A stretch of DNA of 64,000 bases. Origin: a virus. Within the stretch, counting starts at the first letter, position 1, and each line of letters starts with the position of its first letter. Shown here piece after piece: positions 1-64,000 of this stretch. The stretch spans positions 125,603 through 189,602 of the IMG/VR virus record IMGVR_UViG_3300027777_000023; one strand, 5' to 3'. The position numbers were made by a program, and so were the translations under genes. The notes under the pieces are model-generated. The model had not been told where the DNA came from. It was given only the letters and a program-made list of their open reading frames with translations, and made no database searches.

Positions 1-2
1 CC

Positions 3-1847
<1,845 letters not shown>

Positions 1848-1868
1848 TAGTTAAAAAAAAGAAACCTT

Positions 1869-1899
1869 GGGAGGGAGTATCGGTTTGGTACTCCCTCCC
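1869..1899. terminator. Intrinsic terminator-like hairpin
   Basis: GGGAGGGAGTA-N9-TACTCCCTCCC is a perfect 11-bp stem just after the fibre stop codon, with an A-tract on the left. Confidence 0.7.
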
Positions 1900-1960
1900 T
1901 ATTCAAATTAATGAGACCGAAAAATCTTTGTTCGATCGGTTCAATTATTTAAAATAATTG

Positions 1961-1989
1961 TTGATTAGGGTGAGTCTAGTATACATACT
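1961..1989 (+). promoter_or_regulatory. sigma70-like promoter
   Basis: TTGATT-N17-CATACT; the ATG at 1998 is 9 nt downstream. Confidence 0.45.
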
Positions 1990-1997
1990 AATTGGAT

Positions 1998-3143
1998 ATG
2001 AAGAATATCCACTGTTTAGCAGTACCCCATACCATAACTAATTCAGATTACGTAGCTTGCGCTTTTACACAAAAGGTAAAAAAGTTTCTCACCATGTTCA
2101 AAGACAGTAGTGAGTACCGCACCATTCACTATGGTCACAAAGACTCTGATACTGATGCTCACGAGCAGGTAGACATCACCGACAATCAAACGCTCATTGA
2201 CGCGTACGGCGACTATAACTGGCGCTCACAGCAATTCAAGCATTCAAGAGACGATGTAGCTCACAAGACTTTCAATGCAAAGGCACCTATTGAGATAGCT
2301 AAAAGAAAGAAGCGTGGGGATCTTGTACTAGCCTTTTGGGGCGGTACGCAAGAAGCATGTCACACAGCTAACGCAAATAACGATCTTATTGTTGTAGAAC
2401 CCGGCATTGGTTCTGGGTATGCATTTGCGCAATTCAGGTGCTATGAAAGCTATCCTCTCAAGAGCGCATTCATTGGAGCTAGCGGCGTGTCCTACTGCCA
2501 GCCAAAGTGGTACTGGAGAATTGTGCCAAACTATTTTGATCTACGAGATTTTGAATCTCAACCTAAACGTGAAGATTATGCATTGTATATTGGCAGAATT
2601 GGTACCAATAAAGGATTGGATATTGCCATCGACGCTACACGTCGTCTAGGTATTAAGCTCAAGGTATGCGGGCAGGGAAGTCCTAAGGGTGTAGGACTAG
2701 AAGCCTGGCCAGAACATGTAGAGTTTCTTGGATATGCTGATGTAGCTCTTCGTAAAAAGCTCATGGGTGAAGCAAAGTTTGGTTTTCTTCTTAGCACTTA
2801 TTGGGAACCATTTGGCGGTACTGCTGTAGAAATGATGCTCAGCGGCTGTGTCCCTGTGTGCACAGATGCTGGAGCAATGACTGAATATATCGTTGACGGT
2901 GTGAACGGATTCCGTTGCAATACTATGGGAGACATTCTCAGGGCTTGTCGTCTTGTGGATACTATCGATCGAGCTAAGATGATTAAATTTGCACAGACGA
3001 ACTTCTCCTTAGCTGGAGTAAAGCCTAAGTTTGAGAAAGCATTCACAGACTTTAATAACGTATTTCATGCTAAAGGTTGGTATGAAGATCACAATTTGCC
3101 TCTCACAGGCTGCGGGCTAGACTATAAAGATTTGTACATCTAG
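1998..3143 (+). CDS. GT-B fold glycosyltransferase (GT4-like)
   Basis: YALYIGRIGTNKGLDIAI and the E-x7-E motif WEPFGGTAVEMMLSGCVPV. The start is moved to the ATG at 1998. Confidence 0.88.
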   Translation: MKNIHCLAVPHTITNSDYVACAFTQKVKKFLTMFKDSSEYRTIHYGHKDSDTDAHEQVDITDNQTLIDAYGDYNWRSQQFKHSRDDVAHKTFNAKAPIEIAKRKKRGDLVLAFWGGTQEACHTANANNDLIVVEPGIGSGYAFAQFRCYESYPLKSAFIGASGVSYCQPKWYWRIVPNYFDLRDFESQPKREDYALYIGRIGTNKGLDIAIDATRRLGIKLKVCGQGSPKGVGLEAWPEHVEFLGYADVALRKKLMGEAKFGFLLSTYWEPFGGTAVEMMLSGCVPVCTDAGAMTEYIVDGVNGFRCNTMGDILRACRLVDTIDRAKMIKFAQTNFSLAGVKPKFEKAFTDFNNVFHAKGWYEDHNLPLTGCGLDYKDLYI

Positions 3144-3170
3144 ACTAGCTAAACCAGTTAAATAAAATTA

Positions 3171-3195
3171 AGGGTCCCTTCGGGGACTCTTTTTT
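3171..3195 (+). terminator. Intrinsic terminator
   Basis: GGGTCCC-TTCG-GGGACTC followed by a T-tract (cUUCGg tetraloop). Confidence 0.85.
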
Positions 3196-3200
3196 ATGTC

Positions 3201-3229
3201 TTGAGTAGCGAATCTATAAATGCTACTAT
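3201..3229 (+). promoter_or_regulatory. sigma70-like promoter
   Basis: TTGAGT-N17-TACTAT immediately after the terminator. Confidence 0.55.
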
Positions 3230-3256
3230 TTATTGATATCTAGAAACTACAGCTTT

Positions 3257-3679
3257 ATGAACAGAGAAAACACACGGTCAGGACTTGCAGCAGATATCGG
3301 AGCAGCCGCTTCGTATAGCAATCAATACTACTACGGCACAGATACCGGAGTGTACTACTACTCTGACGGGACGAGTTGGACGATTAAAACTTTTAATGTG
3401 GCAAATAGTGTCTACAACCGCGCAGGAACAATCACCGCAGGCAATACTGCTCAATTGCTTACGGCAGCAGCCACAAAGAGAAAATGGCTGTTCTTTCAAA
3501 ATCTTGCTACTGATGCGGACATGTACCTTGGAATAGGTTACGTACCCACTACAAGCAATGGTATGTTTATAGCTAGGAGTGGTGGTAATATTCGTTTTGA
3601 GGTTTACGTGCCTACCGACGCTATCTATGTTCTTTGTGCCACTACCGGTAAAGCCTTTGTATGCCTAGAAGGCTTCTAA
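3257..3679 (+). CDS. Small beta-rich protein, probably virion structural
   Basis: T/A/G/Y-rich composition; C-terminal ...WLFFQNLATDADMYLGIG... segment of a kind seen in phage structural proteins. ATG at 3257. Confidence 0.45.
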   Translation: MNRENTRSGLAADIGAAASYSNQYYYGTDTGVYYYSDGTSWTIKTFNVANSVYNRAGTITAGNTAQLLTAAATKRKWLFFQNLATDADMYLGIGYVPTTSNGMFIARSGGNIRFEVYVPTDAIYVLCATTGKAFVCLEGF

Positions 3680-3680
3680 T

Positions 3681-3956
3681 ATGTTACTACCCAGCCATAT
3701 AATTAAGCTGGCAAAGTCTCTAGAACTCAAACAGCTTTTAGAGGCTAAAAAAAGGTCAGATAAGAACGACTATAGCGGTAAGAATGAGATATTGAGTGCG
3801 CTGCTCAAAAGGCGCCCAGATCAGTTCAGAGTAGACCAACTACTCAACGATAAGTACGTGGGCATCACGCACAAGCCTTCAGGATTTAAGATACATACAG
3901 CCAGATCGTTGATTCCTACAGGGATCGAGCATAATTATACAAAGACCAAGACCTAG
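3681..3956 (+). CDS. Hypothetical protein with an N-terminal K-x-A motif
   Basis: Clean 91-aa ORF coupled to the upstream stop (TAATATG); begins MLLPSHIIKLAKS. Confidence 0.6.
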   Translation: MLLPSHIIKLAKSLELKQLLEAKKRSDKNDYSGKNEILSALLKRRPDQFRVDQLLNDKYVGITHKPSGFKIHTARSLIPTGIEHNYTKTKT

Positions 3957-3976
3957 TAAACTATCTGCTGATATTG

Positions 3977-3992
3977 TGGTATAATATATTGA
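3977..3992 (+). promoter_or_regulatory. Extended -10 promoter TGGTATAAT
   Basis: TGGTATAATATATTGA, identical to 7569-7584. Confidence 0.55.
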
Positions 3993-4023
3993 GTCTCTTA
4001 TAACCAAGAGACAAAATTTAAAT

Positions 4024-4452
4024 ATGCGATCACTAATACCTAAAAATATTGAGGCAGGTTTTGTTAAAAGTTCGTCTCAGCAAGAGCGAGTACGTGTGGT
4101 GCTACCATACAAAGGTCAATACTTATTAGAGCGTCTGACCAATCCTAATTGGCCAAAAAACATCGGTAAGATGCGTCATATAGGCGGAGGTATTGAGTCT
4201 GGTGAAACACCACAAGAAGCGGCGTCTAGGGAGATGTACGAGGAGCTGGGTGTGCAGATCAATCCAGACCACTTTGTGGCTCTAGGTAAACACGACGGGC
4301 ATCACTATCTAGAGTTGAAGAACCACAATCTTCACCCAGGACAGTTCAATGCTACGGTCGGGTCAGATCCAATTATTACGCTAGAAAAGCAGCATCCATC
4401 AGGCTCCAAATATATGGGGCCTAGTCTGCATCAACTATATAACGGGCGCTAG
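4024..4452 (+). CDS. NUDIX hydrolase
   Basis: Complete Nudix box GGGIESGETPQEAASREMYEELGV. Confidence 0.9.
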   Translation: MRSLIPKNIEAGFVKSSSQQERVRVVLPYKGQYLLERLTNPNWPKNIGKMRHIGGGIESGETPQEAASREMYEELGVQINPDHFVALGKHDGHHYLELKNHNLHPGQFNATVGSDPIITLEKQHPSGSKYMGPSLHQLYNGR

Positions 4453-4457
4453 CCTGG

Positions 4458-4482
4458 AAAGAGGTCCAACCCCTCTTTTTTT
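4458..4482 (+). terminator. Intrinsic terminator
   Basis: AAAGAGG-N7-CCTCTTT followed by a T-tract. Confidence 0.6.
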
Positions 4483-4521
4483 AGCTACTACAAGGCGTCA
4501 AAATAGTATAGTATAGGCTAT

Positions 4522-5340
4522 ATGACGAAAGCTAAAACACCCAAAAAGCCGGACACTAGCCCTAAAGTATATCAGCGCGAAAAGATCGACTTTGATCTAC
4601 ATATTAGAAATCTTCCTTGGACACCCAAGCAAGAAGCTTTGTTTGAGCTAGGCGTACGCAAAGACGCTAGGATTATTTTCCTCTCAGGACCTGCAGGAAG
4701 CTCAAAAACAACATGTGCAATGCGCATAGCTTTGCAGCTCCTAAACGAAAAGAAAGTGTCAGACATTGTGTGCGTTAGAGCTGCAGTAGAAAGTAGCGAC
4801 GCCAAGCTAGGCTATCTTCCTGGAGACATCACAGACAAGTATGGTCCTTACATGGGTCCGTTTGAGGATAAACTAGAAGAACTTCTTCCTGAAGCTGAAG
4901 TCAAAAAGCTAAAGGCCGACAACAGGATTGACTACAAACCTATTAACTTTGTACGTGGTGCAAGCTGGACTGCCCGATGCGTGATCCTAGACGAATGTCA
5001 AAACCTTACAATCAATGAACTGCAAACACTCATGACTCGTATAGGTAAGTTTACAAAAATGATTATCTGTGCAGATAGTAAACAGTCAGATTTGCCAAAG
5101 AGCAAACAAGGAGCTTTTGATCGGTGCAGTAAGATGTTTGATACTGATGAAGCCAGGGCTTTTGGTATTTACAGTCTACACTTTACTAACGAAGACATTG
5201 TTCGTAGTGAGCTGTGTCGATTTATTGTAGAGGCGTTTGAGACTAATCATTACCTGCTACACCCAGAGCAGCAGAAGCCTGCTCCCGTGCCCGAATCTAT
5301 ACCAATGATGACGGTTCCTTGGAGACCTGGAGAAGCCTAG
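4522..5340 (+). CDS. phoH: PhoH-family ATPase
   Basis: Walker A variant GPAGSSKT; RAAVES...LGYLPGD; FVRGASW; ILDECQN; CADSKQSDL. Confidence 0.92.
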   Translation: MTKAKTPKKPDTSPKVYQREKIDFDLHIRNLPWTPKQEALFELGVRKDARIIFLSGPAGSSKTTCAMRIALQLLNEKKVSDIVCVRAAVESSDAKLGYLPGDITDKYGPYMGPFEDKLEELLPEAEVKKLKADNRIDYKPINFVRGASWTARCVILDECQNLTINELQTLMTRIGKFTKMIICADSKQSDLPKSKQGAFDRCSKMFDTDEARAFGIYSLHFTNEDIVRSELCRFIVEAFETNHYLLHPEQQKPAPVPESIPMMTVPWRPGEA

Positions 5341-5341
5341 T

Positions 5342-5896
5342 ATGAAATGCAAGGTATTGTCTATATACTCTGCAATTTTATTGGTGCTTGCTGAGAAAGT
5401 TTTGGCTGGCGACAATAAAGAATCTCAGCTGATTCGAAGAGCCTATCTAGATATACTAGGTGTTCTTCCCACAGCTGAAGAGCTCGCCTGGTATTGCGAG
5501 TACAATACAGACGGATACAGAGTAGCTGTAGACTGGCTGGTAAAGAGATCCTCAGCAGACAATAAGACAAGAAGGTTTTTGCTATCTGCTGAGTACAGAA
5601 ACAAGCCACTAGAAGATATCAAAATAGCAGACCTAGAGAAGAACATATTCTATCTCTCTGGGCTTGAGTATCGCGAAGGTGCAATTGAATTAAAGCAGGC
5701 TAAGCAGAAGTTTATAGAGCTAGCTAAAAAGGAAGCAGATGCTGACCTGGATATTATAGACTATATGTGTAACCAGCTAATGAGTAGGGTTACTGGTGTA
5801 GACGAGGCTAATATGCTGCTAGGAGTACTAAGAAAGAATGGCTGGGACGACACCCTAGAGGCCATCCTAGACCTCTATGACGTTAAACATAAGTAA
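5342..5896 (+). CDS. Secreted protein with a DUF1549/DUF1553 (planctomycete-type) helical motif
   Basis: N-terminal signal-like peptide; LIRRAYLDILGVLPTAEE resembles the LIRRxxLDLTGLPPTxEE signature. Confidence 0.6.
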   Translation: MKCKVLSIYSAILLVLAEKVLAGDNKESQLIRRAYLDILGVLPTAEELAWYCEYNTDGYRVAVDWLVKRSSADNKTRRFLLSAEYRNKPLEDIKIADLEKNIFYLSGLEYREGAIELKQAKQKFIELAKKEADADLDIIDYMCNQLMSRVTGVDEANMLLGVLRKNGWDDTLEAILDLYDVKHK

Positions 5897-5900
5897 TGAC

Positions 5901-6884
5901 TTAGTTGGTAATTATTGAATTATTGGATCCGGTGCGTTTACCTCGTGCAGGCTTTTGAGCCCCTTGCTCAACTTGTTCAGCAGTCTCCTGTTCAACCTCA
6001 GCCACCTCAACAGACTTAACTGGTTCTTCCGCAATCTCAATCTTTTCTTCCGAGGGTGCCGCTGGCAACTGCTCTCTAGGAGCTTCAACACGCTCGAGAA
6101 TATCTTTTATATAGCCGATGTCATTTGACCTTTTCTTGTCTGCCTGAATCTCTAGTAACCTATTTAAGGCGAGTATCAGTGTAACTGCCAGCGGGTCAAA
6201 TACAGCAATAAGCGCAAATATAAAATACTGCACAGCCGTGTCCAGATCTGTGTGCAGTGCATTAGCAATAAACTTAAACGAACCTATATCTGTTGACTTA
6301 TTGGTTTCCATTTTTAATGAGAGCAGCTCCTCGTCAAGAACAGACAATAATTCTTTTGCTTGTTTGATCTCTGTTTCTTTTCTAGCCAGCTCTTCGTTAG
6401 CCTCAGCGATTGCTTTATAGGCTTGATCTCTTGGGGCCTTATAGTTGCCCGAGTCTTTAATTCGCTGCTCCTGGGCTGTACGAATCTCGTTAAGCGATTT
6501 AATTCTGTTTGTGTCCAACTCTATCGTTTCCAAGGCAGACTTTCTGTTGTTTTGATTTAGCTCTATCTTAGCGTCGATAGAGCCCATGATTCCTGCGTGT
6601 CGCTGATACGCATTACTAAGAAACCCAAAGATTCCTAGACTGGTAATGCCCATGAGGATCACTACAGCAGTGCATAGATATAACCTTAGTAATCTACTGA
6701 TGCTTTTCCAGTGGTTGTGTAGAAAAGAAGCGGCTACGAGTTTTCCTAGCTCCAGTGAGCTTGCCATGATTCCCACAGCGATGGTGCTTCCAGAAAACAG
6801 TACAGTGAGTCCTTTAATGCTGAAAAAGGCAGAGCAGCCAGCCACAAACAGTGCGGTAAATGTGGTAAGTACTATGAAGAACAT
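5901..6884 (-). CDS. Membrane-anchored coiled-coil protein
   Basis: Three N-terminal hydrophobic helices, a long coiled coil, a further TM segment (YFIFALIAVFDPLAVTLILA) and an acidic tail. Confidence 0.75.
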   Translation of the reverse strand: MFFIVLTTFTALFVAGCSAFFSIKGLTVLFSGSTIAVGIMASSLELGKLVAASFLHNHWKSISRLLRLYLCTAVVILMGITSLGIFGFLSNAYQRHAGIMGSIDAKIELNQNNRKSALETIELDTNRIKSLNEIRTAQEQRIKDSGNYKAPRDQAYKAIAEANEELARKETEIKQAKELLSVLDEELLSLKMETNKSTDIGSFKFIANALHTDLDTAVQYFIFALIAVFDPLAVTLILALNRLLEIQADKKRSNDIGYIKDILERVEAPREQLPAAPSEEKIEIAEEPVKSVEVAEVEQETAEQVEQGAQKPARGKRTGSNNSIITN

Positions 6885-6910
6885 ATGTTCTAATTATAGT
6901 TGATAGCTAA

Positions 6911-6949
6911 AAAGAAACCAGCCCATAATCACAAGGACTATGGGCTGGT
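6911..6949 (-). terminator. Intrinsic terminator (minus strand)
   Basis: ACCAGCCCATA-N11-TATGGGCTGGT stem, with a left A-tract that is the U-tract on the minus strand. Confidence 0.7.
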
Positions 6950-6970
6950 ACAACTCACAATTATCTAAAA

Positions 6971-7480
6971 TTATACGGCGGCCGGATCGATGAACTCTAC
7001 GATCAACGCGCTCACAGGTACTGGACCATTATCGCAAGAGTAGTTAAGTCTGTAATTTCCTGTTACTTCTTGGCCAGCGATAATTAATCGTGGTTTGATG
7101 GTTGCACTGCCAGGAACAAACGCTACGTTGCTTGCAAGCTTGAGTGCAGGGGGGGCTGCAGATTCGATATCCTTGACCAGGCGACTAACGGCGTCAGCGT
7201 ATTTTCTAGAGGTTGGGCAGCTTTTGCGGGACTGCACACATTTCTCTGCTTTATCCGAATACTCGTCCGCGTGTTCGTTATACCAGAAAGCAAATGCCAG
7301 CTGATCTTCGACATCTTGATTATTGATGCACACCTTTTGGTTCATGCATTGTTTTGCTGTGTTGACCTGTTCATCTGCAGCATCAGCAAGCCACTGTTTT
7401 GCTTCTTCAACAGTCATATTGATTTCAGCTAAAGCTTTGGCTAGACGTTGTTTATTTTTGAGTTGGATATATTTGCTCAT
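6971..7480 (-). CDS. Hypothetical protein
   Basis: 169-aa ORF with an A/C-rich leader and an upstream TTGCAG-N16-TAATCT promoter-like site. Confidence 0.7.
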   Translation of the reverse strand: MSKYIQLKNKQRLAKALAEINMTVEEAKQWLADAADEQVNTAKQCMNQKVCINNQDVEDQLAFAFWYNEHADEYSDKAEKCVQSRKSCPTSRKYADAVSRLVKDIESAAPPALKLASNVAFVPGSATIKPRLIIAGQEVTGNYRLNYSCDNGPVPVSALIVEFIDPAAV

Positions 7481-7568
7481 AGTTTGTTGTTGGTTGTTTA
7501 ATCAGATTACCAATTATTTTAACCTCTGCAAGCACTTTTTAACACTCTGCGATATTTTGTTTGTTTTT

Positions 7569-7584
7569 TGGTATAATATATTGA
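7569..7584 (+). promoter_or_regulatory. Extended -10 promoter TGGTATAAT
   Basis: Identical 16-mer to 3977-3992. The ATG of a 10-codon mini-ORF (7584-7616) lies 7 nt after the -10. Confidence 0.55.
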
Positions 7585-7636
7585 TGAGCAACAACTACCT
7601 GTTGAACATCTTTTAACCCTAGCAGAAAAACCAAAA

Positions 7637-7798
7637 ATGCGTACAATCGGAACACCGAAACCAAAAATCAACCTAGACACCTATGAGGCGAATCGTAGAA
7701 TACCTAGCGCCAGAGATTTAGAGTTGCTATTTATGAAGGTAGACAGGTCGCGCCCAGCGATCACAGTGAAAAGAAAGCAGGAGGAGGTAAAGAAATGA
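7637..7798 (+). CDS. Small basic hypothetical protein (53 aa, not in the ORF track)
   Basis: MRTIGTPKPKINLDTYEANRR...EEVKK*; ATGA overlap with the next gene. Confidence 0.55.
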   Translation: MRTIGTPKPKINLDTYEANRRIPSARDLELLFMKVDRSRPAITVKRKQEEVKK

Positions 7799-8298
7799 GA
7801 ATCCCGCTGAACAAAAAAAAGAAGGCTCAGATCCTTACAGAGTTCGAGCTCTGTAAGGAAACCAGCGTTCCTGGTTGGCAGCCGGATGAAGGTATAATGC
7901 CGTACCTGAACAGAGTGAATACCAAGCCAAGATTGTGCACACTCATTAGTAGGTTTGCCCCTGCCGATGAGTGTCATTGTGGCTGCGTAAATACAAGCTA
8001 TCTCTCGGTGGCTTGCGGTAAAAAGGCTTATGACAAGCTTCAGCAGCTTGTCCCCCTAGGAAGATGGGATAAGATGGTGTACGATGGCGATGATCCGCTG
8101 TATCAATACTACACGGTCTTTGGACTTGGTGGTGAGCCTGAGCAGTCCACAGGTGCCCCCAAGACCGGATTACAAATCATCGACGATGTAGAGACATATA
8201 CGTCGGTGGATAGAGTGTGGTTTTGGTGCCTTTCTCAGGATATGGCGATACACCGCACTTGGTGGGAAGAACTTACCGAGATGCTTGAAAACCTATGA
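7795..8298 (+). CDS. Hypothetical protein
   Basis: 167-aa ORF, ATGA-coupled at both ends, GGAGG upstream. Confidence 0.65.
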   Translation: MRIPLNKKKKAQILTEFELCKETSVPGWQPDEGIMPYLNRVNTKPRLCTLISRFAPADECHCGCVNTSYLSVACGKKAYDKLQQLVPLGRWDKMVYDGDDPLYQYYTVFGLGGEPEQSTGAPKTGLQIIDDVETYTSVDRVWFWCLSQDMAIHRTWWEELTEMLENL

Positions 8299-8624
8299 AG
8301 ATGGGCTATATCTTAGGGGAAGGACCGCCAGGCACAGAAGCTACAAAACATATCTTAGCCATGCAGTATGATTCCCTTGTGGGAGGGACGCTTGGCGGCT
8401 ATGAGGATATGTATGACCTCTTGAGTGCAATGATCAGCGGTGAGCACCCGCTTGCTGATATGCTCAAAGAGTACAAAGTTGATGTCTTCGTCTTGCCTGA
8501 ATACCATGAAGATTTGGTAGGTAGGCTGCTGCTCAGGAATGAGCCTTCCGATATTGCAGTATATGTCGTGGAGGAAGATGATGACGTAAAGCTGTGGGGT
8601 TATTATCACTCCACGGATAACTAA
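8295..8624 (+). CDS. Hypothetical acidic protein
   Basis: 109-aa ORF, ATGA overlap, followed by a terminator. Confidence 0.65.
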   Translation: MKMGYILGEGPPGTEATKHILAMQYDSLVGGTLGGYEDMYDLLSAMISGEHPLADMLKEYKVDVFVLPEYHEDLVGRLLLRNEPSDIAVYVVEEDDDVKLWGYYHSTDN

Positions 8625-8631
8625 AACAAAC

Positions 8632-8660
8632 GAGCCCCACCTTTATTATAGGGTGGGGCT
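8632..8660. terminator. Bidirectional terminator between convergent genes
   Basis: GAGCCCCACCT-N7-AGGTGGGGCTC perfect stem. Confidence 0.8.
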
Positions 8661-8686
8661 CAGAGTTCTTTTTTAGCTATCAGCCG

Positions 8687-10336
8687 CTACGCCTGACAAC
8701 TAGAGCAGTTCATTATATTCCTGGCAAGCTCTTGCGCAGGGTTAGCACTACGTTGATAATACAATGACTTTACACCCTGCTCCCATGCAAACACCATAAG
8801 CTCATTAACGTCTTTAGGTTTGGTGTTAGGAGGAATCATGATGTTGAGGCTCTGACTCTGGTCAATATACTTTTGTCGTTGAGCGGCCTGAATAACAATT
8901 TCTTTCTGACTAATCTCTCCAAAGGTCTTGAATACATCTTTCTCTTCTTGCGATAGAAAGTCTAGGTGCTGCACGCTGCCACCCTTAACAAGAATGCTCT
9001 TCCAAGTATCCGCGTCGTCTTTACCTTTAGCTTTCAATAATTCTTTAAGATGATCGTTCTTGTACGTAAATTTGCCTTTAGCGAGATCCTTAACATAATA
9101 GCAACTGTTATGTGGCTCAATGCTTGGGGACACCTGACCAAGAATAAACGAACTGCTGGTAGTAGGCGCTACAGCAAGTGTAGTGCTATTGCGGCGTCCA
9201 TAACCCTTTAGTAGTTCAGGCTCTCCAAACAGCCCTGCAAGCTCACTAGTAGCCATGTCTGCACGTCCTCGGATAGCTTGCCAGATCTCAACATTGAGGA
9301 ACTTAGCTTCCATGCTCTCGAATGAGATCATCTTGGACTGAAGTAAAGAATGCCAGCCGAGCACACCCACACCTAATGCTCGTTGATTCATTGCGAACTT
9401 ACGAGGAGCATCCATATACTTCATGCTCTCAGCCTTGTTGATAAACTCAGTCATTACAGCATCGAGGAAGAACACAAGAGTTTCAACAGCGTCAGTGTCT
9501 TTCCACTCGTCCCACTTCTCGAGATTTAAAGAAGATAGATTACATACGAACGATTCATCTTCATTGTTTGAGAGTAAAATTTCACTGCAGAGGTTGCTAT
9601 GTAAGATCTTCATGCCCTTATCTTTATACACTTGAGGAGCGTTGTTGTTCACAGTATCGCTGAACACAACGTATGGGTAGCCACTTTCAAAACGCTTTTT
9701 GATGATGTCTCCCCAGATCTTGCGTTTAGGTTTATCTCCACCAAGCATGCTCTTGAACCATTCATCAGATACGGTTACACCGATAGACAAATCTTGGATA
9801 GAGTTGCCTTCTGATTTGATTTTAAGGAACTCTTCAATGTCCGGATGCTCGACAGGTAGATAGGCTGCAAAACTACCTCTGCGCACGTTACCCTGGCTTA
9901 CCACGCTCATAAGAGTATCAAACAACTCCATGAAATGTACAGGCCCAGTACTTTCACCACCTGCGCTAATAGCTGCCCCTCTAGCGCGAATATCTCCAAA
10001 GTAAGCAGACGTACCACCACCATGCTTCGTCATAATAGCTACCTCACTAACCTTCTCCATAATACTGTCCATATCGTCTGCTAAATAAGAGCCGAAGCAG
10101 CTGATGGGCAATCCACGATCACGTCCAAAGTTACTCCAGATAGGAGAGCTCAAGGAATAAAATCCTAGAGACATATAGTTCTCAAACTTGTCTGCGAACC
10201 CTGCAATACCTAACAACTTCTCTGCTGTATCTGCAATCTCCCTGATTCGTCCTTCTGCTGTCTCACCACTCAAAAGATAGCCTCGCTCTAGAAACTTGCG
10301 CGAGTCTTTGTTTAGCCAATAGTATTTTTCAGTCAT
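8687..10336 (-). CDS. nrdA: Class I ribonucleotide reductase alpha subunit (short form, no ATP cone)
   Basis: SLSSPIWSN, PISCF, GGGTS, SNLCSEI, VCNL, APTTSSS, LYYQRS and a C-terminal CSSC. Confidence 0.96.
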   Translation of the reverse strand: MTEKYYWLNKDSRKFLERGYLLSGETAEGRIREIADTAEKLLGIAGFADKFENYMSLGFYSLSSPIWSNFGRDRGLPISCFGSYLADDMDSIMEKVSEVAIMTKHGGGTSAYFGDIRARGAAISAGGESTGPVHFMELFDTLMSVVSQGNVRRGSFAAYLPVEHPDIEEFLKIKSEGNSIQDLSIGVTVSDEWFKSMLGGDKPKRKIWGDIIKKRFESGYPYVVFSDTVNNNAPQVYKDKGMKILHSNLCSEILLSNNEDESFVCNLSSLNLEKWDEWKDTDAVETLVFFLDAVMTEFINKAESMKYMDAPRKFAMNQRALGVGVLGWHSLLQSKMISFESMEAKFLNVEIWQAIRGRADMATSELAGLFGEPELLKGYGRRNSTTLAVAPTTSSSFILGQVSPSIEPHNSCYYVKDLAKGKFTYKNDHLKELLKAKGKDDADTWKSILVKGGSVQHLDFLSQEEKDVFKTFGEISQKEIVIQAAQRQKYIDQSQSLNIMIPPNTKPKDVNELMVFAWEQGVKSLYYQRSANPAQELARNIMNCSSCQA

Positions 10337-10349
10337 ATTAAAATAGTTA

Positions 10350-10991
10350 TTAAATTTTAGTTGCGTTTAATTTTCGTCTAACCCACGCTTGCTGCATTTT
10401 TTGTTTTGTTTCTTCGGAACGCTTTTGACCTCTCATCTTTTCTAGAGTTTCTCTAGAATGTTTTTTCCCCAGCATTCCTTCTCCGAGATTTTTCTTAGGG
10501 TTGATGATATGTGTGCGTTTTTTTCTAGTTGCGGATAATTTTGCCTTTGCTTCTTCAGACATCGGCTTTCCTGTTTGAGCCTCTCTCATTTTTTGAATTG
10601 TGTCTTTAGAGTGTTTCTTGCCCTTAAAGCCACCAGGTCTTCCTTTCTGTCCGTCAGCTATACGCTTTCTATGCTCATTTGATAGCGGTACTCCTTTATG
10701 TGCTTTTGATATTTTTTGTTTAACGTATTCAGAGTGTTTGGTGAATGGGATTTTCACACCAGACATGAATTTATAAGCGCGATAATCACCGAAATGCCCG
10801 TTTATCTTCCACAGTAAATAATGTGCTATGATATGTTCCCTCAATGTTAGATATGTACAATTATCGTTTGTATACTTACCTCCTTGATGCGCAGGTTTTA
10901 TCCTGTGTCGAAATAACTTCGCGTTATTTTTCCATTCTGTTATTAAATGGGTTCGTGACGCGACTAATTTATCATAGATTTCTTTATACAT
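10350..10991 (-). mobile_element. Free-standing HNH homing endonuclease with NUMOD3 repeats
   Basis: HRIKPAHQGGKYTNDNCTYLTLREHIIAHYLL; repeats KGKKHSKDTIQKM and LGKKHSRETLEKM. Confidence 0.88.
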
Positions 10992-11033
10992 ACGCGCATG
11001 TTCATTATTTCATACCAGGTTTTCTTATATTTC

Positions 11034-12005
11034 TTAAAATAACTCGGATTCATCAAAACACTGCGATTTTTTAGAGTAACCAGTGTCCTTGCTGTGGAAA
11101 AAATCTGTCATATTGTTTCCTAATAGTTCTTCTGAAAACCACAGAGTATTTGAAATTAAATCTTTGTCTATCTCGAAAGGCTTTCTAAAGCCAATCTGAA
11201 CCATAGATTCGTTAATTCTATCTTTGATAAATTCTTTTAGAAGAGGTGCATTCAATCCAGGTTCTTGAATACCGTTGACCATCCAGTCAACAATCTTACT
11301 CTCGGATTCAAACGCCTCTTCTGCTTCTTTAAGGATACGTTCTTCAAGTTCACTGTCAAACAATTCAGGGTATTCTTCACGGATTGTATTAACAATCTTG
11401 ATGCCTACAAGAGCATGTATAGCTTCTTCATTGCGTGTGTACTTTACCTGCTGGTCAGTGTCTTTTAGTACGTTCTTAAACCTGGCGAACCAGTTGATTA
11501 CATAGAACTGACTGAATAAGGAGACGTTCTCTACAAACAGGGTAAATAGGATGAGCGCGTATAGGTATTGCTTCTTAGAGTCTTTGTAAAACCTGTGGGT
11601 ATACTTGCGCAGATACTTAACACGTCCTTGAATCCATTCGAGCTTTAGGTTTTCTTCAAACACAGACTCAAGACCTAAAACTGATATAAGTCGTTCATAC
11701 GCAGCATTATGTATGACTTCGACATTAGCCATTACATATCCAAGATCCTGCAATGAAGGATGTGGAAGGTTTTCTCCTAGTTTAGCCCAGAAGGTTTTTA
11801 CAGCCACTTCAATCTGTCCAATAGCTGATAATGTTCTTACAACGATCTCGCGTTCTTTGTCTGAGAGGTTTACCTTGAATTGCTGCACATCTGACTTGAA
11901 AGAGAACTCTTTGTCTGTCCAGAAGCCGTTGTGCATTGCTTCGATGAAGGAGTCTGTCCAGGGATATAGGTTTGGTTTGCGGGAAATTTGTTCTTCAAAA
12001 AGCAT
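11034..12005 (-). CDS. nrdB: Ribonucleotide reductase beta subunit
   Basis: GQIEVAVK, EVIHNAAY, LFVENVSLFSQF, NEEAIHA, TDFF and a C-terminal ...ELF. Confidence 0.96.
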   Translation of the reverse strand: MLFEEQISRKPNLYPWTDSFIEAMHNGFWTDKEFSFKSDVQQFKVNLSDKEREIVVRTLSAIGQIEVAVKTFWAKLGENLPHPSLQDLGYVMANVEVIHNAAYERLISVLGLESVFEENLKLEWIQGRVKYLRKYTHRFYKDSKKQYLYALILFTLFVENVSLFSQFYVINWFARFKNVLKDTDQQVKYTRNEEAIHALVGIKIVNTIREEYPELFDSELEERILKEAEEAFESESKIVDWMVNGIQEPGLNAPLLKEFIKDRINESMVQIGFRKPFEIDKDLISNTLWFSEELLGNNMTDFFHSKDTGYSKKSQCFDESELF

Positions 12006-12087
12006 AGTGTTTGGGTTGATGGTTGAGTGTTTATCCTAGCAAAAAACACCCATGTGATGACAGCAAATTAAGTTTTTTAAGGACGAT

Positions 12088-12543
12088 TTAAACCTTGCAT
12101 TGCTGGTGAACTCTTACATCCATATTCACTACCAATTGTCTTATAACTATACCCAGATCGCTTGCTTTTATTAGAGAGGAATTATCACGAAGATACACAT
12201 CACCGTAAATTATTTCTTTTACTCCATGCTGTGCAATTAGCTCTAGGCACTTCGAGCACGGCAGTAAAGTCACATAAAGGTAGTATGCGTCTCCAGGTGT
12301 TGCATATTTGAGACAGTTCTCTTCTGCGTGTATTACAAAAGGTCTTCTAGCGTCTCTATCTGTCCAGTCTATCTCAACACCAGCAGGGGCGCCATTATAG
12401 CCTGTACTCGCCACAGAACGATCTTTTCTGAGTGCAGCTGCGCCTACAGCTACAAAGGGGTCTGGAGAGCGTGTGGCAGCTGTGTGAGCCAACAGCATAC
12501 CATAAGTGTCCCAATCGGGACGGATTCTTTCTGTAGAATTCAT
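12088..12543 (-). CDS. dCMP deaminase
   Basis: RSPDPFVAVGA, TGYNG, HAEEN, PCSKC (HxE...PCxxC). Confidence 0.92.
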   Translation of the reverse strand: MNSTERIRPDWDTYGMLLAHTAATRSPDPFVAVGAAALRKDRSVASTGYNGAPAGVEIDWTDRDARRPFVIHAEENCLKYATPGDAYYLYVTLLPCSKCLELIAQHGVKEIIYGDVYLRDNSSLIKASDLGIVIRQLVVNMDVRVHQQCKV

Positions 12544-12548
12544 TCGTG

Positions 12549-12737
12549 CTAGGTTAGCACGTTATACGCCGCACGACAAAGATTCTTTAGCATGTGTTCA
12601 ACTTCTTCGTCACCGATCTTTTCAAAATTACGAAAAGTAGTTTTTTCTCCATCGAAGTCTGATGTAAGTACACATACCCCATCATAAACAATAGTTATTT
12701 GATCTGTGTCAGTATTATAGTCAAACTCGAATGTCAT
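12549..12737 (-). CDS. Small hypothetical protein
   Basis: 62-aa acidic ORF in the operon upstream of the deaminase. Confidence 0.5.
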   Translation of the reverse strand: MTFEFDYNTDTDQITIVYDGVCVLTSDFDGEKTTFRNFEKIGDEEVEHMLKNLCRAAYNVLT

Positions 12738-12746
12738 CTCTTAATG

Positions 12747-12775
12747 TTGTATTTCTACCAATTCTTCATTAATAT
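12747..12775 (+). promoter_or_regulatory. sigma70-like promoter, likely leaderless
   Basis: TTGTAT-N17-TAATAT; ATG 8 nt downstream. Confidence 0.55.
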
Positions 12776-12782
12776 AGCTGAT

Positions 12783-13475
12783 ATGAGCCTAAGTAAACAA
12801 GAAAAAATAACTAAATTAAAAGAATATTTGCGAAACATGAAGTTGGACGCAGGTGTGATGGGTAGAACTATGGGCACGCAAAGTTCGTTTGTTACTCCGC
12901 AAATCATGCTGGATGCCTCTAAAAAATTGCTTAATGTGTTCAGCCGCAAAGAGGCTCCAGATGATCGGGATAATGTGGTGTTTTCTAAATTTCTTGGACC
13001 TGAGGATTATCTTAAAGAACATATCGAACACGACGCAGGTAAGGTACAATTCAAAGCTAAAAGTAAACTAAGGCAGAAACGTAATCTTAGCTGGTTGCAT
13101 GCCGGGTTCTTTACACCTCAAGTTAAAAGTGTGTTTGTTGGTAATAGCCTTGCCCAAAACATCGAAGGCGTTAATCCTATGGAGCAGTATATGCTGGCCC
13201 ATAAAGTAACGAAAATGGGTATGGGAGGGATTGGAAGCACCGAAGCTATCCCAGACAGTTCTCGAGAAGTTAACGAGAGTCAGTTTGGTTTGCTGGATCC
13301 TATCCAAACAGTAGAGGCGACTACTATCGGTGTGGTGAACTTCTTTGTGCACAATATCCGTAAAGGTGCTGACGGTAAACTGTATAGGGAGGTAATTGAC
13401 AACAGTACAGGGAAGCACGTATGGATCGACCATCAAGAGTTTTTAAGCTCTACGATTGACGTACCTGAGCACTAA
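12783..13475 (+). CDS. rpoB: Split RNA polymerase beta subunit, middle (Rif-pocket/fork loop) fragment
   Basis: DRDNVVFSKF ~ DIDHLGNRR; GNSLAQNIEGVNP ~ SSQLSQFMDQNNP; REVNESQFGLLDPIQTVEATTIGVVN ~ [26 protein letters not shown]. Confidence 0.88.
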   Translation: MSLSKQEKITKLKEYLRNMKLDAGVMGRTMGTQSSFVTPQIMLDASKKLLNVFSRKEAPDDRDNVVFSKFLGPEDYLKEHIEHDAGKVQFKAKSKLRQKRNLSWLHAGFFTPQVKSVFVGNSLAQNIEGVNPMEQYMLAHKVTKMGMGGIGSTEAIPDSSREVNESQFGLLDPIQTVEATTIGVVNFFVHNIRKGADGKLYREVIDNSTGKHVWIDHQEFLSSTIDVPEH

Positions 13476-13945
13476 CGTTGAATTGATGGGTCTAATAAAC
13501 CCTGCACCCAAATGCGTTCTGATTCTTCAGCACCAGGTACACGGTTTTCGTAATATAATATACAGTAAACTTTTCTTGTTCCATTATTAGTTACCGTAAA
13601 ACCTCCATCATATTTTTCTAGAGCAAATAGCCCGTTGGATGTAACGTACTGTAAGCCTATTTTAAAGACTACTCCGTATGAACAATCGGGTATATCAATA
13701 TTAAATTTTTCCTTAAAAGTGCAGGCGTCCATAGAATAATTGCCGCGCGGCACGCCACCAAAAATTGTAATATTGTCCCTCGCGGGAACATCTTCCGCCA
13801 AAGCTGCTGCTGTCAGATAACTTTCGGTACTTGGATCATAGGTCTGTAATAGAAACGTGTATACCTCCTCTTCTTCAAGGTGACCATAAATCGTGCTGAT
13901 ATCTATAGATATAGATCCACCGCAGTCGCCAAATAGTACAATCAT
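13472..13945 (-). CDS. Hypothetical protein
   Basis: 157-aa ORF directly downstream of the Cys-rich gene. Confidence 0.65.
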   Translation of the reverse strand: MIVLFGDCGGSISIDISTIYGHLEEEEVYTFLLQTYDPSTESYLTAAALAEDVPARDNITIFGGVPRGNYSMDACTFKEKFNIDIPDCSYGVVFKIGLQYVTSNGLFALEKYDGGFTVTNNGTRKVYCILYYENRVPGAEESERIWVQGLLDPSIQR

Positions 13946-13949
13946 AAAA

Positions 13950-16295
13950 TTATTCTGGCTCAGTCATTAGTACGTAAGCAGTCTTTTGTGTGCCGTCAAC
14001 ACACACGCTGATCTGCTGGAAAGAAACTTGCTTGCCTTGCGGAGGCGTCAAATCAGCGTAGCCTCCGTCCGATGTTGTGATGGTTACATTTTCGCCGTCC
14101 ATTTTTACAGAAAATCCTGACGGTGATGTTACCTCCATTGTACCATTACTGCCATCCAGATTGACATAACCGCCACCTGCACCGGTTGCATTAATTTCTC
14201 CTCGTTCAGCATCCAGTGTCACTACGTTCCCGCCAGTATTAGTTACAGTGATCTTGCCGTTTTCCGCATCCAGCAGTATGGTATTGTTTGCATCTGCTAT
14301 TGTCAACCTAGGTCCAGTGGCGTCGTAGTGAAATTTGTTATAACCGTTAGCTGTCTCAAATATTATATCCTTGGTGTTGATATCTGCACGAAAATACGTA
14401 CCATCCCCATATCCTTCCGTCTCGTTTAACTGAATTGCACCGCATTCTACTGTTGAAGAATTGTTGTAATCATCACTCAAGTGAACTTTTTCAGGTCTCA
14501 AATACAATTTACAGGTGTCGTCGTTAGCCTGTATGCCGGCATCAGGCGTTATTAAAAGTCCATAGCTGGTGACCTGCATCATGACTGTGTAATCGGTCTC
14601 ACTGCAGCCAGTAGGCAGAATACTATCTGTGTATATAGTATGCATGCGCATCTTTTTCTCACACATATGTATATACGGAGGGCATCGTATGTTTTCGCAG
14701 CAAGGCCGTGGCGGAATTTCGATCATATCCACAAACAACGATTTAAGTGTTAGCGATCCACATCCAACACCTCCACCTCCACCTCCACCACCACCACCTC
14801 CACCTCCACCACCACCGCCAGATACCAGCGAAAGCACACCACCACTTAAACTTAATTGGAGTCCTCCATCAATATTTACTACACTCGTACTTACAGCACT
14901 CACAGCGCATCCCACGCTGCCCAGATCAAAGTTCATATCATCGAGCTTTATCTTGAGTGACTGGCTACATGCTCCGTCTGACCTAGGGGCACCACCACCA
15001 CTAAAACTAACTGTACCTCCAAGCGCCTGAGACTGTCCTCTGTTATTTAGCTTAACTGTAACTGTCCCCGGGTCCAATTCAGCAGACATACCCATAGAAC
15101 CACAACCAGAAAAGTCTGCACCGCCAGATAATTCAATTCCACATAAAGCGCCATCGCTATTTGCTTTTGCAGAAAGCTTTAGATTATTTTTTTTAACGAT
15201 AGGTCCAGTAAGATTAACTCCACCTGTTACCTCGATACCGGAGCAGCCTGAAAACTCCAGATCTCCACCAAGCGAAAGACCGCAACCACTACTTACAGGC
15301 GTTAACTGTAAGGTGTTCTTTTTTACAATATTTCCTCTTATATTTAAACTGTTGTTGGCTGTTACTTCCTGACAACCATTTATCTCCCAATCTCCGTCAA
15401 TACTAAATCCGCAGTTTGGTGTAGTGTTGACGTTTATTGTTTGAGAAGATTTTTTAACTGCTGTGCCGTGTATGTTTAAATTTGCTGCCGCCGTGAAACT
15501 GGCGCAAGCATCGATATCCAGCAAGCCCTGGATGGATAGTGCGCAGTCTGGTGTAGAGTTTGGCGTAACCTTCCAGTCACTTTTTTTAATGCTTTGTCCC
15601 TGTGTTGTGACAGAGATCTTGGCATCAAAACTTTCACATGCGTCAAATTTTTGAAGTGCAATGAGTCCGCCTAGTGTGATTCCGCAATCTGGTGCCGATG
15701 TGGACCTAAGCGTTATATTAGAGGCCGAGCTTATACCCTCACCAAACACTATATTTGAGACTGCTGAAAATGTCTCACAGGCATCCACATTAATATTACC
15801 TATCAGCACAGTTCCACAGTCAGGAGCACTCGACGGTGTCAAGGTTAATGAACCTTCAGCCGCACCATTAAAAGTTACAGTGCTGGAACTTGTGAAGGTC
15901 TCACATGCATTAACCGCCAATAATCCGGACAATGTGATGCCGCAGTCACCTAGACCTGAATCTCCGGTCGTGGGACCTTTAGGAGATAGCACCAAATAAC
16001 TATTTTTAGTGGCGTTTGTTGTCTGTATGTTTACATCGGCCGAAAGATGCTCGCACGCCAAAAATTTAAGGTTGGGTGGATTGTATACCGGAGGTAATGG
16101 TATTACATCAGGAAAAGAAACGCTGCATGCCTCAAGCAAAGGCAACAAAGGTTTGACAGGTATGCTTAAAGTTGACGGTGGAGGTAAAGCACAACTAGCT
16201 GGTTGGTCAGCAGGAAGTACAGGAACATACTCAGCAGAAAATTCGGAACTATCACCACCCAGGTGTATTGTAGTTGGGTCTATTTTTGGCGCCAT
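13950..16295 (-). CDS. Cys-rich repeat protein, putative tail fibre/spike or receptor-binding protein
   Basis: About 8 repeats of ~40 aa with paired Cys (DCGITLSG...DACETF), a 17-Gly linker, and a beta-helix-like C-terminus ending FQQISVCVDGTQKTAYVLMTEP. Confidence 0.55.
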   Translation of the reverse strand: MAPKIDPTTIHLGGDSSEFSAEYVPVLPADQPASCALPPPSTLSIPVKPLLPLLEACSVSFPDVIPLPPVYNPPNLKFLACEHLSADVNIQTTNATKNSYLVLSPKGPTTGDSGLGDCGITLSGLLAVNACETFTSSSTVTFNGAAEGSLTLTPSSAPDCGTVLIGNINVDACETFSAVSNIVFGEGISSASNITLRSTSAPDCGITLGGLIALQKFDACESFDAKISVTTQGQSIKKSDWKVTPNSTPDCALSIQGLLDIDACASFTAAANLNIHGTAVKKSSQTINVNTTPNCGFSIDGDWEINGCQEVTANNSLNIRGNIVKKNTLQLTPVSSGCGLSLGGDLEFSGCSGIEVTGGVNLTGPIVKKNNLKLSAKANSDGALCGIELSGGADFSGCGSMGMSAELDPGTVTVKLNNRGQSQALGGTVSFSGGGAPRSDGACSQSLKIKLDDMNFDLGSVGCAVSAVSTSVVNIDGGLQLSLSGGVLSLVSGGGGGGGGGGGGGGGGGVGCGSLTLKSLFVDMIEIPPRPCCENIRCPPYIHMCEKKMRMHTIYTDSILPTGCSETDYTVMMQVTSYGLLITPDAGIQANDDTCKLYLRPEKVHLSDDYNNSSTVECGAIQLNETEGYGDGTYFRADINTKDIIFETANGYNKFHYDATGPRLTIADANNTILLDAENGKITVTNTGGNVVTLDAERGEINATGAGGGYVNLDGSNGTMEVTSPSGFSVKMDGENVTITTSDGGYADLTPPQGKQVSFQQISVCVDGTQKTAYVLMTEPE

Positions 16296-16639
16296 TAAAG
16301 CATTCTATTAAATACCAGATAGAAAAACAATATCAAAGGTGCAGACACCAATGCGACAACCAATTGAGGAGCCACACACAGACCCGCAACTAATCCTAAC
16401 CAAAAGCTCAAACAAACAGGACAACAAATTAACCTAACAAAAAAACTATCTCGATAGTATTCATACAAAAAATCTGTATAGGTGCCAGCATATCCCTCAC
16501 CGTGCAGCTTATTGTACTCTGATATGTGTAGAATGCGTGACATACCACACAAAGTTATATATTCTGTAAACGCATTAGTGCGCAACCACACCAACAAAAA
16601 ATAACCTAGAGCAAGGGATATGCAGACGAGCTCAAACAT
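16295..16639 (-). CDS. Membrane protein, DUF1360-like
   Basis: RLICCPVCLSFWLG resembles the DUF1360 CPxCLSxW motif; 3 hydrophobic segments. The start is moved to the ATG at 16639, which removes the overlap. Confidence 0.55.
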   Translation of the reverse strand: MFELVCISLALGYFLLVWLRTNAFTEYITLCGMSRILHISEYNKLHGEGYAGTYTDFLYEYYRDSFFVRLICCPVCLSFWLGLVAGLCVAPQLVVALVSAPLILFFYLVFNRML

Positions 16640-16640
16640 A

Positions 16641-16901
16641 TTAAACCTGTGATTGTTCGTTAGTGTTTTCCATTTCAGTAATTCGCTTTTCAAGCTCAAC
16701 CAATAAGTTTCGTTGAGCAATGGTGGCAATACGCATGTTTTGTAGGTTGTTGACCTGCTCACTAAATTTGCGAATATTTTCTTCCTGCTCTTTCAGGTTG
16801 GTTTCAGCCTGGCGAAGACCGTCAGCGATTAAAAGCAAGGATACATGCTTAGACTCAGTTTCGGTTTCGGTCACAATGGGTAATTCTACTCGTTCACTCA
16901 T
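16641..16901 (-). CDS. Coiled-coil hypothetical protein
   Basis: Heptad-rich 86-aa ORF. Confidence 0.7.
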   Translation of the reverse strand: MSERVELPIVTETETESKHVSLLLIADGLRQAETNLKEQEENIRKFSEQVNNLQNMRIATIAQRNLLVELEKRITEMENTNEQSQV

Positions 16902-16919
16902 AATTTTATCGGTTTAGTT

Positions 16920-17078
16920 TTATTCTAGTGCGTCGTTTTCGGTTAGCAAATCTTTTATCTCGGCCTGGATTCTTTTTACTTCTTCGTTATGGGCTTTGAC
17001 AGTATCCCGTTTGTTCTTCTTGGCAATTTCAAGTTCAACCACAAGGTTGTAGATTTTTTCTTCTTTAGTTGTTTCCAT
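16920..17078 (-). CDS. Small coiled-coil protein (52 aa, not in the ORF track)
   Basis: METTKEEKIYNLVVELEIAKKNKRDTVKAHNEEVKRIQAEIKDLLTENDALE*; upstream TTGCGT-N16-TATAGT. Confidence 0.65.
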   Translation of the reverse strand: METTKEEKIYNLVVELEIAKKNKRDTVKAHNEEVKRIQAEIKDLLTENDALE

Positions 17079-17170
17079 GTTTACTGCGCTAAGTTGTTCT
17101 TGTTGATCGGTTGAGTACCTAGCGTTATATCACTATAACATTTCTAAAAAGGTACGCAACAATTTTTAAC

Positions 17171-17206
17171 AAAAAAAGAGGTGCGACGAATAAACATCGC
17201 ACCTCT
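17171..17206 (-). terminator. Intrinsic terminator (minus strand)
   Basis: AGAGGTGCGA-N10-TCGCACCTCT stem with a left A7 tract. Confidence 0.8.
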
Positions 17207-17235
17207 CTTATAACTAGACTGATTTAACCTGATGG

Positions 17236-17904
17236 TTAGGATTGCAACGCAGCCAACTGCGCGGTGGTCAACGCCGCACGCTGAGTGGTCGTCAAGGCCG
17301 CCACCTGAGTGGTCGACAATGCAAAGAGCTGTGCCGTAGCAAGGACGCTGAGATCGCTTGTTGTGATAGCTGCAACTTCTGCGGTGCTGAATGCTGCGAT
17401 TGTGCTGGTAGCAAGCGCGACGGCCTGCGTTGTTGTGATCGTGGTGACGTTTTGTTTAGCTACCTGCACTTCTGCATCAGCAGCTGCTACTGTGGAGGAT
17501 GCGAGTACAACTGTGAACAGTTCTCCTTCGCCAGAGTTATCTCCAGTGGTGGAACCTACACGACCTGTGCCGCGCACGTATTCAATAATATAGCTAAGTT
17601 CTACCGTACCAGTGACACCGGTAGGAATTTTTAGCGTGAACGGACTGTTCTTGTCAGAGCCAGGATATACATCAAGAACCGCAGGAGCTTGAGGATCGTG
17701 GGCGACTACAGTTGCACGAATAATGCTCTTGGAAGGAACGTCGCTGAACACGATGGAATCTCCCAACGCATAGTCTGTGGGAGAGATAACTCCATAGGAT
17801 ACCTGAAGCTTTTCATAACGCGAACTCAATAGTCCGCTAATGTCATAGCCGCCGTTTGTGCGGTCCGTATCTACTGCTACTTTTTTTACTTTAATTGTTG
17901 CCAT
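17236..17904 (-). CDS. Probable virion decoration/fibre protein with C-terminal LTTxQxAA repeats
   Basis: Beta-rich N-domain followed by 8-aa repeats (LSTTQVAA LTTTQRAA LTTAQLAA); has its own long leader and terminator. Confidence 0.5.
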   Translation of the reverse strand: MATIKVKKVAVDTDRTNGGYDISGLLSSRYEKLQVSYGVISPTDYALGDSIVFSDVPSKSIIRATVVAHDPQAPAVLDVYPGSDKNSPFTLKIPTGVTGTVELSYIIEYVRGTGRVGSTTGDNSGEGELFTVVLASSTVAAADAEVQVAKQNVTTITTTQAVALATSTIAAFSTAEVAAITTSDLSVLATAQLFALSTTQVAALTTTQRAALTTAQLAALQS

Positions 17905-18015
17905 AATAATTTTCTATTTTTTGTTTGTTGTTTACTGCATATAGCAATAGGCACCCAAGCCGCAACAGGAACTTTTGGTAAATTCCCAGAGGATCGTTGA
18001 TCTACTCCATCGCTA
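17905..18015 (-). promoter_or_regulatory. Structured 5' leader with A/C-rich translation enhancer
   Basis: Closing stem TAGCGAT/ATTGCTA encloses hairpins GGAG..GATC-AAC-GATC..CTCT and GGGAATT-N7-AGTTCCT; the 3' part is shared with leader 49866-49975. Confidence 0.4.
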
Positions 18016-18055
18016 CGTTAATTATTGTCTATAGTTCTAGGTTAGGCAAGACAAA

Positions 18056-18460
18056 TTATATCCATTCTGGGAAAGATACTCGATTTGGTCTGGGCTCAAG
18101 CCGATAGTCAATAAATAGCTCTTCATCTTTTCTTATATCTCTGTTAGCGATTATCTTATGCATTGTTAGCTTCCAATCGCAGTTGGGTTCTCTTGAGTGG
18201 TTGATATAGCTGAACTTGCTATACTTATCGCTAGTGATGCACTCTTCATCATTCAGCATCACGTACGGATTTTTACGAATTTGCTCCTCAGTCAAATCAA
18301 CATATCTTGTTTTGTACCAATCTTTTGGAAACATTCTGTAGTCTATCACTAGATCATCTTTGCTTATGTCTTTTGCAGCAAATAAACCAAACCCAGCCAC
18401 AGGGCTATGTTTCACATAGGTGAAAGGTGCATCATCGTTGTCTATGATTATCTCGTTCAT
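18056..18460 (-). CDS. SET-domain protein-lysine methyltransferase
   Basis: HSPVAGFGLFAAKDI, YINHSREPNC and RDIRKDEELFIDY are SET signature motifs I, III and IV. Confidence 0.9.
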   Translation of the reverse strand: MNEIIIDNDDAPFTYVKHSPVAGFGLFAAKDISKDDLVIDYRMFPKDWYKTRYVDLTEEQIRKNPYVMLNDEECITSDKYSKFSYINHSREPNCDWKLTMHKIIANRDIRKDEELFIDYRLEPRPNRVSFPEWI

Positions 18461-19119
18461 TAGTCTTTAATTAGTAGGCTATAGAGTTTGTCTATCTCGT
18501 CTCCTTTATACTGCACACGATTAGCGTTGTAGATTTGCTCTCCCCATGCAGCTTTAATTGCTCCGTCAGAGATGCCTAGATCATGAAGGATGCCGTACAA
18601 TTTAACCTGAGAATTTCTAATCATTAAGATAAACAACTGTTTGTCAGGAAGAAACAAAATACGACCACTCTGACCTGTACGAGCCTCAGGATTGATATGT
18701 GCTTCAGGGATACCGTCTTGACGAATCCTTGAGTATATTCCAGGAAGAAGTCTTTGCTGATTTACGCTTTCGTATTCTGAGCCATTATAAATAACAGTAT
18801 TATGATTAGTAACATATGGTATGTGAGCTATAGTGGTGCTCTTACTTTCCAGAACTTTACCAGAATTTTTGTGTACCAGGTCTATGGTTCCTTTCAAAGC
18901 TACCGTGAGATCCTTTTTATCTAGTACAGCTTGTTTCTGGTGTGTGGTCGTGATATGAGGCAAATCCATCTTCAGATCTCGTACCTGAAGCTTGTGGTCC
19001 GTTGTTTCGATAGCGTTTATTTTTTTACCGAACGCAGCGACTGCTGTATCAAACAGCATATGCCTCAACTTCTCAGGATCGAAAAACGATCTTGTATTTT
19101 CTGGAGGTTTGCTTTGCAT
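18460..19119 (-). CDS. rpoB: Split RNA polymerase beta subunit, N-terminal fragment
   Basis: IAHIPYVTNHNTVIYNGSEYESVNQQRLLPGIY ~ [33 protein letters not shown]. Confidence 0.85.
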   Translation of the reverse strand: MQSKPPENTRSFFDPEKLRHMLFDTAVAAFGKKINAIETTDHKLQVRDLKMDLPHITTTHQKQAVLDKKDLTVALKGTIDLVHKNSGKVLESKSTTIAHIPYVTNHNTVIYNGSEYESVNQQRLLPGIYSRIRQDGIPEAHINPEARTGQSGRILFLPDKQLFILMIRNSQVKLYGILHDLGISDGAIKAAWGEQIYNANRVQYKGDEIDKLYSLLIKD

Positions 19120-19120
19120 T

Positions 19121-20947
19121 TTAATCTTTTAACAATCTTTCCAAATAGGCTTTGTTTTGCTTGTCCTCGAGCATCTTTTGCATCTCAGGATATTTTGAAG
19201 TAATTTCAACTTCTTTCTCACTGGGTTTGCTTTCTGCCCTACCTTCTTCCTCAGCTTTATCAAGGACCTTGTTGATTGCTCTGGTTTGAATGGCTTTGGA
19301 CACTGCGTCAGCTACTCCCGCCTCTTTGAGAGAAGCAAACTTGGCGTCACTGAGAGAGTTCACATCTCCAAGTCTGTTAAAGAAAGCTGGCGTGCGCCCT
19401 TGTCCTCCTCCACCAACATTGATGTTGATGTTTTGACCTTGTCCTCCTGAGCCACGATTACGATCTCTGGTCATTAGATAGGCTAGTAAGGCGGCACCTC
19501 CAAGAGGAAGCAGATTATTACCCAGCGCATTATCTCCCAACAGTCCTGTACCTACCGCTTTAACGCTATCGTTAGCTTTGCCCAGTGCTCCGGCGACACC
19601 ATGATAAGCCTTGGAAAGTGTATTGTACGCTTCTGGAAAATTATGATGTAATACACCTTTAACGAATCCACGATCAGCTACATCGTGAGTTAAATCAATA
19701 CCGCCACTGACAGTATTGCCTACTATTTTTGCTGCGTCTCCAACAGCGCCCTCAGCTTTAGCGACCACATCACCTACCGGTCCAGGCAGTGTAGTTTTTG
19801 CTTGTTGTTGGTAGTCTGCAGTGCTTGTAGGTATTTTAAATGTTTGGCCCAAGACTGTGACTTCTCTTCCGGGCATAGAAGGATCTTGGGATATTCCTCC
19901 AATATTGAACAACTGTTTGCGTTTTTCTTCATCGGCTGCTTGTTGATTTTGCAACTTTATGGCTTGCTGCAGTCCTGGAGGCAACGCCGTTGAGGTTGGG
20001 GTTGGGGTCGAGGTTGAGGGTGCGGCAACAGTGGTAGTAGGTCTAGTAGGTGCTGTGGGAGTACTCAACGGCTGCTGTGCCTGTGACGAAGTATAAGGAC
20101 TTCTAGGATTAGCGTTAGGGAAAGTTGCAGCCAAGTATTCATTATTTGGGTCAAATGTGGGAAATGTTGGGGGTGTTACTTTGGTGTAACCTTGCCCTGT
20201 CGACCTCAGAGGATCATACCCAGCAGCTGTGGCTTTTGCCTGTGCGGCTTGATTTGCATTGTAGTCGGCCATTTGTCGTTGATACTTTGGAAAGTGATCT
20301 AGAGTAAATTTTCGCGCTTCCTGAAATTTAGCGTTGTGCTGCCTAAAAGCTTCCTTTTTTTCAGCCATAAAATCATCCATTTGCTGTGGATTGCCGGTAC
20401 GCCTCAATGCGTTTTCAGCTTTGCCATAGTAATCAGTTAATTCATTGTCTCGAGCACGAGCGGCAATATCTACACGATTTACAACGTCTCCGTGAGTTCT
20501 TTGTCGAGAAAAAAGGTCAGGACTGTCAAAAAATCCAGTATGTAGTTGGTCTGCGCGCATATCTTCTGGTGGTGCAGTTGGTGATGCAGCTAGAGGCGCA
20601 GTTATAGGCAGGGTTGGTGGTCGGGTTGGAGGTATTTTAACTGCAGTATCTTTTAGCATATCAAGACCCTGATCCATGTAATCTTTTTTCCTCTTAGCCT
20701 CGCGCGTTATTTTGGTTGCAATAGTCTCAGGAGCAACCTGAGCCGCAGGCATAGCCTCTGGTGAGGGAAATGAAGGTTTGGGTATAGCGGTTGGTTCTAA
20801 CGGCGTGGACCATGACGGGACGGCTGAAAATCTGCGCTGCTGCTCACGCTCCCGATCTTCCAACTGTTGGAAATAATCTGGGGATTTTGCTTGTTTTTCA
20901 AGACCATCATTAACGCCTTTTTCAAGTTCAGTAAAATCTAATTGCAT
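19121..20947 (-). CDS. K-x-A motif protein, Pro/Thr-rich with a C-terminal TM segment (putative head cargo)
   Basis: GVNDGLEKQAKS near the N-terminus; LKEAGV; LLPLGGAALLAYLM. Confidence 0.6.
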   Translation of the reverse strand: MQLDFTELEKGVNDGLEKQAKSPDYFQQLEDREREQQRRFSAVPSWSTPLEPTAIPKPSFPSPEAMPAAQVAPETIATKITREAKRKKDYMDQGLDMLKDTAVKIPPTRPPTLPITAPLAASPTAPPEDMRADQLHTGFFDSPDLFSRQRTHGDVVNRVDIAARARDNELTDYYGKAENALRRTGNPQQMDDFMAEKKEAFRQHNAKFQEARKFTLDHFPKYQRQMADYNANQAAQAKATAAGYDPLRSTGQGYTKVTPPTFPTFDPNNEYLAATFPNANPRSPYTSSQAQQPLSTPTAPTRPTTTVAAPSTSTPTPTSTALPPGLQQAIKLQNQQAADEEKRKQLFNIGGISQDPSMPGREVTVLGQTFKIPTSTADYQQQAKTTLPGPVGDVVAKAEGAVGDAAKIVGNTVSGGIDLTHDVADRGFVKGVLHHNFPEAYNTLSKAYHGVAGALGKANDSVKAVGTGLLGDNALGNNLLPLGGAALLAYLMTRDRNRGSGGQGQNININVGGGGQGRTPAFFNRLGDVNSLSDAKFASLKEAGVADAVSKAIQTRAINKVLDKAEEEGRAESKPSEKEVEITSKYPEMQKMLEDKQNKAYLERLLKD

Positions 20948-20948
20948 A

Positions 20949-22220
20949 TTAGTGATATGGTTGAAGCTCTACGCGTGTGGGTAATTGACCTTCCATGAAC
21001 TCGTCAGGACGTTCACGCATCTTCTTGCGCAAGAGATATGTAAGATAGGCTGATCCTGCGCTGGTTCCTAGCAATCCTGTTGCAGCATAGTCTGCGGCAG
21101 GAGTAAACGGTCTCATTGCTTGATGTGCGGCAGCATCTGCCAATCGGGCAATAGATCCGCTTTCGATAGGTACATCTTCTTTTCTGGATGCGGTCTTACC
21201 AAAAATAGTGTCATGAGCAACTCCACTACAGAACGCGTCCACACAAGGAGTTTCAGATTCTGCAGAGCCTGTCTTTATTCTTGAAAGCAGATCAATATAC
21301 TCTTTTTGTGCAGTCATGAGTTCTTTTTGGATATGCTCTTTCTGCTTATAGTAAAAGTCTTTTTTAGCGTCTCTGAATCCCTCCTGTCCTCCAACCAGCA
21401 TGCGCACAGGATGATTTGCAATACTTCCAACAGCTCGCTGAAACATTCCAGGAGGAACATCATCAAGAGATTCGGCTTTTTTTGATTTAAGTTTTTTATG
21501 AAACTCGAGGTCTGTCAGCATGTCTGCTTTTGTGCTATCCGAGCTCATCAAGTTCTCTTGATCTTTTTCTTTTGTGTACTTGTCAAAAGCATGCCCAGCA
21601 CTCAGCCCTGCGAGAGGAAGCATCAGAGCTTTCAATTTACCAGGTACAGCTTTTCCAAGCATCATACCAGCTGCGCTTCCAGCATACTTACCAGCATTTC
21701 TTTTTAAATGCTCTTTTATCCCTGGATTTTTCTCCATTTCAAAAATGTGCTCTTTGCGCCCGTCGGGACGTTCAATAGTTTTGCTATACTGCATACCTCC
21801 ATGGCCTGGACCAGCATCTAGTACAGAACCTAGCATTCCTCCAGCAATCATCGAGGGCAATCCACCAATAGAGCCGGCGACCATACCAGCGTTTCGTCCG
21901 ATGTTTCTTTTGAACCCTTCTCCAGTATGCTCTTCTGAGCTGGTGGTTTTTGTGTGTTCATAGCTGCCGTCAGGATGTTCCACGATAGAGTATGTGGAGC
22001 GCGCTGCAGCAACTTTCTGAGGCATGAGGTTTTCTGGAATAGGAATTCGAAGCACTTTCTCATCTTCTGTGTTATAGGCTTTCCTCGCTTCTAGACTTCT
22101 GCGAAGCTCTTGTTCTTTGGCCAGCTGCAAAGCGCTAAACAAACTCCCGCCAAAAACCTGAGAGGCCTCGTAGTTTTCTTCTGGAGTTAGTGGAATTTGA
22201 GTGAGTGCTTTCTTGTTCAT
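20949..22220 (-). CDS. K-x-A motif glycine-zipper protein
   Basis: MNKKAL, QKVAAA, KKAES, GKTAS; AGMVAGSIGGLPSMIAGGMLG. Confidence 0.6.
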   Translation of the reverse strand: MNKKALTQIPLTPEENYEASQVFGGSLFSALQLAKEQELRRSLEARKAYNTEDEKVLRIPIPENLMPQKVAAARSTYSIVEHPDGSYEHTKTTSSEEHTGEGFKRNIGRNAGMVAGSIGGLPSMIAGGMLGSVLDAGPGHGGMQYSKTIERPDGRKEHIFEMEKNPGIKEHLKRNAGKYAGSAAGMMLGKAVPGKLKALMLPLAGLSAGHAFDKYTKEKDQENLMSSDSTKADMLTDLEFHKKLKSKKAESLDDVPPGMFQRAVGSIANHPVRMLVGGQEGFRDAKKDFYYKQKEHIQKELMTAQKEYIDLLSRIKTGSAESETPCVDAFCSGVAHDTIFGKTASRKEDVPIESGSIARLADAAAHQAMRPFTPAADYAATGLLGTSAGSAYLTYLLRKKMRERPDEFMEGQLPTRVELQPYH

Positions 22221-22221
22221 G

Positions 22222-22602
22222 TTAATCTTTCTTTTCTTCTTTTGTACCGTAGATGATAAATACTCTAAAGCTTCCCTGCGGGGTCCAGGTGTCTTTCCAG
22301 AGAGTGATCATATACTTTTTGTTATTCATTAATTCGTTAAGCATGTCCTGATCTTTCTGCTGTTCAGGATCAAGAATGATGTTCTTGAATGTGAACGCAC
22401 TCATGTCTTGCGCTCTGGGACGCTTTTTAATTCCTTTTGCTGTTTCAAAAGCGTCAATGACTGCCTCAGGATCAAATCCTTTGTTGGTTACCTCATTGCG
22501 CACATTGCGAGGCGTGACTGAAGCGAGCAAGTCTGCTGCGCTAGAGCCAAAGTCAAAATGTTCTGTTTCTCTTGGTTCAATTCCTTTGTTAAGTAAGTCC
22601 AT
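22222..22602 (-). CDS. Hypothetical protein
   Basis: 126-aa ORF in a tightly packed operon. Confidence 0.7.
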   Translation of the reverse strand: MDLLNKGIEPRETEHFDFGSSAADLLASVTPRNVRNEVTNKGFDPEAVIDAFETAKGIKKRPRAQDMSAFTFKNIILDPEQQKDQDMLNELMNNKKYMITLWKDTWTPQGSFRVFIIYGTKEEKKD

Positions 22603-23119
22603 GTTCTCGTTTAAGGTTGGCTGTTATACGTCTTACTAGAGTAACCTTCTCACGCTCACGTTCAAGAGCTTTATTAAGTCCTTCAACAGATTTATCCATT
22701 TCGTCGAGCCCAAGACCCGCAAGAGCACCACCAGCAAGCGATCCTTTGAATGCTAGCTCTGGAAGATCTCTCAATGCACTGCCTAGCGAGCCAGCGATCA
22801 TTCCTCCAGCTGTGCCGCCAAGCATAGCTCCAACAGGAACTCCGGCCACTCCTCCAAGCATACCTCCACCGGCTGCGCCCGCAAGAGAACCAAGAGCAGT
22901 GCCTGTAATTCCTCCTACGTTTAAATTTTTAGCTGATCCACCGTCAGCAGCTGAAGCATTTTTTACAAGAGAACCCACCGTAGACGCAATCTTATACACA
23001 GCTTCTCCATTGTTGATGTTTTGCAGTGCTGTCTCTAGCTCCTCTAGAGAAGATCCAATCTTTTCCAGTTCCATAGCCAATTCGTTTTTGATGGCCTGTG
23101 CGTATTTTGATAGTTCCAT
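22589..23119 (-). CDS. Glycine-zipper membrane protein with K-x-A motifs
   Basis: MELSKYAQ, YKIAST, VKNASA; long GxxxG array GTALGSLAGAAGGGMLGGVAGVPVGAMLGGTAGGMIAG. Confidence 0.7.
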   Translation of the reverse strand: MELSKYAQAIKNELAMELEKIGSSLEELETALQNINNGEAVYKIASTVGSLVKNASAADGGSAKNLNVGGITGTALGSLAGAAGGGMLGGVAGVPVGAMLGGTAGGMIAGSLGSALRDLPELAFKGSLAGGALAGLGLDEMDKSVEGLNKALEREREKVTLVRRITANLKREHGLT

Positions 23120-23122
23120 AAA

Positions 23123-23494
23123 TTATTGTTTGACGTGAATCATTCCTGTGCTTGGATCGTATTCTGTAAATTTTCTCTTGTGCAGACTATTGTATATTAT
23201 ATTGCCAACACCAAAGCCCGCCAAGCTCAATAGTGTTCTGGCGTGTTTTGGAAGTTCTGCGTACTTTGCGACCACATGCATCATAGCCATTCCAGCAGTA
23301 CCCGCAATAAGATGGTCAAAAACCTCAGGACTTTTAATCAAGCTGAACAACGACTGCTTTTTTTGTTGATCTAGTGCGTGATCCTGTCCAACTAGTTTGA
23401 GCAATGAGCTTGCTGTGAAAGTGGGTGGAGCGTCCACGTCATATCCTTTTGGTAGGATACTAAACATGTCAGATGAGCCGATAGACATACTCAT
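23123..23494 (-). CDS. Small two-TM protein
   Basis: LIAGTAGMAMM and LLSLAGFGVG hydrophobic segments. Confidence 0.65.
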   Translation of the reverse strand: MSMSIGSSDMFSILPKGYDVDAPPTFTASSLLKLVGQDHALDQQKKQSLFSLIKSPEVFDHLIAGTAGMAMMHVVAKYAELPKHARTLLSLAGFGVGNIIYNSLHKRKFTEYDPSTGMIHVKQ

Positions 23495-23496
23495 AA

Positions 23497-24624
23497 TTAT
23501 TGTGCTTTGTAGGCCAGACTAGCCAACACAGGAACGCTTGACTCTACCAAACTTCTTATTCTGCGATTTTGAAGTTTTGCAGGATCTCTGCGAATTTCTT
23601 CGGCTCTTTCAGGGTGAAGTTCGTCAATTATATGATGTACTCCACGGGCTGCTATATAGTGGCCGATGAACGAACGTAGCGGATGTTCTGCATTTTCATT
23701 TACATAATCATTAAGATAGCCGGAAGCTGTGTTTTTAGCATTCACCATGAGATTTGCAAGACTGTTGCTGTCGTAGCTTGCAATTTTTTGACCTTCATCA
23801 GATGCAGCATCTACTAGCGCAGCAGGATCAACATGAATATTTTCAGTCTGCTGATTTCCCAAAGACTCTTTCATTGCTTTGAGCTTTTGTGCAAATTTCT
23901 TTGCTGGACTATATCTCCAATTTTGGCCCCCTTCGTGCTGCAACATAAAAGTAGGATTATGGCTTCCGTTAGCCAATGTCATATATATGTTGTCAGGGCT
24001 GCTTCGGTGAATCTGTGCTGTACCTTTGTTTAAAGCATCATTTTCAAAATTAAGAATATTGTCATCAGCTAGTCTGGATACCTTTGAATCTTCTGCGGGA
24101 TACTCCTCAGGAAGTCCTCCAAAACTATATACCAGATTACCGTCAGATAACCTTAAACCGTCCTTGGTGCGAACATATTTCCACTTAGCCTGATTAGACA
24201 GGGTGGGTAGTATATTTTCGTTCACGGGCATACCCTCAAGATCCACAGCTAGCTTTACCTCTGGTTGCACGGGTGAGGGTAATGGTTGATTTTGTACTCC
24301 TTTAAATGCGTCCTGGTTTTTATTAATAATCTTCAACAAAGTGTCGTCTGGGGCAGTCTTTATCTTTTCTTGTACCGCCGCAGGATTATTCGTGTTCTTG
24401 TCTAGAAAGCCTCGTACCAACGAACCTGAGAAAGGTACACCCGGAATGTTCCAGGAATGCTGCTGCGCATTTTGCATGAACTGCGGAAAGTTTACTTTGT
24501 TTTGACGAAACCGAGACAATAGTTGTTCTGGTGTTTCACCAGGTATTTTTGTTTGAAGATCGGCCGTCTTTTGCAGCTCTTCAGAAACACCTAGATAGAA
24601 TGCTGGAAGGTTTAGATCAATCAT
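23497..24624 (-). CDS. K-x-A motif multi-module protein
   Basis: FYLGVSEELQKTAD, VKLAVD, QKIASY flank distinct segments. Confidence 0.6.
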   Translation of the reverse strand: MIDLNLPAFYLGVSEELQKTADLQTKIPGETPEQLLSRFRQNKVNFPQFMQNAQQHSWNIPGVPFSGSLVRGFLDKNTNNPAAVQEKIKTAPDDTLLKIINKNQDAFKGVQNQPLPSPVQPEVKLAVDLEGMPVNENILPTLSNQAKWKYVRTKDGLRLSDGNLVYSFGGLPEEYPAEDSKVSRLADDNILNFENDALNKGTAQIHRSSPDNIYMTLANGSHNPTFMLQHEGGQNWRYSPAKKFAQKLKAMKESLGNQQTENIHVDPAALVDAASDEGQKIASYDSNSLANLMVNAKNTASGYLNDYVNENAEHPLRSFIGHYIAARGVHHIIDELHPERAEEIRRDPAKLQNRRIRSLVESSVPVLASLAYKAQ

Positions 24625-24627
24625 ACT

Positions 24628-26463
24628 CTAATTTCCTGCTGCAACGTTTCCATTAGCGTCGTAACCCATATTATGCTCAGGGCTTATAGGAGAAACTTCG
24701 ACCAGAGGATGTGCTTTGTTGTGTGCTCCTGTGAGCAAAGGAACTTTATTGTGCCCAAATCCCGGTTGATCCTTCCAATGATTCATTGCGCTAGATAGTC
24801 CTCCTGAGCCTAGAAGGCCTCCTATGGCAGGGAAGATGAACTTTCCGGCCCCTTCATCCATACCCAGCAAATTAGCGAGGCCTAGACCTCCTCCTGCTCC
24901 AAGAATACCACCAAGCAGACGATTGTCCACATTGGGAATTATCTGATGTCTGTTTGTAAGTTCTCCTGTAATGTCTGTAGGGCTTGATAGTTCTTTTAGA
25001 TAATCTCCCACAGGTTTAATAGCTTTTGCAATGGGTTGAACAAACCCTCCCAGGTCAAAAGCTTCTTTCATCATACCCTCTAGAAAGTCTTCGTTAGCAC
25101 CTTCTTTGCGTAGCTGATCGAACACACCCTGCCAGATCAACTCATAGTCTTCATAGCTGGCTGTCTTGTTTGGTTGGACGGGTTGCGGAGCTGACGTTGT
25201 GTTTGCTGGAATGGGTTTAGGCACATTAAGATTTGGTTGTGGTGCTTCTCCTCCTCCTGTGCCGATGTTTAGCTTGATCGGTGTATTGAATGCTGTGCTT
25301 ACAACTTTGGGTGTTGTCGGAGCAGGTGCAGGCTGCTCATGAGGAAGTCCATGGTCATCGCCATTACTGCTGTCGTACGGATTTGTTGGTGTAGGACTGC
25401 TTGCCAGGTTGGTTGGAGAAATTTGAATGTTTGGCGGTGCGGGAGCAGACTGTTCATGAGGAAGTCCAGGGTCGGGGCTTTGATTGCTGTTGTACGGATT
25501 TCCTTGTGGGGCTACAGGAGCCGATTGCGTTGGTGCTGCAGGTTGCGCTGGGGCAGCGTTGCGATTTGCTGCAAACCTATCGTAGTGCTTCATCAACCCA
25601 GCAGGATCGTTCTCCATATGCTGCCGATAGTTGTCACCATATGTGGATTTTAAGCTAGATATGAATTCTTGGTTGTCCTTATGATTAGCATCAGCCAGAT
25701 TAGGATTCTTTTGAAGTAGTTGCTGCTTGGCCTGAACATAGTCTGCAGCTCTGTTAGTTCCACGAGTCATGTTTCCGTAAGCTTGATTAACCTCTGGGGC
25801 ATAGCCTTGAGTTTGATAGCTTTGATTGACTTGCCTGAGAGCTTGTGGGTTAGCGTTGAATCCTTGAGCGACGTCTGCTTGTTGTCGAGCATTTCTTAAC
25901 TGGTTCACATACTCGTTAGCCTTTGTGGCCTCGTCGTACTGTTGATCTTTTAAAAACGGACTAGGAGCCTTCGGGATCGAAGGCATGTTGTCCTGCGTAC
26001 CTATGGGCGCCTGCGGTGTATAGGTCTGACGAATGTGATTAGCCATTTGAGACGCACGCTCCTGGCGAGCCTGCATATTCTGATATGGATTTTCGCGCTG
26101 AGGACGAACACCTGTAGGTCTGCCCCAATTGCCGTTGAGATCCACGTAAGCTTCTTTCAGCATTTCTCTCAGCAAACTTCCTGCTTTTTGAACTCTGACT
26201 GGTTTTGGAACTACCGGTGCAGGAGTGATCGGTGGAACCACTGGTTTTGCTGCTCCGGCTTCGAAGTTCAAGCGTCCTCCTCCTTTCATAAAGTCGTCCG
26301 TATTGACACCCCACTCCTGCAACTGCTGTGGAGTTGCTCGCTGACTCACCCACGGTCTCTCTGTTGATGGGTATTCCGCTGGGATTGGATTCGGTGTGGG
26401 TAGGGGTTTTGTCACTGGCGAACGGTTCCCCGCAAGCTTTGATAGTAGGTTTAACCTTAGCAT
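24628..26463 (-). CDS. K-x-A motif Pro/Gln-rich protein with C-terminal glycine zippers
   Basis: LSKLAGN, LKEAYV, NKTASY, MKEAFD; internal repeat NPY...GLPHEQxAPAP x2; LLGGILGAGGGLGLA. Confidence 0.6.
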   Translation of the reverse strand: MLRLNLLSKLAGNRSPVTKPLPTPNPIPAEYPSTERPWVSQRATPQQLQEWGVNTDDFMKGGGRLNFEAGAAKPVVPPITPAPVVPKPVRVQKAGSLLREMLKEAYVDLNGNWGRPTGVRPQRENPYQNMQARQERASQMANHIRQTYTPQAPIGTQDNMPSIPKAPSPFLKDQQYDEATKANEYVNQLRNARQQADVAQGFNANPQALRQVNQSYQTQGYAPEVNQAYGNMTRGTNRAADYVQAKQQLLQKNPNLADANHKDNQEFISSLKSTYGDNYRQHMENDPAGLMKHYDRFAANRNAAPAQPAAPTQSAPVAPQGNPYNSNQSPDPGLPHEQSAPAPPNIQISPTNLASSPTPTNPYDSSNGDDHGLPHEQPAPAPTTPKVVSTAFNTPIKLNIGTGGGEAPQPNLNVPKPIPANTTSAPQPVQPNKTASYEDYELIWQGVFDQLRKEGANEDFLEGMMKEAFDLGGFVQPIAKAIKPVGDYLKELSSPTDITGELTNRHQIIPNVDNRLLGGILGAGGGLGLANLLGMDEGAGKFIFPAIGGLLGSGGLSSAMNHWKDQPGFGHNKVPLLTGAHNKAHPLVEVSPISPEHNMGYDANGNVAAGN

Positions 26464-27718
26464 TTGAAAGTTTTCTAGGTGTAGTTTTTTCTATTCTACC
26501 GAGTTTACCTTTCTTTTGCAACAAAGGATGCTTGTAATTCTCCCTTTCCTCTGCCTTGGGAATGTGACTGTGCCCCATACGACGCACAGCTACCCTGCAG
26601 AGAGTTTTGTTTTCACCCTTGCCTTTGAGTACTTCGTGGCTTTTGAAAAGTTCGATGAGAGTATGATATGTTTCTACCACCAGGCGGTTGAGATCCTCTA
26701 CGTTTTCAGCTCTAATTTCACGAGCATACTGAGAAACCAGACTGTATGCCCTGTGAAGATAGCTAAAGCTCTTTTCTATAGCTTCAGAGGATCTAGCCAC
26801 TCTGGGAGAGTCTTTTTTAGTTGAGTCTGTTCGATCGATTCTCATTCGACGATCAGGATTTTTCAGATTGAACACCTTTTCCAGCTCTAGAACCTTTCTT
26901 TCTTCACCCTCAGGATCAATCTCGTTAGAGGGAAGAAAGAAGATGAGATGAGTATGAGGACGATATTTTTGAGAGAGTATGCTGTCTACACTGATTTCAT
27001 GACTGTAGCTATAGCTGTAGATCTTTTTGTGTTTAGACAGCTTTGTGAAGTATTCTGAGTTCTTTTTAAAGAACGCTAGATACTTTTCTTGATCAGGCTT
27101 TCTATAGGACTCGTCGCTAGAGATCACAGCCTGATAGGCAACAAAGCCAGCTTTGAATAGAGCTTCAACAGAATAGGTCTTGCAGAACTTCTTATGGGCC
27201 CGTGCACAGCTTTTTGGATCAACAGTGCGGTTGTCTACGCAAACACTGCTATAGCTGTTGTAGGCAGTGTCTGGATCGCGTAGATTGCTGGATATAGCAT
27301 CCTTTCCGTTGTTGAGAATGTTTGTCATGTCGCAACCAATGCTTAAGAGCAAGTGAGCTTCTAGATCTAGCTTTTTTAGACCAAACCTATTGCTGTTGGT
27401 TTTGTCTGAGAGAATGAGAGAACGAAGATTTAACTGAGCATCTCTAGAGAGTAGTTCCCAGTGAGAGACGAGACTATTAACACAAAGCCAGTTAAGACTG
27501 TGATGAGAGTATACAGGCTTATCGCTTTTTACAGAGCAACTACTAGAGCTTAGGCTAGCGCAACTAGACTTAAATCTCGCTACCGCTTCTTTTGAGGGTT
27601 TAGCTACAGGACCATAAAGGAACTCTTCACTGTAGTTGTCATTATGGGCCAGCCTATCTTTTATGCGATAGACGTGGGTTTTCTTTGCCTCTGTGCTTTT
27701 TTCTATAGTCGTCTGCAT
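26039..27718 (-). CDS. Putative HUH-superfamily (rolling-circle Rep-like) endonuclease
   Basis: HEISVDSILSQKYRPHTHLIFF (HUH motif 2-like), EKSFSYLHRAY (candidate catalytic Tyr), upstream Cys cluster. The 3' end overlaps the next gene by 425 nt. Confidence 0.45.
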   Translation of the reverse strand: MQTTIEKSTEAKKTHVYRIKDRLAHNDNYSEEFLYGPVAKPSKEAVARFKSSCASLSSSSCSVKSDKPVYSHHSLNWLCVNSLVSHWELLSRDAQLNLRSLILSDKTNSNRFGLKKLDLEAHLLLSIGCDMTNILNNGKDAISSNLRDPDTAYNSYSSVCVDNRTVDPKSCARAHKKFCKTYSVEALFKAGFVAYQAVISSDESYRKPDQEKYLAFFKKNSEYFTKLSKHKKIYSYSYSHEISVDSILSQKYRPHTHLIFFLPSNEIDPEGEERKVLELEKVFNLKNPDRRMRIDRTDSTKKDSPRVARSSEAIEKSFSYLHRAYSLVSQYAREIRAENVEDLNRLVVETYHTLIELFKSHEVLKGKGENKTLCRVAVRRMGHSHIPKAEERENYKHPLLQKKGKLGRIEKTTPRKLSNAKVKPTIKACGEPFASDKTPTHTESNPSGIPINRETVGESASNSTAVAGVGCQYGRLYERRRTLELRSRSSKTSGSTDHSCTGSSKTSQSSKSRKFAERNAERSLRGSQRQLGQTYRCSSSARKSISEYAGSPGACVSNG

Positions 27719-27763
27719 ACGTGCCTGTACTAGATATATACTTTGAGAGAGGTTAAAGGTCAC

Positions 27764-27910
27764 TATGTTTTTGCTTGTGGGTACTAGAGAGAATTTATAG
27801 GGTGAGTCTTTAGTTTAGAGAAGGGGATTGGTTAGTGAGTTAGTAGAGGGATAAGGGAGGGTATATAGAACAACTATCAACAGTATAGGGAGTACATGGT
27901 TTTTTCGGGA
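27764..27910. other. Strongly purine-skewed intergenic tract at the strand switch
   Basis: G/A-rich plus strand (agagaaggggattggttagtgagttagtagaggggataagggaggg) between divergent gene blocks. Confidence 0.5.
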
Positions 27911-27918
27911 GGTGCTTG

Positions 27919-27947
27919 TTGCTTCGCTGGGACAGTTGTGTTATAGT
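27919..27947 (+). promoter_or_regulatory. sigma70-like promoter
   Basis: TTGCTT-N17-TATAGT with an extended TG. Confidence 0.6.
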
Positions 27948-27968
27948 TCCCTTAACGTAACCCTACTT

Positions 27969-28304
27969 ATGCGCCCCATAGAAAAGATAAAAAGTATTAC
28001 CATACGGAACAAACGCTACAAGTTTGTGGTAAAAAAACTGCGACATGCCAGAGGCAGAACAGAACACCCAGACACTAAAAACAAGACAGTGTATATAGAC
28101 TCTAGAGAAAAAGGCAAAGCGTTGCTGTCCACGCTTATTGATGAGCTCATACATTGCGCTATCTGGGATATACAGAACGAGATCGTGGATGAGATCTCTG
28201 ACGGCATGGCCGATGTGTTGTGGCGCTGTGGACTGAGGTTTACAGACGAGACGGATGAAACCCTGGAAAGCACAACATCAACATATGTCTCTAAAAACCT
28301 TTAA
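27969..28304 (+). CDS. Zincin-like small protein with a DExxH variant motif
   Basis: LLSTLIDELIHCAI sits in the context typical of TLIHELLHA phage metallopeptidase-like proteins. Start at ATG 27969. Confidence 0.5.
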   Translation: MRPIEKIKSITIRNKRYKFVVKKLRHARGRTEHPDTKNKTVYIDSREKGKALLSTLIDELIHCAIWDIQNEIVDEISDGMADVLWRCGLRFTDETDETLESTTSTYVSKNL

Positions 28305-31281
28305 ATTTGCCCTAGTTCACGGCAAGCTTACAAAAGTGCCAAAGTCGCAGAAGTCGAAATATAGCATGATCGACCCTTCGCACTTCTTCAGCCCTGTAAC
28401 TAATCTTATTCCAGGACTCAGCTCAGTATCAGGTGCACGCGTACTAATCGGTGACAAGTCTTCGCTGCAGGCCATGACACTCACCAATCGTGAGGCTCCT
28501 CTGGTGCAGGCAGCGCCCAAAGCCGGAGGCGGAGACAGTTTTGCAAAGCAGTTTGGTAAACTTGTGAGTATTTCTGCAAAGACTGACGGCGTGGTATCTA
28601 AAATCGAGGACGACCACATGATCGTCAAAGACTCGGCAGGTAAAGAACATCATCACGACCGCTACAATAATTACATCATAGGGCGTGAAAGCTATATTCA
28701 CCATACACCTAACGTAAAGGTTGGCGATAAAGTTAAAGAAGGACAACTACTGGCAACATCCAACTACTCTGACCATGAAGGCACATTATCATTAGGGATG
28801 AACCTTAAAACAGCCATCATGCCGTTCAGATCTTTGAATTTCGAAGATTCTTTGGCCATATCTGAGTCAGCAGCTAAAAAATTGGAAGGGGAGCAGCTTA
28901 TTCCTGTGCGTATGGAAATTGCTAGAGGGATCTCTACCGACAAAGACAGGTACATCTCTTTATTTCCAAACAAATACTACAACGACCAGCTCTCACACAT
29001 AGACAGTCATGGTGTGGTGAAGAAAGGTACCGTATTGAAACACGGAGATCCGATCATCCTAGCTTTTCAACCTAAAACACTAAAGTCCCTTGATATCCAG
29101 CTAGGCAAACTGTCCAAAGTTATTCGTAACGCTTTCTCAGACATTTCAGTGGCCTGGGAGTATGAGTATGAGGGTGTGGTGACGGATACTTCAGCCAGTG
29201 GCGGTCTTGTGGCTGTGACAGTAAAAACAAAAAGACCCATGAGTCATGGCGACAAGCTCAACATGCCTTTTGGTGCAAAAGGAGTAGTAAGTATTGTTCC
29301 AGACACGCAAATGCCTCAAGGCGAAGACGGCAAACCTGTGGATGTGTTGTTGAATTCCATGAGTATCACTAGTCGTGTTGCTCCGGGTTTGGTGAATGCA
29401 ATTGGTTTGGGTAAGCTGGCCCAAAAGCAGGGCAAAGCACTTACAATGACAGGTTTCACCGAAGGTTCAGCTGTCCAGAAAGTGATTGATATTTTGGACA
29501 AGCACGGAATAAAAGATACCGAGAAGCTTTATGATCCTTTGTCTGGTAAGCACGTTGAAGTACTCACAGGTCCTCTGTATTTTAATCGTTTGCACCATAT
29601 CGCAGAAGACAAGATATCCGCAAGATCGGCGGCCACGACGTATGATATCAATATGCAGCCTTCAAAGGCAGGCTCGCACGAGAAAGCTAAGCGTATAGGT
29701 AATTTGGCAACAACTGTTGCCCTATCCAACGACGCCAAAGCAGTGCTCAGAGATATTGCCACAGTCAGAGCAACAAAGAACGACGACTTTTGGACAGCTT
29801 TGAAGCTCGGTTTGCCGCCACCTCCACAAAAAGTACCGTTCATATTTGATAAATTTATAGGTCACCTCAAGGGGGCTGGTGTTAATGTACAGCAGGATGG
29901 ATCTAAATTTCATATCATGCCGCAGACAGATAAAGATATTGTGGCGATGTCTCAGGGAGAAATTAAAGAACCTCTAACGTACAAAATTAGAAAAGATTCT
30001 CTTATCGAAGAAGAACACGGGCTTTTTGATCCGTCGTTGGTGGGTATCCATGGCGATAATTTTAATCATATAAGCTTAAACCATAGAATTCCTAATCCTA
30101 TGGCCGAGGATCATCTGCGCAAGCTTTTGAAGATGACCAAAAATGCGTACGAGGAAGCAGCCGCATCAGGCTCGATCGAGAAAGACCTTAAAAAGATCAA
30201 CGTTGACGAAAAGATCGCAGAACTCAAAAAGGTCATAGGGCTAAAAAAGAAAACCGGTAGAGACGACGCAATTAAATCTCTCAGCTTTCTAACGATGCTA
30301 AAGCAGCACAATCTAAAGCCTGAGGATATGTTGTTGTCTAAGATCCCGGTGATTCCTGCGCAATATCGCCCTGTTATGGTTCAGGGGGATCAGGCACTGA
30401 CTGCAGACGTTAATGAGCTATATAAGGATTTAATCATGGTGAATAAATCTTTTGGGGCAGCCAAAGATTCTCCTGACGTTGATCCGGAACACCTCAGTAC
30501 AGCAAAGAAGCAGATATATAATGGTGTTAAAGCTGTTTTTGGTTTAGGTGGACCTATCAACCAGAAGAGTATTGAGAAAGGCTACAAAGGATTATTGGCT
30601 TCTGCTCTGGGTTTGCAGGGAGGCTCGGCCAAAGAAAGTATGTTTCAGGCAAAGGTGGTTAATAAGCCTATTGATCTTGTAGGTCGAGCTGTTTTGCTGC
30701 CGGACTCTAATCTAGATCTAAATCAAAGCAGTATTCCTCAATCTGTAGCGTGGAGCATTTATTCCCCTTTTGTGATTCGGCGTATGGTTCGCATGGGAAT
30801 TCCAGCAACGAAAGCCAGAGAATATCTAGAACACAAACACCCATTAGCGTTACAGGCACTGCATGAAGAGATGGCTGATCGTCCAGGAATCGTTACGCGA
30901 GATCCCCAGCTGTCTAAATACAACTTCCAGGGAATGTATTTGAAGATGAATCCTGATCCCAAGGATTTCTCTATCAAACTAAACCCTCTCGTGTTTAAGG
31001 GATATGGGGCGGACAGTGACGGCGATCAACTCAACGTACAGGTTCCTGCATCAGAAGAAGCAAAGGAAGAAGTCAAGGAGAAGTTATTGCCGGAAAAGAA
31101 CTTAATTTATCACCGCACTTTCTCACCAATTTACACTCCCTCGAATGAAGCTGCAACAGGCTTATTTGCTGCTAGTTTTGAGGATAAGAAAAATCAACCA
31201 AAGAAATATCACTCAGAGCAAGAAGTAGTTAGAGACTTTCTTGCTGGTAAATTAGATATTGGTGACAGGGTAGAAATATAG
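28285..31281 (+). CDS. rpoBC: RNA polymerase betaC-beta'N fusion subunit (contains the catalytic Asp triad)
   Basis: Beta motifs SLQAM, GMNLKTAIMP, NFEDS, GDKLNMPFGAKGV, LHHIAEDKISARS; beta' motifs PVIPAQYRP, KPIDLVGRAV, RDPQL, YGADSDGDQL, PSNEAATGL. Confidence 0.93.
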   Translation: MSLKTFKFALVHGKLTKVPKSQKSKYSMIDPSHFFSPVTNLIPGLSSVSGARVLIGDKSSLQAMTLTNREAPLVQAAPKAGGGDSFAKQFGKLVSISAKTDGVVSKIEDDHMIVKDSAGKEHHHDRYNNYIIGRESYIHHTPNVKVGDKVKEGQLLATSNYSDHEGTLSLGMNLKTAIMPFRSLNFEDSLAISESAAKKLEGEQLIPVRMEIARGISTDKDRYISLFPNKYYNDQLSHIDSHGVVKKGTVLKHGDPIILAFQPKTLKSLDIQLGKLSKVIRNAFSDISVAWEYEYEGVVTDTSASGGLVAVTVKTKRPMSHGDKLNMPFGAKGVVSIVPDTQMPQGEDGKPVDVLLNSMSITSRVAPGLVNAIGLGKLAQKQGKALTMTGFTEGSAVQKVIDILDKHGIKDTEKLYDPLSGKHVEVLTGPLYFNRLHHIAEDKISARSAATTYDINMQPSKAGSHEKAKRIGNLATTVALSNDAKAVLRDIATVRATKNDDFWTALKLGLPPPPQKVPFIFDKFIGHLKGAGVNVQQDGSKFHIMPQTDKDIVAMSQGEIKEPLTYKIRKDSLIEEEHGLFDPSLVGIHGDNFNHISLNHRIPNPMAEDHLRKLLKMTKNAYEEAAASGSIEKDLKKINVDEKIAELKKVIGLKKKTGRDDAIKSLSFLTMLKQHNLKPEDMLLSKIPVIPAQYRPVMVQGDQALTADVNELYKDLIMVNKSFGAAKDSPDVDPEHLSTAKKQIYNGVKAVFGLGGPINQKSIEKGYKGLLASALGLQGGSAKESMFQAKVVNKPIDLVGRAVLLPDSNLDLNQSSIPQSVAWSIYSPFVIRRMVRMGIPATKAREYLEHKHPLALQALHEEMADRPGIVTRDPQLSKYNFQGMYLKMNPDPKDFSIKLNPLVFKGYGADSDGDQLNVQVPASEEAKEEVKEKLLPEKNLIYHRTFSPIYTPSNEAATGLFAASFEDKKNQPKKYHSEQEVVRDFLAGKLDIGDRVEI

Positions 31282-31284
31282 CTG

Positions 31285-31312
31285 TTGACATCCCACCTAT
31301 CCTTTGTATACT
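31285..31312 (+). promoter_or_regulatory. sigma70-like promoter, likely leaderless
   Basis: TTGACA-N16-TATACT; ATG at 31319 is 7 nt downstream. Confidence 0.65.
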
Positions 31313-31318
31313 GGAGGG

Positions 31319-32749
31319 ATGCTAGACATTCAAGGAACACTATCGCGGTTTGGTTACGACCCAGGAACGCTAAAGAGATACTCAGAGCGTCCTGTGCTGA
31401 TATTATGCGATTATTGTGATAAATCGCACGAAACACTGTATTGCAGATACGCCAATAATAATAACATGACCTGCGGCAGCAAAGACTGCAGGAACAAGTT
31501 AACCGAGAAAACCTGTCTCGTTAAGTATGGTACAAAGCACCACCTAGCTTCTGAGGAGGTGAAGGTTAGACGAAAGCACAGCAATATAGCTAAGTATGGT
31601 GTTGCGCATATCGCTCAAGTGGTTGAAATACGTGAGAAGATAAAGGAATCTAATGTGTGTACTTATACAGAAAAAGACGCAGACGGTAATTCCGTGGTTG
31701 TGGAAAAAATCAAAAAAACACATAGAGCCAGGTACGGTGTAGATTTCGCCATCAACAGAGCAGACATTCGAGAAAAGGCCAAAGCTTCAACCAAACTCAG
31801 TTGCGGTGTTGAAAACCCATTCAACTCATCTACGTGTATGCTGAAAGCAGTGGAAACTAAAATAGCGCGTTACGGTACAGCTCATCCAAGTAATTGTTAT
31901 GGTAAGGCGCAGCAAGAATTGGCAGATTGGCTTTTGGCAATTTCAGGTAAAGAGTTCAAAGCAGATTTTAAAATACTCAAAGGAAAAGAAATTGATTTGT
32001 ATAATGAGGAGCTGCGGTTAGGTGTAGAGTATTGCGGCTTATATTGGCATACAGAAGATTCAAGAACACCTCGCGATAGGAATTATCATATAGATAAATT
32101 TAAAAGAGCTAAATCTCAGAATGTAAGACTTATCACAGTGTTTGAAGATGAGTGGGTATATAGACAGACTCAGGTTAAGAATTTTTTACGCTCTGTGCTA
32201 GGTGCAAATGAACATGTGGTTTATGCTAGAAAGTGTAGTGTGCGTGAGATAGTCGGCAGAGATGGTAGAGCTTTTTTTGACGCGCACCATATTCAAGGAG
32301 CCAACAATCTTGGTAAATATTTTGCAGGATTGTTTTATGAAGACAATCTATTGGCTGTGATGAGTTTTGGTCGCCACCATCGAAAATCTTCTCAATTAGT
32401 GTTGGATCGCTTTGCCGTTAGAGATAATTATAGCGTTGTCGGCGGAGCATCTAAACTATTTAAGTTTTTGCTCAGCTTGAGTGGTGTTGAAGAAGTTGTT
32501 AGTTGGTCAGACAACCGTTGGAGTTGGGGAGACGTGTACGTTCAGTTAGGGTTTCAATTAGAGGAATCTCTGGGACCGGACTACAGCTATGTAGATTTTT
32601 CCCACAATTGTCGAAGGTTATCCAAACAGTCTCAGCGCAAAAGTAAAACTAATTGCCCAGCAAACAAGACCGAAAAAGAATTTTCTAACTCTAAAAACTT
32701 GCATAGATTGTGGGATTGCGGCAAGCTGAGGTGGATGTTTCGCAAATAA
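31319..32749 (+). mobile_element. Hef/Vsr-like PD-(D/E)XK endonuclease with KYG repeats fused to a Mom-like GNAT domain
   Basis: N-terminal CxxC; repeats VKYGTKH / AKYGVAH / ARYGVDF / ARYGTAH; EIDLYNEELRLGVEYCGLYWH; C-terminal HHIQG...LDRFA...GGASKLFK...WSDNRW..GDVYVQLGF. Confidence 0.7.
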
Positions 32750-32775
32750 TCTTTATTTTTACGTTGTTTTAAGTT

Positions 32776-32976
32776 ATGCTTGAGGAAAATATATGGTTAC
32801 AGCTGAGTGATGACGAAAAATTCACTGAGCTGGAGACCTATTTAAACGAGCTTATTGAGATAGAGAAAGGTTGTCATGAACTAAGTAATACTGAGGGTCA
32901 GGGCAAACTCCCAAACATTAAAAAAACTTTAAACGACAAAATCTTTAAAATAATAGAACTGGAAAACGCAACATAA
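32776..32976 (+). CDS. Small hypothetical protein
   Basis: 66-aa acidic ORF, tightly coupled to the next gene. Confidence 0.6.
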   Translation: MLEENIWLQLSDDEKFTELETYLNELIEIEKGCHELSNTEGQGKLPNIKKTLNDKIFKIIELENAT

Positions 32977-32977
32977 C

Positions 32978-33856
32978 ATGAAAATCTCAGAATTACTAGA
33001 AGACTACAGAAAGATTTCAAAAACAGCTAACGTCAAAAAGCTCACCAAGAAGGCGTTTATACCTAACCCTGACGTTATGGCTCAGCAGCAGCAAGCACAA
33101 CAACCTCAGCAAGGTGGTGCGCAGGGTCAGCCACCACAGCAAGGACAACCACAACCTCAGGGTGGCGGACAACCTCCGGCTCCTCAAGGCCAACCCCAGC
33201 CACCTCAAGCTCCTCCGCAACCGCCGCAGGCTCCGCAGCAACCTCAAGGACAACCGCAAGCGCAAGGTGGTGGTCCTATGGAACAGCTCATGGCGGAGGT
33301 TCAACAACTTTCCCCGGAAACACAACAACAGGTAGCTCCACTCATTCAACAGCTGCAGTCGATGCCTCCAGAGCAGCGAGACCAGCAAGCTATAGCAGTA
33401 CTTCAGCAGCTCGAGGCACAACAACAACAGCAAGGCGCACCGCAGGGTGGAGGTATGGAGACGCAAGCCTCGATTGAAGATGAATATGCCGCAGCTATGC
33501 AACAACAGGCTATGGGAGGTCAGCAAGGACAACCACAACCACCGCAACCGCAAGATATGCAACAGCAGGCCGCCCAGGACGCCGGTCAAGCAGAGGCTTC
33601 TGCGGTGGAAGCAAAGAATGAACTGGATAATGTGAAGGTCACCCTTACTGTGCGCGAACTTCTCGATTTGGTGGGCAAGGGCACTGCCACAGCATCACTG
33701 CTCAAGGTCAAACAGCTTGCTGATACACATCAGCAGAAGATGGATCAGAGCAAACAAAAAGCAGACGCACAACAGCAACAGCAGACACAACAACAACAGC
33801 AAGACCAGCAGGGTATGATGGGTGGCGGAATTTACTCAGCACCGATGGGTAATTAA
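32978..33856 (+). CDS. Gln/Pro-rich low-complexity protein with N-terminal K-x-A motifs
   Basis: ISKTANV, TKKAFI, followed by Q/P/G tracts. Confidence 0.75.
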   Translation: MKISELLEDYRKISKTANVKKLTKKAFIPNPDVMAQQQQAQQPQQGGAQGQPPQQGQPQPQGGGQPPAPQGQPQPPQAPPQPPQAPQQPQGQPQAQGGGPMEQLMAEVQQLSPETQQQVAPLIQQLQSMPPEQRDQQAIAVLQQLEAQQQQQGAPQGGGMETQASIEDEYAAAMQQQAMGGQQGQPQPPQPQDMQQQAAQDAGQAEASAVEAKNELDNVKVTLTVRELLDLVGKGTATASLLKVKQLADTHQQKMDQSKQKADAQQQQQTQQQQQDQQGMMGGGIYSAPMGN

Positions 33857-33867
33857 TTGTACATGAT

Positions 33868-34278
33868 ATGCTAGACCTAACCAAATTGGCCACCTATCTA
33901 GACTCGTTTGAGAAAGGTGACCCTAACTACGACAGGGCCTGCTTCATAAAGAGTAAGTTGGCTACTGATTTACAGGATCGCGAAACCATCAACAACGGAG
34001 AAGAAGATGATCTTACTGATAATGACATCACCATGGCTACTCCGGATCAACAATCCTCGAGTAATCAGGAAGGTGAGATAATGGATGGTGTTTTCCAGGA
34101 ATTAGACGCACTAAATCAAATAAAAGAAGAAAAAGAGGAAATTAAGCTGGATCCTAGACAAGAAGTCACAAGAAACCCTAATCTTAATTCTGCCTCGCCT
34201 GAAGATTTTGGCAACAACAGCCTAAACACAAAACAAGCCACATTATTTCAAATACTGCAGAAAAAACTTAATAAGTAA
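33868..34278 (+). CDS. Acidic hypothetical protein with an N-terminal K-x-A motif
   Basis: MLDLTKLATY; TAATG overlap with beta'C. Confidence 0.7.
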   Translation: MLDLTKLATYLDSFEKGDPNYDRACFIKSKLATDLQDRETINNGEEDDLTDNDITMATPDQQSSSNQEGEIMDGVFQELDALNQIKEEKEEIKLDPRQEVTRNPNLNSASPEDFGNNSLNTKQATLFQILQKKLNK

Positions 34279-36128
34279 TGGCTACCACAACAGTAGGACA
34301 TATTCTGTTGAAGTTTTATTTGCCTCAGCAGTTTCAGCATCTGGTACATGATAAAATACTCGATAAAAAGGGTATATCTGTGTTGTTTGCTGAATTGGCT
34401 GAAAAAGCTCCACAGGAGTATTCAAAGATAGTATCCGACCTCACTAAACTAGGATTTGAAATAGCCACAAGACAGGGGACATCTCTGACGTTGCGAGATC
34501 TAGTAAGCCCTATCGACAAAGATAAATTGTGGGGCGGTTTTGATGCATTCAAAGATAAGGTTGAGGCCACCAAAGACTCTCGCGCAATTAAAGACAGCAA
34601 GATCTTTGATCATTATAACACTATGATGAGTAATGTCGAAAAAGACATTCTAGCTCAGGGATTGAAAGAAAATAAATCTCTAGCGAAGATTATTTTGGCA
34701 GGCTCTCGCGGTTCTCCAGCACAGTATCGAGGAACTATAGCCACTCAAGGCATTGTTGTTGATGCTGAAGGAAAACCTAAGATGGATATTCCTATTAAAA
34801 GCTCATACGCTGAAGGATTGACGCTTCCTGAATATCTAACAACATCTTTTGGAGCTAGAACTGGTGAAGTATTAAAGAAAATTTCCGTGGCGCAGGGAGG
34901 ATACGGATCAAAACAATTTGCACGAGCACTCATGCCATTACAGATTGTTGAAGCTGACTGTGGTACTCTTAACGGTATTGATATACTTGTTTCAGACCGC
35001 GAGTCTATTGGTGCACATCTTTCCAAGGCTGTTGAAGGCTACAACAGAAACAACGAGGTTACGGCCAAAATGCTCAACGACCTCAAGTCAAAGGGCGTCA
35101 AACATATTTTCATTCGGTCACCGATGACTTGCCAGTCAAATAAGAAACATCATTCTGGCGGCTTATGTCAGATGTGTGTGGGTAGGCGAGAAAAAGGTAT
35201 GGCAGCTATGGATAGTTATATTGGTCTTGTGGCAGGAACCGCCGTGGCTGAACCACTCACAGAAAGTGCTATGAAAGCCCGACATTCAGGGGGAGCAGCC
35301 ACATCACTAGGAGGTCAGCAGGGGTTTAAACTTATTAACCAGTTGGCAAATGTTCCAAAAACATTTATCAGCAAAGCACCGTTAGCTCAGGCTGACGGTT
35401 TTATCACCAAGCTTGAACCTGCTGCGGCTGGAGGGCACTTTATCAGTGTTAACGACGAAGAACATTACATAGGTCTAGGACAAGATCCAGTAGTTAAACA
35501 CGGCGACCGCGTAGAACAAGGCCAAGTATTAAGTACCGGACTCATAGATCCTAGAGACGTTGTGGAACGCAAGGGTATTGGGGAAGGTCGAAAGTATTAT
35601 ATGGAGGCAATGAAAAAGGCCTTTGACGATAGCGGACTTGGCGTTAATCGCCGAAACTTTGAACTTATCGCAAAAGCTGCAATCGATCATGTGAGGGTCA
35701 CAGATCCGCACGGGCTAGGTAATTATCTGCCTGACCAGGTGGTATCATATTCTGCGATTGAAAAAGATTATGTGCCCAGAGAAGATTCAAAGCAGATGCG
35801 TGTAGATCTGGCATATGGCAAATACCTCGAAAAACCGGAACTTCACTATACTATAGGCACTAAAATAACTTCACAGGTGGTAGCAAAGCTGAAAGAGCAC
35901 GATATTGAGTCTGTTATTGTTCATGATGAGCATCCGCACTTTGAGCCTGTGATGGTTCGTCTGGTTGATATCCCTGAACATAACGAAGATTGGATGGCTG
36001 TGTTGAACAGCACTAACTTAGCCAAGCGTTTTGTCAACATGGTCAACAGAGGAGCAACTTCTGACACTGCCGGTCCACACCCTGTACCTGGTCTTGCTTA
36101 TGGTAAAGGTTTTGGTGAAAAAGGCTAA
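34278..36128 (+). CDS. rpoC: Split RNA polymerase beta' subunit, C-terminal part
   Basis: TTVG; GSRGSPAQ; bridge helix SYAEGLTLPEYLTTSFGARTG; EADCGT, RSPMTC, LCQMC (second Zn site); trigger loop AEPLTESAMKARHSGG. Confidence 0.93.
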   Translation: MATTTVGHILLKFYLPQQFQHLVHDKILDKKGISVLFAELAEKAPQEYSKIVSDLTKLGFEIATRQGTSLTLRDLVSPIDKDKLWGGFDAFKDKVEATKDSRAIKDSKIFDHYNTMMSNVEKDILAQGLKENKSLAKIILAGSRGSPAQYRGTIATQGIVVDAEGKPKMDIPIKSSYAEGLTLPEYLTTSFGARTGEVLKKISVAQGGYGSKQFARALMPLQIVEADCGTLNGIDILVSDRESIGAHLSKAVEGYNRNNEVTAKMLNDLKSKGVKHIFIRSPMTCQSNKKHHSGGLCQMCVGRREKGMAAMDSYIGLVAGTAVAEPLTESAMKARHSGGAATSLGGQQGFKLINQLANVPKTFISKAPLAQADGFITKLEPAAAGGHFISVNDEEHYIGLGQDPVVKHGDRVEQGQVLSTGLIDPRDVVERKGIGEGRKYYMEAMKKAFDDSGLGVNRRNFELIAKAAIDHVRVTDPHGLGNYLPDQVVSYSAIEKDYVPREDSKQMRVDLAYGKYLEKPELHYTIGTKITSQVVAKLKEHDIESVIVHDEHPHFEPVMVRLVDIPEHNEDWMAVLNSTNLAKRFVNMVNRGATSDTAGPHPVPGLAYGKGFGEKG

Positions 36129-36152
36129 TTTGGCTGCTTTCCTAGAAGGTTC

Positions 36153-36181
36153 TTGATATACAAGCAAAAAATCCATAAAAT
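36153..36181 (+). promoter_or_regulatory. sigma70-like promoter
   Basis: TTGATA-N17-TAAAAT. Confidence 0.55.
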
Positions 36182-36204
36182 TAAGTAAATCCAGAAAAAT
36201 TTAT

Positions 36205-38457
36205 ATGCGCAATACAACTTTACCCAAATACGCCGCTGACGACCAGATCGAAGGTGCGTTTTTCCAGCTGGCTTATCAAAGGCTTCAAGATACGCTTAAA
36301 AATCTTATTCCGTATTTGGTGGGGTTTGAGATTGTCAAAAAGAACGAAGATAACACAAAAGCTCTCGGCGTCTTCGGCTTTCGCTCCAACAGTGGACAAA
36401 TTCTCTATGTGCCTGCTTTTTTCATTAATGGTAAGGTTAAAAACCTAGATCTCCTATACAGCAAAAATAATGAGCAGTTTTATCCGTTAAACGAAGATTT
36501 TGCTGAAATGTTCATTAAGGAAGAGTTGCTTGGGCTCGGTGACAACTCAAAAGAGAACAGATCAGACATTATGCGTGACGCTACTCAGGGCGATTATCGC
36601 CAGATGAGTGTGCCTCCGCGTACAGGACGCTACGCCATTGCTTCTGTTATCGATTATGTCAAAGACAGCGACAATAACACCAAGAAAGCATTCACAGAGC
36701 TTATCGAGAAAGACGCAGAGTTCTGCGAAGCTGTTTTGCGTTTTTACCCCCTAGATAAGGTAGCCGCAGCTATTGTTCCTCTCGAGGACGGTGACAAGTA
36801 TCGCAAGTCTAGCAAGGCACCCAAAAAATTAAAGTTGATCCAGCCCACAGATAAAGACGAGGTCAAGAAGCTCACTCAGTCAGACAAGGAAACTCTTTTA
36901 ACTCAAGGATACGTTATCGTCGACGACCGAGCTGTAGATGAAAAATCTACCTTTGGTGCTGTAGACTATCTCAAGAAATTTACTAACCCTGACGAGTCCG
37001 GCTTCTATTCATACGTAACAAAGATGGGTGGGTTGCGCTATGGTTTGCTCATTGTGCGACCCAAGCAACTGCAGCAGGACTTTGCTACAGACGACACACT
37101 AGTGGTCGACCTTGACTCTAAGGACGGCACAACATACATCAAAGACCACAAGGGAGTATTCATCAAAGATCAGATTAGGGTGCAGGATTACTCAGCCGCA
37201 CACAAGATGATGGTGGATGTTGCTGAAGGTAAGCCTGGTTACTCTAACGTATACATCCTTATCAATGAGAACCTAAAGGCAACACAACCCTTTAGAATTA
37301 ACGCCAACTTCAAGGACGCTTCAGGTATTCGACGCATCTCTGTAGAGCCTTACAGCGAAGCTAACTGGTGCGATCGTGACGATAAGGGTGGCAAGTGGGA
37401 CAAGCCTGGTAGTGTACACGACCTTCCACGAGGCAACTACTACGAGCACCCCAAGAAAGCCAAAGAAGTGATGTTGGTGATGACCAAGCGCCAGAGCGAT
37501 CGTCTTGAGTACAAAGATTGTATGATCTACGTACCTTCAGGTTATAAATTGTTGAAGATTAATCCTGCAGACCATAATCGCCCTGTGATGCCGATGTATC
37601 CTGAGAACTCTCCAATGATCTCAAAAAAGGATAAAGAGGAAAGCAACAAGCGTAAACTTGAAGCAGAATCAGAAAAAGAAAAACTTGTTCAAGGCGAGCC
37701 GGGTTATCCTGGCACGTTGCACGGAATGTTAAGAGACAAAAACATTTTCCCAATGACAGTTCACACAAACGGTAGTGAATACTTTGTGGACATCGATGGA
37801 GCAAAGAAAAAGTACGAAGATCCAATTAAAGCCAAAATAGCTATGGTTATGGAGCTAGGACTTGACGAGAAGGTTGCCTCTGACTTGCTAGATAGCCTTG
37901 CCCCGGGGTTCACAAAGAAAGGACACGTCAAGCTTGCTTATACTGGTGATGTGTATCCTCAACCGTTTGAAGAGCAGCCCTATGTTAATGAGTTCGGACA
38001 GAACACTACAGTTGGGGTAGGTCAGGAAAACACATTACCTACCATGGATAGCTATACAGGTAATCCTACACGGCAGGACCTGGGCAGTATGCCTGAAATC
38101 AAAGGTATCGACCCTAAATATGTGACGCAGGCAGTGCAACTAGCCCAGAACGGGCAAAAGGAAATCTTTGACACACACATGCTAAGCACACTGGCAAAAT
38201 ATGTGGGTGTTAGCGATAAAATTTCTGAGTACCTTCCGTCAATGGTTGAAAGCATGGACCGCCTCGGCAGAATTTTGTTTTTGCTTCATTGGGAGACAGA
38301 TAAGTTTAAAGAAATGTATGGTCGCGGAGACCTGCCCGAACTTGTGGAGCTTGTCACTAGTGTGTTTAAGAACCTAGGAGACTTGATTATTTTCCTGAAG
38401 AGAAAATCTCCAGAGCTCAGCATCAACATGACTAAAACAGAAGGACTAGACGTCTAG
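36205..38457 (+). CDS. Large conserved-looking head-region protein with K-x-A motifs
   Basis: LPKYAADD, DKVAAA, EKVASD, VKLAYT; globular beta-rich and helical domains; function not recognised. Confidence 0.65.
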   Translation: MRNTTLPKYAADDQIEGAFFQLAYQRLQDTLKNLIPYLVGFEIVKKNEDNTKALGVFGFRSNSGQILYVPAFFINGKVKNLDLLYSKNNEQFYPLNEDFAEMFIKEELLGLGDNSKENRSDIMRDATQGDYRQMSVPPRTGRYAIASVIDYVKDSDNNTKKAFTELIEKDAEFCEAVLRFYPLDKVAAAIVPLEDGDKYRKSSKAPKKLKLIQPTDKDEVKKLTQSDKETLLTQGYVIVDDRAVDEKSTFGAVDYLKKFTNPDESGFYSYVTKMGGLRYGLLIVRPKQLQQDFATDDTLVVDLDSKDGTTYIKDHKGVFIKDQIRVQDYSAAHKMMVDVAEGKPGYSNVYILINENLKATQPFRINANFKDASGIRRISVEPYSEANWCDRDDKGGKWDKPGSVHDLPRGNYYEHPKKAKEVMLVMTKRQSDRLEYKDCMIYVPSGYKLLKINPADHNRPVMPMYPENSPMISKKDKEESNKRKLEAESEKEKLVQGEPGYPGTLHGMLRDKNIFPMTVHTNGSEYFVDIDGAKKKYEDPIKAKIAMVMELGLDEKVASDLLDSLAPGFTKKGHVKLAYTGDVYPQPFEEQPYVNEFGQNTTVGVGQENTLPTMDSYTGNPTRQDLGSMPEIKGIDPKYVTQAVQLAQNGQKEIFDTHMLSTLAKYVGVSDKISEYLPSMVESMDRLGRILFLLHWETDKFKEMYGRGDLPELVELVTSVFKNLGDLIIFLKRKSPELSINMTKTEGLDV

Positions 38458-38469
38458 TCCTTGGCGCGT

Positions 38470-39693
38470 ATGAGCCCTCAGGCATTACCGCCAACGCAGG
38501 AAGCAGCTCAGCCACAATTTCAAGAGCCTCAGGATACGTCCGCTTTTGATCGTTGGATGGCGTTAAAGCTGTTGCGTGAAAACATGCTGTACTCGAATCC
38601 TTCGACCTATGCAATGACAGACATTGCAGAAGATTTACCAGGTGCAGCTAAACCCGTAGGGCATGTATTGAAAAACGTACTGCCCTCAATGGCGATAATT
38701 CCAGAAGATCCCGAGGCACGCAGAGCTCAGATAGACCAAGCCATAGCAAGAATCAAATCTTCCAAAAGCTCAAAAGAAGAGCTGAAGAAAGAAATGCTGC
38801 ATAACGCCCTCAGTATGGGTAAGGCTACCGTCCTACCTTCATTAGCTTTTGCGCTGCTGGGTCCTCTATTATTCAGAAATCCTCTAGCTAGGGCTGCCGT
38901 AACCAAAGGAACACCATGGAAAGCCATGTCTGCAACAGCACGAGCCGCCGAGAAAGCTGCTCTTGGCGCTAGGATTGCCGCCCGTGACGCTTTAAGCCCA
39001 GCTGCGCGTGCGGCTGCAGATGCCGCAGAGCACGCAAACTACCTTAAGTCCAACCAATTTCGCAGACCGCTTCGGTCCTTTATTTCCCTAGACGGCATTA
39101 AAAAATTTATTGGCGATTCTCGCTATAGAAAAGCAGCTTTAAATAAAGCCGTGTTTTCAGACACGCTTCCTTTTGTAGGTGCAGCTGCCCTGAGCGGCGC
39201 AATCACACCCGCACTGGCCTATGGCTCTCAAGTATCGGACAAAGCTCTTGGTGAGGCTCGTAAAGTAATGGAGGAGCAGCCATACATTACAAGTCTCCCA
39301 GCATCTGAAATGCTCAGCGTCATCAAACAGAATCAAGGAGAAAAGGAAAACACACCGCTGCAAAATATAGGTACAGGTACAGCGCTGGGCGCCATAACTG
39401 GAGGCTTGGGTGGATTGACTCCTGCTGCTGTTAAGGCCGCAATAGCCATAGCGTCATTCGGTAAGTTTGGACCTAAAGGAGGACTAGGTGGTGCAAATTT
39501 CTTGAACAGCCTAAAGCGTGATGTGATGTTGGGCACAACTGGAGGTGCACTCACTGGAGCATTGTCAGGAGCATCAACGAAGAACTATATCGAGGATGAG
39601 TATAATAGGATGCATGACGAGCAGTCTCAAGCATCATCATCACCACAATTACCGCAGAATGAACGCCCGAAATCTACTTCCTATACGATTTAA
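38470..39693 (+). CDS. Ala/Gly-rich multi-TM glycine-zipper protein
   Basis: IGTGTALGAITGGLGG, LGTTGGALTGALSG, VGAAALSGAIT. Confidence 0.65.
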   Translation: MSPQALPPTQEAAQPQFQEPQDTSAFDRWMALKLLRENMLYSNPSTYAMTDIAEDLPGAAKPVGHVLKNVLPSMAIIPEDPEARRAQIDQAIARIKSSKSSKEELKKEMLHNALSMGKATVLPSLAFALLGPLLFRNPLARAAVTKGTPWKAMSATARAAEKAALGARIAARDALSPAARAAADAAEHANYLKSNQFRRPLRSFISLDGIKKFIGDSRYRKAALNKAVFSDTLPFVGAAALSGAITPALAYGSQVSDKALGEARKVMEEQPYITSLPASEMLSVIKQNQGEKENTPLQNIGTGTALGAITGGLGGLTPAAVKAAIAIASFGKFGPKGGLGGANFLNSLKRDVMLGTTGGALTGALSGASTKNYIEDEYNRMHDEQSQASSSPQLPQNERPKSTSYTI

Positions 39694-40750
39694 TCAGATC
39701 GGCTCGTTTTATAACTTTCCTAATTGGCGATATTTAATATATCTCGAACCGGACAGAGCTAACCTGGCGTACTGTAAAAGAAAACCCAAGGACGGTGCGC
39801 GCTGCCTTGTACGCTATATGAGCAAGCACAAAGAGATTGCAGACAGTGTTGTTGTACCGTATTCGCTAACACCTTTTTGCTTAAAGGCGGTCAACAAACT
39901 AAACAATCAGCAAAAAGAAGTATTTTACAAGCTATTCAATAAGAAGTTAAAGCTGCAAGGCGATCGCAAGATATACACAAGAACCTACAAGGAAGAAAAG
40001 GTTGAGGTGTGGAATGCCAAGTACATATCCCTGGTGACAGATCGTGCTCTTCGCGATTTTTTATATCATGTGACCAATATTAAGTATTCTGCAAACTATG
40101 ACTTTGCTGTAAAGTACAGAAACTCAAAAGAACAACAGCGGAATTTTTGTGTGGTAGGCTATTGCATATTTGCTGGATTATCTGATGCGATCATAGCCCA
40201 TAGATATAAACTATACCCTGGCCAAGTAAAGGCGTTAAGAGAGCTGTTCTTTGACTTTAGCAACGCACCTACAGACATTGTCGCAAGAGCTGCTTATTTT
40301 ACACAGCTGGCAGACAATCAAATAATCAGTGATGTTGATCGCCGGTACTTCAAGATCATTGGTTCTCTTGGTGAGCTAGGTCTCAAGGCAGATGCTGACC
40401 CGTCCTGCCTTACCTTGGACGAGAAAGAAAAGCTTAACTCATATCTAGCCGATTCAATGCTAGAAAACGTCACGTCGTTATATTTCGCTATAGAGGACAA
40501 GAAAGATGCTTTGGCCTATAACGGAGTCATAAATAATCTGGCATCATTCTTTATCAAACGTGAAGAAATTAATTACTACAGGTCTAAGGTACGTAACCTT
40601 GACGCCAGCACGAACAGAATAGTTAATGAACGCACAGACTATGGTTCAGGTATGCAAGAAGACGACATACTAGCCATGGATATGATCTCTAAGCTGGCGC
40701 TGCAAGAAAATGTGCTACCAGAATATAAAGTAATTACTGAATTGAACTAA
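39659..40750 (+). CDS. Hypothetical helical protein (possible terminase small subunit or DNA-binding protein)
   Basis: HTH-like segment AGLSDAIIAHRYKLYPGQVKALRELFFDF; function is a weak guess. Confidence 0.3.
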   Translation: MNARNLLPIRFNQIGSFYNFPNWRYLIYLEPDRANLAYCKRKPKDGARCLVRYMSKHKEIADSVVVPYSLTPFCLKAVNKLNNQQKEVFYKLFNKKLKLQGDRKIYTRTYKEEKVEVWNAKYISLVTDRALRDFLYHVTNIKYSANYDFAVKYRNSKEQQRNFCVVGYCIFAGLSDAIIAHRYKLYPGQVKALRELFFDFSNAPTDIVARAAYFTQLADNQIISDVDRRYFKIIGSLGELGLKADADPSCLTLDEKEKLNSYLADSMLENVTSLYFAIEDKKDALAYNGVINNLASFFIKREEINYYRSKVRNLDASTNRIVNERTDYGSGMQEDDILAMDMISKLALQENVLPEYKVITELN

Positions 40751-40783
40751 TTTAGAAACCATGATATAACTATAGATAATTAT

Positions 40784-42274
40784 ATGGACGAGCCAAACAT
40801 TCTCATTAAAACCGCACTCAATGACGCAGTGCAAAAAGTAAATGAAGGGATGACCCCTACAGCTGCTCTGCGTAAAGTTGCTAGCGACCTTGACCTTAAT
40901 CCAAACTATATCCAGCGCACAGGAGAAGCATTGAATGTAGCCTTGCATTACAAGCACTTTAAAACCGCCTCAGACCGTTCCACCGAGTTTGAGATCGCTG
41001 ACATCCCTGCAGCTATTGAAGGAACGTTTCTACGTAGCGAAAAAACAGCTGCAGAGTATGTTTCTGAGGAGTTTTCTGTGGGTGATGCAAGTGCAACTGT
41101 GTTTAACTACAACAGAATGCTGACTAATCCTGTTTACAAGCGGGCTTTTATGGAGATTGCAGGAGCTACTGAAACGCATGACTCCTATCCCGCCACATTT
41201 AATACAGTCTACGAAAAGTCTGCAAATTACATCAAAAAGCTGTCTAAGACGGCTGAAGAAGCAGAGGTAACTAAGGTGGGTGCCGAGATTGAGCTCAATG
41301 AAAAGTTCTCTTCTTTGTGCGATGAATTTAGACGCGATGCTGGTTATAGGACAGCTTTTGAAGAGTTCGAATCTCAGGTCTTCGCCAAGCACGGTTCTGC
41401 ATCTTTACCCTATATCAATCTTCTGCACAAAACGGCTTGTCCTCACGAAGAGCGTGGAGTCCATGACGATGCGTATATGATGTTTGACCAGTGCAAAGAG
41501 GCACAGTGGTTTGATTCTTTAATGCTTGCTGCAACCACAATGGTTGAGTCGGAAAAAAAGGCAGCCGAAGCTCTTGATAACCTTTCGTTTGAAAATAGCT
41601 TTGTTAAGGAATGCCGTATGTTGATGGGTAAAGTGGGGGCTGAAAAAGAAGAATCCGCAGCACATGAAAATGCTGAAACTGCAGAAGAAGAAGCCAAGGA
41701 AGAAAAAACCGAGAACGAGGAAGAAGATCCTGTTCTTGCAGCAATTAAAAAAAAAGCCTCAGTCTCTGAATTAGAGGCAACCGCAAATTATAGCGATGAC
41801 CCTGTGGCAGATAAAGCCATGGAGAAAGAGGCTATATTTGGTAAATTACTGACATTTGGTGGGCTGTTGCAGCACGGCGGAGAAAGCTTTGCAGGTATGA
41901 TGCACCCGCCTGTATCCGAAGCTTTCAATCATCATTTTAGGGCACCAAAAGGACCACCACCCATTAAACCTAACTTGACTCTTGAGAACATGGAGCGCAA
42001 GCTTCTACTTCAAGAGCTAATGATGACAGATCCGATTCTGTCTAAGGTTAATCCAGCTAAAGTAGCTCGGGCGTTTGAACAATTGTTGAGACTCTCACCA
42101 GAAATCTCTAAAGAAAAAGAAGTTGTACGGGCAGAGCTCCGCGCAATGGTATCTTCTCAGGCGTTGAGTAAGTTTGACGCTGAGTTGATGGCTAAGACAG
42201 ATGTAGGTATGCTTAAACGCCGCCTAGCTACGCAAGAATTCAACAGAGGTGAAACGCAAAACTTCAGACTTTAA
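40784..42274 (+). CDS. K-x-A-dense helical protein (putative internal head/core protein)
   Basis: About 13 K-x-A sites, including IKTAL, RKVAS, FKTAS, EKTAA, EKSAN, SKTAE, KKAAE, KKAS, EKEAI. Confidence 0.65.
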   Translation: MDEPNILIKTALNDAVQKVNEGMTPTAALRKVASDLDLNPNYIQRTGEALNVALHYKHFKTASDRSTEFEIADIPAAIEGTFLRSEKTAAEYVSEEFSVGDASATVFNYNRMLTNPVYKRAFMEIAGATETHDSYPATFNTVYEKSANYIKKLSKTAEEAEVTKVGAEIELNEKFSSLCDEFRRDAGYRTAFEEFESQVFAKHGSASLPYINLLHKTACPHEERGVHDDAYMMFDQCKEAQWFDSLMLAATTMVESEKKAAEALDNLSFENSFVKECRMLMGKVGAEKEESAAHENAETAEEEAKEEKTENEEEDPVLAAIKKKASVSELEATANYSDDPVADKAMEKEAIFGKLLTFGGLLQHGGESFAGMMHPPVSEAFNHHFRAPKGPPPIKPNLTLENMERKLLLQELMMTDPILSKVNPAKVARAFEQLLRLSPEISKEKEVVRAELRAMVSSQALSKFDAELMAKTDVGMLKRRLATQEFNRGETQNFRL

Positions 42275-42279
42275 TACTT

Positions 42280-42654
42280 ATGCCTGCATTACTTAAAATT
42301 AAAAGATTTATTGAAAACGATGTGTGGAAAATCAATTTTTCCCTCGATATAAATTCACTGTCAGAACACGACAAAGATCTGATTAGAAAGTTCGGTGAAC
42401 CGCAAATCAATATTGGTGGAGTGTATCTAGCTGAAACACTCAACACATACACTTTACCTGATAAATATCTTCGCGTGCGTTCTGATTTGCCGTTTACGCA
42501 GGAATTCGATTCAAAGTCGCCAGATTTTGAGACAGCCACGCAAGCTAAGGCGCAGGCTTTCCAAGACACCTTTACAGCACTGTACCTGGGAGCTTTCACA
42601 ACACTACGCACCAGCACAGACACATTCACTGGTGAGTATGTCGAAAACATTTAA
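42280..42654 (+). CDS. Hypothetical protein
   Basis: 124-aa ORF in the head operon. Confidence 0.7.
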   Translation: MPALLKIKRFIENDVWKINFSLDINSLSEHDKDLIRKFGEPQINIGGVYLAETLNTYTLPDKYLRVRSDLPFTQEFDSKSPDFETATQAKAQAFQDTFTALYLGAFTTLRTSTDTFTGEYVENI

Positions 42655-42655
42655 T

Positions 42656-44308
42656 ATGTTTGAGCAACAAGCAAACATTAAAACAGCAGCAGGAACAGTA
42701 CTGGCTCTTGATGCCGCTAAGGCGTTGGGTAAAGGGCTACCTCTAGGTATCGGCTCGATTATTGCAGGCATATCAGGTATCAGCAGACTACCTAAAGGAG
42801 ATTATCTTGGTGCGGGTATAGACTTTGCTTCTGCCGCAACCAGCCCATTTTTGACTCCTGTAGCTCTAGGATTGGATGCGATTAACTTTGCTCGAGATAT
42901 GTCTCGTAATGGCGAGTCTACACCTCAAGAGCAAAGACGAAATCGTTTCATTGCTCCTGATGGTGGTTTGCAAGAGGAGTCACCCGAATATAGATTTATA
43001 AATAATCCAATGAATAAGACTGCACAAGCTCAAAAAAAAGCCGCCAATTCCCAGTTTAGACAAGATCTGACAAATCCTTCCGCAGGAGCAGATTCAGATC
43101 TGTATAAGGCTATCGAACCCATGATTTCCTCAAATTCTGACGCAATGCTACGCGGAGCAGATGCCGAACGGATCAATGCTTTGAAAGAGCAGGTCAGAAA
43201 AGGTATGGTGGGATTAGAATATATGACCGGACTGAAAAAGAACACCGGTGAGACTTTCTATGATAAGCATCCTGTAGAGGCGACAACAACAGACTTACTA
43301 GGTAATGCGGCTCCTCTAGGTGCAGGTGTGGCCGGTGCAGGTATATTAGCTAATATGCGGCGCCAGAGAAGTAACATGCTCAAGACAGAGCCTGCCAAGA
43401 TGTCCAGGTCTGAGAATTCTCATGATACCACAAATCCTGCGAATCTGCTCGACCCACATCACGGACCTGCCAGATCAGACGTCTCTAGATTGTTTGGGGA
43501 TCTTGAGAATAATCCAGAAAAGCGACTAGCTTTGCTCGATCAACTTTCTGGTAGCGATCCCGGAGACCCTAACTCTTTTCTAGGTAAACACAAGAATATC
43601 CAAGGGAAACAAAAGGAGCTTATTGATGCGCATAATCTAGCACAGCAAGATATACAGAATAAGTTATCAGGAGCGACGACCAAACCCGAGGTAGCTCAAC
43701 TGGAGGCACTTATGCGTTCCGGTGACACAACGCACAAGGCTTCTTTGGCTAAGCTTGAGCAGGAAACTAAAAAGTTGATGTCAGCAGCTAAAAGCCACGG
43801 CGACAACGCCGGGCTGCATAAGTATGTTAATCTTCATGAATCTTTGCGCAGAGCCAGAGAAAAAGGCGGACTAAAAAGCTATATTGGCGAAGGGCTAAGC
43901 TCGCTTGGAGGTGTGGGTGATCTTTTGGAAAAATACCACATCACCGGAGCCAATCCTCATTATAACGAAGAAATTATCAAGAACATCGTGTCTGAGTATG
44001 GAGGGTCCCACACATCTCCAGAAGAAATGCGTAAATTCATTGAAGGTACGTTGCAACGCATAGGTGATCCGCATCACCAGGCCTCCGGCTTGCGAAAAGC
44101 TTTTTCAAGAGCAAAAATACCTCTAGCTGCAGGAGCTGCCACAGCTGCAGGGGGTATGGGTTTGTACCATTTGTTAAAAGGTATCCAAAACCAAAACTAC
44201 TCAAAGGGTCAGACGGCTGAATGGAAAAAAACTCTTTTAAAATCTCGCGGAGACTTTGACGCCGCTAAACGAGTTGAAGAAGAGCAACAGGCAACACAAC
44301 CAAGATAA
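42656..44308 (+). CDS. K-x-A motif protein with glycine-zipper TM segments
   Basis: IKTAAG, NKTAQAQKKAANS; LGAGVAGAGIL; LAAGAATAAGGMGLYHLL. Start at TAATATG. Confidence 0.65.
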   Translation: MFEQQANIKTAAGTVLALDAAKALGKGLPLGIGSIIAGISGISRLPKGDYLGAGIDFASAATSPFLTPVALGLDAINFARDMSRNGESTPQEQRRNRFIAPDGGLQEESPEYRFINNPMNKTAQAQKKAANSQFRQDLTNPSAGADSDLYKAIEPMISSNSDAMLRGADAERINALKEQVRKGMVGLEYMTGLKKNTGETFYDKHPVEATTTDLLGNAAPLGAGVAGAGILANMRRQRSNMLKTEPAKMSRSENSHDTTNPANLLDPHHGPARSDVSRLFGDLENNPEKRLALLDQLSGSDPGDPNSFLGKHKNIQGKQKELIDAHNLAQQDIQNKLSGATTKPEVAQLEALMRSGDTTHKASLAKLEQETKKLMSAAKSHGDNAGLHKYVNLHESLRRAREKGGLKSYIGEGLSSLGGVGDLLEKYHITGANPHYNEEIIKNIVSEYGGSHTSPEEMRKFIEGTLQRIGDPHHQASGLRKAFSRAKIPLAAGAATAAGGMGLYHLLKGIQNQNYSKGQTAEWKKTLLKSRGDFDAAKRVEEEQQATQPR

Positions 44309-44312
44309 CTCT

Positions 44313-46871
44313 ATGTATAAAGGACTTATTAAATTTAGTGCTACAGAAGATTGGAATTGGGATACAGAGCCGGTGCAGCTCTTACACAACTCCAATACAC
44401 TTACAAAGGCTGGCGCAGCTAATGACGAGCTTCGTGCAGAAAAAACAGCAGGTCAGACAGATGCATTGGTTATTGCTCTTGGAGCGTATGAAGGCACAGG
44501 TGCCAACCGCAACGGCGATATCTTTAAAGAGGCTGAATGCCTTAAACACTATAAGACTTTTGTAAAGTCCGGTAGTCGAGGAAAAGACGGTAAACATGAT
44601 GGTCGTGCTTTAAACCGGCATCATAAGAACAAACCAGAAGATCCTAAGTACGGCAACATCAAAGCAGCCGCGTACAACCAGAAAATGAAGCGCATCGAGC
44701 TTGTTATCGGCATGGATAATGACAAATGCGCAGAAGAAATTCAAAAGCTTGCAGAGGGTAAGCAAATTAATGTAAGTATGGCTGCTAAGGTCGCTTATGA
44801 TAAATGTTTTGTTGCAGGTACTCTTGTAGAGACGACTGATGGGCTTATACCTATCGAGAAGCTCTGTGTCGGAGATTTAGTAAAAACACATACAGGTGGC
44901 TGGAAGCCTGTGGTCAGGCTTTTTGAGCGGGAATATATTGGAGATGTGTATACCTTGGAGGCGCGAGGCGTTGCTTTTGATACGGATATGACTGAAGGAC
45001 ACCCAGTATACGTGCTGCGCGAGGAAAAGGTCAGGAACGGTACACTGAATGGGCGAGGAACAGCACGAAGAATAGATCGAGAAAAAATACAATTTACGCC
45101 AGACTGGATTAACATAGAGGATGTTAACGATGGTGATTTTTTACTATACCCGATCCCGTCTTCAGATAACTCGCTAGACTTATCCAGACACGCATATGCT
45201 TTGGGGCTTTATCTTGGAGACGGAGCCATAATATGGTCTCGTGGTAAAGATAACACAAAGCCTTTAGGTTTGTCGTGGACCTTTGATGATAAAGATGTGG
45301 AAATTGTGGACAGGCTTGTGGCGCTGTATCCTGCTGCCAAAAAGTATCATTATTCGGACAAACACTGCTACAGTGTATGTCTGCGCGATAAGGAACTTGC
45401 TCAGCTGGCCTACAGCTATTGTGGTGTGTATAGCTCAGAGAAATTCATACATGTCTCCTTGATAGCCAACGCCACTGTTGAGACTCGTCAACTATTTGTG
45501 GCTGGTTATTTGGACTCGGACGGATCTATAGATGGCGTGAAGCTAAGTGGACGTATTAGTAGTATTAACGTCGATGTGATATATTCTTTGCGACAACTCC
45601 TGCTGTCTTTGGAGATTCCTTGCGGCTGGCAAAAATCACCCACATTTGAATATAACTCAGATAAGCCAACCGGAGAGTACATTCACTCAATACATATCGG
45701 CGCATTTTATTGTGACAAGTACTTCAGCAGCTCTGTAAAAGTTCAAAAATATGGTGGGTTTAAGCCTAAACAGGATAAAGCCTTCATTCATTCAGGTTAC
45801 CTAATTACGCCTGTGCGGGAAATTACAAGCACCACATCGACGCAAACAAAAGTATTCAACGTACAAGTGGAGGACGATGAGTCTTATGTAGTTCACGGAT
45901 TTATTGTACATAACTGTACATGGTGCGGTTATGAGGCTAAGGATGACCGACACAGATGTAAGCATGTTCCTAAAGAATTGGGTGAGATTAATAAGCGTGG
46001 AGAAATGTGCAGCATGGATAACATAGACCCAAAATGGTTCGAGCTTTCCATAGTAGGTCGCCCCGCAGATCGCATCGGCATGTCTTTGAAATTAGCCTCT
46101 GACAACAACTACATCAAAACAGCAAATGATTATCGTGAGCTGTATCCGGGTTTTGTTGCTCCTGATGATGAAGATAACTATTTGAGAATTTCCAAATATG
46201 CTTCAGAAAAACGTTCACTTGTTCGTAAACTAGCAGCTATTGAAAAACACATCGACGGAGTGATTGAAGGCGGACCTAAAAACTCTAAAGATAAGTATTT
46301 GGCCGAGCAGAAAGGTAAGATTAATCATGCTGACGGTATCTCTGAATCCGCAATGGATGAGCTTCGTAAATACGAGCCCTCTAAACTGTTAAAAGCCTTA
46401 GCAGATCACGGAATCGTGTTTTCACCAGAAGACTTTGTGAAATATACTTTTGGGGCTGAATCTTTAAAGAATACTGGAGGTATGGTTGGCAAGATGAAGA
46501 AACACTTGCCGTCTATGTTTTCTGATATTGAAGAAGACGGAGACGATGTAATCAATGATGAGAAGTACGAACCGTCGCATTCAGACATTATGCCGAAAGG
46601 TATCATGAACATTGTGCGTGGACTTATGGATGACCACTCGTTATTTGATAAGCCTTCACATGGCAGAATTATGAGAATCACGATTGTCAAAAAGATGCCG
46701 CACGCTAAACTCAGTGGTAGAAGTCATGAAAAGGAAATGCCTAAAGAGGCAGCAATTAAAGAAATAGCCAAGCAGTATGCTGCCTATAAACTAGCTGCAT
46801 TGAGATATTTAGACTCTCAAGATAAGCTTGATGAAGAGCTAGTATTTAATACTTTGGTACAAAATAGATAA
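44313..46871 (+). CDS. Prohead (capsid maturation) protease with Zn-finger insert, interrupted by an intein
   Basis: LNRHH (candidate His), INVSMAAKVAYDK|CTWCG (candidate Ser; SMxxxVxxDxCxxCG pattern), ELSIVGRPAD; located upstream of scaffold and MCP. Confidence 0.75.
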   Translation: MYKGLIKFSATEDWNWDTEPVQLLHNSNTLTKAGAANDELRAEKTAGQTDALVIALGAYEGTGANRNGDIFKEAECLKHYKTFVKSGSRGKDGKHDGRALNRHHKNKPEDPKYGNIKAAAYNQKMKRIELVIGMDNDKCAEEIQKLAEGKQINVSMAAKVAYDKCFVAGTLVETTDGLIPIEKLCVGDLVKTHTGGWKPVVRLFEREYIGDVYTLEARGVAFDTDMTEGHPVYVLREEKVRNGTLNGRGTARRIDREKIQFTPDWINIEDVNDGDFLLYPIPSSDNSLDLSRHAYALGLYLGDGAIIWSRGKDNTKPLGLSWTFDDKDVEIVDRLVALYPAAKKYHYSDKHCYSVCLRDKELAQLAYSYCGVYSSEKFIHVSLIANATVETRQLFVAGYLDSDGSIDGVKLSGRISSINVDVIYSLRQLLLSLEIPCGWQKSPTFEYNSDKPTGEYIHSIHIGAFYCDKYFSSSVKVQKYGGFKPKQDKAFIHSGYLITPVREITSTTSTQTKVFNVQVEDDESYVVHGFIVHNCTWCGYEAKDDRHRCKHVPKELGEINKRGEMCSMDNIDPKWFELSIVGRPADRIGMSLKLASDNNYIKTANDYRELYPGFVAPDDEDNYLRISKYASEKRSLVRKLAAIEKHIDGVIEGGPKNSKDKYLAEQKGKINHADGISESAMDELRKYEPSKLLKALADHGIVFSPEDFVKYTFGAESLKNTGGMVGKMKKHLPSMFSDIEEDGDDVINDEKYEPSHSDIMPKGIMNIVRGLMDDHSLFDKPSHGRIMRITIVKKMPHAKLSGRSHEKEMPKEAAIKEIAKQYAAYKLAALRYLDSQDKLDEELVFNTLVQNR
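44805..45914 (+). mobile_element. Intein (370 aa) with LAGLIDADG homing endonuclease
   Basis: Starts CFVAGTLVET; block B TEGHPVYV; LGLYLGDG and VAGYLDSDGS; ends VFNVQVEDDESYVVHGFIVHN, followed by Cys+1. Confidence 0.96.
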
Positions 46872-46878
46872 AAAATAC

Positions 46879-46907
46879 TTGGAACAAGTGCAAAATTCGG
46901 TTAACAT
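46879..46907 (+). promoter_or_regulatory. sigma70-like promoter
   Basis: TTGGAA-N17-TAACAT. Confidence 0.45.
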
Positions 46908-46929
46908 TTAAAAATATAACTAAAAACTT

Positions 46930-47922
46930 ATGCCCGAAAATATTCAACCGCCTGCAGAAGGCAACAACATTGAACAACTTCTTTCGCAGCTTTCTCCGGA
47001 AGAGTTACAGCAGCTGGCCACTGCACTATCTGCCGACATGCAGAACCCTGAGGCTCATGAAGGTGGAGAAAGTGTAGCAGGTCTTGCACAGGCAATCGAA
47101 TCTCACCTAGGGCAGTCTCCTGAGTCCGAAGTGCCGGAAGCTGCACCAGAAAAAGTAGCGGCATTGAATTTTGTTAAGTCTGCCTCCTATATTGAAGGAT
47201 TTCTCAACCACGCACTAGATAACGGTGTTGCTGTGAAGCAGGCAGTAGATCTCTACGACCAGGCACTCAGCAGCACAATCAGCAACTTGAGAAAAGAAGC
47301 AGCAGAGTCCAAGGCAGAAGAAAAGAAAGAATCTAAAAAACACGAAAAGTCAGAAACAATTAAACAAGAAAAGAAAGAACACGAAGCTATGAAACAAGAA
47401 AAAATGGCAGCATACTATGATGGAGTATTTTCTCGGGCACGGGAATATGGGTTTACTGATCGTCAAACAGCGAATCTGCTGAAGGCTGCGGCTGACGGCG
47501 ACGAGACAGCCTTAACAGACGCTTGGGGTCTGGAGCCCAGCGGCACCACCGGCACAAAACTGAACGATCAGCCTCCTATGCCTAACGCTTCTGAAAAGAT
47601 GCAAATGTTGCTGGCTAAGCTTAAAGGACAGGCTGGCGCATTTGGTGGTCAATTATCTGAGATGGCACACAAGGGAATGGATCAGGCTGGCGCATTTGGT
47701 GGTCAATTATCTGAGATGGCACACAAGGGAATGGATCAGGCTTCTGCCCTCGGCCATCAAGGTATGGACTACATTGGTGCGCATCCTGAGCAGGCAGCTA
47801 TTGCAGCGCTCTTGGCTGGGGGTGGCGCGTATGGTGCTCATAAGTTGATGCACCGCAATGATGACAAGGCACAGAAAACAGCTGCCGCAGTAAACTTCCT
47901 AAGAGCTACATTGCCTCGCTAA
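46930..47922 (+). CDS. K-x-A motif protein with a C-terminal TM (scaffold/cargo candidate)
   Basis: EKVAA, VKSAS, RKEAA, EKMAA, LKAAA, QKTAA; AAIAALLAGGGAYG. Confidence 0.65.
   Translation: MPENIQPPAEGNNIEQLLSQLSPEELQQLATALSADMQNPEAHEGGESVAGLAQAIESHLGQSPESEVPEAAPEKVAALNFVKSASYIEGFLNHALDNGVAVKQAVDLYDQALSSTISNLRKEAAESKAEEKKESKKHEKSETIKQEKKEHEAMKQEKMAAYYDGVFSRAREYGFTDRQTANLLKAAADGDETALTDAWGLEPSGTTGTKLNDQPPMPNASEKMQMLLAKLKGQAGAFGGQLSEMAHKGMDQAGAFGGQLSEMAHKGMDQASALGHQGMDYIGAHPEQAAIAALLAGGGAYGAHKLMHRNDDKAQKTAAAVNFLRATLPR
47629..47736 (+). repeat. Perfect 54-nt tandem duplication (QAGAFGGQLSEMAHKGMD x2)
   Basis: 47629-47682 is identical to 47683-47736. Confidence 0.95.
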
Positions 47923-47949
47923 TCTTAAACCTTTAAATACCTAAACTAT

Positions 47950-48864
47950 ATGGCCAAACTAACAAAACACGCAGAAGTTCTTAATCAATTGCACACGATG
48001 GTTAAGAAGCAGGCTGAAGAAGCCCAAAAGAATATCTCTGGAGCTCCTGGCGGCGACGTCAAATCTGTGAGTGTTGGAGATGAGCACGAGGGACACAACA
48101 AGAATTCCATTGGACCTGAAAACCAGGCACAAGGATACCATCAGAAGCCTTCAGAGGACTCTGCAGAACCTCTTGCGAAAGCCAAAACCGCTAGCGATCT
48201 CGGCACGGAAATTCTCGACATTATACGCAAGCAGGCCGAGGCCCAGACAGGTGTGACCGGCAAGCCAGGTTACGTTAAGTCTGAAAGCGTCGGTGACGAC
48301 CAGGAAAAGGTCGACAAGAATGCTATTAAGCCTGAGAACAACAAGCAGGACTATAGCCAAAAAGCCTCCACAGACGGCTCCAAGCCTCTCGCTAGCGCCA
48401 AGAAGGCGGAAGTTGAAGAATTGGCAGCTAAGGTTGCTTCCTACGAACTCGGACGCCAGTTCTGTGCAGCTCTTTTAAAGTCTGCTGGTGATCGCTTTGA
48501 AGGTGATGAAACTCAGCTTATGAAAGAAGCTGGTCGCCGCGACTTCGATCAGTTGATCGCTCAGGCTGCAGAAAATCTCGAATCTTCCAAAGTTGCTGAA
48601 CACCGGGCTGTAAAGCAGGCTGAATTGGCTGGTGCCACGCACTTCGACGAAATACTAAAGCAGGCAGCTTACCAGGAAACCCTCCAGCAGAATCAGGCGC
48701 TGGCCGCTAAGGTGGCGGAGTACGAAGCTTTCATCAAGGAGGCCCAGGACGAATACTCTGCACAGGCAAACGCATACGCCCAGCAAGAGCAGCAGACAAA
48801 GCTTGCTGAATCTGTTGCGGCAGTTGTTCTCAACAGATTGAAATCTGAGGTTGTCTCAGAATAA
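47950..48864 (+). CDS. Putative capsid scaffold protein
   Basis: Ala/Glu/Gln/Lys-rich coiled coil, 15 K-x-A sites, two ~60-aa internal repeats; lies between protease and MCP. Confidence 0.6.
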   Translation: MAKLTKHAEVLNQLHTMVKKQAEEAQKNISGAPGGDVKSVSVGDEHEGHNKNSIGPENQAQGYHQKPSEDSAEPLAKAKTASDLGTEILDIIRKQAEAQTGVTGKPGYVKSESVGDDQEKVDKNAIKPENNKQDYSQKASTDGSKPLASAKKAEVEELAAKVASYELGRQFCAALLKSAGDRFEGDETQLMKEAGRRDFDQLIAQAAENLESSKVAEHRAVKQAELAGATHFDEILKQAAYQETLQQNQALAAKVAEYEAFIKEAQDEYSAQANAYAQQEQQTKLAESVAAVVLNRLKSEVVSE

Positions 48865-48880
48865 TTATAATACTGAAATT

Positions 48881-49054
48881 ATGCCTGCTGACTCTATAGA
48901 ACAAAACACTGTAGAGCAGCAGGCGCTTCATGCACTGGCGCATTTGAGTGATAAAGACAAGGCCAGTGTTCTCAGTTATATTGAAAGTTTGGTAACTTTA
49001 GAAAAAGTAAAAAATGACCAAAGAAGCTCTACACAAGATCGAGACGTTTGTTAA
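48881..49054 (+). CDS. Small hypothetical protein
   Basis: MPADSIEQ... after AAATT; overlaps the next gene by 41 nt. Confidence 0.45.
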   Translation: MPADSIEQNTVEQQALHALAHLSDKDKASVLSYIESLVTLEKVKNDQRSSTQDRDVC

Positions 49055-49406
49055 GACTGCCTTAGCTGAAATCTCTGATTTGCAGCAGCAGGTAGCTTCA
49101 CAGCAAAATAAGCAGGCGGAAGTCCAACAGCAAAATAGTCGTGAGCTTGACGCTGCACTTAGAAAAGCTGCAGAAGCTATGTATAGCTCTGATTTCATCA
49201 ACGACGAGGATGAAAAAGCCTTGTTTGTTAAGAAAGCCAAAGAAGACAGTAAGTACCTCGCCAAGATTGTTGAGCGTGTGTGTAATGCTTCTGATGTTGC
49301 CTATATGGGTAAGTCTGCTGCCGTAAAATCTTCTGTTCAGACCGACGACCCTGTATTACGTCGCGCGTTTGGTTACAACAGTGCCTATAGTCTTTTAGAC
49401 GAATAA
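49014..49406 (+). CDS. K-x-A motif coiled-coil protein (scaffold-like)
   Basis: MTKEAL, VKTAL, RKAAE, GKSAA. Confidence 0.65.
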   Translation: MTKEALHKIETFVKTALAEISDLQQQVASQQNKQAEVQQQNSRELDAALRKAAEAMYSSDFINDEDEKALFVKKAKEDSKYLAKIVERVCNASDVAYMGKSAAVKSSVQTDDPVLRRAFGYNSAYSLLDE

Positions 49407-49410
49407 TTTT

Positions 49411-49806
49411 ATGGATAAACAAGCATTTGTGAATGGTTTTGTTAAACGTGCCAACGAGCACGGACTTTCAAATGGTCAGGCTTTTGAGCTTTTAAAGGCT
49501 GCTAATGACGGCTTTTTGGGCGGACTAGGTGGGTTGGGTGGTTTAGCTGCTGGAGGCCTTACAGGACTGGCAGCTGCTCACGGCCTAGGTGCAATGGTTG
49601 GAAGTAACTACGCACCGATCAGTGATAAAGATTTAGAGCACGAGATGGCTTACATGGAAGATCCGTCGCTAAGCAAGGCACTTAAGTATGGGTTGATTCC
49701 AGGATATGCTGGATATCGCCAAGCAAAAAATGATCGAGTACAGGCAGCCTATCAGAAGTATAAAGATGAGCACAGACCAGCGGCTCCTCAGCAGCCTCAG
49801 TACTAG
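49411..49806 (+). CDS. Glycine-zipper protein with a GFVKxA leader
   Basis: MDKQAFVNGFVKRANEHGLSNGQAFELLKAAN, then FLGGLGGLGGLAAGGLTGLAAAHGLG. Confidence 0.7.
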   Translation: MDKQAFVNGFVKRANEHGLSNGQAFELLKAANDGFLGGLGGLGGLAAGGLTGLAAAHGLGAMVGSNYAPISDKDLEHEMAYMEDPSLSKALKYGLIPGYAGYRQAKNDRVQAAYQKYKDEHRPAAPQQPQY

Positions 49807-49829
49807 ATATAAATAATTTTAAAATATTG

Positions 49830-49858
49830 TTGACTTTACCCCCACTATTTCCGACAAT
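49830..49858 (+). promoter_or_regulatory. sigma70-like promoter of the capsid operon
   Basis: TTGACT-N17-GACAAT followed by a ~110-nt leader. Confidence 0.6.
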
Positions 49859-49975
49859 ATTTATATAACTTTCGCATGACCATTGCCGAGAAGACCTTGA
49901 ACGGTGCTTGGGGTGAGAAGCAACAAAAACACGCAGTTAAACTAAACAAACAAAAACAAATAGGAGAAAACTAAT

Positions 49976-50488
49976 ATGATTAATTTCAAAAAAGGACCTG
50001 CTCTTAGCTTGCACCAAATTAACTACATTGGTAAAGCTGTGAGTGGTCAAGGAGTCGTAGCGGGCATGGTTGTCCGTCTAAACAACAACAGCGGGACAAT
50101 CGAAGTGCTCAAGGGCTCTAGCGATTCTTCCCCTGACCTCAACGCAATCTATGGATTTGCTATCAACAACCAGGATGCTGGTGACGTGATCGAGTCCGGC
50201 GTTATTGGCGTATACGCGCTTGACGGTGCTTCTGTGCTCGAAACCGACCAGGCCGCCGCAACAATTAACTACACAAATTACCCACTGGGTTCTTTGCTTA
50301 CAACCAACACCAGTGGTCAGGTTGTGAAAGCCAGTGATCAGACCAGCCTCACAGCTGTGAAGATCATCGGACAGGTCGAAGGTATTCGTACCATCCCAGG
50401 CAATGTGCAGAGCCTCACAGATAACAACGGCAATGCCTTTAAGGTGCAGGGAACCACGACGGTTCTTGGTATCAAACTCGCAAGCTAA
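49976..50488 (+). CDS. Capsid decoration/cement protein
   Basis: Beta-rich 170 aa with a GxVV..L pattern, immediately upstream of the MCP; strong initiation region. Confidence 0.6.
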   Translation: MINFKKGPALSLHQINYIGKAVSGQGVVAGMVVRLNNNSGTIEVLKGSSDSSPDLNAIYGFAINNQDAGDVIESGVIGVYALDGASVLETDQAAATINYTNYPLGSLLTTNTSGQVVKASDQTSLTAVKIIGQVEGIRTIPGNVQSLTDNNGNAFKVQGTTTVLGIKLAS

Positions 50489-50511
50489 TTAACTAGGAGA
50501 AAATATACTAT

Positions 50512-51471
50512 ATGGAAAAAATCGCAAATCAAAGAGTGTTCAACGATACGTTCGTTGAAATGGTTAAAGCTGGTGAGGAAAAGAAGGCCGCAGTGAGCGC
50601 GCAGTCTTTCACCCGTAACAAGCTTCGTGAAGAAAGCTTTACAGAAAAGATTCTCACCCCCATCGACATCAGCAATGATGACCTCGACAAGGCTGAAAAT
50701 CCTGAACTGCTCGTTAAGTGGAACGACCGCGAACCCGACACAGCTCCTGCTGTGACGATTCCTCTCGGCGTTGTGCCTGACATGTTCCAGTTTTCTGGTA
50801 CGCGTTATCCTTCCTACTTCACACGTATCACGTCCCCGAAGTACAACAAGGACATCGACAATCTTCGTAGCTATGACTACGACATCCGCGCCATCATGCT
50901 CGAGTTGAGCACAAAGGATATCGCAACAGAAATCGACACACGCTTCATCAGCAAGGTTGACAGCATTATCGGTCCGGTCAATGCCGCTAATCCGCTGAAC
51001 AAGCTTGACCTTCCTCAGAATGTTACCATCAGTGGTGGTGTTACTCGTGAGAACATCGCAGAAGCCTACAAGGTTATCAAGCGTCTCCGCGTTCCCTTTG
51101 GTCCTGCTCAGCCAGACGGCGGAGAAAGCAAAGGCGTGATGCTCATGAACAATGTTACTGCAGACGACTTCGTGAAGATGAGCCGTTCTGAAGTTGGTGG
51201 CGATCTCGCACAGGAAATGTTCATCAATGGTCTTCCTTCCAAGACTCTCTTGGGTGTGAAGCCGATCTACACGATCAAGCGTGATCTCGTACCTGACGGT
51301 GTGATCTACTTGTTCTCGTCTGAAGAATTCTTCGGCAAGTACTATCGTTTGCAGCCACTCACAGTGTTCATGAAGAACGAAGCCTATTTCCTCGAGTACT
51401 TCCAGTACATGAACCTCTCTCTTGCCATCGGCAACGTGAAGGGTGTTGTGAAGGTTGACTTTAATGGCTAA
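50512..51471 (+). CDS. Major capsid protein (HK97/encapsulin-like fold)
   Basis: KLREESFTEKILTP N-arm pattern, YDYDIR, FFGKYY; position in the head operon, followed by a strong terminator. Confidence 0.82.
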   Translation: MEKIANQRVFNDTFVEMVKAGEEKKAAVSAQSFTRNKLREESFTEKILTPIDISNDDLDKAENPELLVKWNDREPDTAPAVTIPLGVVPDMFQFSGTRYPSYFTRITSPKYNKDIDNLRSYDYDIRAIMLELSTKDIATEIDTRFISKVDSIIGPVNAANPLNKLDLPQNVTISGGVTRENIAEAYKVIKRLRVPFGPAQPDGGESKGVMLMNNVTADDFVKMSRSEVGGDLAQEMFINGLPSKTLLGVKPIYTIKRDLVPDGVIYLFSSEEFFGKYYRLQPLTVFMKNEAYFLEYFQYMNLSLAIGNVKGVVKVDFNG

Positions 51472-51493
51472 ACTTAACTAATAGTTAAATAAT

Positions 51494-51519
51494 AAAGGGG
51501 ACCTTCGGGTCCCCTTTTT
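51494..51519 (+). terminator. Intrinsic terminator after MCP
   Basis: AAAGGGGACC-TTCG-GGTCCCCTTTTT. Confidence 0.9.
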
Positions 51520-51535
51520 ATTGTGTACAACCGTC

Positions 51536-51564
51536 TTGCTACCTAGGCGGTTTGGCTTTATAAT
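51536..51564 (+). promoter_or_regulatory. sigma70-like promoter, likely leaderless
   Basis: TTGCTA-N17-TATAAT; ATG at 51571 is 7 nt downstream. Confidence 0.7.
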
Positions 51565-51570
51565 CACTTT

Positions 51571-51873
51571 ATGAATATCGATGCAAGTATTTTAAACGAT
51601 TTTGCTACATTTGTAGAGAAATCCGCAGCTTCGTACGGCAATCAATCGCCTTCAGCAACACCTGATGGGTATAGTCAGACACAAGCCCCAACCACAACTA
51701 AAGTGACTCCTTTGCTGCCTCCTACGGCTCCTAGAGCTGTAACTGTTCCAGGTGTAAACACAGGACAGCAGGCTGTCAGAAATGCTGACACGCCAGACAG
51801 TAGTGTTCCTCCTGCCGCCGCACCAAAACCCGCAACATCTCCAGGGAAACCGTTAAAACCAATCAAATTCTAA
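51571..51873 (+). CDS. Pro/Thr-rich protein with a K-x-A leader
   Basis: FATFVEKSAASY followed by a low-complexity P/T tail. Confidence 0.65.
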   Translation: MNIDASILNDFATFVEKSAASYGNQSPSATPDGYSQTQAPTTTKVTPLLPPTAPRAVTVPGVNTGQQAVRNADTPDSSVPPAAAPKPATSPGKPLKPIKF

Positions 51874-51877
51874 AATT

Positions 51878-52324
51878 ATGGCTACACCCATACTCACAGC
51901 TGAAGAAGTACGACTGTTTCTGCAGGACAGATCAGAGCTGAATCCCCTACTTCTAGGGGTTAGATTTACTCCTGAGATGATCGATCAGGCTATGGTAAAT
52001 ACTGTCGATTATTATAATTTAATGAATCCTCCTACAGGTATAATGTATAGTGTAGAGGAATTTCCATACAGATCATTACTATTGCTTGGTACAGCTGCCT
52101 ATTTGCTAAGGTCAGGAGCCATAAATGAAGCCGCTAATCAGCTAAGCTATAGTGCTGACGGCGTGCAGGTCAATGACAAGGATAAGGCGCAAATATTCGT
52201 GTCAATGTCTCAGGCAATGCAGCAAGAATTTAAAGAGCTTGGGCAGCAAATTAAAATGAATCAGAATATCTCGCAGATATATGGAGTGAAACATTCTGAG
52301 TATGTCTATAGAAGGAGATTCTAG
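51878..52324 (+). CDS. Head-tail adaptor/neck protein
   Basis: Helical gp15-like layout (EEVRLFLQD...MIDQAM...LSYSADGVQV); position after MCP. Confidence 0.6.
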   Translation: MATPILTAEEVRLFLQDRSELNPLLLGVRFTPEMIDQAMVNTVDYYNLMNPPTGIMYSVEEFPYRSLLLLGTAAYLLRSGAINEAANQLSYSADGVQVNDKDKAQIFVSMSQAMQQEFKELGQQIKMNQNISQIYGVKHSEYVYRRRF

Positions 52325-52572
52325 TGGCTGACATTTATTCTGCTGGTGAAGCCCTGCGGCAGGCAATGCTTATAGCTGCAGCAGACCCAACCATACGAGC
52401 CAGACTCCGGTCAAAATTTCGCAAGCACATCGCAGAAAGTCACGCAGGATTGATGGGCGGTTATCGAGGCGCAGCATACACAAAATATATAAGCAACGAC
52501 ATTTCTAATGCTGATAGTCCAGGCACACAGTATTCAGGAATGCCTGAGGAACCATTTAATTATTTTAGCTAA
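52324..52572 (+). CDS. Small hypothetical protein (GTG start)
   Basis: TAGTG overlap, 82 aa. Confidence 0.5.
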   Translation: MADIYSAGEALRQAMLIAAADPTIRARLRSKFRKHIAESHAGLMGGYRGAAYTKYISNDISNADSPGTQYSGMPEEPFNYFS

Positions 52573-52577
52573 CTATC

Positions 52578-53402
52578 ATGGCTACACCCAGACAAGTTTT
52601 TAAGAAGGTGGATATTATCCCTGATTGGACTAGAGGTCATTTTATACAATGGCAACTAGATCCATTTTTTAAAGGGGTCAGACCATACAATTTCTCTCTA
52701 GAAATTTCTGAAACTCAGGACTTTTCAGAGATAGCTTTTTCTAAGCAAAATCTAGGTGAGGTATTTTTCGCTATAGATGATTCAAACGCAAAACAATCGT
52801 GGGCACTGAATTATTCTTATCGTGTCACACTAACAACAGCAGACAATAAACGATACAGTTCATTTCCGGTGTTGTTTGGGTCTACAAGACACGAGCAGCG
52901 TAAGTTCGCTATGGCTGCTGAGATCATCAGAAAAGAAATTCTATTAAATCGGTTTGTAGGTACAGAGGGCTGGTTACTAAGACGAAAGTCGTACGGATTA
53001 AAAAACGCCAAAACAATTCGTAATGTTGATCCTGTGTCTGGTGTACCGATAGCAGACACTAAACAAGAAGACTATGGTGTAGGTCTTGATGATGGTTATT
53101 TTGATCCTGTGCCCTGTGTATTCTATGTTGAGACCAGTCAACAAGACAAACAGCTTGACCAGGCTGGTATGGGTGTAAAAGAAAAGTACGAGTCAGTCAT
53201 CAGACTTCCAGGCTATCCTATAATAGAGGTTCGTGATGTGTTGTGTGAAGCTAGAGACGGCTATAGATATAGTGTCCAAGCCAGAAGCGCAAAGCAGTTC
53301 CCAGGTAGCAATATAACACTAACGCAGAAAGCTTCTGTGAATTTAATTCCGTCCACAGACACAATATACAGCATACCTATCCCGATACCTTCACCTGTAT
53401 AA
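52578..53402 (+). CDS. Putative head-closure/neck protein
   Basis: N-terminal Fn3-like segment plus a beta-barrel-like C-terminus; position in the neck module. Confidence 0.5.
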   Translation: MATPRQVFKKVDIIPDWTRGHFIQWQLDPFFKGVRPYNFSLEISETQDFSEIAFSKQNLGEVFFAIDDSNAKQSWALNYSYRVTLTTADNKRYSSFPVLFGSTRHEQRKFAMAAEIIRKEILLNRFVGTEGWLLRRKSYGLKNAKTIRNVDPVSGVPIADTKQEDYGVGLDDGYFDPVPCVFYVETSQQDKQLDQAGMGVKEKYESVIRLPGYPIIEVRDVLCEARDGYRYSVQARSAKQFPGSNITLTQKASVNLIPSTDTIYSIPIPIPSPV

Positions 53403-53406
53403 TCTT

Positions 53407-54105
53407 ATGGATGACTCAACTCAATCTATCTATTGCCCGACACCAGCCATTGGCTATGTTTCTCCGTATAATCGAGAGTTAACTGAAAGAGACGAACGTG
53501 TGATGGTATTAACCCCATGGACAGTTCAAAATATTTGCTATGAGATAATTAAGAACTATATGCTGACCAATCCACCGCAATCACAGGGCTATAAATTTGC
53601 TCAAACCTATGATGCGGATGATTTAAAAACCGGCATTGCGCTAGAGATAGCGTTTAACTATAAGGATGTAGCTGTACAGAAACGTCCAGCCATATTTGTG
53701 TCTAGGGGTGAGACTGCATTTAAGTTTCCCACAATTAATCAGATGATAGGTGCAAATCCTAGAGAATCGGAGAAGACCAAGTATTCGATGCTTGAGATGC
53801 CTATAAATGTCGCTGTGATAGCCACTAATGTAGGATTTGCCGAGCAACTGGCCGAATATATATTTACAGTATTTCTCAGGTTTCAAGAAGTCATCAAAAA
53901 AGATTTCTGTCTGCGACAATTTAAGCTGGTAACATTGTCTGCTCCTCAGATATACTTGGAGAGTAAAGATCACTTTGTGATCAACATACTTCTTGATGCT
54001 GTGTTTGATATGGGTGCAGTGGTCAAGGGCGATGACCTAAAACTCAAAACAGTATCATATCAAATATTTACAGGATGCTTGGATGATTCTCCGTTGCAGC
54101 AATAA
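53407..54105 (+). CDS. Putative tail terminator/completion protein
   Basis: RPAIFVSRGE pattern; immediately upstream of the sheath. Confidence 0.5.
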   Translation: MDDSTQSIYCPTPAIGYVSPYNRELTERDERVMVLTPWTVQNICYEIIKNYMLTNPPQSQGYKFAQTYDADDLKTGIALEIAFNYKDVAVQKRPAIFVSRGETAFKFPTINQMIGANPRESEKTKYSMLEMPINVAVIATNVGFAEQLAEYIFTVFLRFQEVIKKDFCLRQFKLVTLSAPQIYLESKDHFVINILLDAVFDMGAVVKGDDLKLKTVSYQIFTGCLDDSPLQQ

Positions 54106-54123
54106 AAACCAAACAGAAAATCA

Positions 54124-54152
54124 TTGCAACAGCATACAAATTAAATTAAACT
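54124..54152 (+). promoter_or_regulatory. sigma70-like promoter of the sheath gene
   Basis: TTGCAA-N17-TAAACT. Confidence 0.55.
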
Positions 54153-54192
54153 TAAATAAAGTATAGAAGCATATACACAAAACCAAACCAAT

Positions 54193-57100
54193 ATGTACAT
54201 CACACCTAGAGTCAAGATTCAGCAAGAATTTCTACAAGTCCCGGTTTATGCCGAGTTCCCACTACCTGCGTTTATTATCGGACCTAACTACGCACTTACT
54301 CGCTATAATGTAGAGGGTGAGAAGTTACATACTGCGCTGGGCACCTATAATGGTGCAGCTGTTGGGGGCGGTAATAGCTATATCCCTGCAGAAAATACAG
54401 TCTACGACTTTCCAAATGTTTCTCCCGGTGGTGACGTGGATCACAGCTATACCAAAGTGTACGCTGAGGCGGTTAAGGCTACATATTTCCCACTATCCGC
54501 TATCAGCGAAGCTTTCAGCAACTCTGTTGAATTTGTCACACACCCTGATACAGGTGCCAGGTATCCCAACAAAATTAGATTCACTGACGTGACGTTAAAG
54601 ACTGGTCACGGATACTCGCGTTCCAGCTGCTTCTCTAACCGTGACGTAGCTGTACATGACCTCATTGACATCTCAGACGGAACCAATGTAACCCAGGCCA
54701 GAGTGACAGCTATTAGCGCAGAAACATCCGATATCGACGGTGCCCTCTCTGCTACTGTAGGTGATGTAATTGCAGAAGGTTCCGCTATACTGCCGAGCGT
54801 ACAAGCTCCTCACCCAGGGCAGATCGCTGTAGGTAATGTCTTTACAGTGGCTGCTGTAGACTTCAGTGCTCTCGATGTTGTTGGCAAATATCTAACCATC
54901 AGGCACGCCAAAGACTCTTCAGGAGTATACAAAATTATTTCCTTGGGGGACACTGTACATAAACTTGTGGTAGACCGACCATTCACACAGAGTAGCGCAG
55001 CAGACCGCGCATGGCACATTAACGGTGTATACAACGATATTGGTAATACTCCTTGGGGGTGTGTTGAATATTCTAATTACCCCGATTACACATACACCGC
55101 ACCTTCAGCGAATACTTCGTTCACTGTGGCAAATACATCAACTGCCTATTATGGTTATGCGGCAAAAGGCGTATTGACGGATCGCTACACAGCTACAGTA
55201 ACAACCGGAGGCAATGCGGCATCTGTTAGATTCACCATCACTTCCGAGCAGGGTGTTTTTGCTCCTAAGTACAATGTGGGTCTTGTTGCTGATGTTCTTA
55301 CTATCGACACAGCCAACGACAATGTTCAGCGTCTGGACTTTGCTCGTGGTATTGCCACGGCCACCACATTTGCCGTCGGCGATTCCTGGAATTACACTGT
55401 GGTTGCCGAAGTTGAGCCGGTTAATCCTGTTGCCTCTGGCACATACACAGGTACAACGGACATGGTCTACAAGCTAACTGTCGAGCGCGGTGGAGCATTT
55501 TATGACGGCACCAACGCATCAACTTGTGCCCGGCTGGTAATCACTTCTTCTGATGTGGACACTTCTAGCGTTGTATTACCTAAGCTCGATACAAGCTTTA
55601 AGCTCGGCAGCTTTGGTGCTCGTGCAACTTTTGAAGTTGGTACTGCAGGCGTTGACTCGGGCGAGCTTATTCTGGGAGACATCTATTATGTTCCAGTTAC
55701 TGCTGCGCGTCTTGGCGCATACACTGTGGTCACGCTGTCTGAAGATCTGGCAGAAGCTACGTTCCTTGCAGCTAGCCCCACACTCACCGCTACACTTTCG
55801 GTAGCGCAGGCATCCATTCGCATTCCTGAGGTGGCAGACGCTCTTCTAGACCTCAAAAACTGGACGCAAGAAGACTCCTACATCACGATTAATTCCGACA
55901 TTACCACCTACGACAGTAAGCTCATTGCTGAAGGTGTACCTGCCCGCTTACCAATCACATCTGCCAAGCTGTTTGTGGAACATCGTGACTTGCTGCAGGA
56001 CCACATCGTAGCTATTGACTCGGTCCGTGATCAGGCCGCTGTGCTTCAGAAACTTGGAACAGTCCATCCTGACAATCCTCTGGCGCAAGCTGTTTCTGAC
56101 GCTGTATTGAATTCAGCTAACCAGATTGTATATTTTATTGGTGTAGGCACCAACGATCTAGCAGGTTATACGGAAGCAATTCGAATCTCTGAAAAGAGCG
56201 ATAAAGTTTATAGCTTCGTTCCGCTTACCTTCGATCGCGAAATTCAAGACGCAGTTGTAGGACATGTCAATGCTTACAGTACTCCTGAAGTGGGTCGTTG
56301 GAGAATTGCTTGGTTGGCTGTTGAAGACAAAAAGACCAGCTTCATGTATAACCTTAAGGAAAACGGTGATTCCTTCACTGCTACAGTTACGGACGATCCT
56401 TCAGTTTCCGGCACACAATACCGTTTAGTCTCGGTGGCTGGAGCTAGCTTTATTGATGATGGTGTGCGCCCTAACGACACTGTGAGATTAAACTTCAGGT
56501 CTGACAATGATGGAAATATCACATATGATGAGTACGTCGTTGACCATGTACGGACGAACACATCACTCACCATCACAAAACCTCTAGCTGCTGCAATTAA
56601 CAGCCCTGTGAAGGTTCAAGTTGTTCGTAATTATACAAAATCTGAAAGAGCTAACAATATTGCCCACATCGGTGGAGATTACAATAACCGCCGCGTCCGT
56701 TCTGTGTTCCCCGACACCTACAAGGACAGTACGGGTGTCGTAAAGCAGGGCTACATTGCCGCTGCGGGGTTGGCAGGTTTGAGATCTGGTGTTGTGCCGC
56801 ATCTCGGACTCACAAACTCCCAATTCTACGGAGCTCACGACTTGAGTAAGGTGGTTACTGAGTTCTCCCAGGACGACCTCGACACTATGGCAGAGCAAGG
56901 CATCTGGATCATCTCGCAAGAGGTTGTAGGCGCCACTGCGTATGTAAGACATCAGCTCACCACAGACACCCGCAGCCTGAACACTTCGGAAGATTCGATT
57001 ACTACGAATGTGGACAACATCAGTTATGCACTCAAACATACACTCGCACCGTTCATCGGTCGTTTTAATGTTAACAATGAAAACATCGCCGCTGTCCGCG

Positions 57101-57303
57101 AAGCTATCGTAAAAGAACTTACATACCGCGCTTCCAGTACCCGAGTTGAGCGTGCAGGTAATCAGCTCACTAGCTTTACACCTAAAGACGACATTATTCT
57201 GTTAGAGGCTAACGCTACCTACAAAGATATGATCAATGTGGAGGTCAGGCTCAATGTACCTTACCCCATCAATTACATCAACCTTAAGCTGATTGTTGGT
57301 TAA
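54193..57303 (+). CDS. Contractile tail sheath protein
   Basis: N-terminal YITPRVKIQQEF; C-terminal AAAGLAGLRSG...RHQLTT...SITTNVDNISY...VRLNVPYPINYINLKL. Confidence 0.9.
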   Translation: MYITPRVKIQQEFLQVPVYAEFPLPAFIIGPNYALTRYNVEGEKLHTALGTYNGAAVGGGNSYIPAENTVYDFPNVSPGGDVDHSYTKVYAEAVKATYFPLSAISEAFSNSVEFVTHPDTGARYPNKIRFTDVTLKTGHGYSRSSCFSNRDVAVHDLIDISDGTNVTQARVTAISAETSDIDGALSATVGDVIAEGSAILPSVQAPHPGQIAVGNVFTVAAVDFSALDVVGKYLTIRHAKDSSGVYKIISLGDTVHKLVVDRPFTQSSAADRAWHINGVYNDIGNTPWGCVEYSNYPDYTYTAPSANTSFTVANTSTAYYGYAAKGVLTDRYTATVTTGGNAASVRFTITSEQGVFAPKYNVGLVADVLTIDTANDNVQRLDFARGIATATTFAVGDSWNYTVVAEVEPVNPVASGTYTGTTDMVYKLTVERGGAFYDGTNASTCARLVITSSDVDTSSVVLPKLDTSFKLGSFGARATFEVGTAGVDSGELILGDIYYVPVTAARLGAYTVVTLSEDLAEATFLAASPTLTATLSVAQASIRIPEVADALLDLKNWTQEDSYITINSDITTYDSKLIAEGVPARLPITSAKLFVEHRDLLQDHIVAIDSVRDQAAVLQKLGTVHPDNPLAQAVSDAVLNSANQIVYFIGVGTNDLAGYTEAIRISEKSDKVYSFVPLTFDREIQDAVVGHVNAYSTPEVGRWRIAWLAVEDKKTSFMYNLKENGDSFTATVTDDPSVSGTQYRLVSVAGASFIDDGVRPNDTVRLNFRSDNDGNITYDEYVVDHVRTNTSLTITKPLAAAINSPVKVQVVRNYTKSERANNIAHIGGDYNNRRVRSVFPDTYKDSTGVVKQGYIAAAGLAGLRSGVVPHLGLTNSQFYGAHDLSKVVTEFSQDDLDTMAEQGIWIISQEVVGATAYVRHQLTTDTRSLNTSEDSITTNVDNISYALKHTLAPFIGRFNVNNENIAAVREAIVKELTYRASSTRVERAGNQLTSFTPKDDIILLEANATYKDMINVEVRLNVPYPINYINLKLIVG

Positions 57304-57308
57304 TTTAT

Positions 57309-57545
57309 ATGACTTCATTTGAGCTAGGTTTCATCAAATGCGCGCAAGAACGGGGCCTGCCTAGAGCTCAGGCAGGCTATATTCTACAAAGAGCGATGGA
57401 CCACCCGGCAAGTCGTGAGACGTATATCAAAGAAGCAGAAGAAACAAACTATACTTCGGACGATCTAGACAACCTGTCGTGCCTTGTTGCACTGGCGGCG
57501 TTTGACGAAGAAATGTCGAAATGTAGTGCAACTCTAAACATTTAA
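57309..57545 (+). CDS. Small protein with a GFIKxA leader
   Basis: MTSFELGFIKCAQERGL, YIKEAE. Confidence 0.6.
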   Translation: MTSFELGFIKCAQERGLPRAQAGYILQRAMDHPASRETYIKEAEETNYTSDDLDNLSCLVALAAFDEEMSKCSATLNI

Positions 57546-57748
57546 TGCGTGTTGTAGTTACTGGAGATTTTAGAGAACCTGTACTTCTGGACACAGATAA
57601 AGCCACCGGATTATTAATTTATTCTGACACCGGCCAGCCAAATGTTATTTACCGTATTATCGGCGAAGGCAAGGGCTGGATCAGGTACACGAAAGGCGAG
57701 GATCCTGGGTTTGAAGAAATAGCCGGAGCCTTGGGATTGCTAAAATAA
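57545..57748 (+). CDS. Small hypothetical protein
   Basis: TAATG-coupled 67-aa ORF. Confidence 0.6.
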   Translation: MRVVVTGDFREPVLLDTDKATGLLIYSDTGQPNVIYRIIGEGKGWIRYTKGEDPGFEEIAGALGLLK

Positions 57749-57761
57749 CACACAATCAACA

Positions 57762-57790
57762 TTGCCTTTGTAATAACTTTTAGTTACAAT
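57762..57790 (+). promoter_or_regulatory. sigma70-like promoter of the tube gene
   Basis: TTGCCT-N17-TACAAT. Confidence 0.6.
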
Positions 57791-57822
57791 ATAAACAAGA
57801 ACAATCAACACTATAAAAATAT

Positions 57823-58239
57823 ATGGCAGACTTATTTGGCTTCGGACAATCTAATATTACAGCACCCATCACAGCGGACAAGTGTACTGTCTCGTTTGGT
57901 GCAACCATCGCAGGGGCCACGCAGGTGAGTATTCAATACGCCCAGCAAATCAATCGCAGGCGTACGATCGGTAATCAAATCAGCTTGTTGTGGGGCGCTC
58001 AACCCCAAGGACAAGCCACAATTCAGCGGTTGGTTGTAGCTGGCTATGGCCCAGGCGGCGCTGGCTGGAGTGCCTGTAGCCCAGGAACAGTTACATTTAA
58101 CCTCGGTGGTTGTTCTGGAGGTGGTGGAAGCCTTACAGCCTCCGGTGCTGTTGTTTCTCAGTACTCAATTACAGCAGAAGCTGAAAGCTTGACTGTTATG
58201 GACAACGTTGTAATCGACTTCATGTATTTGAGCGCGTAA
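57823..58239 (+). CDS. Tail tube protein
   Basis: 138 aa, beta-rich (QVSIQYAQQINRRRTIG...GQATIQRLV); after the sheath, with its own promoter and terminator. Confidence 0.75.
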   Translation: MADLFGFGQSNITAPITADKCTVSFGATIAGATQVSIQYAQQINRRRTIGNQISLLWGAQPQGQATIQRLVVAGYGPGGAGWSACSPGTVTFNLGGCSGGGGSLTASGAVVSQYSITAEAESLTVMDNVVIDFMYLSA

Positions 58240-58262
58240 TAATTTTACGTATTGGCTTGTTT

Positions 58263-58298
58263 AAAACCCTCTACCCTTTATATTGGGTAGAGGGTTTT
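58263..58298. terminator. Intrinsic terminator after the tube gene
   Basis: AAAACCCTCTACCC-N8-GGGTAGAGGGTTTT, a perfect 14-bp stem. Confidence 0.85.
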
Positions 58299-58321
58299 AT
58301 TATATACACACATCTAAACAT

Positions 58322-60709
58322 ATGGAAAGTAAACGTACAGGAGCGTCACAGCACGGAAAAATTTTTACAGCGGTGGTAATTTCTTCCAGCTCAGGCTCTA
58401 GAGCTGTAACTATTATGACTGAAGGCTACAACCATACGGACGCTGGTAGTATTGGCATGCAGCAACAAGCTGTGGTGGCTTCGGCACTGGTATCAAATTT
58501 TTTAGGATTCAAAGATTGTTCACTTCCTCAACCAGGGACTAGGGTGATCTGTGCTACGGCTGCAGGTATATGTTACATTATAGGCATCCTACCTAGTTCT
58601 TCTCTGGCTGTGGACGCTATACCGGCCCGAGCCATGCTCGGAGCTAAAAATGCTTTAGCCGATACGGCGAATAGAGTAGGTCATCGAGATCGGACAACGG
58701 TTATTCATGATGGGCGTATGCCTGCAGATGTTGTTGATGGTGAATATGTGCTGGCTAATGAGTTAGGTGTGCTGCTGGGTTTGTACCAGGAAATGGCCAA
58801 TTTAAAGGCGTCAGAGTTAGCGCAAATTCAATGTTTTTTGTTTGACGATTTGGTGCGTATAATTAGCCACAATTATCAACACTTCACATCAATGGGTGAG
58901 CATAATATCTACCAGGATGGTAAGCGTTTAATGTCTGAGTTTGGAGCCACACACATTCCTGCTGAGGCTTATGGTCGCCCAGCTGTTGAAGGAGATGGTA
59001 GCGAGCCAGTATTTAAAGAAACCGGCACACACACGGTAGACGATAAATCTGATTTTTATGACTTCACTGTTGATGAGCGGTTAAAGGCTGTCGAAAGATT
59101 TAAATTATTTCTGGGAAGTGTTGGCGACTTCCTACACCTGTTTATTGTACGTCCAGATCCGCACGAATTAAGAGTACAGGGGAAAGATATAACCAAACCA
59201 GACACAGGGTTGGCAGATATACATATGGGTGTTGATGGAGGTATTCATGTACGTAGTGTGAAAGAAATATTCATAGAAAAGACAAATTGGATCCGTGTGC
59301 CGTGTAGGATTGCTGCGCCTGATGATCCTGAGGCTGATGACGCTAATTCTTTAGACTATGAAAAGAAAAAGCCGTTTAAGTTTAATAAAGAGCACAAGTT
59401 TAAAGAAAACCCGATGTTTCAGGCGTTACAGCTTCGAGACTATGTTGCATATGTAAACGAGAAATTAAACTATCAGAATTTTAAAAAGCATGAGAAAGAT
59501 TTTTACGTAAATGACGACATATCTCAGGAGAAAGCACTGAATAAGATAAAGGAGCTAGACAAAGAAAGCACGTTAAACCAAGAAAGCTACAAACTGAACA
59601 CTGCTGGCGTATACCTGATGCCTAATGGTGGTATAACTATTCGTGACGCCTGGAACTCGGCAATAGTTATGGAGGGTGGAAACATCTATCTTCAACCTGC
59701 AAAAGACCTGGTATCTCAACCATTACGCAGTAACATTATTAAGGCAGGAAGCAATATAAACATGTCTTGTAGAGGGCACATAGACCTCTCATCTACATTG
59801 GAAGGTATACGAGTAAAATCAGCCAAAGCGCAATACTACTATAGTGATAAATCAGGGATTATCATGGAGGCCAATGGAACCGCTGATACACGAGGACAGC
59901 CGGAGCCTTCACATTCTGATCCCGCACAGGCAATTGACTACATTGGTGGGATTGTGATCAAGTCCAAGCTAGGTATCTATAATTACGCAGTTAAAGACAT
60001 CGTCAGCTACGCTAAAAAGAAAGTCATACTACAGTCTTTGAATACGATGGATATTATTTCTGATGAGAATATGACTGTATATTCTAAAAAGTCGATGTTT
60101 AGGTTTGCTGACGATAGAGTCCTCGATTATGGTAAGAAGTCCGCAATCTATGTTACTGAAGGTTTTGCAGAATTCTCGGGAGCTAAAGCTACGATACTAG
60201 GTCAGCAAGATCAACCTCTGGGGGTTATGTATGATGAGGACAGTATGTTTGTTGATGTCTTAAAGGGTGTGGGTGTCGTATCAAAAATTGTAGACAGTAT
60301 AACGGCAGCCAAAGACGCTAAAAAGAAAAGTGTAATAAACACTACAACTTTTAACAAACCAGAATATTTTGACGACTTGCGTTTCGCTTTTCTAGATTCC
60401 ACAGACTATCATGTGACCGGCGACAACGATTGCTTCCCGTCAACCATGGCACAGCAAGACGACGAGCTTACAAATCTGTATTCTCTAGAGGCGTGGACCG
60501 AACCTGAAGTTAACGGCACCAAACCATATCCAGGTAAAGATTTGTTCGAAAATTTCTACCTTTTTGCAGATAAACCTGCTAATCTTAAAGAAAATAAAAT
60601 AGGTAAATCTTACTCAAATAAAGCAGATTCCGAAGAAACACCAAATGAATTGAAGTTGAAGTCATTGGAGGAATACAAAGTACATCCAAAAGACACAACG
60701 TTAACTTAA
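58322..60709 (+). CDS. Putative baseplate hub/central spike (gp5/VgrG-like)
   Basis: N-terminal OB-fold-like LPQPGTRVIC...YIIG, then beta-strand repeats; follows the tube gene. Confidence 0.5.
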   Translation: MESKRTGASQHGKIFTAVVISSSSGSRAVTIMTEGYNHTDAGSIGMQQQAVVASALVSNFLGFKDCSLPQPGTRVICATAAGICYIIGILPSSSLAVDAIPARAMLGAKNALADTANRVGHRDRTTVIHDGRMPADVVDGEYVLANELGVLLGLYQEMANLKASELAQIQCFLFDDLVRIISHNYQHFTSMGEHNIYQDGKRLMSEFGATHIPAEAYGRPAVEGDGSEPVFKETGTHTVDDKSDFYDFTVDERLKAVERFKLFLGSVGDFLHLFIVRPDPHELRVQGKDITKPDTGLADIHMGVDGGIHVRSVKEIFIEKTNWIRVPCRIAAPDDPEADDANSLDYEKKKPFKFNKEHKFKENPMFQALQLRDYVAYVNEKLNYQNFKKHEKDFYVNDDISQEKALNKIKELDKESTLNQESYKLNTAGVYLMPNGGITIRDAWNSAIVMEGGNIYLQPAKDLVSQPLRSNIIKAGSNINMSCRGHIDLSSTLEGIRVKSAKAQYYYSDKSGIIMEANGTADTRGQPEPSHSDPAQAIDYIGGIVIKSKLGIYNYAVKDIVSYAKKKVILQSLNTMDIISDENMTVYSKKSMFRFADDRVLDYGKKSAIYVTEGFAEFSGAKATILGQQDQPLGVMYDEDSMFVDVLKGVGVVSKIVDSITAAKDAKKKSVINTTTFNKPEYFDDLRFAFLDSTDYHVTGDNDCFPSTMAQQDDELTNLYSLEAWTEPEVNGTKPYPGKDLFENFYLFADKPANLKENKIGKSYSNKADSEETPNELKLKSLEEYKVHPKDTTLT

Positions 60710-60719
60710 TCTAAATAAT

Positions 60720-61241
60720 ATGAATAGCGAACCACTAGTAAATACATCGATTGATTTGAACCCTGAGGGTGTCAGGGAAAACCACATTGTTATATCCGAC
60801 GAAGATAAGGAGAGATTTTTTAAAAGTGTGCTCTCGGACAAGCCTTATGAGGAGACAATCGAGCTATTTGGAGGACAGCACAAGGTCAGATTCAAGGCAA
60901 TGACTGTACAGGAAAACTCTGATGTGGTCAATCAGATCACCGCAGACAGAAAGCGCGGTGTGGCCAGCGACACAGACGCCTACTTCATCACGATAGCTTC
61001 TTACCGCTTGGCGTTGTCCTTGCTGTCTGTAGACGCTCAACCATTCTCTTCAGTAACCAGAGAAAACTTTTCAGCCTCCACAGAACATGATACGTTCGTG
61101 TTAGCTAGGATGCGTGTAATCACAGGTTGGGCCACACCCAAACTCTCAGCCTACCTGAGTGCCTTTCAGAGTTTTGAAGCTAAGATGATCAAACTGACCA
61201 ATGAGGTGCAGTCGCCAAATTTTTGGAAAGCCAGCGCGTAA
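60720..61241 (+). CDS. Tail assembly chaperone (G-like)
   Basis: Directly upstream of the tape measure gene; ends with the slippery site CCA AAT TTT TGG. Confidence 0.65.
   Translation: MNSEPLVNTSIDLNPEGVRENHIVISDEDKERFFKSVLSDKPYEETIELFGGQHKVRFKAMTVQENSDVVNQITADRKRGVASDTDAYFITIASYRLALSLLSVDAQPFSSVTRENFSASTEHDTFVLARMRVITGWATPKLSAYLSAFQSFEAKMIKLTNEVQSPNFWKASA
61217..61223 (+). promoter_or_regulatory. Programmed -1 frameshift heptamer A AAT TTT
   Basis: X XXY YYZ in the chaperone frame; the -1 frame continues into the ATG-less ORF 61223-61585. Confidence 0.7.
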
Positions 61242-61585
61242 AATGCCTTACGGAAGGTTATCTGCGTGGCTGGCTTAAATTTGAATATCCAACAAAAACA
61301 TCCCACTTCAGAGAAGAGTTAGTACTAGACTATATCATAGATGATCGTGTGTATGGTCTACTTCAGAATAAATTATTAATAGAAACCATTCTTCGCAGCT
61401 CGGTAGAGCGCCGAGATAAGAATATCCTGGCTCCTATTTTTGATGTTGCTGATGACATGATTAGATTAAAACTTCCTACAATTATACCTCCAGCAACCAA
61501 AGATAAAAAAGACAAAACTAAGGAAATATCGAAAGAGGAATTGCTAGAGTGGAAAGACTTTTTGGCAAAAGTTAATAAAAAATAG
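61223..61585 (+). CDS. Tail assembly chaperone frameshift extension (T-like)
   Basis: No ATG, overlaps the upstream gene in the -1 frame; the fused product would be ~288 aa. Confidence 0.6.
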   Translation: MESQRVKCLTEGYLRGWLKFEYPTKTSHFREELVLDYIIDDRVYGLLQNKLLIETILRSSVERRDKNILAPIFDVADDMIRLKLPTIIPPATKDKKDKTKEISKEELLEWKDFLAKVNKK

Positions 61586-61586
61586 T

Positions 61587-64000
61587 ATGGGAGACGTATC
61601 AACATTTGAAAATAACCCAATGTATTCCGGATATTCTCACGGAATGAACTTTGGGCATCCTATGTTGAACCTCGCAGCAATGTTCATGCTGCATGGAAAT
61701 CAGATGCCTCAACGACAGAGCGGTCAAGACACCTATGACGCGTTCATACAGCAAGAGCGCTCGATGGATATGATGAAACTGCAGAGTGGAAGCTTCATGA
61801 ACAATAAGGTGTTTCAGCGTTTAGGTGTTGGTGGAAATAACCCAGCAATCACCGCATTGTCTATGGCTGGTGCTTTTTCACCTGACGGTATACTCGGCCG
61901 TGTACTGACACCTGCTCTTGGAGGAAATCCTATGGCCGCCACTATGCGTGCCTACACAGGACTGTCAGGAGCGGGCACGATGGGTTCTTTTGGACGCATA
62001 GATAATATATCTGCCGGTGAAACGCAGAGTGTGATGAACTCAATCGCCGACAATTTTTACAATTATCAGAGTTATGAAGAGGGTCCCGATAAGAAAGGAG
62101 CAGGTCATCAAGAAAGGTTGCGGGAAAAAACTCAAAACTATTTAACCTCACAGTTAGCCTCTATAGAAAACAAACCAGGATCAGAAGAGGCGACGCGCAG
62201 TATCAAGAATCTGCGAGATCAAGGTTTCAATTTTGAAACAAACGCATCTGGAGGGCTTGACGCGGGCGTACATGAGGAACTTAAAAAGAAGATAAGTGCA
62301 TTTGACGTCACATCCGGGGGGATGCCTGATGAGGGTTCAGTTCGTCGCGATATGGCTGCGTATATAACTGAGAACGACCAGACTCTTAAGAAATCTTTGA
62401 GTGACCGTCTTAAAAAGCAGATGGTGGCTTTTCGCGTTGCTACTGAGGCAGAGATTAAGGCTGGTGGTAAGGGTTTATTGGACCCGGGCACAGTTGCAGG
62501 AATTGCTGCCAGAGGTACGCAGGTCCCTGTCACTCAAGAGCAGCAGGCGGCAGAGGAAGAAGTCAAAGCCGACTATAAAGAGAATGCGGCGCGACGTAAA
62601 ACGATAGAAAACAATATAGCTGATAGGCAAGCAGCTGCAGGAATATATACCTCAGATCTGGCAGAAGTAGCAAAAATGCCTACTAGTATTAGTGAGGCAG
62701 ACGAACCTGACGAAGAAAAACGAAAAACCAAAACGGCAGAGCTTGCTACAGCAAAAAATAAGGCGGGCGCAGAACTGCTTGAGAAAATACAGGGAACTTA
62801 CAATATGTCTCCTGAGGACGTCAAGGAGTTAAAAAATCCTGCAGGAAACATCGACATCGGTAAAACGCAATCCGCATTAGCTGCAAGCCGTAGATTAACA
62901 ACTATAGAAGCCATAAAACAAGAGTCGGATGCTTCAGCAAATGCTGGAGGCGCCTACGCAGGGATCAATTTTAAAAACACCCGAGGGTTTACAATCGAAG
63001 ATATAACCTCGGGATTTACCAAAGCGGCAGATCTTAGAATGCTTGGGAACACAAAAGGTATGCGTCCGGCAGATATGGCTGCAGAGTTTACCGAAAAAGC
63101 AGGAGGTGTGATGGACGCCTCCAGAGCCGTATTTGGTAACGAGCTGACTGGAGGAGAACATGTGCAACGCATGAGTACACTTGCAGGCACGTCTGCGGTA
63201 GATATGCTGGATAAGTCAGTTACGGTGCAGGGGGCCGGAGGCCAAGAGCAGAATATATCTAAAATGGAGAGCATGCTCCGCGATGTGAAATCAACTAGCC
63301 GTGTAGCGGGTGTAAGCATTAAAACTATGCTGGGCATTATCGACTCCGCAAAGGAATTGATCAGCAACAACCCCCGGATTCGTAATATGAATTCCGCCGC
63401 TGTGGCAAAGATGTCCGTGGATGCTATAAATAAAGCTGCCGACATGAGCAGTAGTATGGGTGCTCGTGATTATCGTGAGTTTGGTGGCAGTCAGGAGCAA
63501 GCAGCCAGAGACATACAGGAAAAAACAAATTTTGCCTCCTCAGGGTTGGGAGGTTTTGGTGCGGCTTTGTTGGCCAAGGCAGGTGAAGGCACAACAGAAT
63601 ACGAGCAACTCCAGACCTTTTTCAGGGCAGGAGGGCTTACAGCCAAATCTCTAGGTTCTGGGGGCACACAGAAAATTGCAGACATATTGCACACCACTAC
63701 CGGAGACGTTAATCAGATTGGCGGTAATAGACTGCTTCAGCGTGATGCTATGAAGCAGGAAGGCATTGTTAACACTCTAAATGAGATACATACGCAAACA
63801 GCTGTAAGATCTTTTTGGGATTATGCTAAAGCTACTGGATTGGATGAAAAGGAGCATAAGGCGAAATTTGCAGAGTACATGAAGAAAAACCCCAAAGGCA
63901 GTGTTGAAGAGTATTTCAATAAGAACATTAAGGAGCGCCTTGGTGAAGTCGGACAATCGATATATGAAAGCCAGCAGCAGACCATTAAAATGGATTTCTT
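61587..64000 (+). CDS. Tape measure protein, N-terminal part (runs off the window end; absent from the ORF track)
   Basis: ATG at 61587 (MGDVSTFENNPMYSGY...). The frame was open in every segment I translated, including the window end; helical Ala/Gly/Glu/Lys-rich; follows the chaperone genes. Confidence 0.75.
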   Translation, partial: MGDVSTFENNPMYSGYSHGMNFGHPMLNLAAMFMLHGNQMPQRQSGQDTYDAFIQQERSMDMMKLQSGSFMNNKVFQRLGVGGNNPAITALSMAGAFSPDGILGRVLTPALGGNPMAATMRAYTGLSGAGTMGSFGRIDNISAGETQSVMNSIADNFYNYQSYEEGPDKKGAGHQERLREKTQNYLTSQLASIENKPGSEEATRSIKNLRDQGFNFETNASGGLDAGVHEELKKKISAFDVTSGGMPDEGSVRRDMAAYITENDQTLKKSLSDRLKKQMVAFRVATEAEIKAGGKGLLDPGTVAGIAARGTQVPVTQEQQAAEEEVKADYKENAARRKTIENNIADRQAAAGIYTSDLAEVAKMPTSISEADEPDEEKRKTKTAELATAKNKAGAELLEKIQGTYNMSPEDVKELKNPAGNIDIGKTQSALAASRRLTTIEAIKQESDASANAGGAYAGINFKNTRGFTIEDITSGFTKAADLRMLGNTKGMRPADMAAEFTEKAGGVMDASRAVFGNELTGGEHVQRMSTLAGTSAVDMLDKSVTVQGAGGQEQNISKMESMLRDVKSTSRVAGVSIKTMLGIIDSAKELISNNPRIRNMNSAAVAKMSVDAINKAADMSSSMGARDYREFGGSQEQAARDIQEKTNFASSGLGGFGAALLAKAGEGTTEYEQLQTFFRAGGLTAKSLGSGGTQKIADILHTTTGDVNQIGGNRLLQRDAMKQEGIVNTLNEIHTQTAVRSFWDYAKATGLDEKEHKAKFAEYMKKNPKGSVEEYFNKNIKERLGEVGQSIYESQQQTIKMDF

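Follow-up and report, generated by a model that had tools for sequence, protein, structure and literature searches.

We found that the short motif K-x-A is concentrated in the head genes of an uncultured phage with a 190-kb genome, and we conclude that it probably marks where the phage's own prohead serine protease (44313-46871) recognises its substrates, with the cut probably behind the Ala. The motif often takes the fuller form hydrophobic-x-K-x-A with Ser, Ala or Glu next. This reading is based on the observed enrichment of the motif, its confinement to the head module, the conservation of Lys and Ala, the placement of the sites and the protease fold. Protease cutting of head proteins is a known mechanism; the code itself, sought as 'K-x-A' and 'KxA motif', was not found in the literature searched. 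The characterised gp21-like phage proteases, those of T4, phiKZ and SPN3US, cut after glutamate. If true, K-x-A would be a new specificity for the gp21 fold, nearer to that of herpesvirus assemblin, in a large family: a census clustered at 50% contains 3132 representatives that match the protease domain, a domain match that does not imply use of the code. Such a code would let sequence alone pick head and internal proteins out of unannotated genomes, for example a 353-aa protein at genome position 34486. All other positions refer to the window, the whole stretch of 64,000 nucleotides that was analysed.

Enrichment of K-x-A in the head module

The 14 genes of the head module, which is defined by position, contain 81 K-x-A sites against 41.2 expected from per-protein shuffles preserving composition (p 2.8e-8); shuffled proteins yield half the observed count. 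K-x-A ranks first among the 400 residue pairs of that spacing, and K-A at spacings 1 and 3-7 shows no excess in the module. In contrast, neither the replication arm (88 genes; 87 sites, about one per gene, vs 92 expected) nor the tail arm (31 genes; 49 vs 55) is enriched. The composition-matched comparison proposed in the earlier note was thus borne out. Its description of the motif as pervasive over 3681-57545 was an overstatement: the signal lies mainly in 32978-51873, is weaker at the N-termini encoded by the minus-strand block 17236-26463, and extends to genes beyond the window. The N-terminal examples that it quoted are all present, and 20 of the 64 window genes carry K-x-A within the first 27 residues (8.2 expected), as opposed to a chance-level 12 of 88 replication genes (11.5 expected). 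The features concerned are as follows.

17236-26463, minus strand: fast-evolving gene block, weaker processed-cargo candidates; six genes with N-terminal hydrophobic-x-K-x-A
32978-34278, plus strand: pair of small genes flanked by the RNA polymerase genes; N-terminal sites conserved
36205-38457, plus strand: 750-aa protein, 9 sites (3.8 expected)
40784-42274, plus strand: head-module protein, 496 aa, 14 sites
46930-47922, plus strand: core-like 330-aa protein, 7 sites; internal helix-Gly-helix module twice, at about 47173-47283 and 47398-47490
47950-48864, plus strand: scaffold-like protein, 304 aa, 15 sites; scaffold role suggested by position and composition
49014-49406, plus strand: small coiled-coil-like head-module protein, 6 sites (1.8 expected)
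49411-49806, plus strand: candidate cargo; N-terminal module (49411-49503) ending LLKAA, then a Gly-rich hydrophobic stretch
51571-51873, plus strand: small variable protein encoded behind the capsid gene; relatives keep its N-terminal site
54193-57303, plus strand: probable tail sheath (from Atlas neighbours), 1036 aa, no K-x-A; negative control
57309-57545, plus strand: 78-aa protein behind the sheath gene, beginning with a diverged module copy

The scaffold-like protein has no family match, and its 15 sites, as previously counted, compare with 4.8 expected (shuffle p 0.0005); by computation, full cutting at K-x-A would leave pieces of at most 59 aa, and would reduce scaffold-like proteins to pieces of at most 44-78 residues. 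ORF 40784-42274 has a high count, as claimed, although we found 14 sites rather than 13 (4.8 expected, p 0.001); its N-terminus bears a weak likeness to Arash gp220 (E 5e-4), and two of the sites align. ORF 36205-38457 is homologous to the virion-listed Arash gp218 (E 2e-11), and 7 of its 9 sites are kept across all four orthologues. No excess was found in ORFs 38470, 39596 and 42638 or in the beta and beta-prime RNA polymerase genes (28255-31281 and 34278-36128, with Pfam Rpb1/Rpb2 domains).

The probable sheath indeed lacks K-x-A among its 35 Lys (3.5 expected), a zero that is weak alone; its 13 homologues, not independent of one another, have 20 sites against 37 expected. Its Atlas neighbours carry Phage_sheath_1/1C (score 0.90-0.91, a lead only), and Pfam, PHROG and PDB sequence searches gave no match. 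In the block 17236-26463, 6 of 10 genes carry hydrophobic-x-K-x-A within the first 27 residues against 0.4 expected, blocks having been picked post hoc. These N-terminal sites recur in relatives and two of the genes have Gly-rich hydrophobic stretches, while column conservation of K-x-A is not significant. For ORF 22589 a viral-contig scan gave no match, and orthologues were taken from whole relatives.

An origin in DNA repeats was rejected: 88 sites comprise 71 different 9-mers, and codon use is the same within and outside the motif. Motif-bearing genes share no detected upstream promoter motif. Glu-specific codes are at expectation in the head proteins (L-x-E 31 vs 30.9, I-x-E 13 vs 16.3, A-x-E 39 vs 37.9).

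K-x-A was also the top pair in 16 of 16 related head modules tested, which are not independent samples and two of which stand at 27% capsid identity. The head genes of the cultured Salmonella phage Arash (46 vs 21) and Vibrio phage D69 (51 vs 22) show the excess and their other genes do not; the same motif occurs across phages of Salmonella, Vibrio and unknown hosts. AD1 and Afa-NA1, whose protease homologue is more distant, show no K-x-A excess; instead, S-x-S is in excess in their scaffold-like protein (21 vs 7.4 and 30 vs 12.5), a switch based on two related phages. The PaBG and Aura regions showed no motif in a stretch that excludes their scaffold and capsid genes. Among orthologues, conservation is 0.81 for the motif K (0.61 elsewhere) and 0.82 for the motif A (0.46 elsewhere), whereas the x position, at 0.58, equals background; control genes show no such selective conservation.

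The protease, the capsid protein and their sites

44313-46871, plus strand: predicted prohead protease precursor, 852 aa; N-terminal domain of gp21/assemblin fold interrupted by an intein, followed by a helical C-terminal extension
44622-44624, plus strand: candidate catalytic His104; the equivalent His (H100 of homologue L012) is invariant in 118 homologues
44775-44777, plus strand: candidate catalytic Ser155; the equivalent Ser (S151 of L012) is invariant in 118 homologues
44805-45914, plus strand: 370-aa intein with LAGLIDADG endonuclease (Pfam Hint, LAGLIDADG and intein matches)
46089-46097, plus strand: candidate release site K593-L-A595 behind the protease domain, K and A conserved
46116-46124, plus strand: further protease site K602-x-A604
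46194-46202, plus strand: further protease site K628-x-A630
50512-51471, plus strand: major capsid protein, phage G gp27-like HK97 fold (profile match to 6wkk, E 2e-4)
50518-50526 and 50581-50589, plus strand: capsid sites K3-x-A5 and K24-x-A26

Modelling supports the prediction that ORF 44313-46871, whose start codon was chosen by homologues, is a prohead protease of the gp21/assemblin fold, a beta-barrel type (clan SH). A domain model built on the intein-free homologue L012 (63% identical; pLDDT 85.5) matches T4 gp21 (5jbl) with Z 13.1 and rmsd 2.9 over 144 residues, followed by the VZV (Z 6.8) and CMV (Z 5.5) proteases; its Foldseek match has E 1.5e-4. An earlier fold from 13 sequences was poor (pLDDT 54) and gave no Foldseek match; VIA-align nonetheless put gp21 first (Z 4.8). 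An intein-free homologue matches the PHROG head maturation protease (PHROG 18299, E 3.9e-9), and Atlas neighbours carry S77, S78 and S80 at 0.91-0.93; Pfam gave no match to these families, and PDB sequence searches with protease profiles gave nothing relevant. One His and two Ser are invariant at the expected spacing across 118 homologues, and the gene stands in the head module ahead of the scaffold and capsid genes. The intein, which precedes the first Cys of a CxxC motif, is missing from 14 close homologues.

The protease contains 12 K-x-A sites against 5.5 expected (shuffle p 0.007), six of them in the C-terminal extension. The earlier note had placed sites directly behind the catalytic domain and left unmentioned the six that lie before or inside it. 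Directly behind the domain, K593-L-A595 keeps its K and A in 90% or more of 118 diverse homologues and in 98% of 120 close ones, at the point where model confidence drops under 50. Five of the 12 sites lie inside the modelled domain, several highly conserved. The two that are at least 90% conserved in the 118 homologues lie near the N-terminus, where the window protease reads K-A-G, and just behind the domain. In the C-terminal parts of 103 diverse homologues, K-x-A occurs 509 times against 182 expected, with Leu, Phe, Met or Ile at -2 and Ser, Ala or Glu at +3, and R-x-A is not enriched.

K-x-A occurs in the capsid protein at K3, K24 and K25 only, hence within the first 27 residues as had been observed. 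The predicted sites K3-x-A5 and K24-x-A26 are carried by 118 and 119 of 120 homologues, with x variable; the overlapping K25 site was not upheld. The protein is 28% identical to Arash gp226, whose site is in register, and in longer capsid N-termini Tyr, Phe or Leu replaces Met1, two residues before the Lys. Distant relatives have K-x-A in the capsid core, which together with the conserved sites in the modelled protease domain indicates that the motif is not sufficient for cutting.

Cut position, rival readings and head loading

A cut after Ala is probably to be preferred, by a clear measure, over one after Lys: by analogy, the a-x-b sites of T4, SPN3US and herpesviruses close with their third residue, and what follows the Ala is mostly a small residue. 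K-x-A is not in excess at C-termini, which therefore give no handle on the position. By analogy with T4, SPN3US and the herpesviruses, the intein would splice out and the prohead assemble before processing; the protease would then cut behind A595, freeing itself of its C-terminal extension, take the first 26 residues off the capsid protein by two cuts, and trim short leaders off internal proteins. The scaffold and core proteins (47950, 40784, 49014 and 46930, together with the 353-aa protein) would become short peptides that leave the head. Cutting would be limited to exposed sites.

K-x-A might instead serve for docking or structure and stay uncut, as a short helical patch joining core proteins, protease extension and capsid N-arm. 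Many sites do fall within predicted helices and conserved ones within the protease fold, and 280 of 282 residues are present in the deposited chain of the phage G capsid protein, which has no K-x-A. The Arash virion table would also fit uncut proteins: the 41 residues missing from the capsid protein correspond to a single 41-aa tryptic peptide, and coverage of the scaffold-like gp223 is 100%, so that at face value uncut K-x-A junctions were matched. This table looks inflated, however, with 100% coverage from 2 peptides and 116 proteins. Against docking, the fixed part consists of just two residues spaced two apart, and a small residue follows the Ala, as in an extended protease substrate; the helix-typical spacings 3, 4 and 7 are not enriched; sites lie at domain ends and within the first five residues; and K/A-rich helical proteins of the same genome (a 681-aa SbcC-like and a tape-measure-like protein) show no enrichment. 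We therefore consider docking unlikely. The same spacing and K/A-rich controls led us to reject helical periodicity or composition as the cause.

An origin by composition or chance, from coiled coils rich in Lys and Ala, is scarcely credible. Bare K-x-A is common, and many lone N-terminal examples beyond the head module could be chance, which is still possible for single genes of the block 17236-26463; for the head module, the halved count in shuffles, the selective conservation of K and A and the recurrence at 27% identity refute composition. That another enzyme does the cutting, whether a protease of the host or a further peptidase of the phage, is highly unlikely. ORF 42638 has a weak PHROG 'peptidase' match (E 2e-4), but it is poorly conserved and the match covers a Gly-rich stretch; moreover, the motif is identical over phages of Salmonella, Vibrio and unknown hosts, follows the protease clade and brackets the protease's own domain. 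Recognition by the 44313-46871 protease, as earlier proposed, is favored by head confinement, conservation, fold, placement at the domain end and capsid N-terminus, and the S-x-S switch.

The accompanying proposal that K-x-A by itself is a packaging code was not supported, because replication proteins carry the motif at chance level and folded domains contain sites that cannot all be cut. We identified a helix-Gly-helix module of about 32 residues (core GFxKRA, end LLKxA). Five genomes carry 23 N-terminal copies of it, attached to 19 payload clusters that are unrelated to one another. Most copies end in K-x-A or close variants, and internal copies are usually K-x-A-flanked. Payloads would be loaded through this module rather than K-x-A, and the protease would then strip it; that loading goes through a module shared by core protein and payloads and later removed is the likelier route, to which we give roughly even chances. 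If the module works as a targeting tag, it would represent another kind of capsid-loading signal, next to that of T4. More tentatively, a portable module derived from the core protein may dock any payload in a clade of large myoviruses, a protease of gp21 fold and herpes-like specificity cutting K-x-A after Ala to release variable injected proteins, some Gly-rich and membrane-inserting. In this two-part form, the code would be readable from sequence in a widespread clade.

Comparison with known systems

T4 gp21 cuts at (L/I)-x-E, as opposed to K-x-A here. The T4 system shares with ours many sites in core proteins, a short capsid propeptide and an N-terminal leader common to unrelated proteins; its leader, the capsid targeting sequence, has about 10 residues and another consensus, whereas our module has about 32, is helical and also occurs inside a core protein. 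T4 gp21 (PMC9958956, 5jbl), which activates through cutting its own N-terminus (PMC9958956), has the same fold (Z 13.1) and a gene amid scaffold and capsid genes, but is only 12% identical to our protease, which differs from it by a zinc-ribbon-like insertion, an intein and a long C-terminal extension.

SPN3US gp245 and phiKZ gp175 (MEROPS S80; PMC5694885, PMC10052503) likewise belong to large myoviruses with their own multisubunit RNA polymerase, and resemble our system in an a-x-b motif repeated in propeptides, a C-terminal self-cleavage site (a candidate here; gp245 cuts its own C-terminus, PMC5694885) and a preference for Ser at P1'. Unlike the predicted cut here, theirs follows Glu (A-x-E, S/A/G-x-E), and the SPN3US protease cuts only about nine proteins, leaving 42 head proteins uncut. 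Herpesvirus assemblin, made as a protease-scaffold precursor (PMC4498786), shares the fold, a cut between Ala and a small residue (predicted here) and a release site behind the domain (a candidate here); its sites (YLQA-T, VQA-S) have a hydrophobic residue two before the Ala, where ours have Lys, with the hydrophobic residue two further upstream.

Phage G gp19 and the proteases of cluster C mycobacteriophages and Gordonia phages have a homologous domain (E 4e-10 to 1e-4). K-x-A occurs 8 times in phage G gp19 (2.5 expected) and 7 times in gp21 (2.8 expected); the phage G and actinophage signal is weaker than ours, actinophages lean to K/R-x-A, and the phage G capsid lacks the site. The 2025 phage G proteomics used a tryptic search only, and literature on cluster C or Rhodococcus phages offered nothing useful.

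A further likeness is to Arash (OQ632216; PMC10585845), Vibrio D69, D148 and D181, and the RNA-polymerase-encoding Caudovirales (mReC; PMC7481178), which share gene order, homologous protease and capsid proteins, sheath-like and gp218-like homologues, two RNA polymerase genes and the K-x-A excess, at only about 28-36% identity; the likeness of mReC is from gene content. The Arash and mReC papers identify no protease and discuss no cleavage. Proteins listed for Arash virion preparations include gp218 and gp220-226 (PMC10585845), and by homology to the 44313-46871 protease, gp222 appears to be the previously unrecognised protease of Arash.

Enrichment and Conservation of K-x-A in the Head Module

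K-x-A (Lys-any-Ala) is a real, selected and head-specific motif. Recounting reproduced the numbers of the earlier note. The signal does not extend over the whole window. With expectations taken from each protein's own composition, the head module, delimited by gene position (about 33-52 kb of the window, tail genes behind it), contains 81 K-x-A versus 41.2 expected (p = 2.8e-8), whereas no excess was found in the tail arm (49 versus 55 expected) or the replication arm (87 versus 92 expected). In the head module, K-x-A was the best of 400 residue pairs at the same spacing, and K..A at other spacings was flat. The strongest single-gene excess lies at genome position 34486, and the counterparts of this gene in four relatives have 15 sites each; the product is likely a degraded core protein. 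Genes discussed in this section are as follows.

Genome C1:34486-35547 (outside the window, far from the head module): 353-aa protein, 14 K-x-A versus 2.0 expected
Window 1992-3143: glycosyltransferase, without K-x-A excess
Window 4522-5340: PhoH-like protein, without K-x-A excess
Window 31304-32749: homing endonuclease gene, between the two RNA polymerase genes
Window 49976-50488: gene preceding the capsid gene, placed where phage G has its decoration protein gp26; ends K-L-A-S-stop

We also assessed protein N-termini. An N-terminal K-x-A with a hydrophobic residue at -2 (counted from Lys) occurs in 9/15 head genes (0.8 expected), in 6/10 genes in 17236-26463 (0.4 expected) and in 4/7 genes between 116 and 120 kb of the genome (0.3 expected), and is at chance level in 88 replication genes and 31 tail genes; p values for these blocks are optimistic, as the blocks were picked after looking at the data. 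A DNA repeat as the source of K-x-A was ruled out by codon use.

The window is the final 64 kb of one 189.6-kb contig whose ends overlap. For comparison we used 16 IMG/VR contigs as relatives. The cultured relatives are Salmonella phage Arash, whose gene order matches that of the window, and Vibrio phages D69, D148 and D181; phage G and cluster C mycobacteriophages are more distant. The two RNA polymerase genes (28255-31281 and 34278-36128) are split unlike the cellular enzyme: the beta C-terminal part is fused to the beta-prime N-terminal part, and the remaining beta-prime is separate. Most listed head and cargo genes have AT-rich starts and no Shine-Dalgarno sequence, while the capsid gene has AGGAG; this could be a clue to the host group.

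When head proteins were aligned with their orthologues, motif Lys (conservation 0.81 versus 0.61 for Lys elsewhere, p = 9e-6) and motif Ala (0.82 versus 0.46 for Ala elsewhere, p = 4e-13) proved preferentially retained, with the middle residue at background level. Control genes showed no extra conservation of motif Lys or Ala, and in the minus-strand block a trend in this direction did not reach significance. Each related head module has K-x-A as its top pair, among them two whose capsid proteins are 27% identical and those of Arash and D69. This also holds, with the same excess, for a distant relative (L017) in which the head genes are open only if TAG is decoded as Gln (table 15). Among capsid homologues, the N-terminal sites are kept in 118/120 and 119/120 with x variable, and are invariant even at 28% identity; the second is in register between the Arash and window capsids. 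A constant K and A with a free x over such distances would be hard to obtain without selection, although relatives share ancestry and are thus non-independent trials.

A Predicted gp21-Fold Protease and Its Probable Site

Phage head proteases that cut other head proteins are textbook; a K-x-A specificity was not found in the literature searched. K-x-A is most likely the site of this phage's predicted gp21-fold protease, with cleavage probably after Ala. The protease gene, ORF 44313-46871, carries a 370-aa intein (44805-45914). Prohead protease inteins occupy two different sites in different relatives (here and at L016:5655-7535, a relative's locus), and many homologues of 750-900 aa look intein-bearing. 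We modeled the intein-free domain of a homologue (L012) from a 118-sequence alignment. The model, confident to about residue 210, best matches T4 gp21 (Z 13.1), followed by the varicella and cytomegalovirus proteases; Foldseek gave a match too. Across the aligned sequences, one His and two Ser do not vary.

Two protease K-x-A sites are kept in at least 90% of sequences, one near the N-terminus and one directly behind the domain, in an unconfident linker of the model. T4 gp21 is activated by self-cutting at its N-terminus (PMC9958956), and SPN3US gp245 cuts itself in the linker behind its domain (PMC5694885), the same place as the conserved K-x-A here. The cleanest logo comes from the extension that follows the domain, with Leu/Ile/Phe/Met at -2 and Ser/Ala/Glu following Ala; Arg-x-Ala shows no excess in these C-terminal extensions. 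There are five sites inside the folded domain; therefore, either accessibility must matter or these sites serve late self-destruction.

The motif also varies with the protease clade. It is strong in the window's clade, weaker in phage G, blurred to K/R-x-A in actinophages, and without excess in phages AD1 (Dickeya) and Afa-NA1 (Alcaligenes). The scaffold-like proteins of these two cultured phages are instead rich in S-x-S, often after Glu or Gln, which may be the code used by a sister clade of the protease. Such covariation fits a protease code, with few lineages sampled.

L024:13720-15714: AD1 S-x-S-rich scaffold-like protein
L025:10513-12480: Afa-NA1 S-x-S-rich scaffold-like protein
L018:19845-21320: Arash gp222, prohead protease homologue annotated "structural protein"

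The Arash virion table (116 proteins, apparently from a standard tryptic search) includes orthologues gp218 and gp220-226. For gp202, gp226 and gp227 the uncovered part equals the longest tryptic peptide; therefore, capsid N-terminal peptides were matched. If real, these matches would argue against complete trimming; 100% coverage from two peptides suggests that matches are unfiltered.

A Candidate Packaging Module

The proposal that bare K-x-A selects cargo did not hold, because most proteins contain one. Whole genomes of relatives revealed a module of about 32 residues (helix-Gly-helix, core GFxKRA, usual end LLKxA). ORFs 49411 and 57309 begin with it, the conserved core-like ORF 46930-47922 has two internal copies, and four copies lie at genome 116-119 kb (C1:116373-119327). 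Across five genomes, 23 proteins start with it, and their downstream parts form 19 unrelated clusters. Internal copies, too, usually have K-x-A ahead of them. In Arash and D69, the scaffold-like proteins contain faint repeats (E 0.3-2), which are only a lead. Several motif-bearing proteins (22589, 24628, 42638, 49411) contain Gly-rich hydrophobic stretches, which would suit ejected, membrane-inserting proteins. By analogy, the candidate module may work similarly to the T4 capsid targeting sequence, from which it differs in sequence.

Follow-up and report, generated by a model that had tools for sequence, protein, structure and literature searches.

An uncultured phage with a near-complete genome of 190 kb carries a bacterial-type RNA polymerase (RNAP) as four genes scattered over 23 kb and both strands, which raises the question of whether these genes make one enzyme and how such a layout arose. 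The window referred to below is the whole 64,000-nucleotide stretch of that genome that was analysed. All four open reading frames (ORFs) of the original prediction were reproduced with their coordinates and strands (Table 1); they are intact, and their order and strands are identical across nine related IMG/VR genomes. Our reading, to which we give a probability of about two in three as a whole model, is that each of the four genes supplies one chain of a single two-barrel DNA-dependent RNAP core, presumed active and the only such core of the genome.

Table 1. Features of the window discussed in the text.
Feature	Position	Strand	Length	Relationship or remark
betaN	18460..19119	-	219 aa	Arash gp206 residues 36-222
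beta-middle	12783..13475	+	230 aa	Arash gp206 residues 231-469
betaC-beta'N fusion	28285..31281	+	998 aa	Arash gp206 residues 480-1524
beta'C	34278..36128	+	616 aa	orthologue of Arash gp216
protein after beta'C	36205..38457	+	750 aa	homologue of Arash virion protein gp218 (phmmer E 4e-17)
probable head maturation protease with intein	44256..46871	+		homologue of Arash gp222
major capsid protein	50512..51471	+		homologue of Arash gp226 (E 8e-33)
candidate phage-specific promoter motif GGTATAATAYWTTGA	3978..3992	+		first copy in the window
candidate phage-specific promoter motif GGTATAATAYWTTGA	7570..7584	+		second copy in the window

Composition of the Four Chains

The largest of the four chains holds most of the expected catalytic apparatus. 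A fusion of betaC to beta'N had been proposed, and indeed Pfam Rpb2_6 (E 3e-47) is followed by Rpb1_1 and Rpb1_2 within one ORF of 998 aa, which matches RpoB as well as RpoC chains in the PDB and has at least 120 full-length homologues. RpoB ~636-1340 is joined here to RpoC ~18-550, with the junction motifs GVNVQ and FHIMPQTD starting at 29878 and 29908, and the chain carries both double-psi barrels, the flap and the clamp helices. The catalytic DxDxD triad of the beta' barrel, lying in the Rpb1_2 match, reads ADSDGD at 31009, and DxDGD occurs only once in a six-frame search of the whole genome. Both conserved beta lysines are kept, in GDKL and GAKG by alignment with RpoB, as is the beta histidine (NRLHH). 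Neither a cysteine nor the beta' N-terminal zinc-binding domain was found in the chain. An AlphaFold model of the fusion matches bacterial beta and beta' chains; its global confidence is low (pTM 0.38) and it therefore does not demonstrate barrel-barrel docking. An alternative start at 28255 was rejected, homologues beginning at the equivalent of 28285.

Beta'C starts at about RpoC 570 and spans the bridge helix, the trigger loop, whose histidine is kept, and the second zinc site, which contains all four of its cysteines. The cut in beta' does fall directly before TTVG, beta'C residue 3 aligning to RpoC 571, and cyanobacterial and plastid RpoC2 start about 13-14 residues after the phage cut.

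The remaining two chains are less readily recognized. BetaN, which comprises the first part of beta1 (protrusion) and the first part of the beta2 lobe, matched no RNAP family in Pfam, and a Tim44 match in the same search was under the cut-off and spurious. Its profile aligns with cyanobacterial RpoB 71-201 (E 5e-11), and its predicted structure matches both the beta1 domain and the lobe of the E. coli enzyme. PHROGs returned no family for betaN, capsid or sheath. Beta-middle matches Pfam Rpb2_3 and extends from the end of the lobe through the rest of beta1, the fork loop and the rifampicin-pocket region up to about RpoB 635; a start at 12699 was discarded, homologues beginning at the equivalent of 12783. 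The cut near RpoB 635 is one that we take to resemble the archaeal B''/B' split. That much of the beta lobe had been lost turned out to be an overstatement: the lobe is compact and mostly kept. BetaN and beta-middle together amount to 449 aa, against ~490 in Synechococcus and ~505 in Thermus for the same span, and most of the gap to E. coli is a lineage-specific insertion of the latter. In the alignment, the rifampicin pocket differs at the equivalents of D516, H526, R529 and S531, changes from which insensitivity to rifampicin would be expected.

Purifying selection acts on the three RNAP pieces tested (pN 0.09-0.16 vs. pS 0.75-0.86); for betaN, pN is 0.15-0.16 and pS is saturated.

Origin of the Layout

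BetaN, beta-middle and the fusion tile, in order, gp206 of Salmonella phage Arash, a single chain of 1525 aa that contains all of beta plus beta'N, and the same colinear tiling is obtained with Vibrio phage D69. The two-chain enzyme (whole beta-beta'N plus beta'C) was found in hundreds of phages and forms a family with 120 or more clusters at the 50% identity level, the whole fusion being kept in ~120 of the best 150 relatives. Hosts of this family are varied: Salmonella, Vibrio and probably PVC bacteria. The second position of DxDGD also varies within it (F, Y, H).

Our phage RNAP, Arash and D69 form one clade (100/100), separate from bacteria and from YerA41/Carin-5 in a small outgroup sample; the tree covers neither phiKZ/AR9 nor mReC sequences, nor RP13, TM30, Va2 and 3098, whose beta genes were missed by PF00562. 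The four-chain form is a single clade (100/100) nested inside the fused family (100/100), the deeper branches of which are whole fusions. Because the four-chain clade nests among whole fusions, the ancestral state is the fusion, and both beta cuts are derived. The phylogeny shows a descent of the four chains from a two-chain ancestor by two cuts in beta, followed by dispersal of the genes. The unusual event in the four-chain clade is thus the splitting of beta rather than the fusion. An independently derived, minimal RNAP with both barrels on one chain had originally been proposed; the compactness and the one-chain barrels stand, but the fusion was inherited from an Arash-type ancestor.

One of the cuts, near RpoB 635, arose at least three times, and the data reject a single origin for all cuts at this place (AU p 1.9e-8). 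Two contigs of ~50% identity also carry betaN and beta-middle as separate genes. As to whether a described RNAP family already has this architecture, Arash shares the fusion and the beta' split but not the two beta cuts, and the Arash paper leaves the layout undescribed, labelling gp206 only as "subunit beta" (PMC10585845); no description of the fusion layout was found in the literature searched, in which few subscription papers were within reach. Moraphages were rejected as a match, being without RNAP (PMC12619734).

Sigma Factors, Virion Evidence and Candidate Promoters

As had been noted, the window contains no alpha, omega or sigma gene; the genome, however, adds two sigma genes outside it. 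The first, of the sigma-70 type (genome 4860-5489), is an orthologue of the Arash virion protein gp10, and a gp10-like sigma is present in 10/10 relatives tested, its identity tracking that of the RNAP. The second, ECF-like (genome 62575-63153), was considered as a conserved partner and rejected, as this query did not find it in most relatives. Neither alpha (PF01193, PF01000) nor omega (PF01192) was found in the genome in searches whose positive controls worked, and no second RNAP set was found either: each sub-profile matched once, and the six-frame search gave a single DxDGD. The split core of AR9 is catalytically active without alpha (PMC7598289).

Beta'C stands first in a run of head genes, likewise in Arash; gp217 of Arash, an SNF2 helicase next to beta'C, has no match in the four-chain phage. 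In purified Arash particles, gp206 headed the list of detected proteins, with 3516 spectra and 128 peptides, and gp216 and gp10 gave 1210 and 467 spectra (PMC10585845); from these counts we computed ~2.0-2.3 spectra per residue for all three. Many enzymes appear in the same proteome, for which its authors consider carry-over from infected cells possible (PMC10585845). Within the Arash-type family, RNAP in virions is reported for Arash alone.

The motif GGTATAATAYWTTGA occurs seven times in the genome, always on the same strand, and was found in 5/10 clade genomes searched; it is absent from Arash and D69. It is similar to the host extended -10 element. In several relatives, sigma-70-like sequences of the type TTGATA-17-TAAYAT, read by eye, directly precede the fusion gene. 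A site read by eye upstream of beta-middle is weak, as an automated scan for promoters gave no sigma-70 site there.

Proposed Model and Alternatives

The best model, at the probability of about two in three given above, is a virion-packaged, alpha-less, sigma-using early RNAP whose activity is predicted. The chains would be made separately and come together non-covalently, with neither alpha nor omega, the tether between beta and beta' replacing part of the assembly role of alpha. The enzyme would be packed in the head together with the conserved sigma-70-type factor, and both would be injected with the DNA to transcribe early genes, possibly starting at GGTATAATAYWTTGA sites. Transcription of later genes may fall to host RNAP, or to the same core paired with a different sigma. 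Such an RNAP would resemble a canonical cellular core in its working, and yet it is not one, alpha, omega and the zinc-binding domain being absent. A broader reading is tentative and, to us, slightly short of even odds: that these phages represent a large undescribed lineage with a self-assembling, sigma-70-dependent, virion-delivered RNAP free of alpha, omega and the zinc ribbon, in which the tether replaces alpha and frees beta to fragment repeatedly at domain boundaries.

Alternatively, the enzyme may be real but not carried by the virion, being made via host RNAP and transcribing middle or late genes. We regard this as unlikely. The sigma-70-like sequences that several relatives show, by eye, ahead of the fusion gene fit such a role, but host-type promoters are also compatible with late synthesis for packaging. 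Arash proteomics could contain carry-over; however, gp206 leads the virion list with 128 peptides, whereas several replication enzymes have only 2-11. The single RNAP set also favors a non-virion enzyme, given that a virion enzyme goes with two sets in phiKZ-type phages, although the RNAP genes sit among structural genes.

Less likely still, the core could borrow host alpha or omega, or an unrecognized phage scaffold subunit such as the gp218-like protein; this is compatible with packaging in the virion. More chains imply more need for assembly help, conserved uncharacterized neighbors exist (36205-38457) and a highly diverged alpha would escape profile searches. Nevertheless, the differing hosts of the family fit poorly with dependence on host alpha, and the AR9 enzyme functions without any.

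It is very improbable that the pieces are rejoined by RNA trans-splicing or split inteins, even though inteins are frequent in the family and a group I intron interrupts the fused gene of Vibrio phage D181: the pieces begin and end at the junctions without extra residues and without cysteine, which leaves no intein halves, and an Rfam search of the window found no intron. An assembly chimera or decaying pseudogenes, suggested by dispersal over 23 kb and both strands, the altered motif (ADSDGD for ADFDGD) and the missing zinc-binding domain, can be practically dismissed given intact ORFs, a 998-aa chain with 120 or more homologues of full length, pN far below pS, a layout repeated in nine independent genomes and a family-wide variable second position of DxDGD (F, Y, H).

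Significance

The characterized alpha-less RNAPs of AR9 and phiKZ are too diverged for residue-level comparison with bacterial enzymes. The Arash-type family is alignable, has a conserved sigma-70-type factor and includes a member culturable on Salmonella; the role of alpha, and the packaging and injection of a sigma-dependent enzyme, are therefore testable in it. If the broader lineage reading is true, no other working form would be as fragmented as the four-chain clade, which would serve as a natural map of the modules of a minimal bacterial-type holoenzyme. The tree also gives a direction, from a fusion to split subunits, with one cut recurring at least three times. Split RNAPs of the phiKZ group have been argued to be relics of an ancient multi-piece state (PMC7824862). 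Since the splits reconstructed here derive from a fusion, with one cut recurrent, our phylogeny shows that a split RNAP in a phage is not necessarily such a relic, and it bears in no direct way on the phiKZ group.

Comparison with Known Systems

Cyanobacterial and plastid RpoC1/RpoC2 are cut in the same inter-domain region of beta', ~14 residues later than in the phage. In Helicobacter and Wolbachia, whole beta and beta' are fused, the end of beta being joined to the start of beta'. Cellular enzymes retain alpha, omega and the zinc-binding domain, whereas the four-chain phage RNAP is without all three.

In the yeast virus-like element pGKL2, ORF6 and ORF7 encode a chain in which beta regions are fused to part of beta', with both barrels on it, and a separate beta' C-terminal chain, and the fusion appeared essential (PMC6211774). 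This RNAP belongs to a poxvirus-like eukaryotic viral group and its beta' is cut further downstream (beta'a15/a16), so the parallel is architectural only.

The RNAPs of phiKZ/AR9 are likewise split, two-barrel and without alpha or omega, with beta' cut after the barrel (PMC7598289, PMC7824862). They differ in having two RNAP sets, one of them virion-packaged, against one set here, and in having the barrels on separate chains, no recognizable sigma and far greater divergence, as opposed to one-chain barrels and sigma-70-type genes. Bacterial motifs are, as predicted, more easily recognized in the four-chain phage: bacterial RpoB/RpoC are matched with E up to ~1e-30, compared with 8e-10 for the AR9-like SA1. 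The RNAP of the mReC phages also has bacterial-like motifs that are easily aligned (Weinheimer and Aylward 2020, PMC7481178), but the definition of mReC asks for beta and beta' as separate proteins of 800 aa or more, which sets apart the fusion and split beta' of our phage.

The closest systems are Arash, with gp206 (1525 aa), gp216 (606 aa) and sigma gp10 (OQ632216; PMC10585845), and Vibrio phages D69, D148 and D181, all with full-length orthologues at 27-32% identity. They have the same beta-beta'N junction, beta' cut and loss of the zinc domain, lack alpha and omega as well, and share the terminase, portal, capsid, sheath-region protein and sigma with the four-chain phage. In Arash, beta is whole and the enzyme consists of two chains, whereas in the four-chain phage beta is cut twice and the genes are scattered.

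Results

Composition and integrity of the RNAP set

The contig encodes homologues of the terminase, portal, capsid and sheath region of Salmonella myophage Arash and is, therefore, a near-complete tailed-phage genome (189,602 bp, the window being its final 64 kb; estimated completeness 97%; ends overlapping by 644 nt at 99% identity). All four predicted RNAP ORFs are present. The 998-aa ORF carries Pfam domains in the order Rpb2_6, Rpb1_1, Rpb1_2, matches both large RNAP subunits in the PDB and covers approximately RpoB 636-1340 plus RpoC 18-550 of Salmonella; beta'C picks up at about RpoC 570. Residue 24 of beta'C aligns with residue 11 of cyanobacterial RpoC2 and, therefore, the cyanobacterial RpoC1/RpoC2 cut lies ~14 residues later than the phage beta' cut, as the original prediction had it. 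For betaN, the least recognisable piece, the identification is confirmed both by a profile match (E 5e-11) and by its fold, in which residues 9-120 correspond to Thermus beta1 (105 aligned, Z 7.3, rmsd 3.0) and residues 124-219 to the E. coli lobe, 151-373 (93 aligned, Z 7.2, rmsd 3.6). The first beta cut thus falls within the lobe, at ~RpoB 355-375, varying by method. Much of the beta lobe had been thought lost; however, betaN plus beta-middle are just ~40-55 residues shorter than the equivalent span of Synechococcus or Thermus, and, compared with enteric RpoB/RpoC, it is chiefly the lineage-specific insertions that are absent, along with the zinc-binding domain of beta'.

An assembly chimera or pseudogene is contradicted by the order and strands of beta-middle (+), betaN (-), fusion (+) and beta'C (+), identical in nine IMG/VR genomes, and by pN of 0.09-0.16 against pS of 0.75-0.86 (synonymous sites saturated) in the three RNAP pieces tested. 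The set keeps the catalytic triad, the lysines and histidine of beta, the histidine of the trigger loop and the second zinc site. Near-full-length homologues of the 998-aa chain number at least 120 (53-84% identity); betaN and beta-middle are also separate genes in two contigs (~50% identity). No intein halves or introns were found at the beta cuts. The beta-middle homologues P0121-P0124 (~573 aa) have a ~340-aa insertion, probably an intein.

Features of the phage genome (G000) and related loci (L numbers: relatives or stretches of G000)
Feature	Location	Strand	Remark
Beta-middle	window 12783-13475	+	
BetaN	window 18460-19119	-	
BetaC-beta'N fusion	window 28285-31281	+	
Beta'C	window 34278-36128	+	
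Sigma-70-family gene, Arash gp10 orthologue	G000 4860-5489 (L080:361-990)	+	among baseplate-region genes
ECF-like sigma-70-family gene	G000 62575-63153 (L081)		replication region
DUF1501 gene and planctomycete cytochrome c/DUF1549/DUF1553 gene	G000 111587-115928 (L097)		side by side
Ribonucleotide reductase-like large and small subunit genes, dCMP deaminase-like gene	window 8687-12543	-	partly by eye
SET-domain protein	window 18056-18460	-	Pfam E 1e-16
Weakly REP-like ORF	window 26039-27763	-	precedes fusion gene
DUF7487/Mom-like, endonuclease-like gene	window 31304-32749	+	directly after fusion gene
Probable head maturation protease	window 44256-46871		LAGLIDADG-type intein inside
-35/-10-like pairs	L002-L014 and L025-L046, just upstream of position 10001		by eye
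Group I introns (Vibrio phage D181)	L017:5051-5331 and 1254-1461		one in fused RNAP gene

Ancestry of the fusion and the cuts

The three beta-containing pieces match successive parts of a single Arash ORF, gp206 (36-222, 231-469 and 480-1524), and beta'C matches gp216; Vibrio phage D69 gives the same colinear matches. In a profile search against 1.84 billion representatives, ~120 of the best 150 matches have all three segments on one chain, and nearly all share the beta' end point. In trees (FastTree, 180 rows; IQ-TREE, 28 rows, LG+G4) the 998-aa form is one clade (100/100) within the fused family (100/100), in a 98/99 subclade with some whole fusions, and the deeper branches (Arash/D69, contig L065, protein P0181) are all whole fusions; members P0083, P0132 and P0101 were counted on the short chain only, their other two genes being unseen. 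With bacteria and YerA41/Carin-5 as outgroups (a small sample, under LG+G4), the fusion comes out as ancestral and the beta cuts as derived. The tiling of gp206 and the trees trace the four pieces to a two-chain Arash-type ancestor.

A three-chain state occurs in two unrelated members, L094 and L095, with a 449-466-aa betaN+middle gene just upstream of betaC-beta'N; grouping them with the four-chain clade was rejected (p-AU 1.9e-8). One in-frame TAG divides the two genes in L094, which could be read-through or a sequencing error, and an inserted gene separates them in L095. The cuts may plausibly have come about through mobile elements: inteins are common in the family, and the fused D181 gene, annotated in GenBank as separate hypothetical ORFs, has a group I intron, with homing endonuclease, at a site other than the beta cuts.

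Sigma factors and repeated motifs

No alpha, omega or sigma gene had been recognised in the window. Searches with positive controls found no alpha or omega in the whole genome or its relatives, but two sigma genes lie elsewhere in the genome, which holds no second RNAP set. The gp10 homologue (E 3e-14) has Sigma70_r3 and a C-terminal helix-turn-helix and recurs in 10/10 relatives, with identities paralleling those of the RNAP; the ECF-like gene is patchy among relatives.

The 15-bp motif GGTATAATAYWTTGA has seven copies in the genome, all on one strand and mostly a short distance upstream of genes. It occurs 3-4 times in each of four relatives and was not found in five other relatives, Arash or D69; a reversed control gave no matches. 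It is a candidate target of the phage holoenzyme, or could instead be a host extended -10 promoter. A second intergenic motif, TGATAGCTAAAAA, is repeated across genome 100-134 kb (including window ~6900 and 8680), often adjoining long G/C runs. By eye, the fusion and beta-middle genes of several relatives are preceded by a -35/-10-like pair that ends ~7 nt from the ATG, with no Shine-Dalgarno sequence, which suggests leaderless mRNAs.

Genomic surroundings and host

The ribonucleotide reductase-like and dCMP deaminase-like genes are divergent from beta-middle. The SET-domain gene, which may encode a protein methyltransferase, comes next downstream of betaN and shares one base with the betaN stop codon. 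The DUF7487/Mom-like gene and REP-like ORF, close to the RNAP pieces, may be mobile elements. Window 19121-26463 and 36205-51873 encode many low-complexity proteins that contain K-x-A motifs, as is typical of the head-gene region; the four RNAP chains have no obvious terminal K-x-A copy.

As a lead only, the DUF1501/cytochrome c gene pair hints at a host in Planctomycetota or Verrucomicrobiota. Family contigs of up to 157-227 kb (L062-L065, L056) sit in MAGs of Sediminibacterium, Dependentiae, Dehalococcoidia and Gammaproteobacteria; they are probably mis-binned phages and no evidence on host.

Discussion

Our comparisons show that the phage has all the parts of one compact core, predicted to be catalytic, and that these parts are under selection and go back to a two-chain ancestor. 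We propose, with a probability of roughly 0.65, that the chains would assemble non-covalently without alpha, that the core would be packaged together with the conserved gp10-like sigma and that the packaged enzyme would carry out early transcription once injected. Purified Arash particles yielded more detections of gp206 than of any other protein, and gp216 and gp10 were abundant too; the authors allow for either packaging for early transcription or carry-over (PMC10585845). We consider a non-virion enzyme unlikely. Precedents for the proposed alpha-less assembly are the AR9 core (PMC7598289) and the RNAP fusion of yeast virus-like elements, which seemed essential there (PMC6211774). We consider it less likely still that the enzyme needs host alpha or a scaffold that escaped recognition.

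No published description of a two-chain or four-chain layout was found in the literature searched; our analysis adds the direction in which the layout changed, the recurrence of one cut and a sigma inherited along with the RNAP. The four-chain set belongs to the Arash-type family, which has no formal name, and is predicted from its sequence to work like a bacterial RNAP core. It does not have the defining features of the phiKZ/AR9 enzymes, namely two sets, separate barrels and no sigma. By definition it also falls outside mReC, the phage RNAPs with separate full-length beta and beta'.
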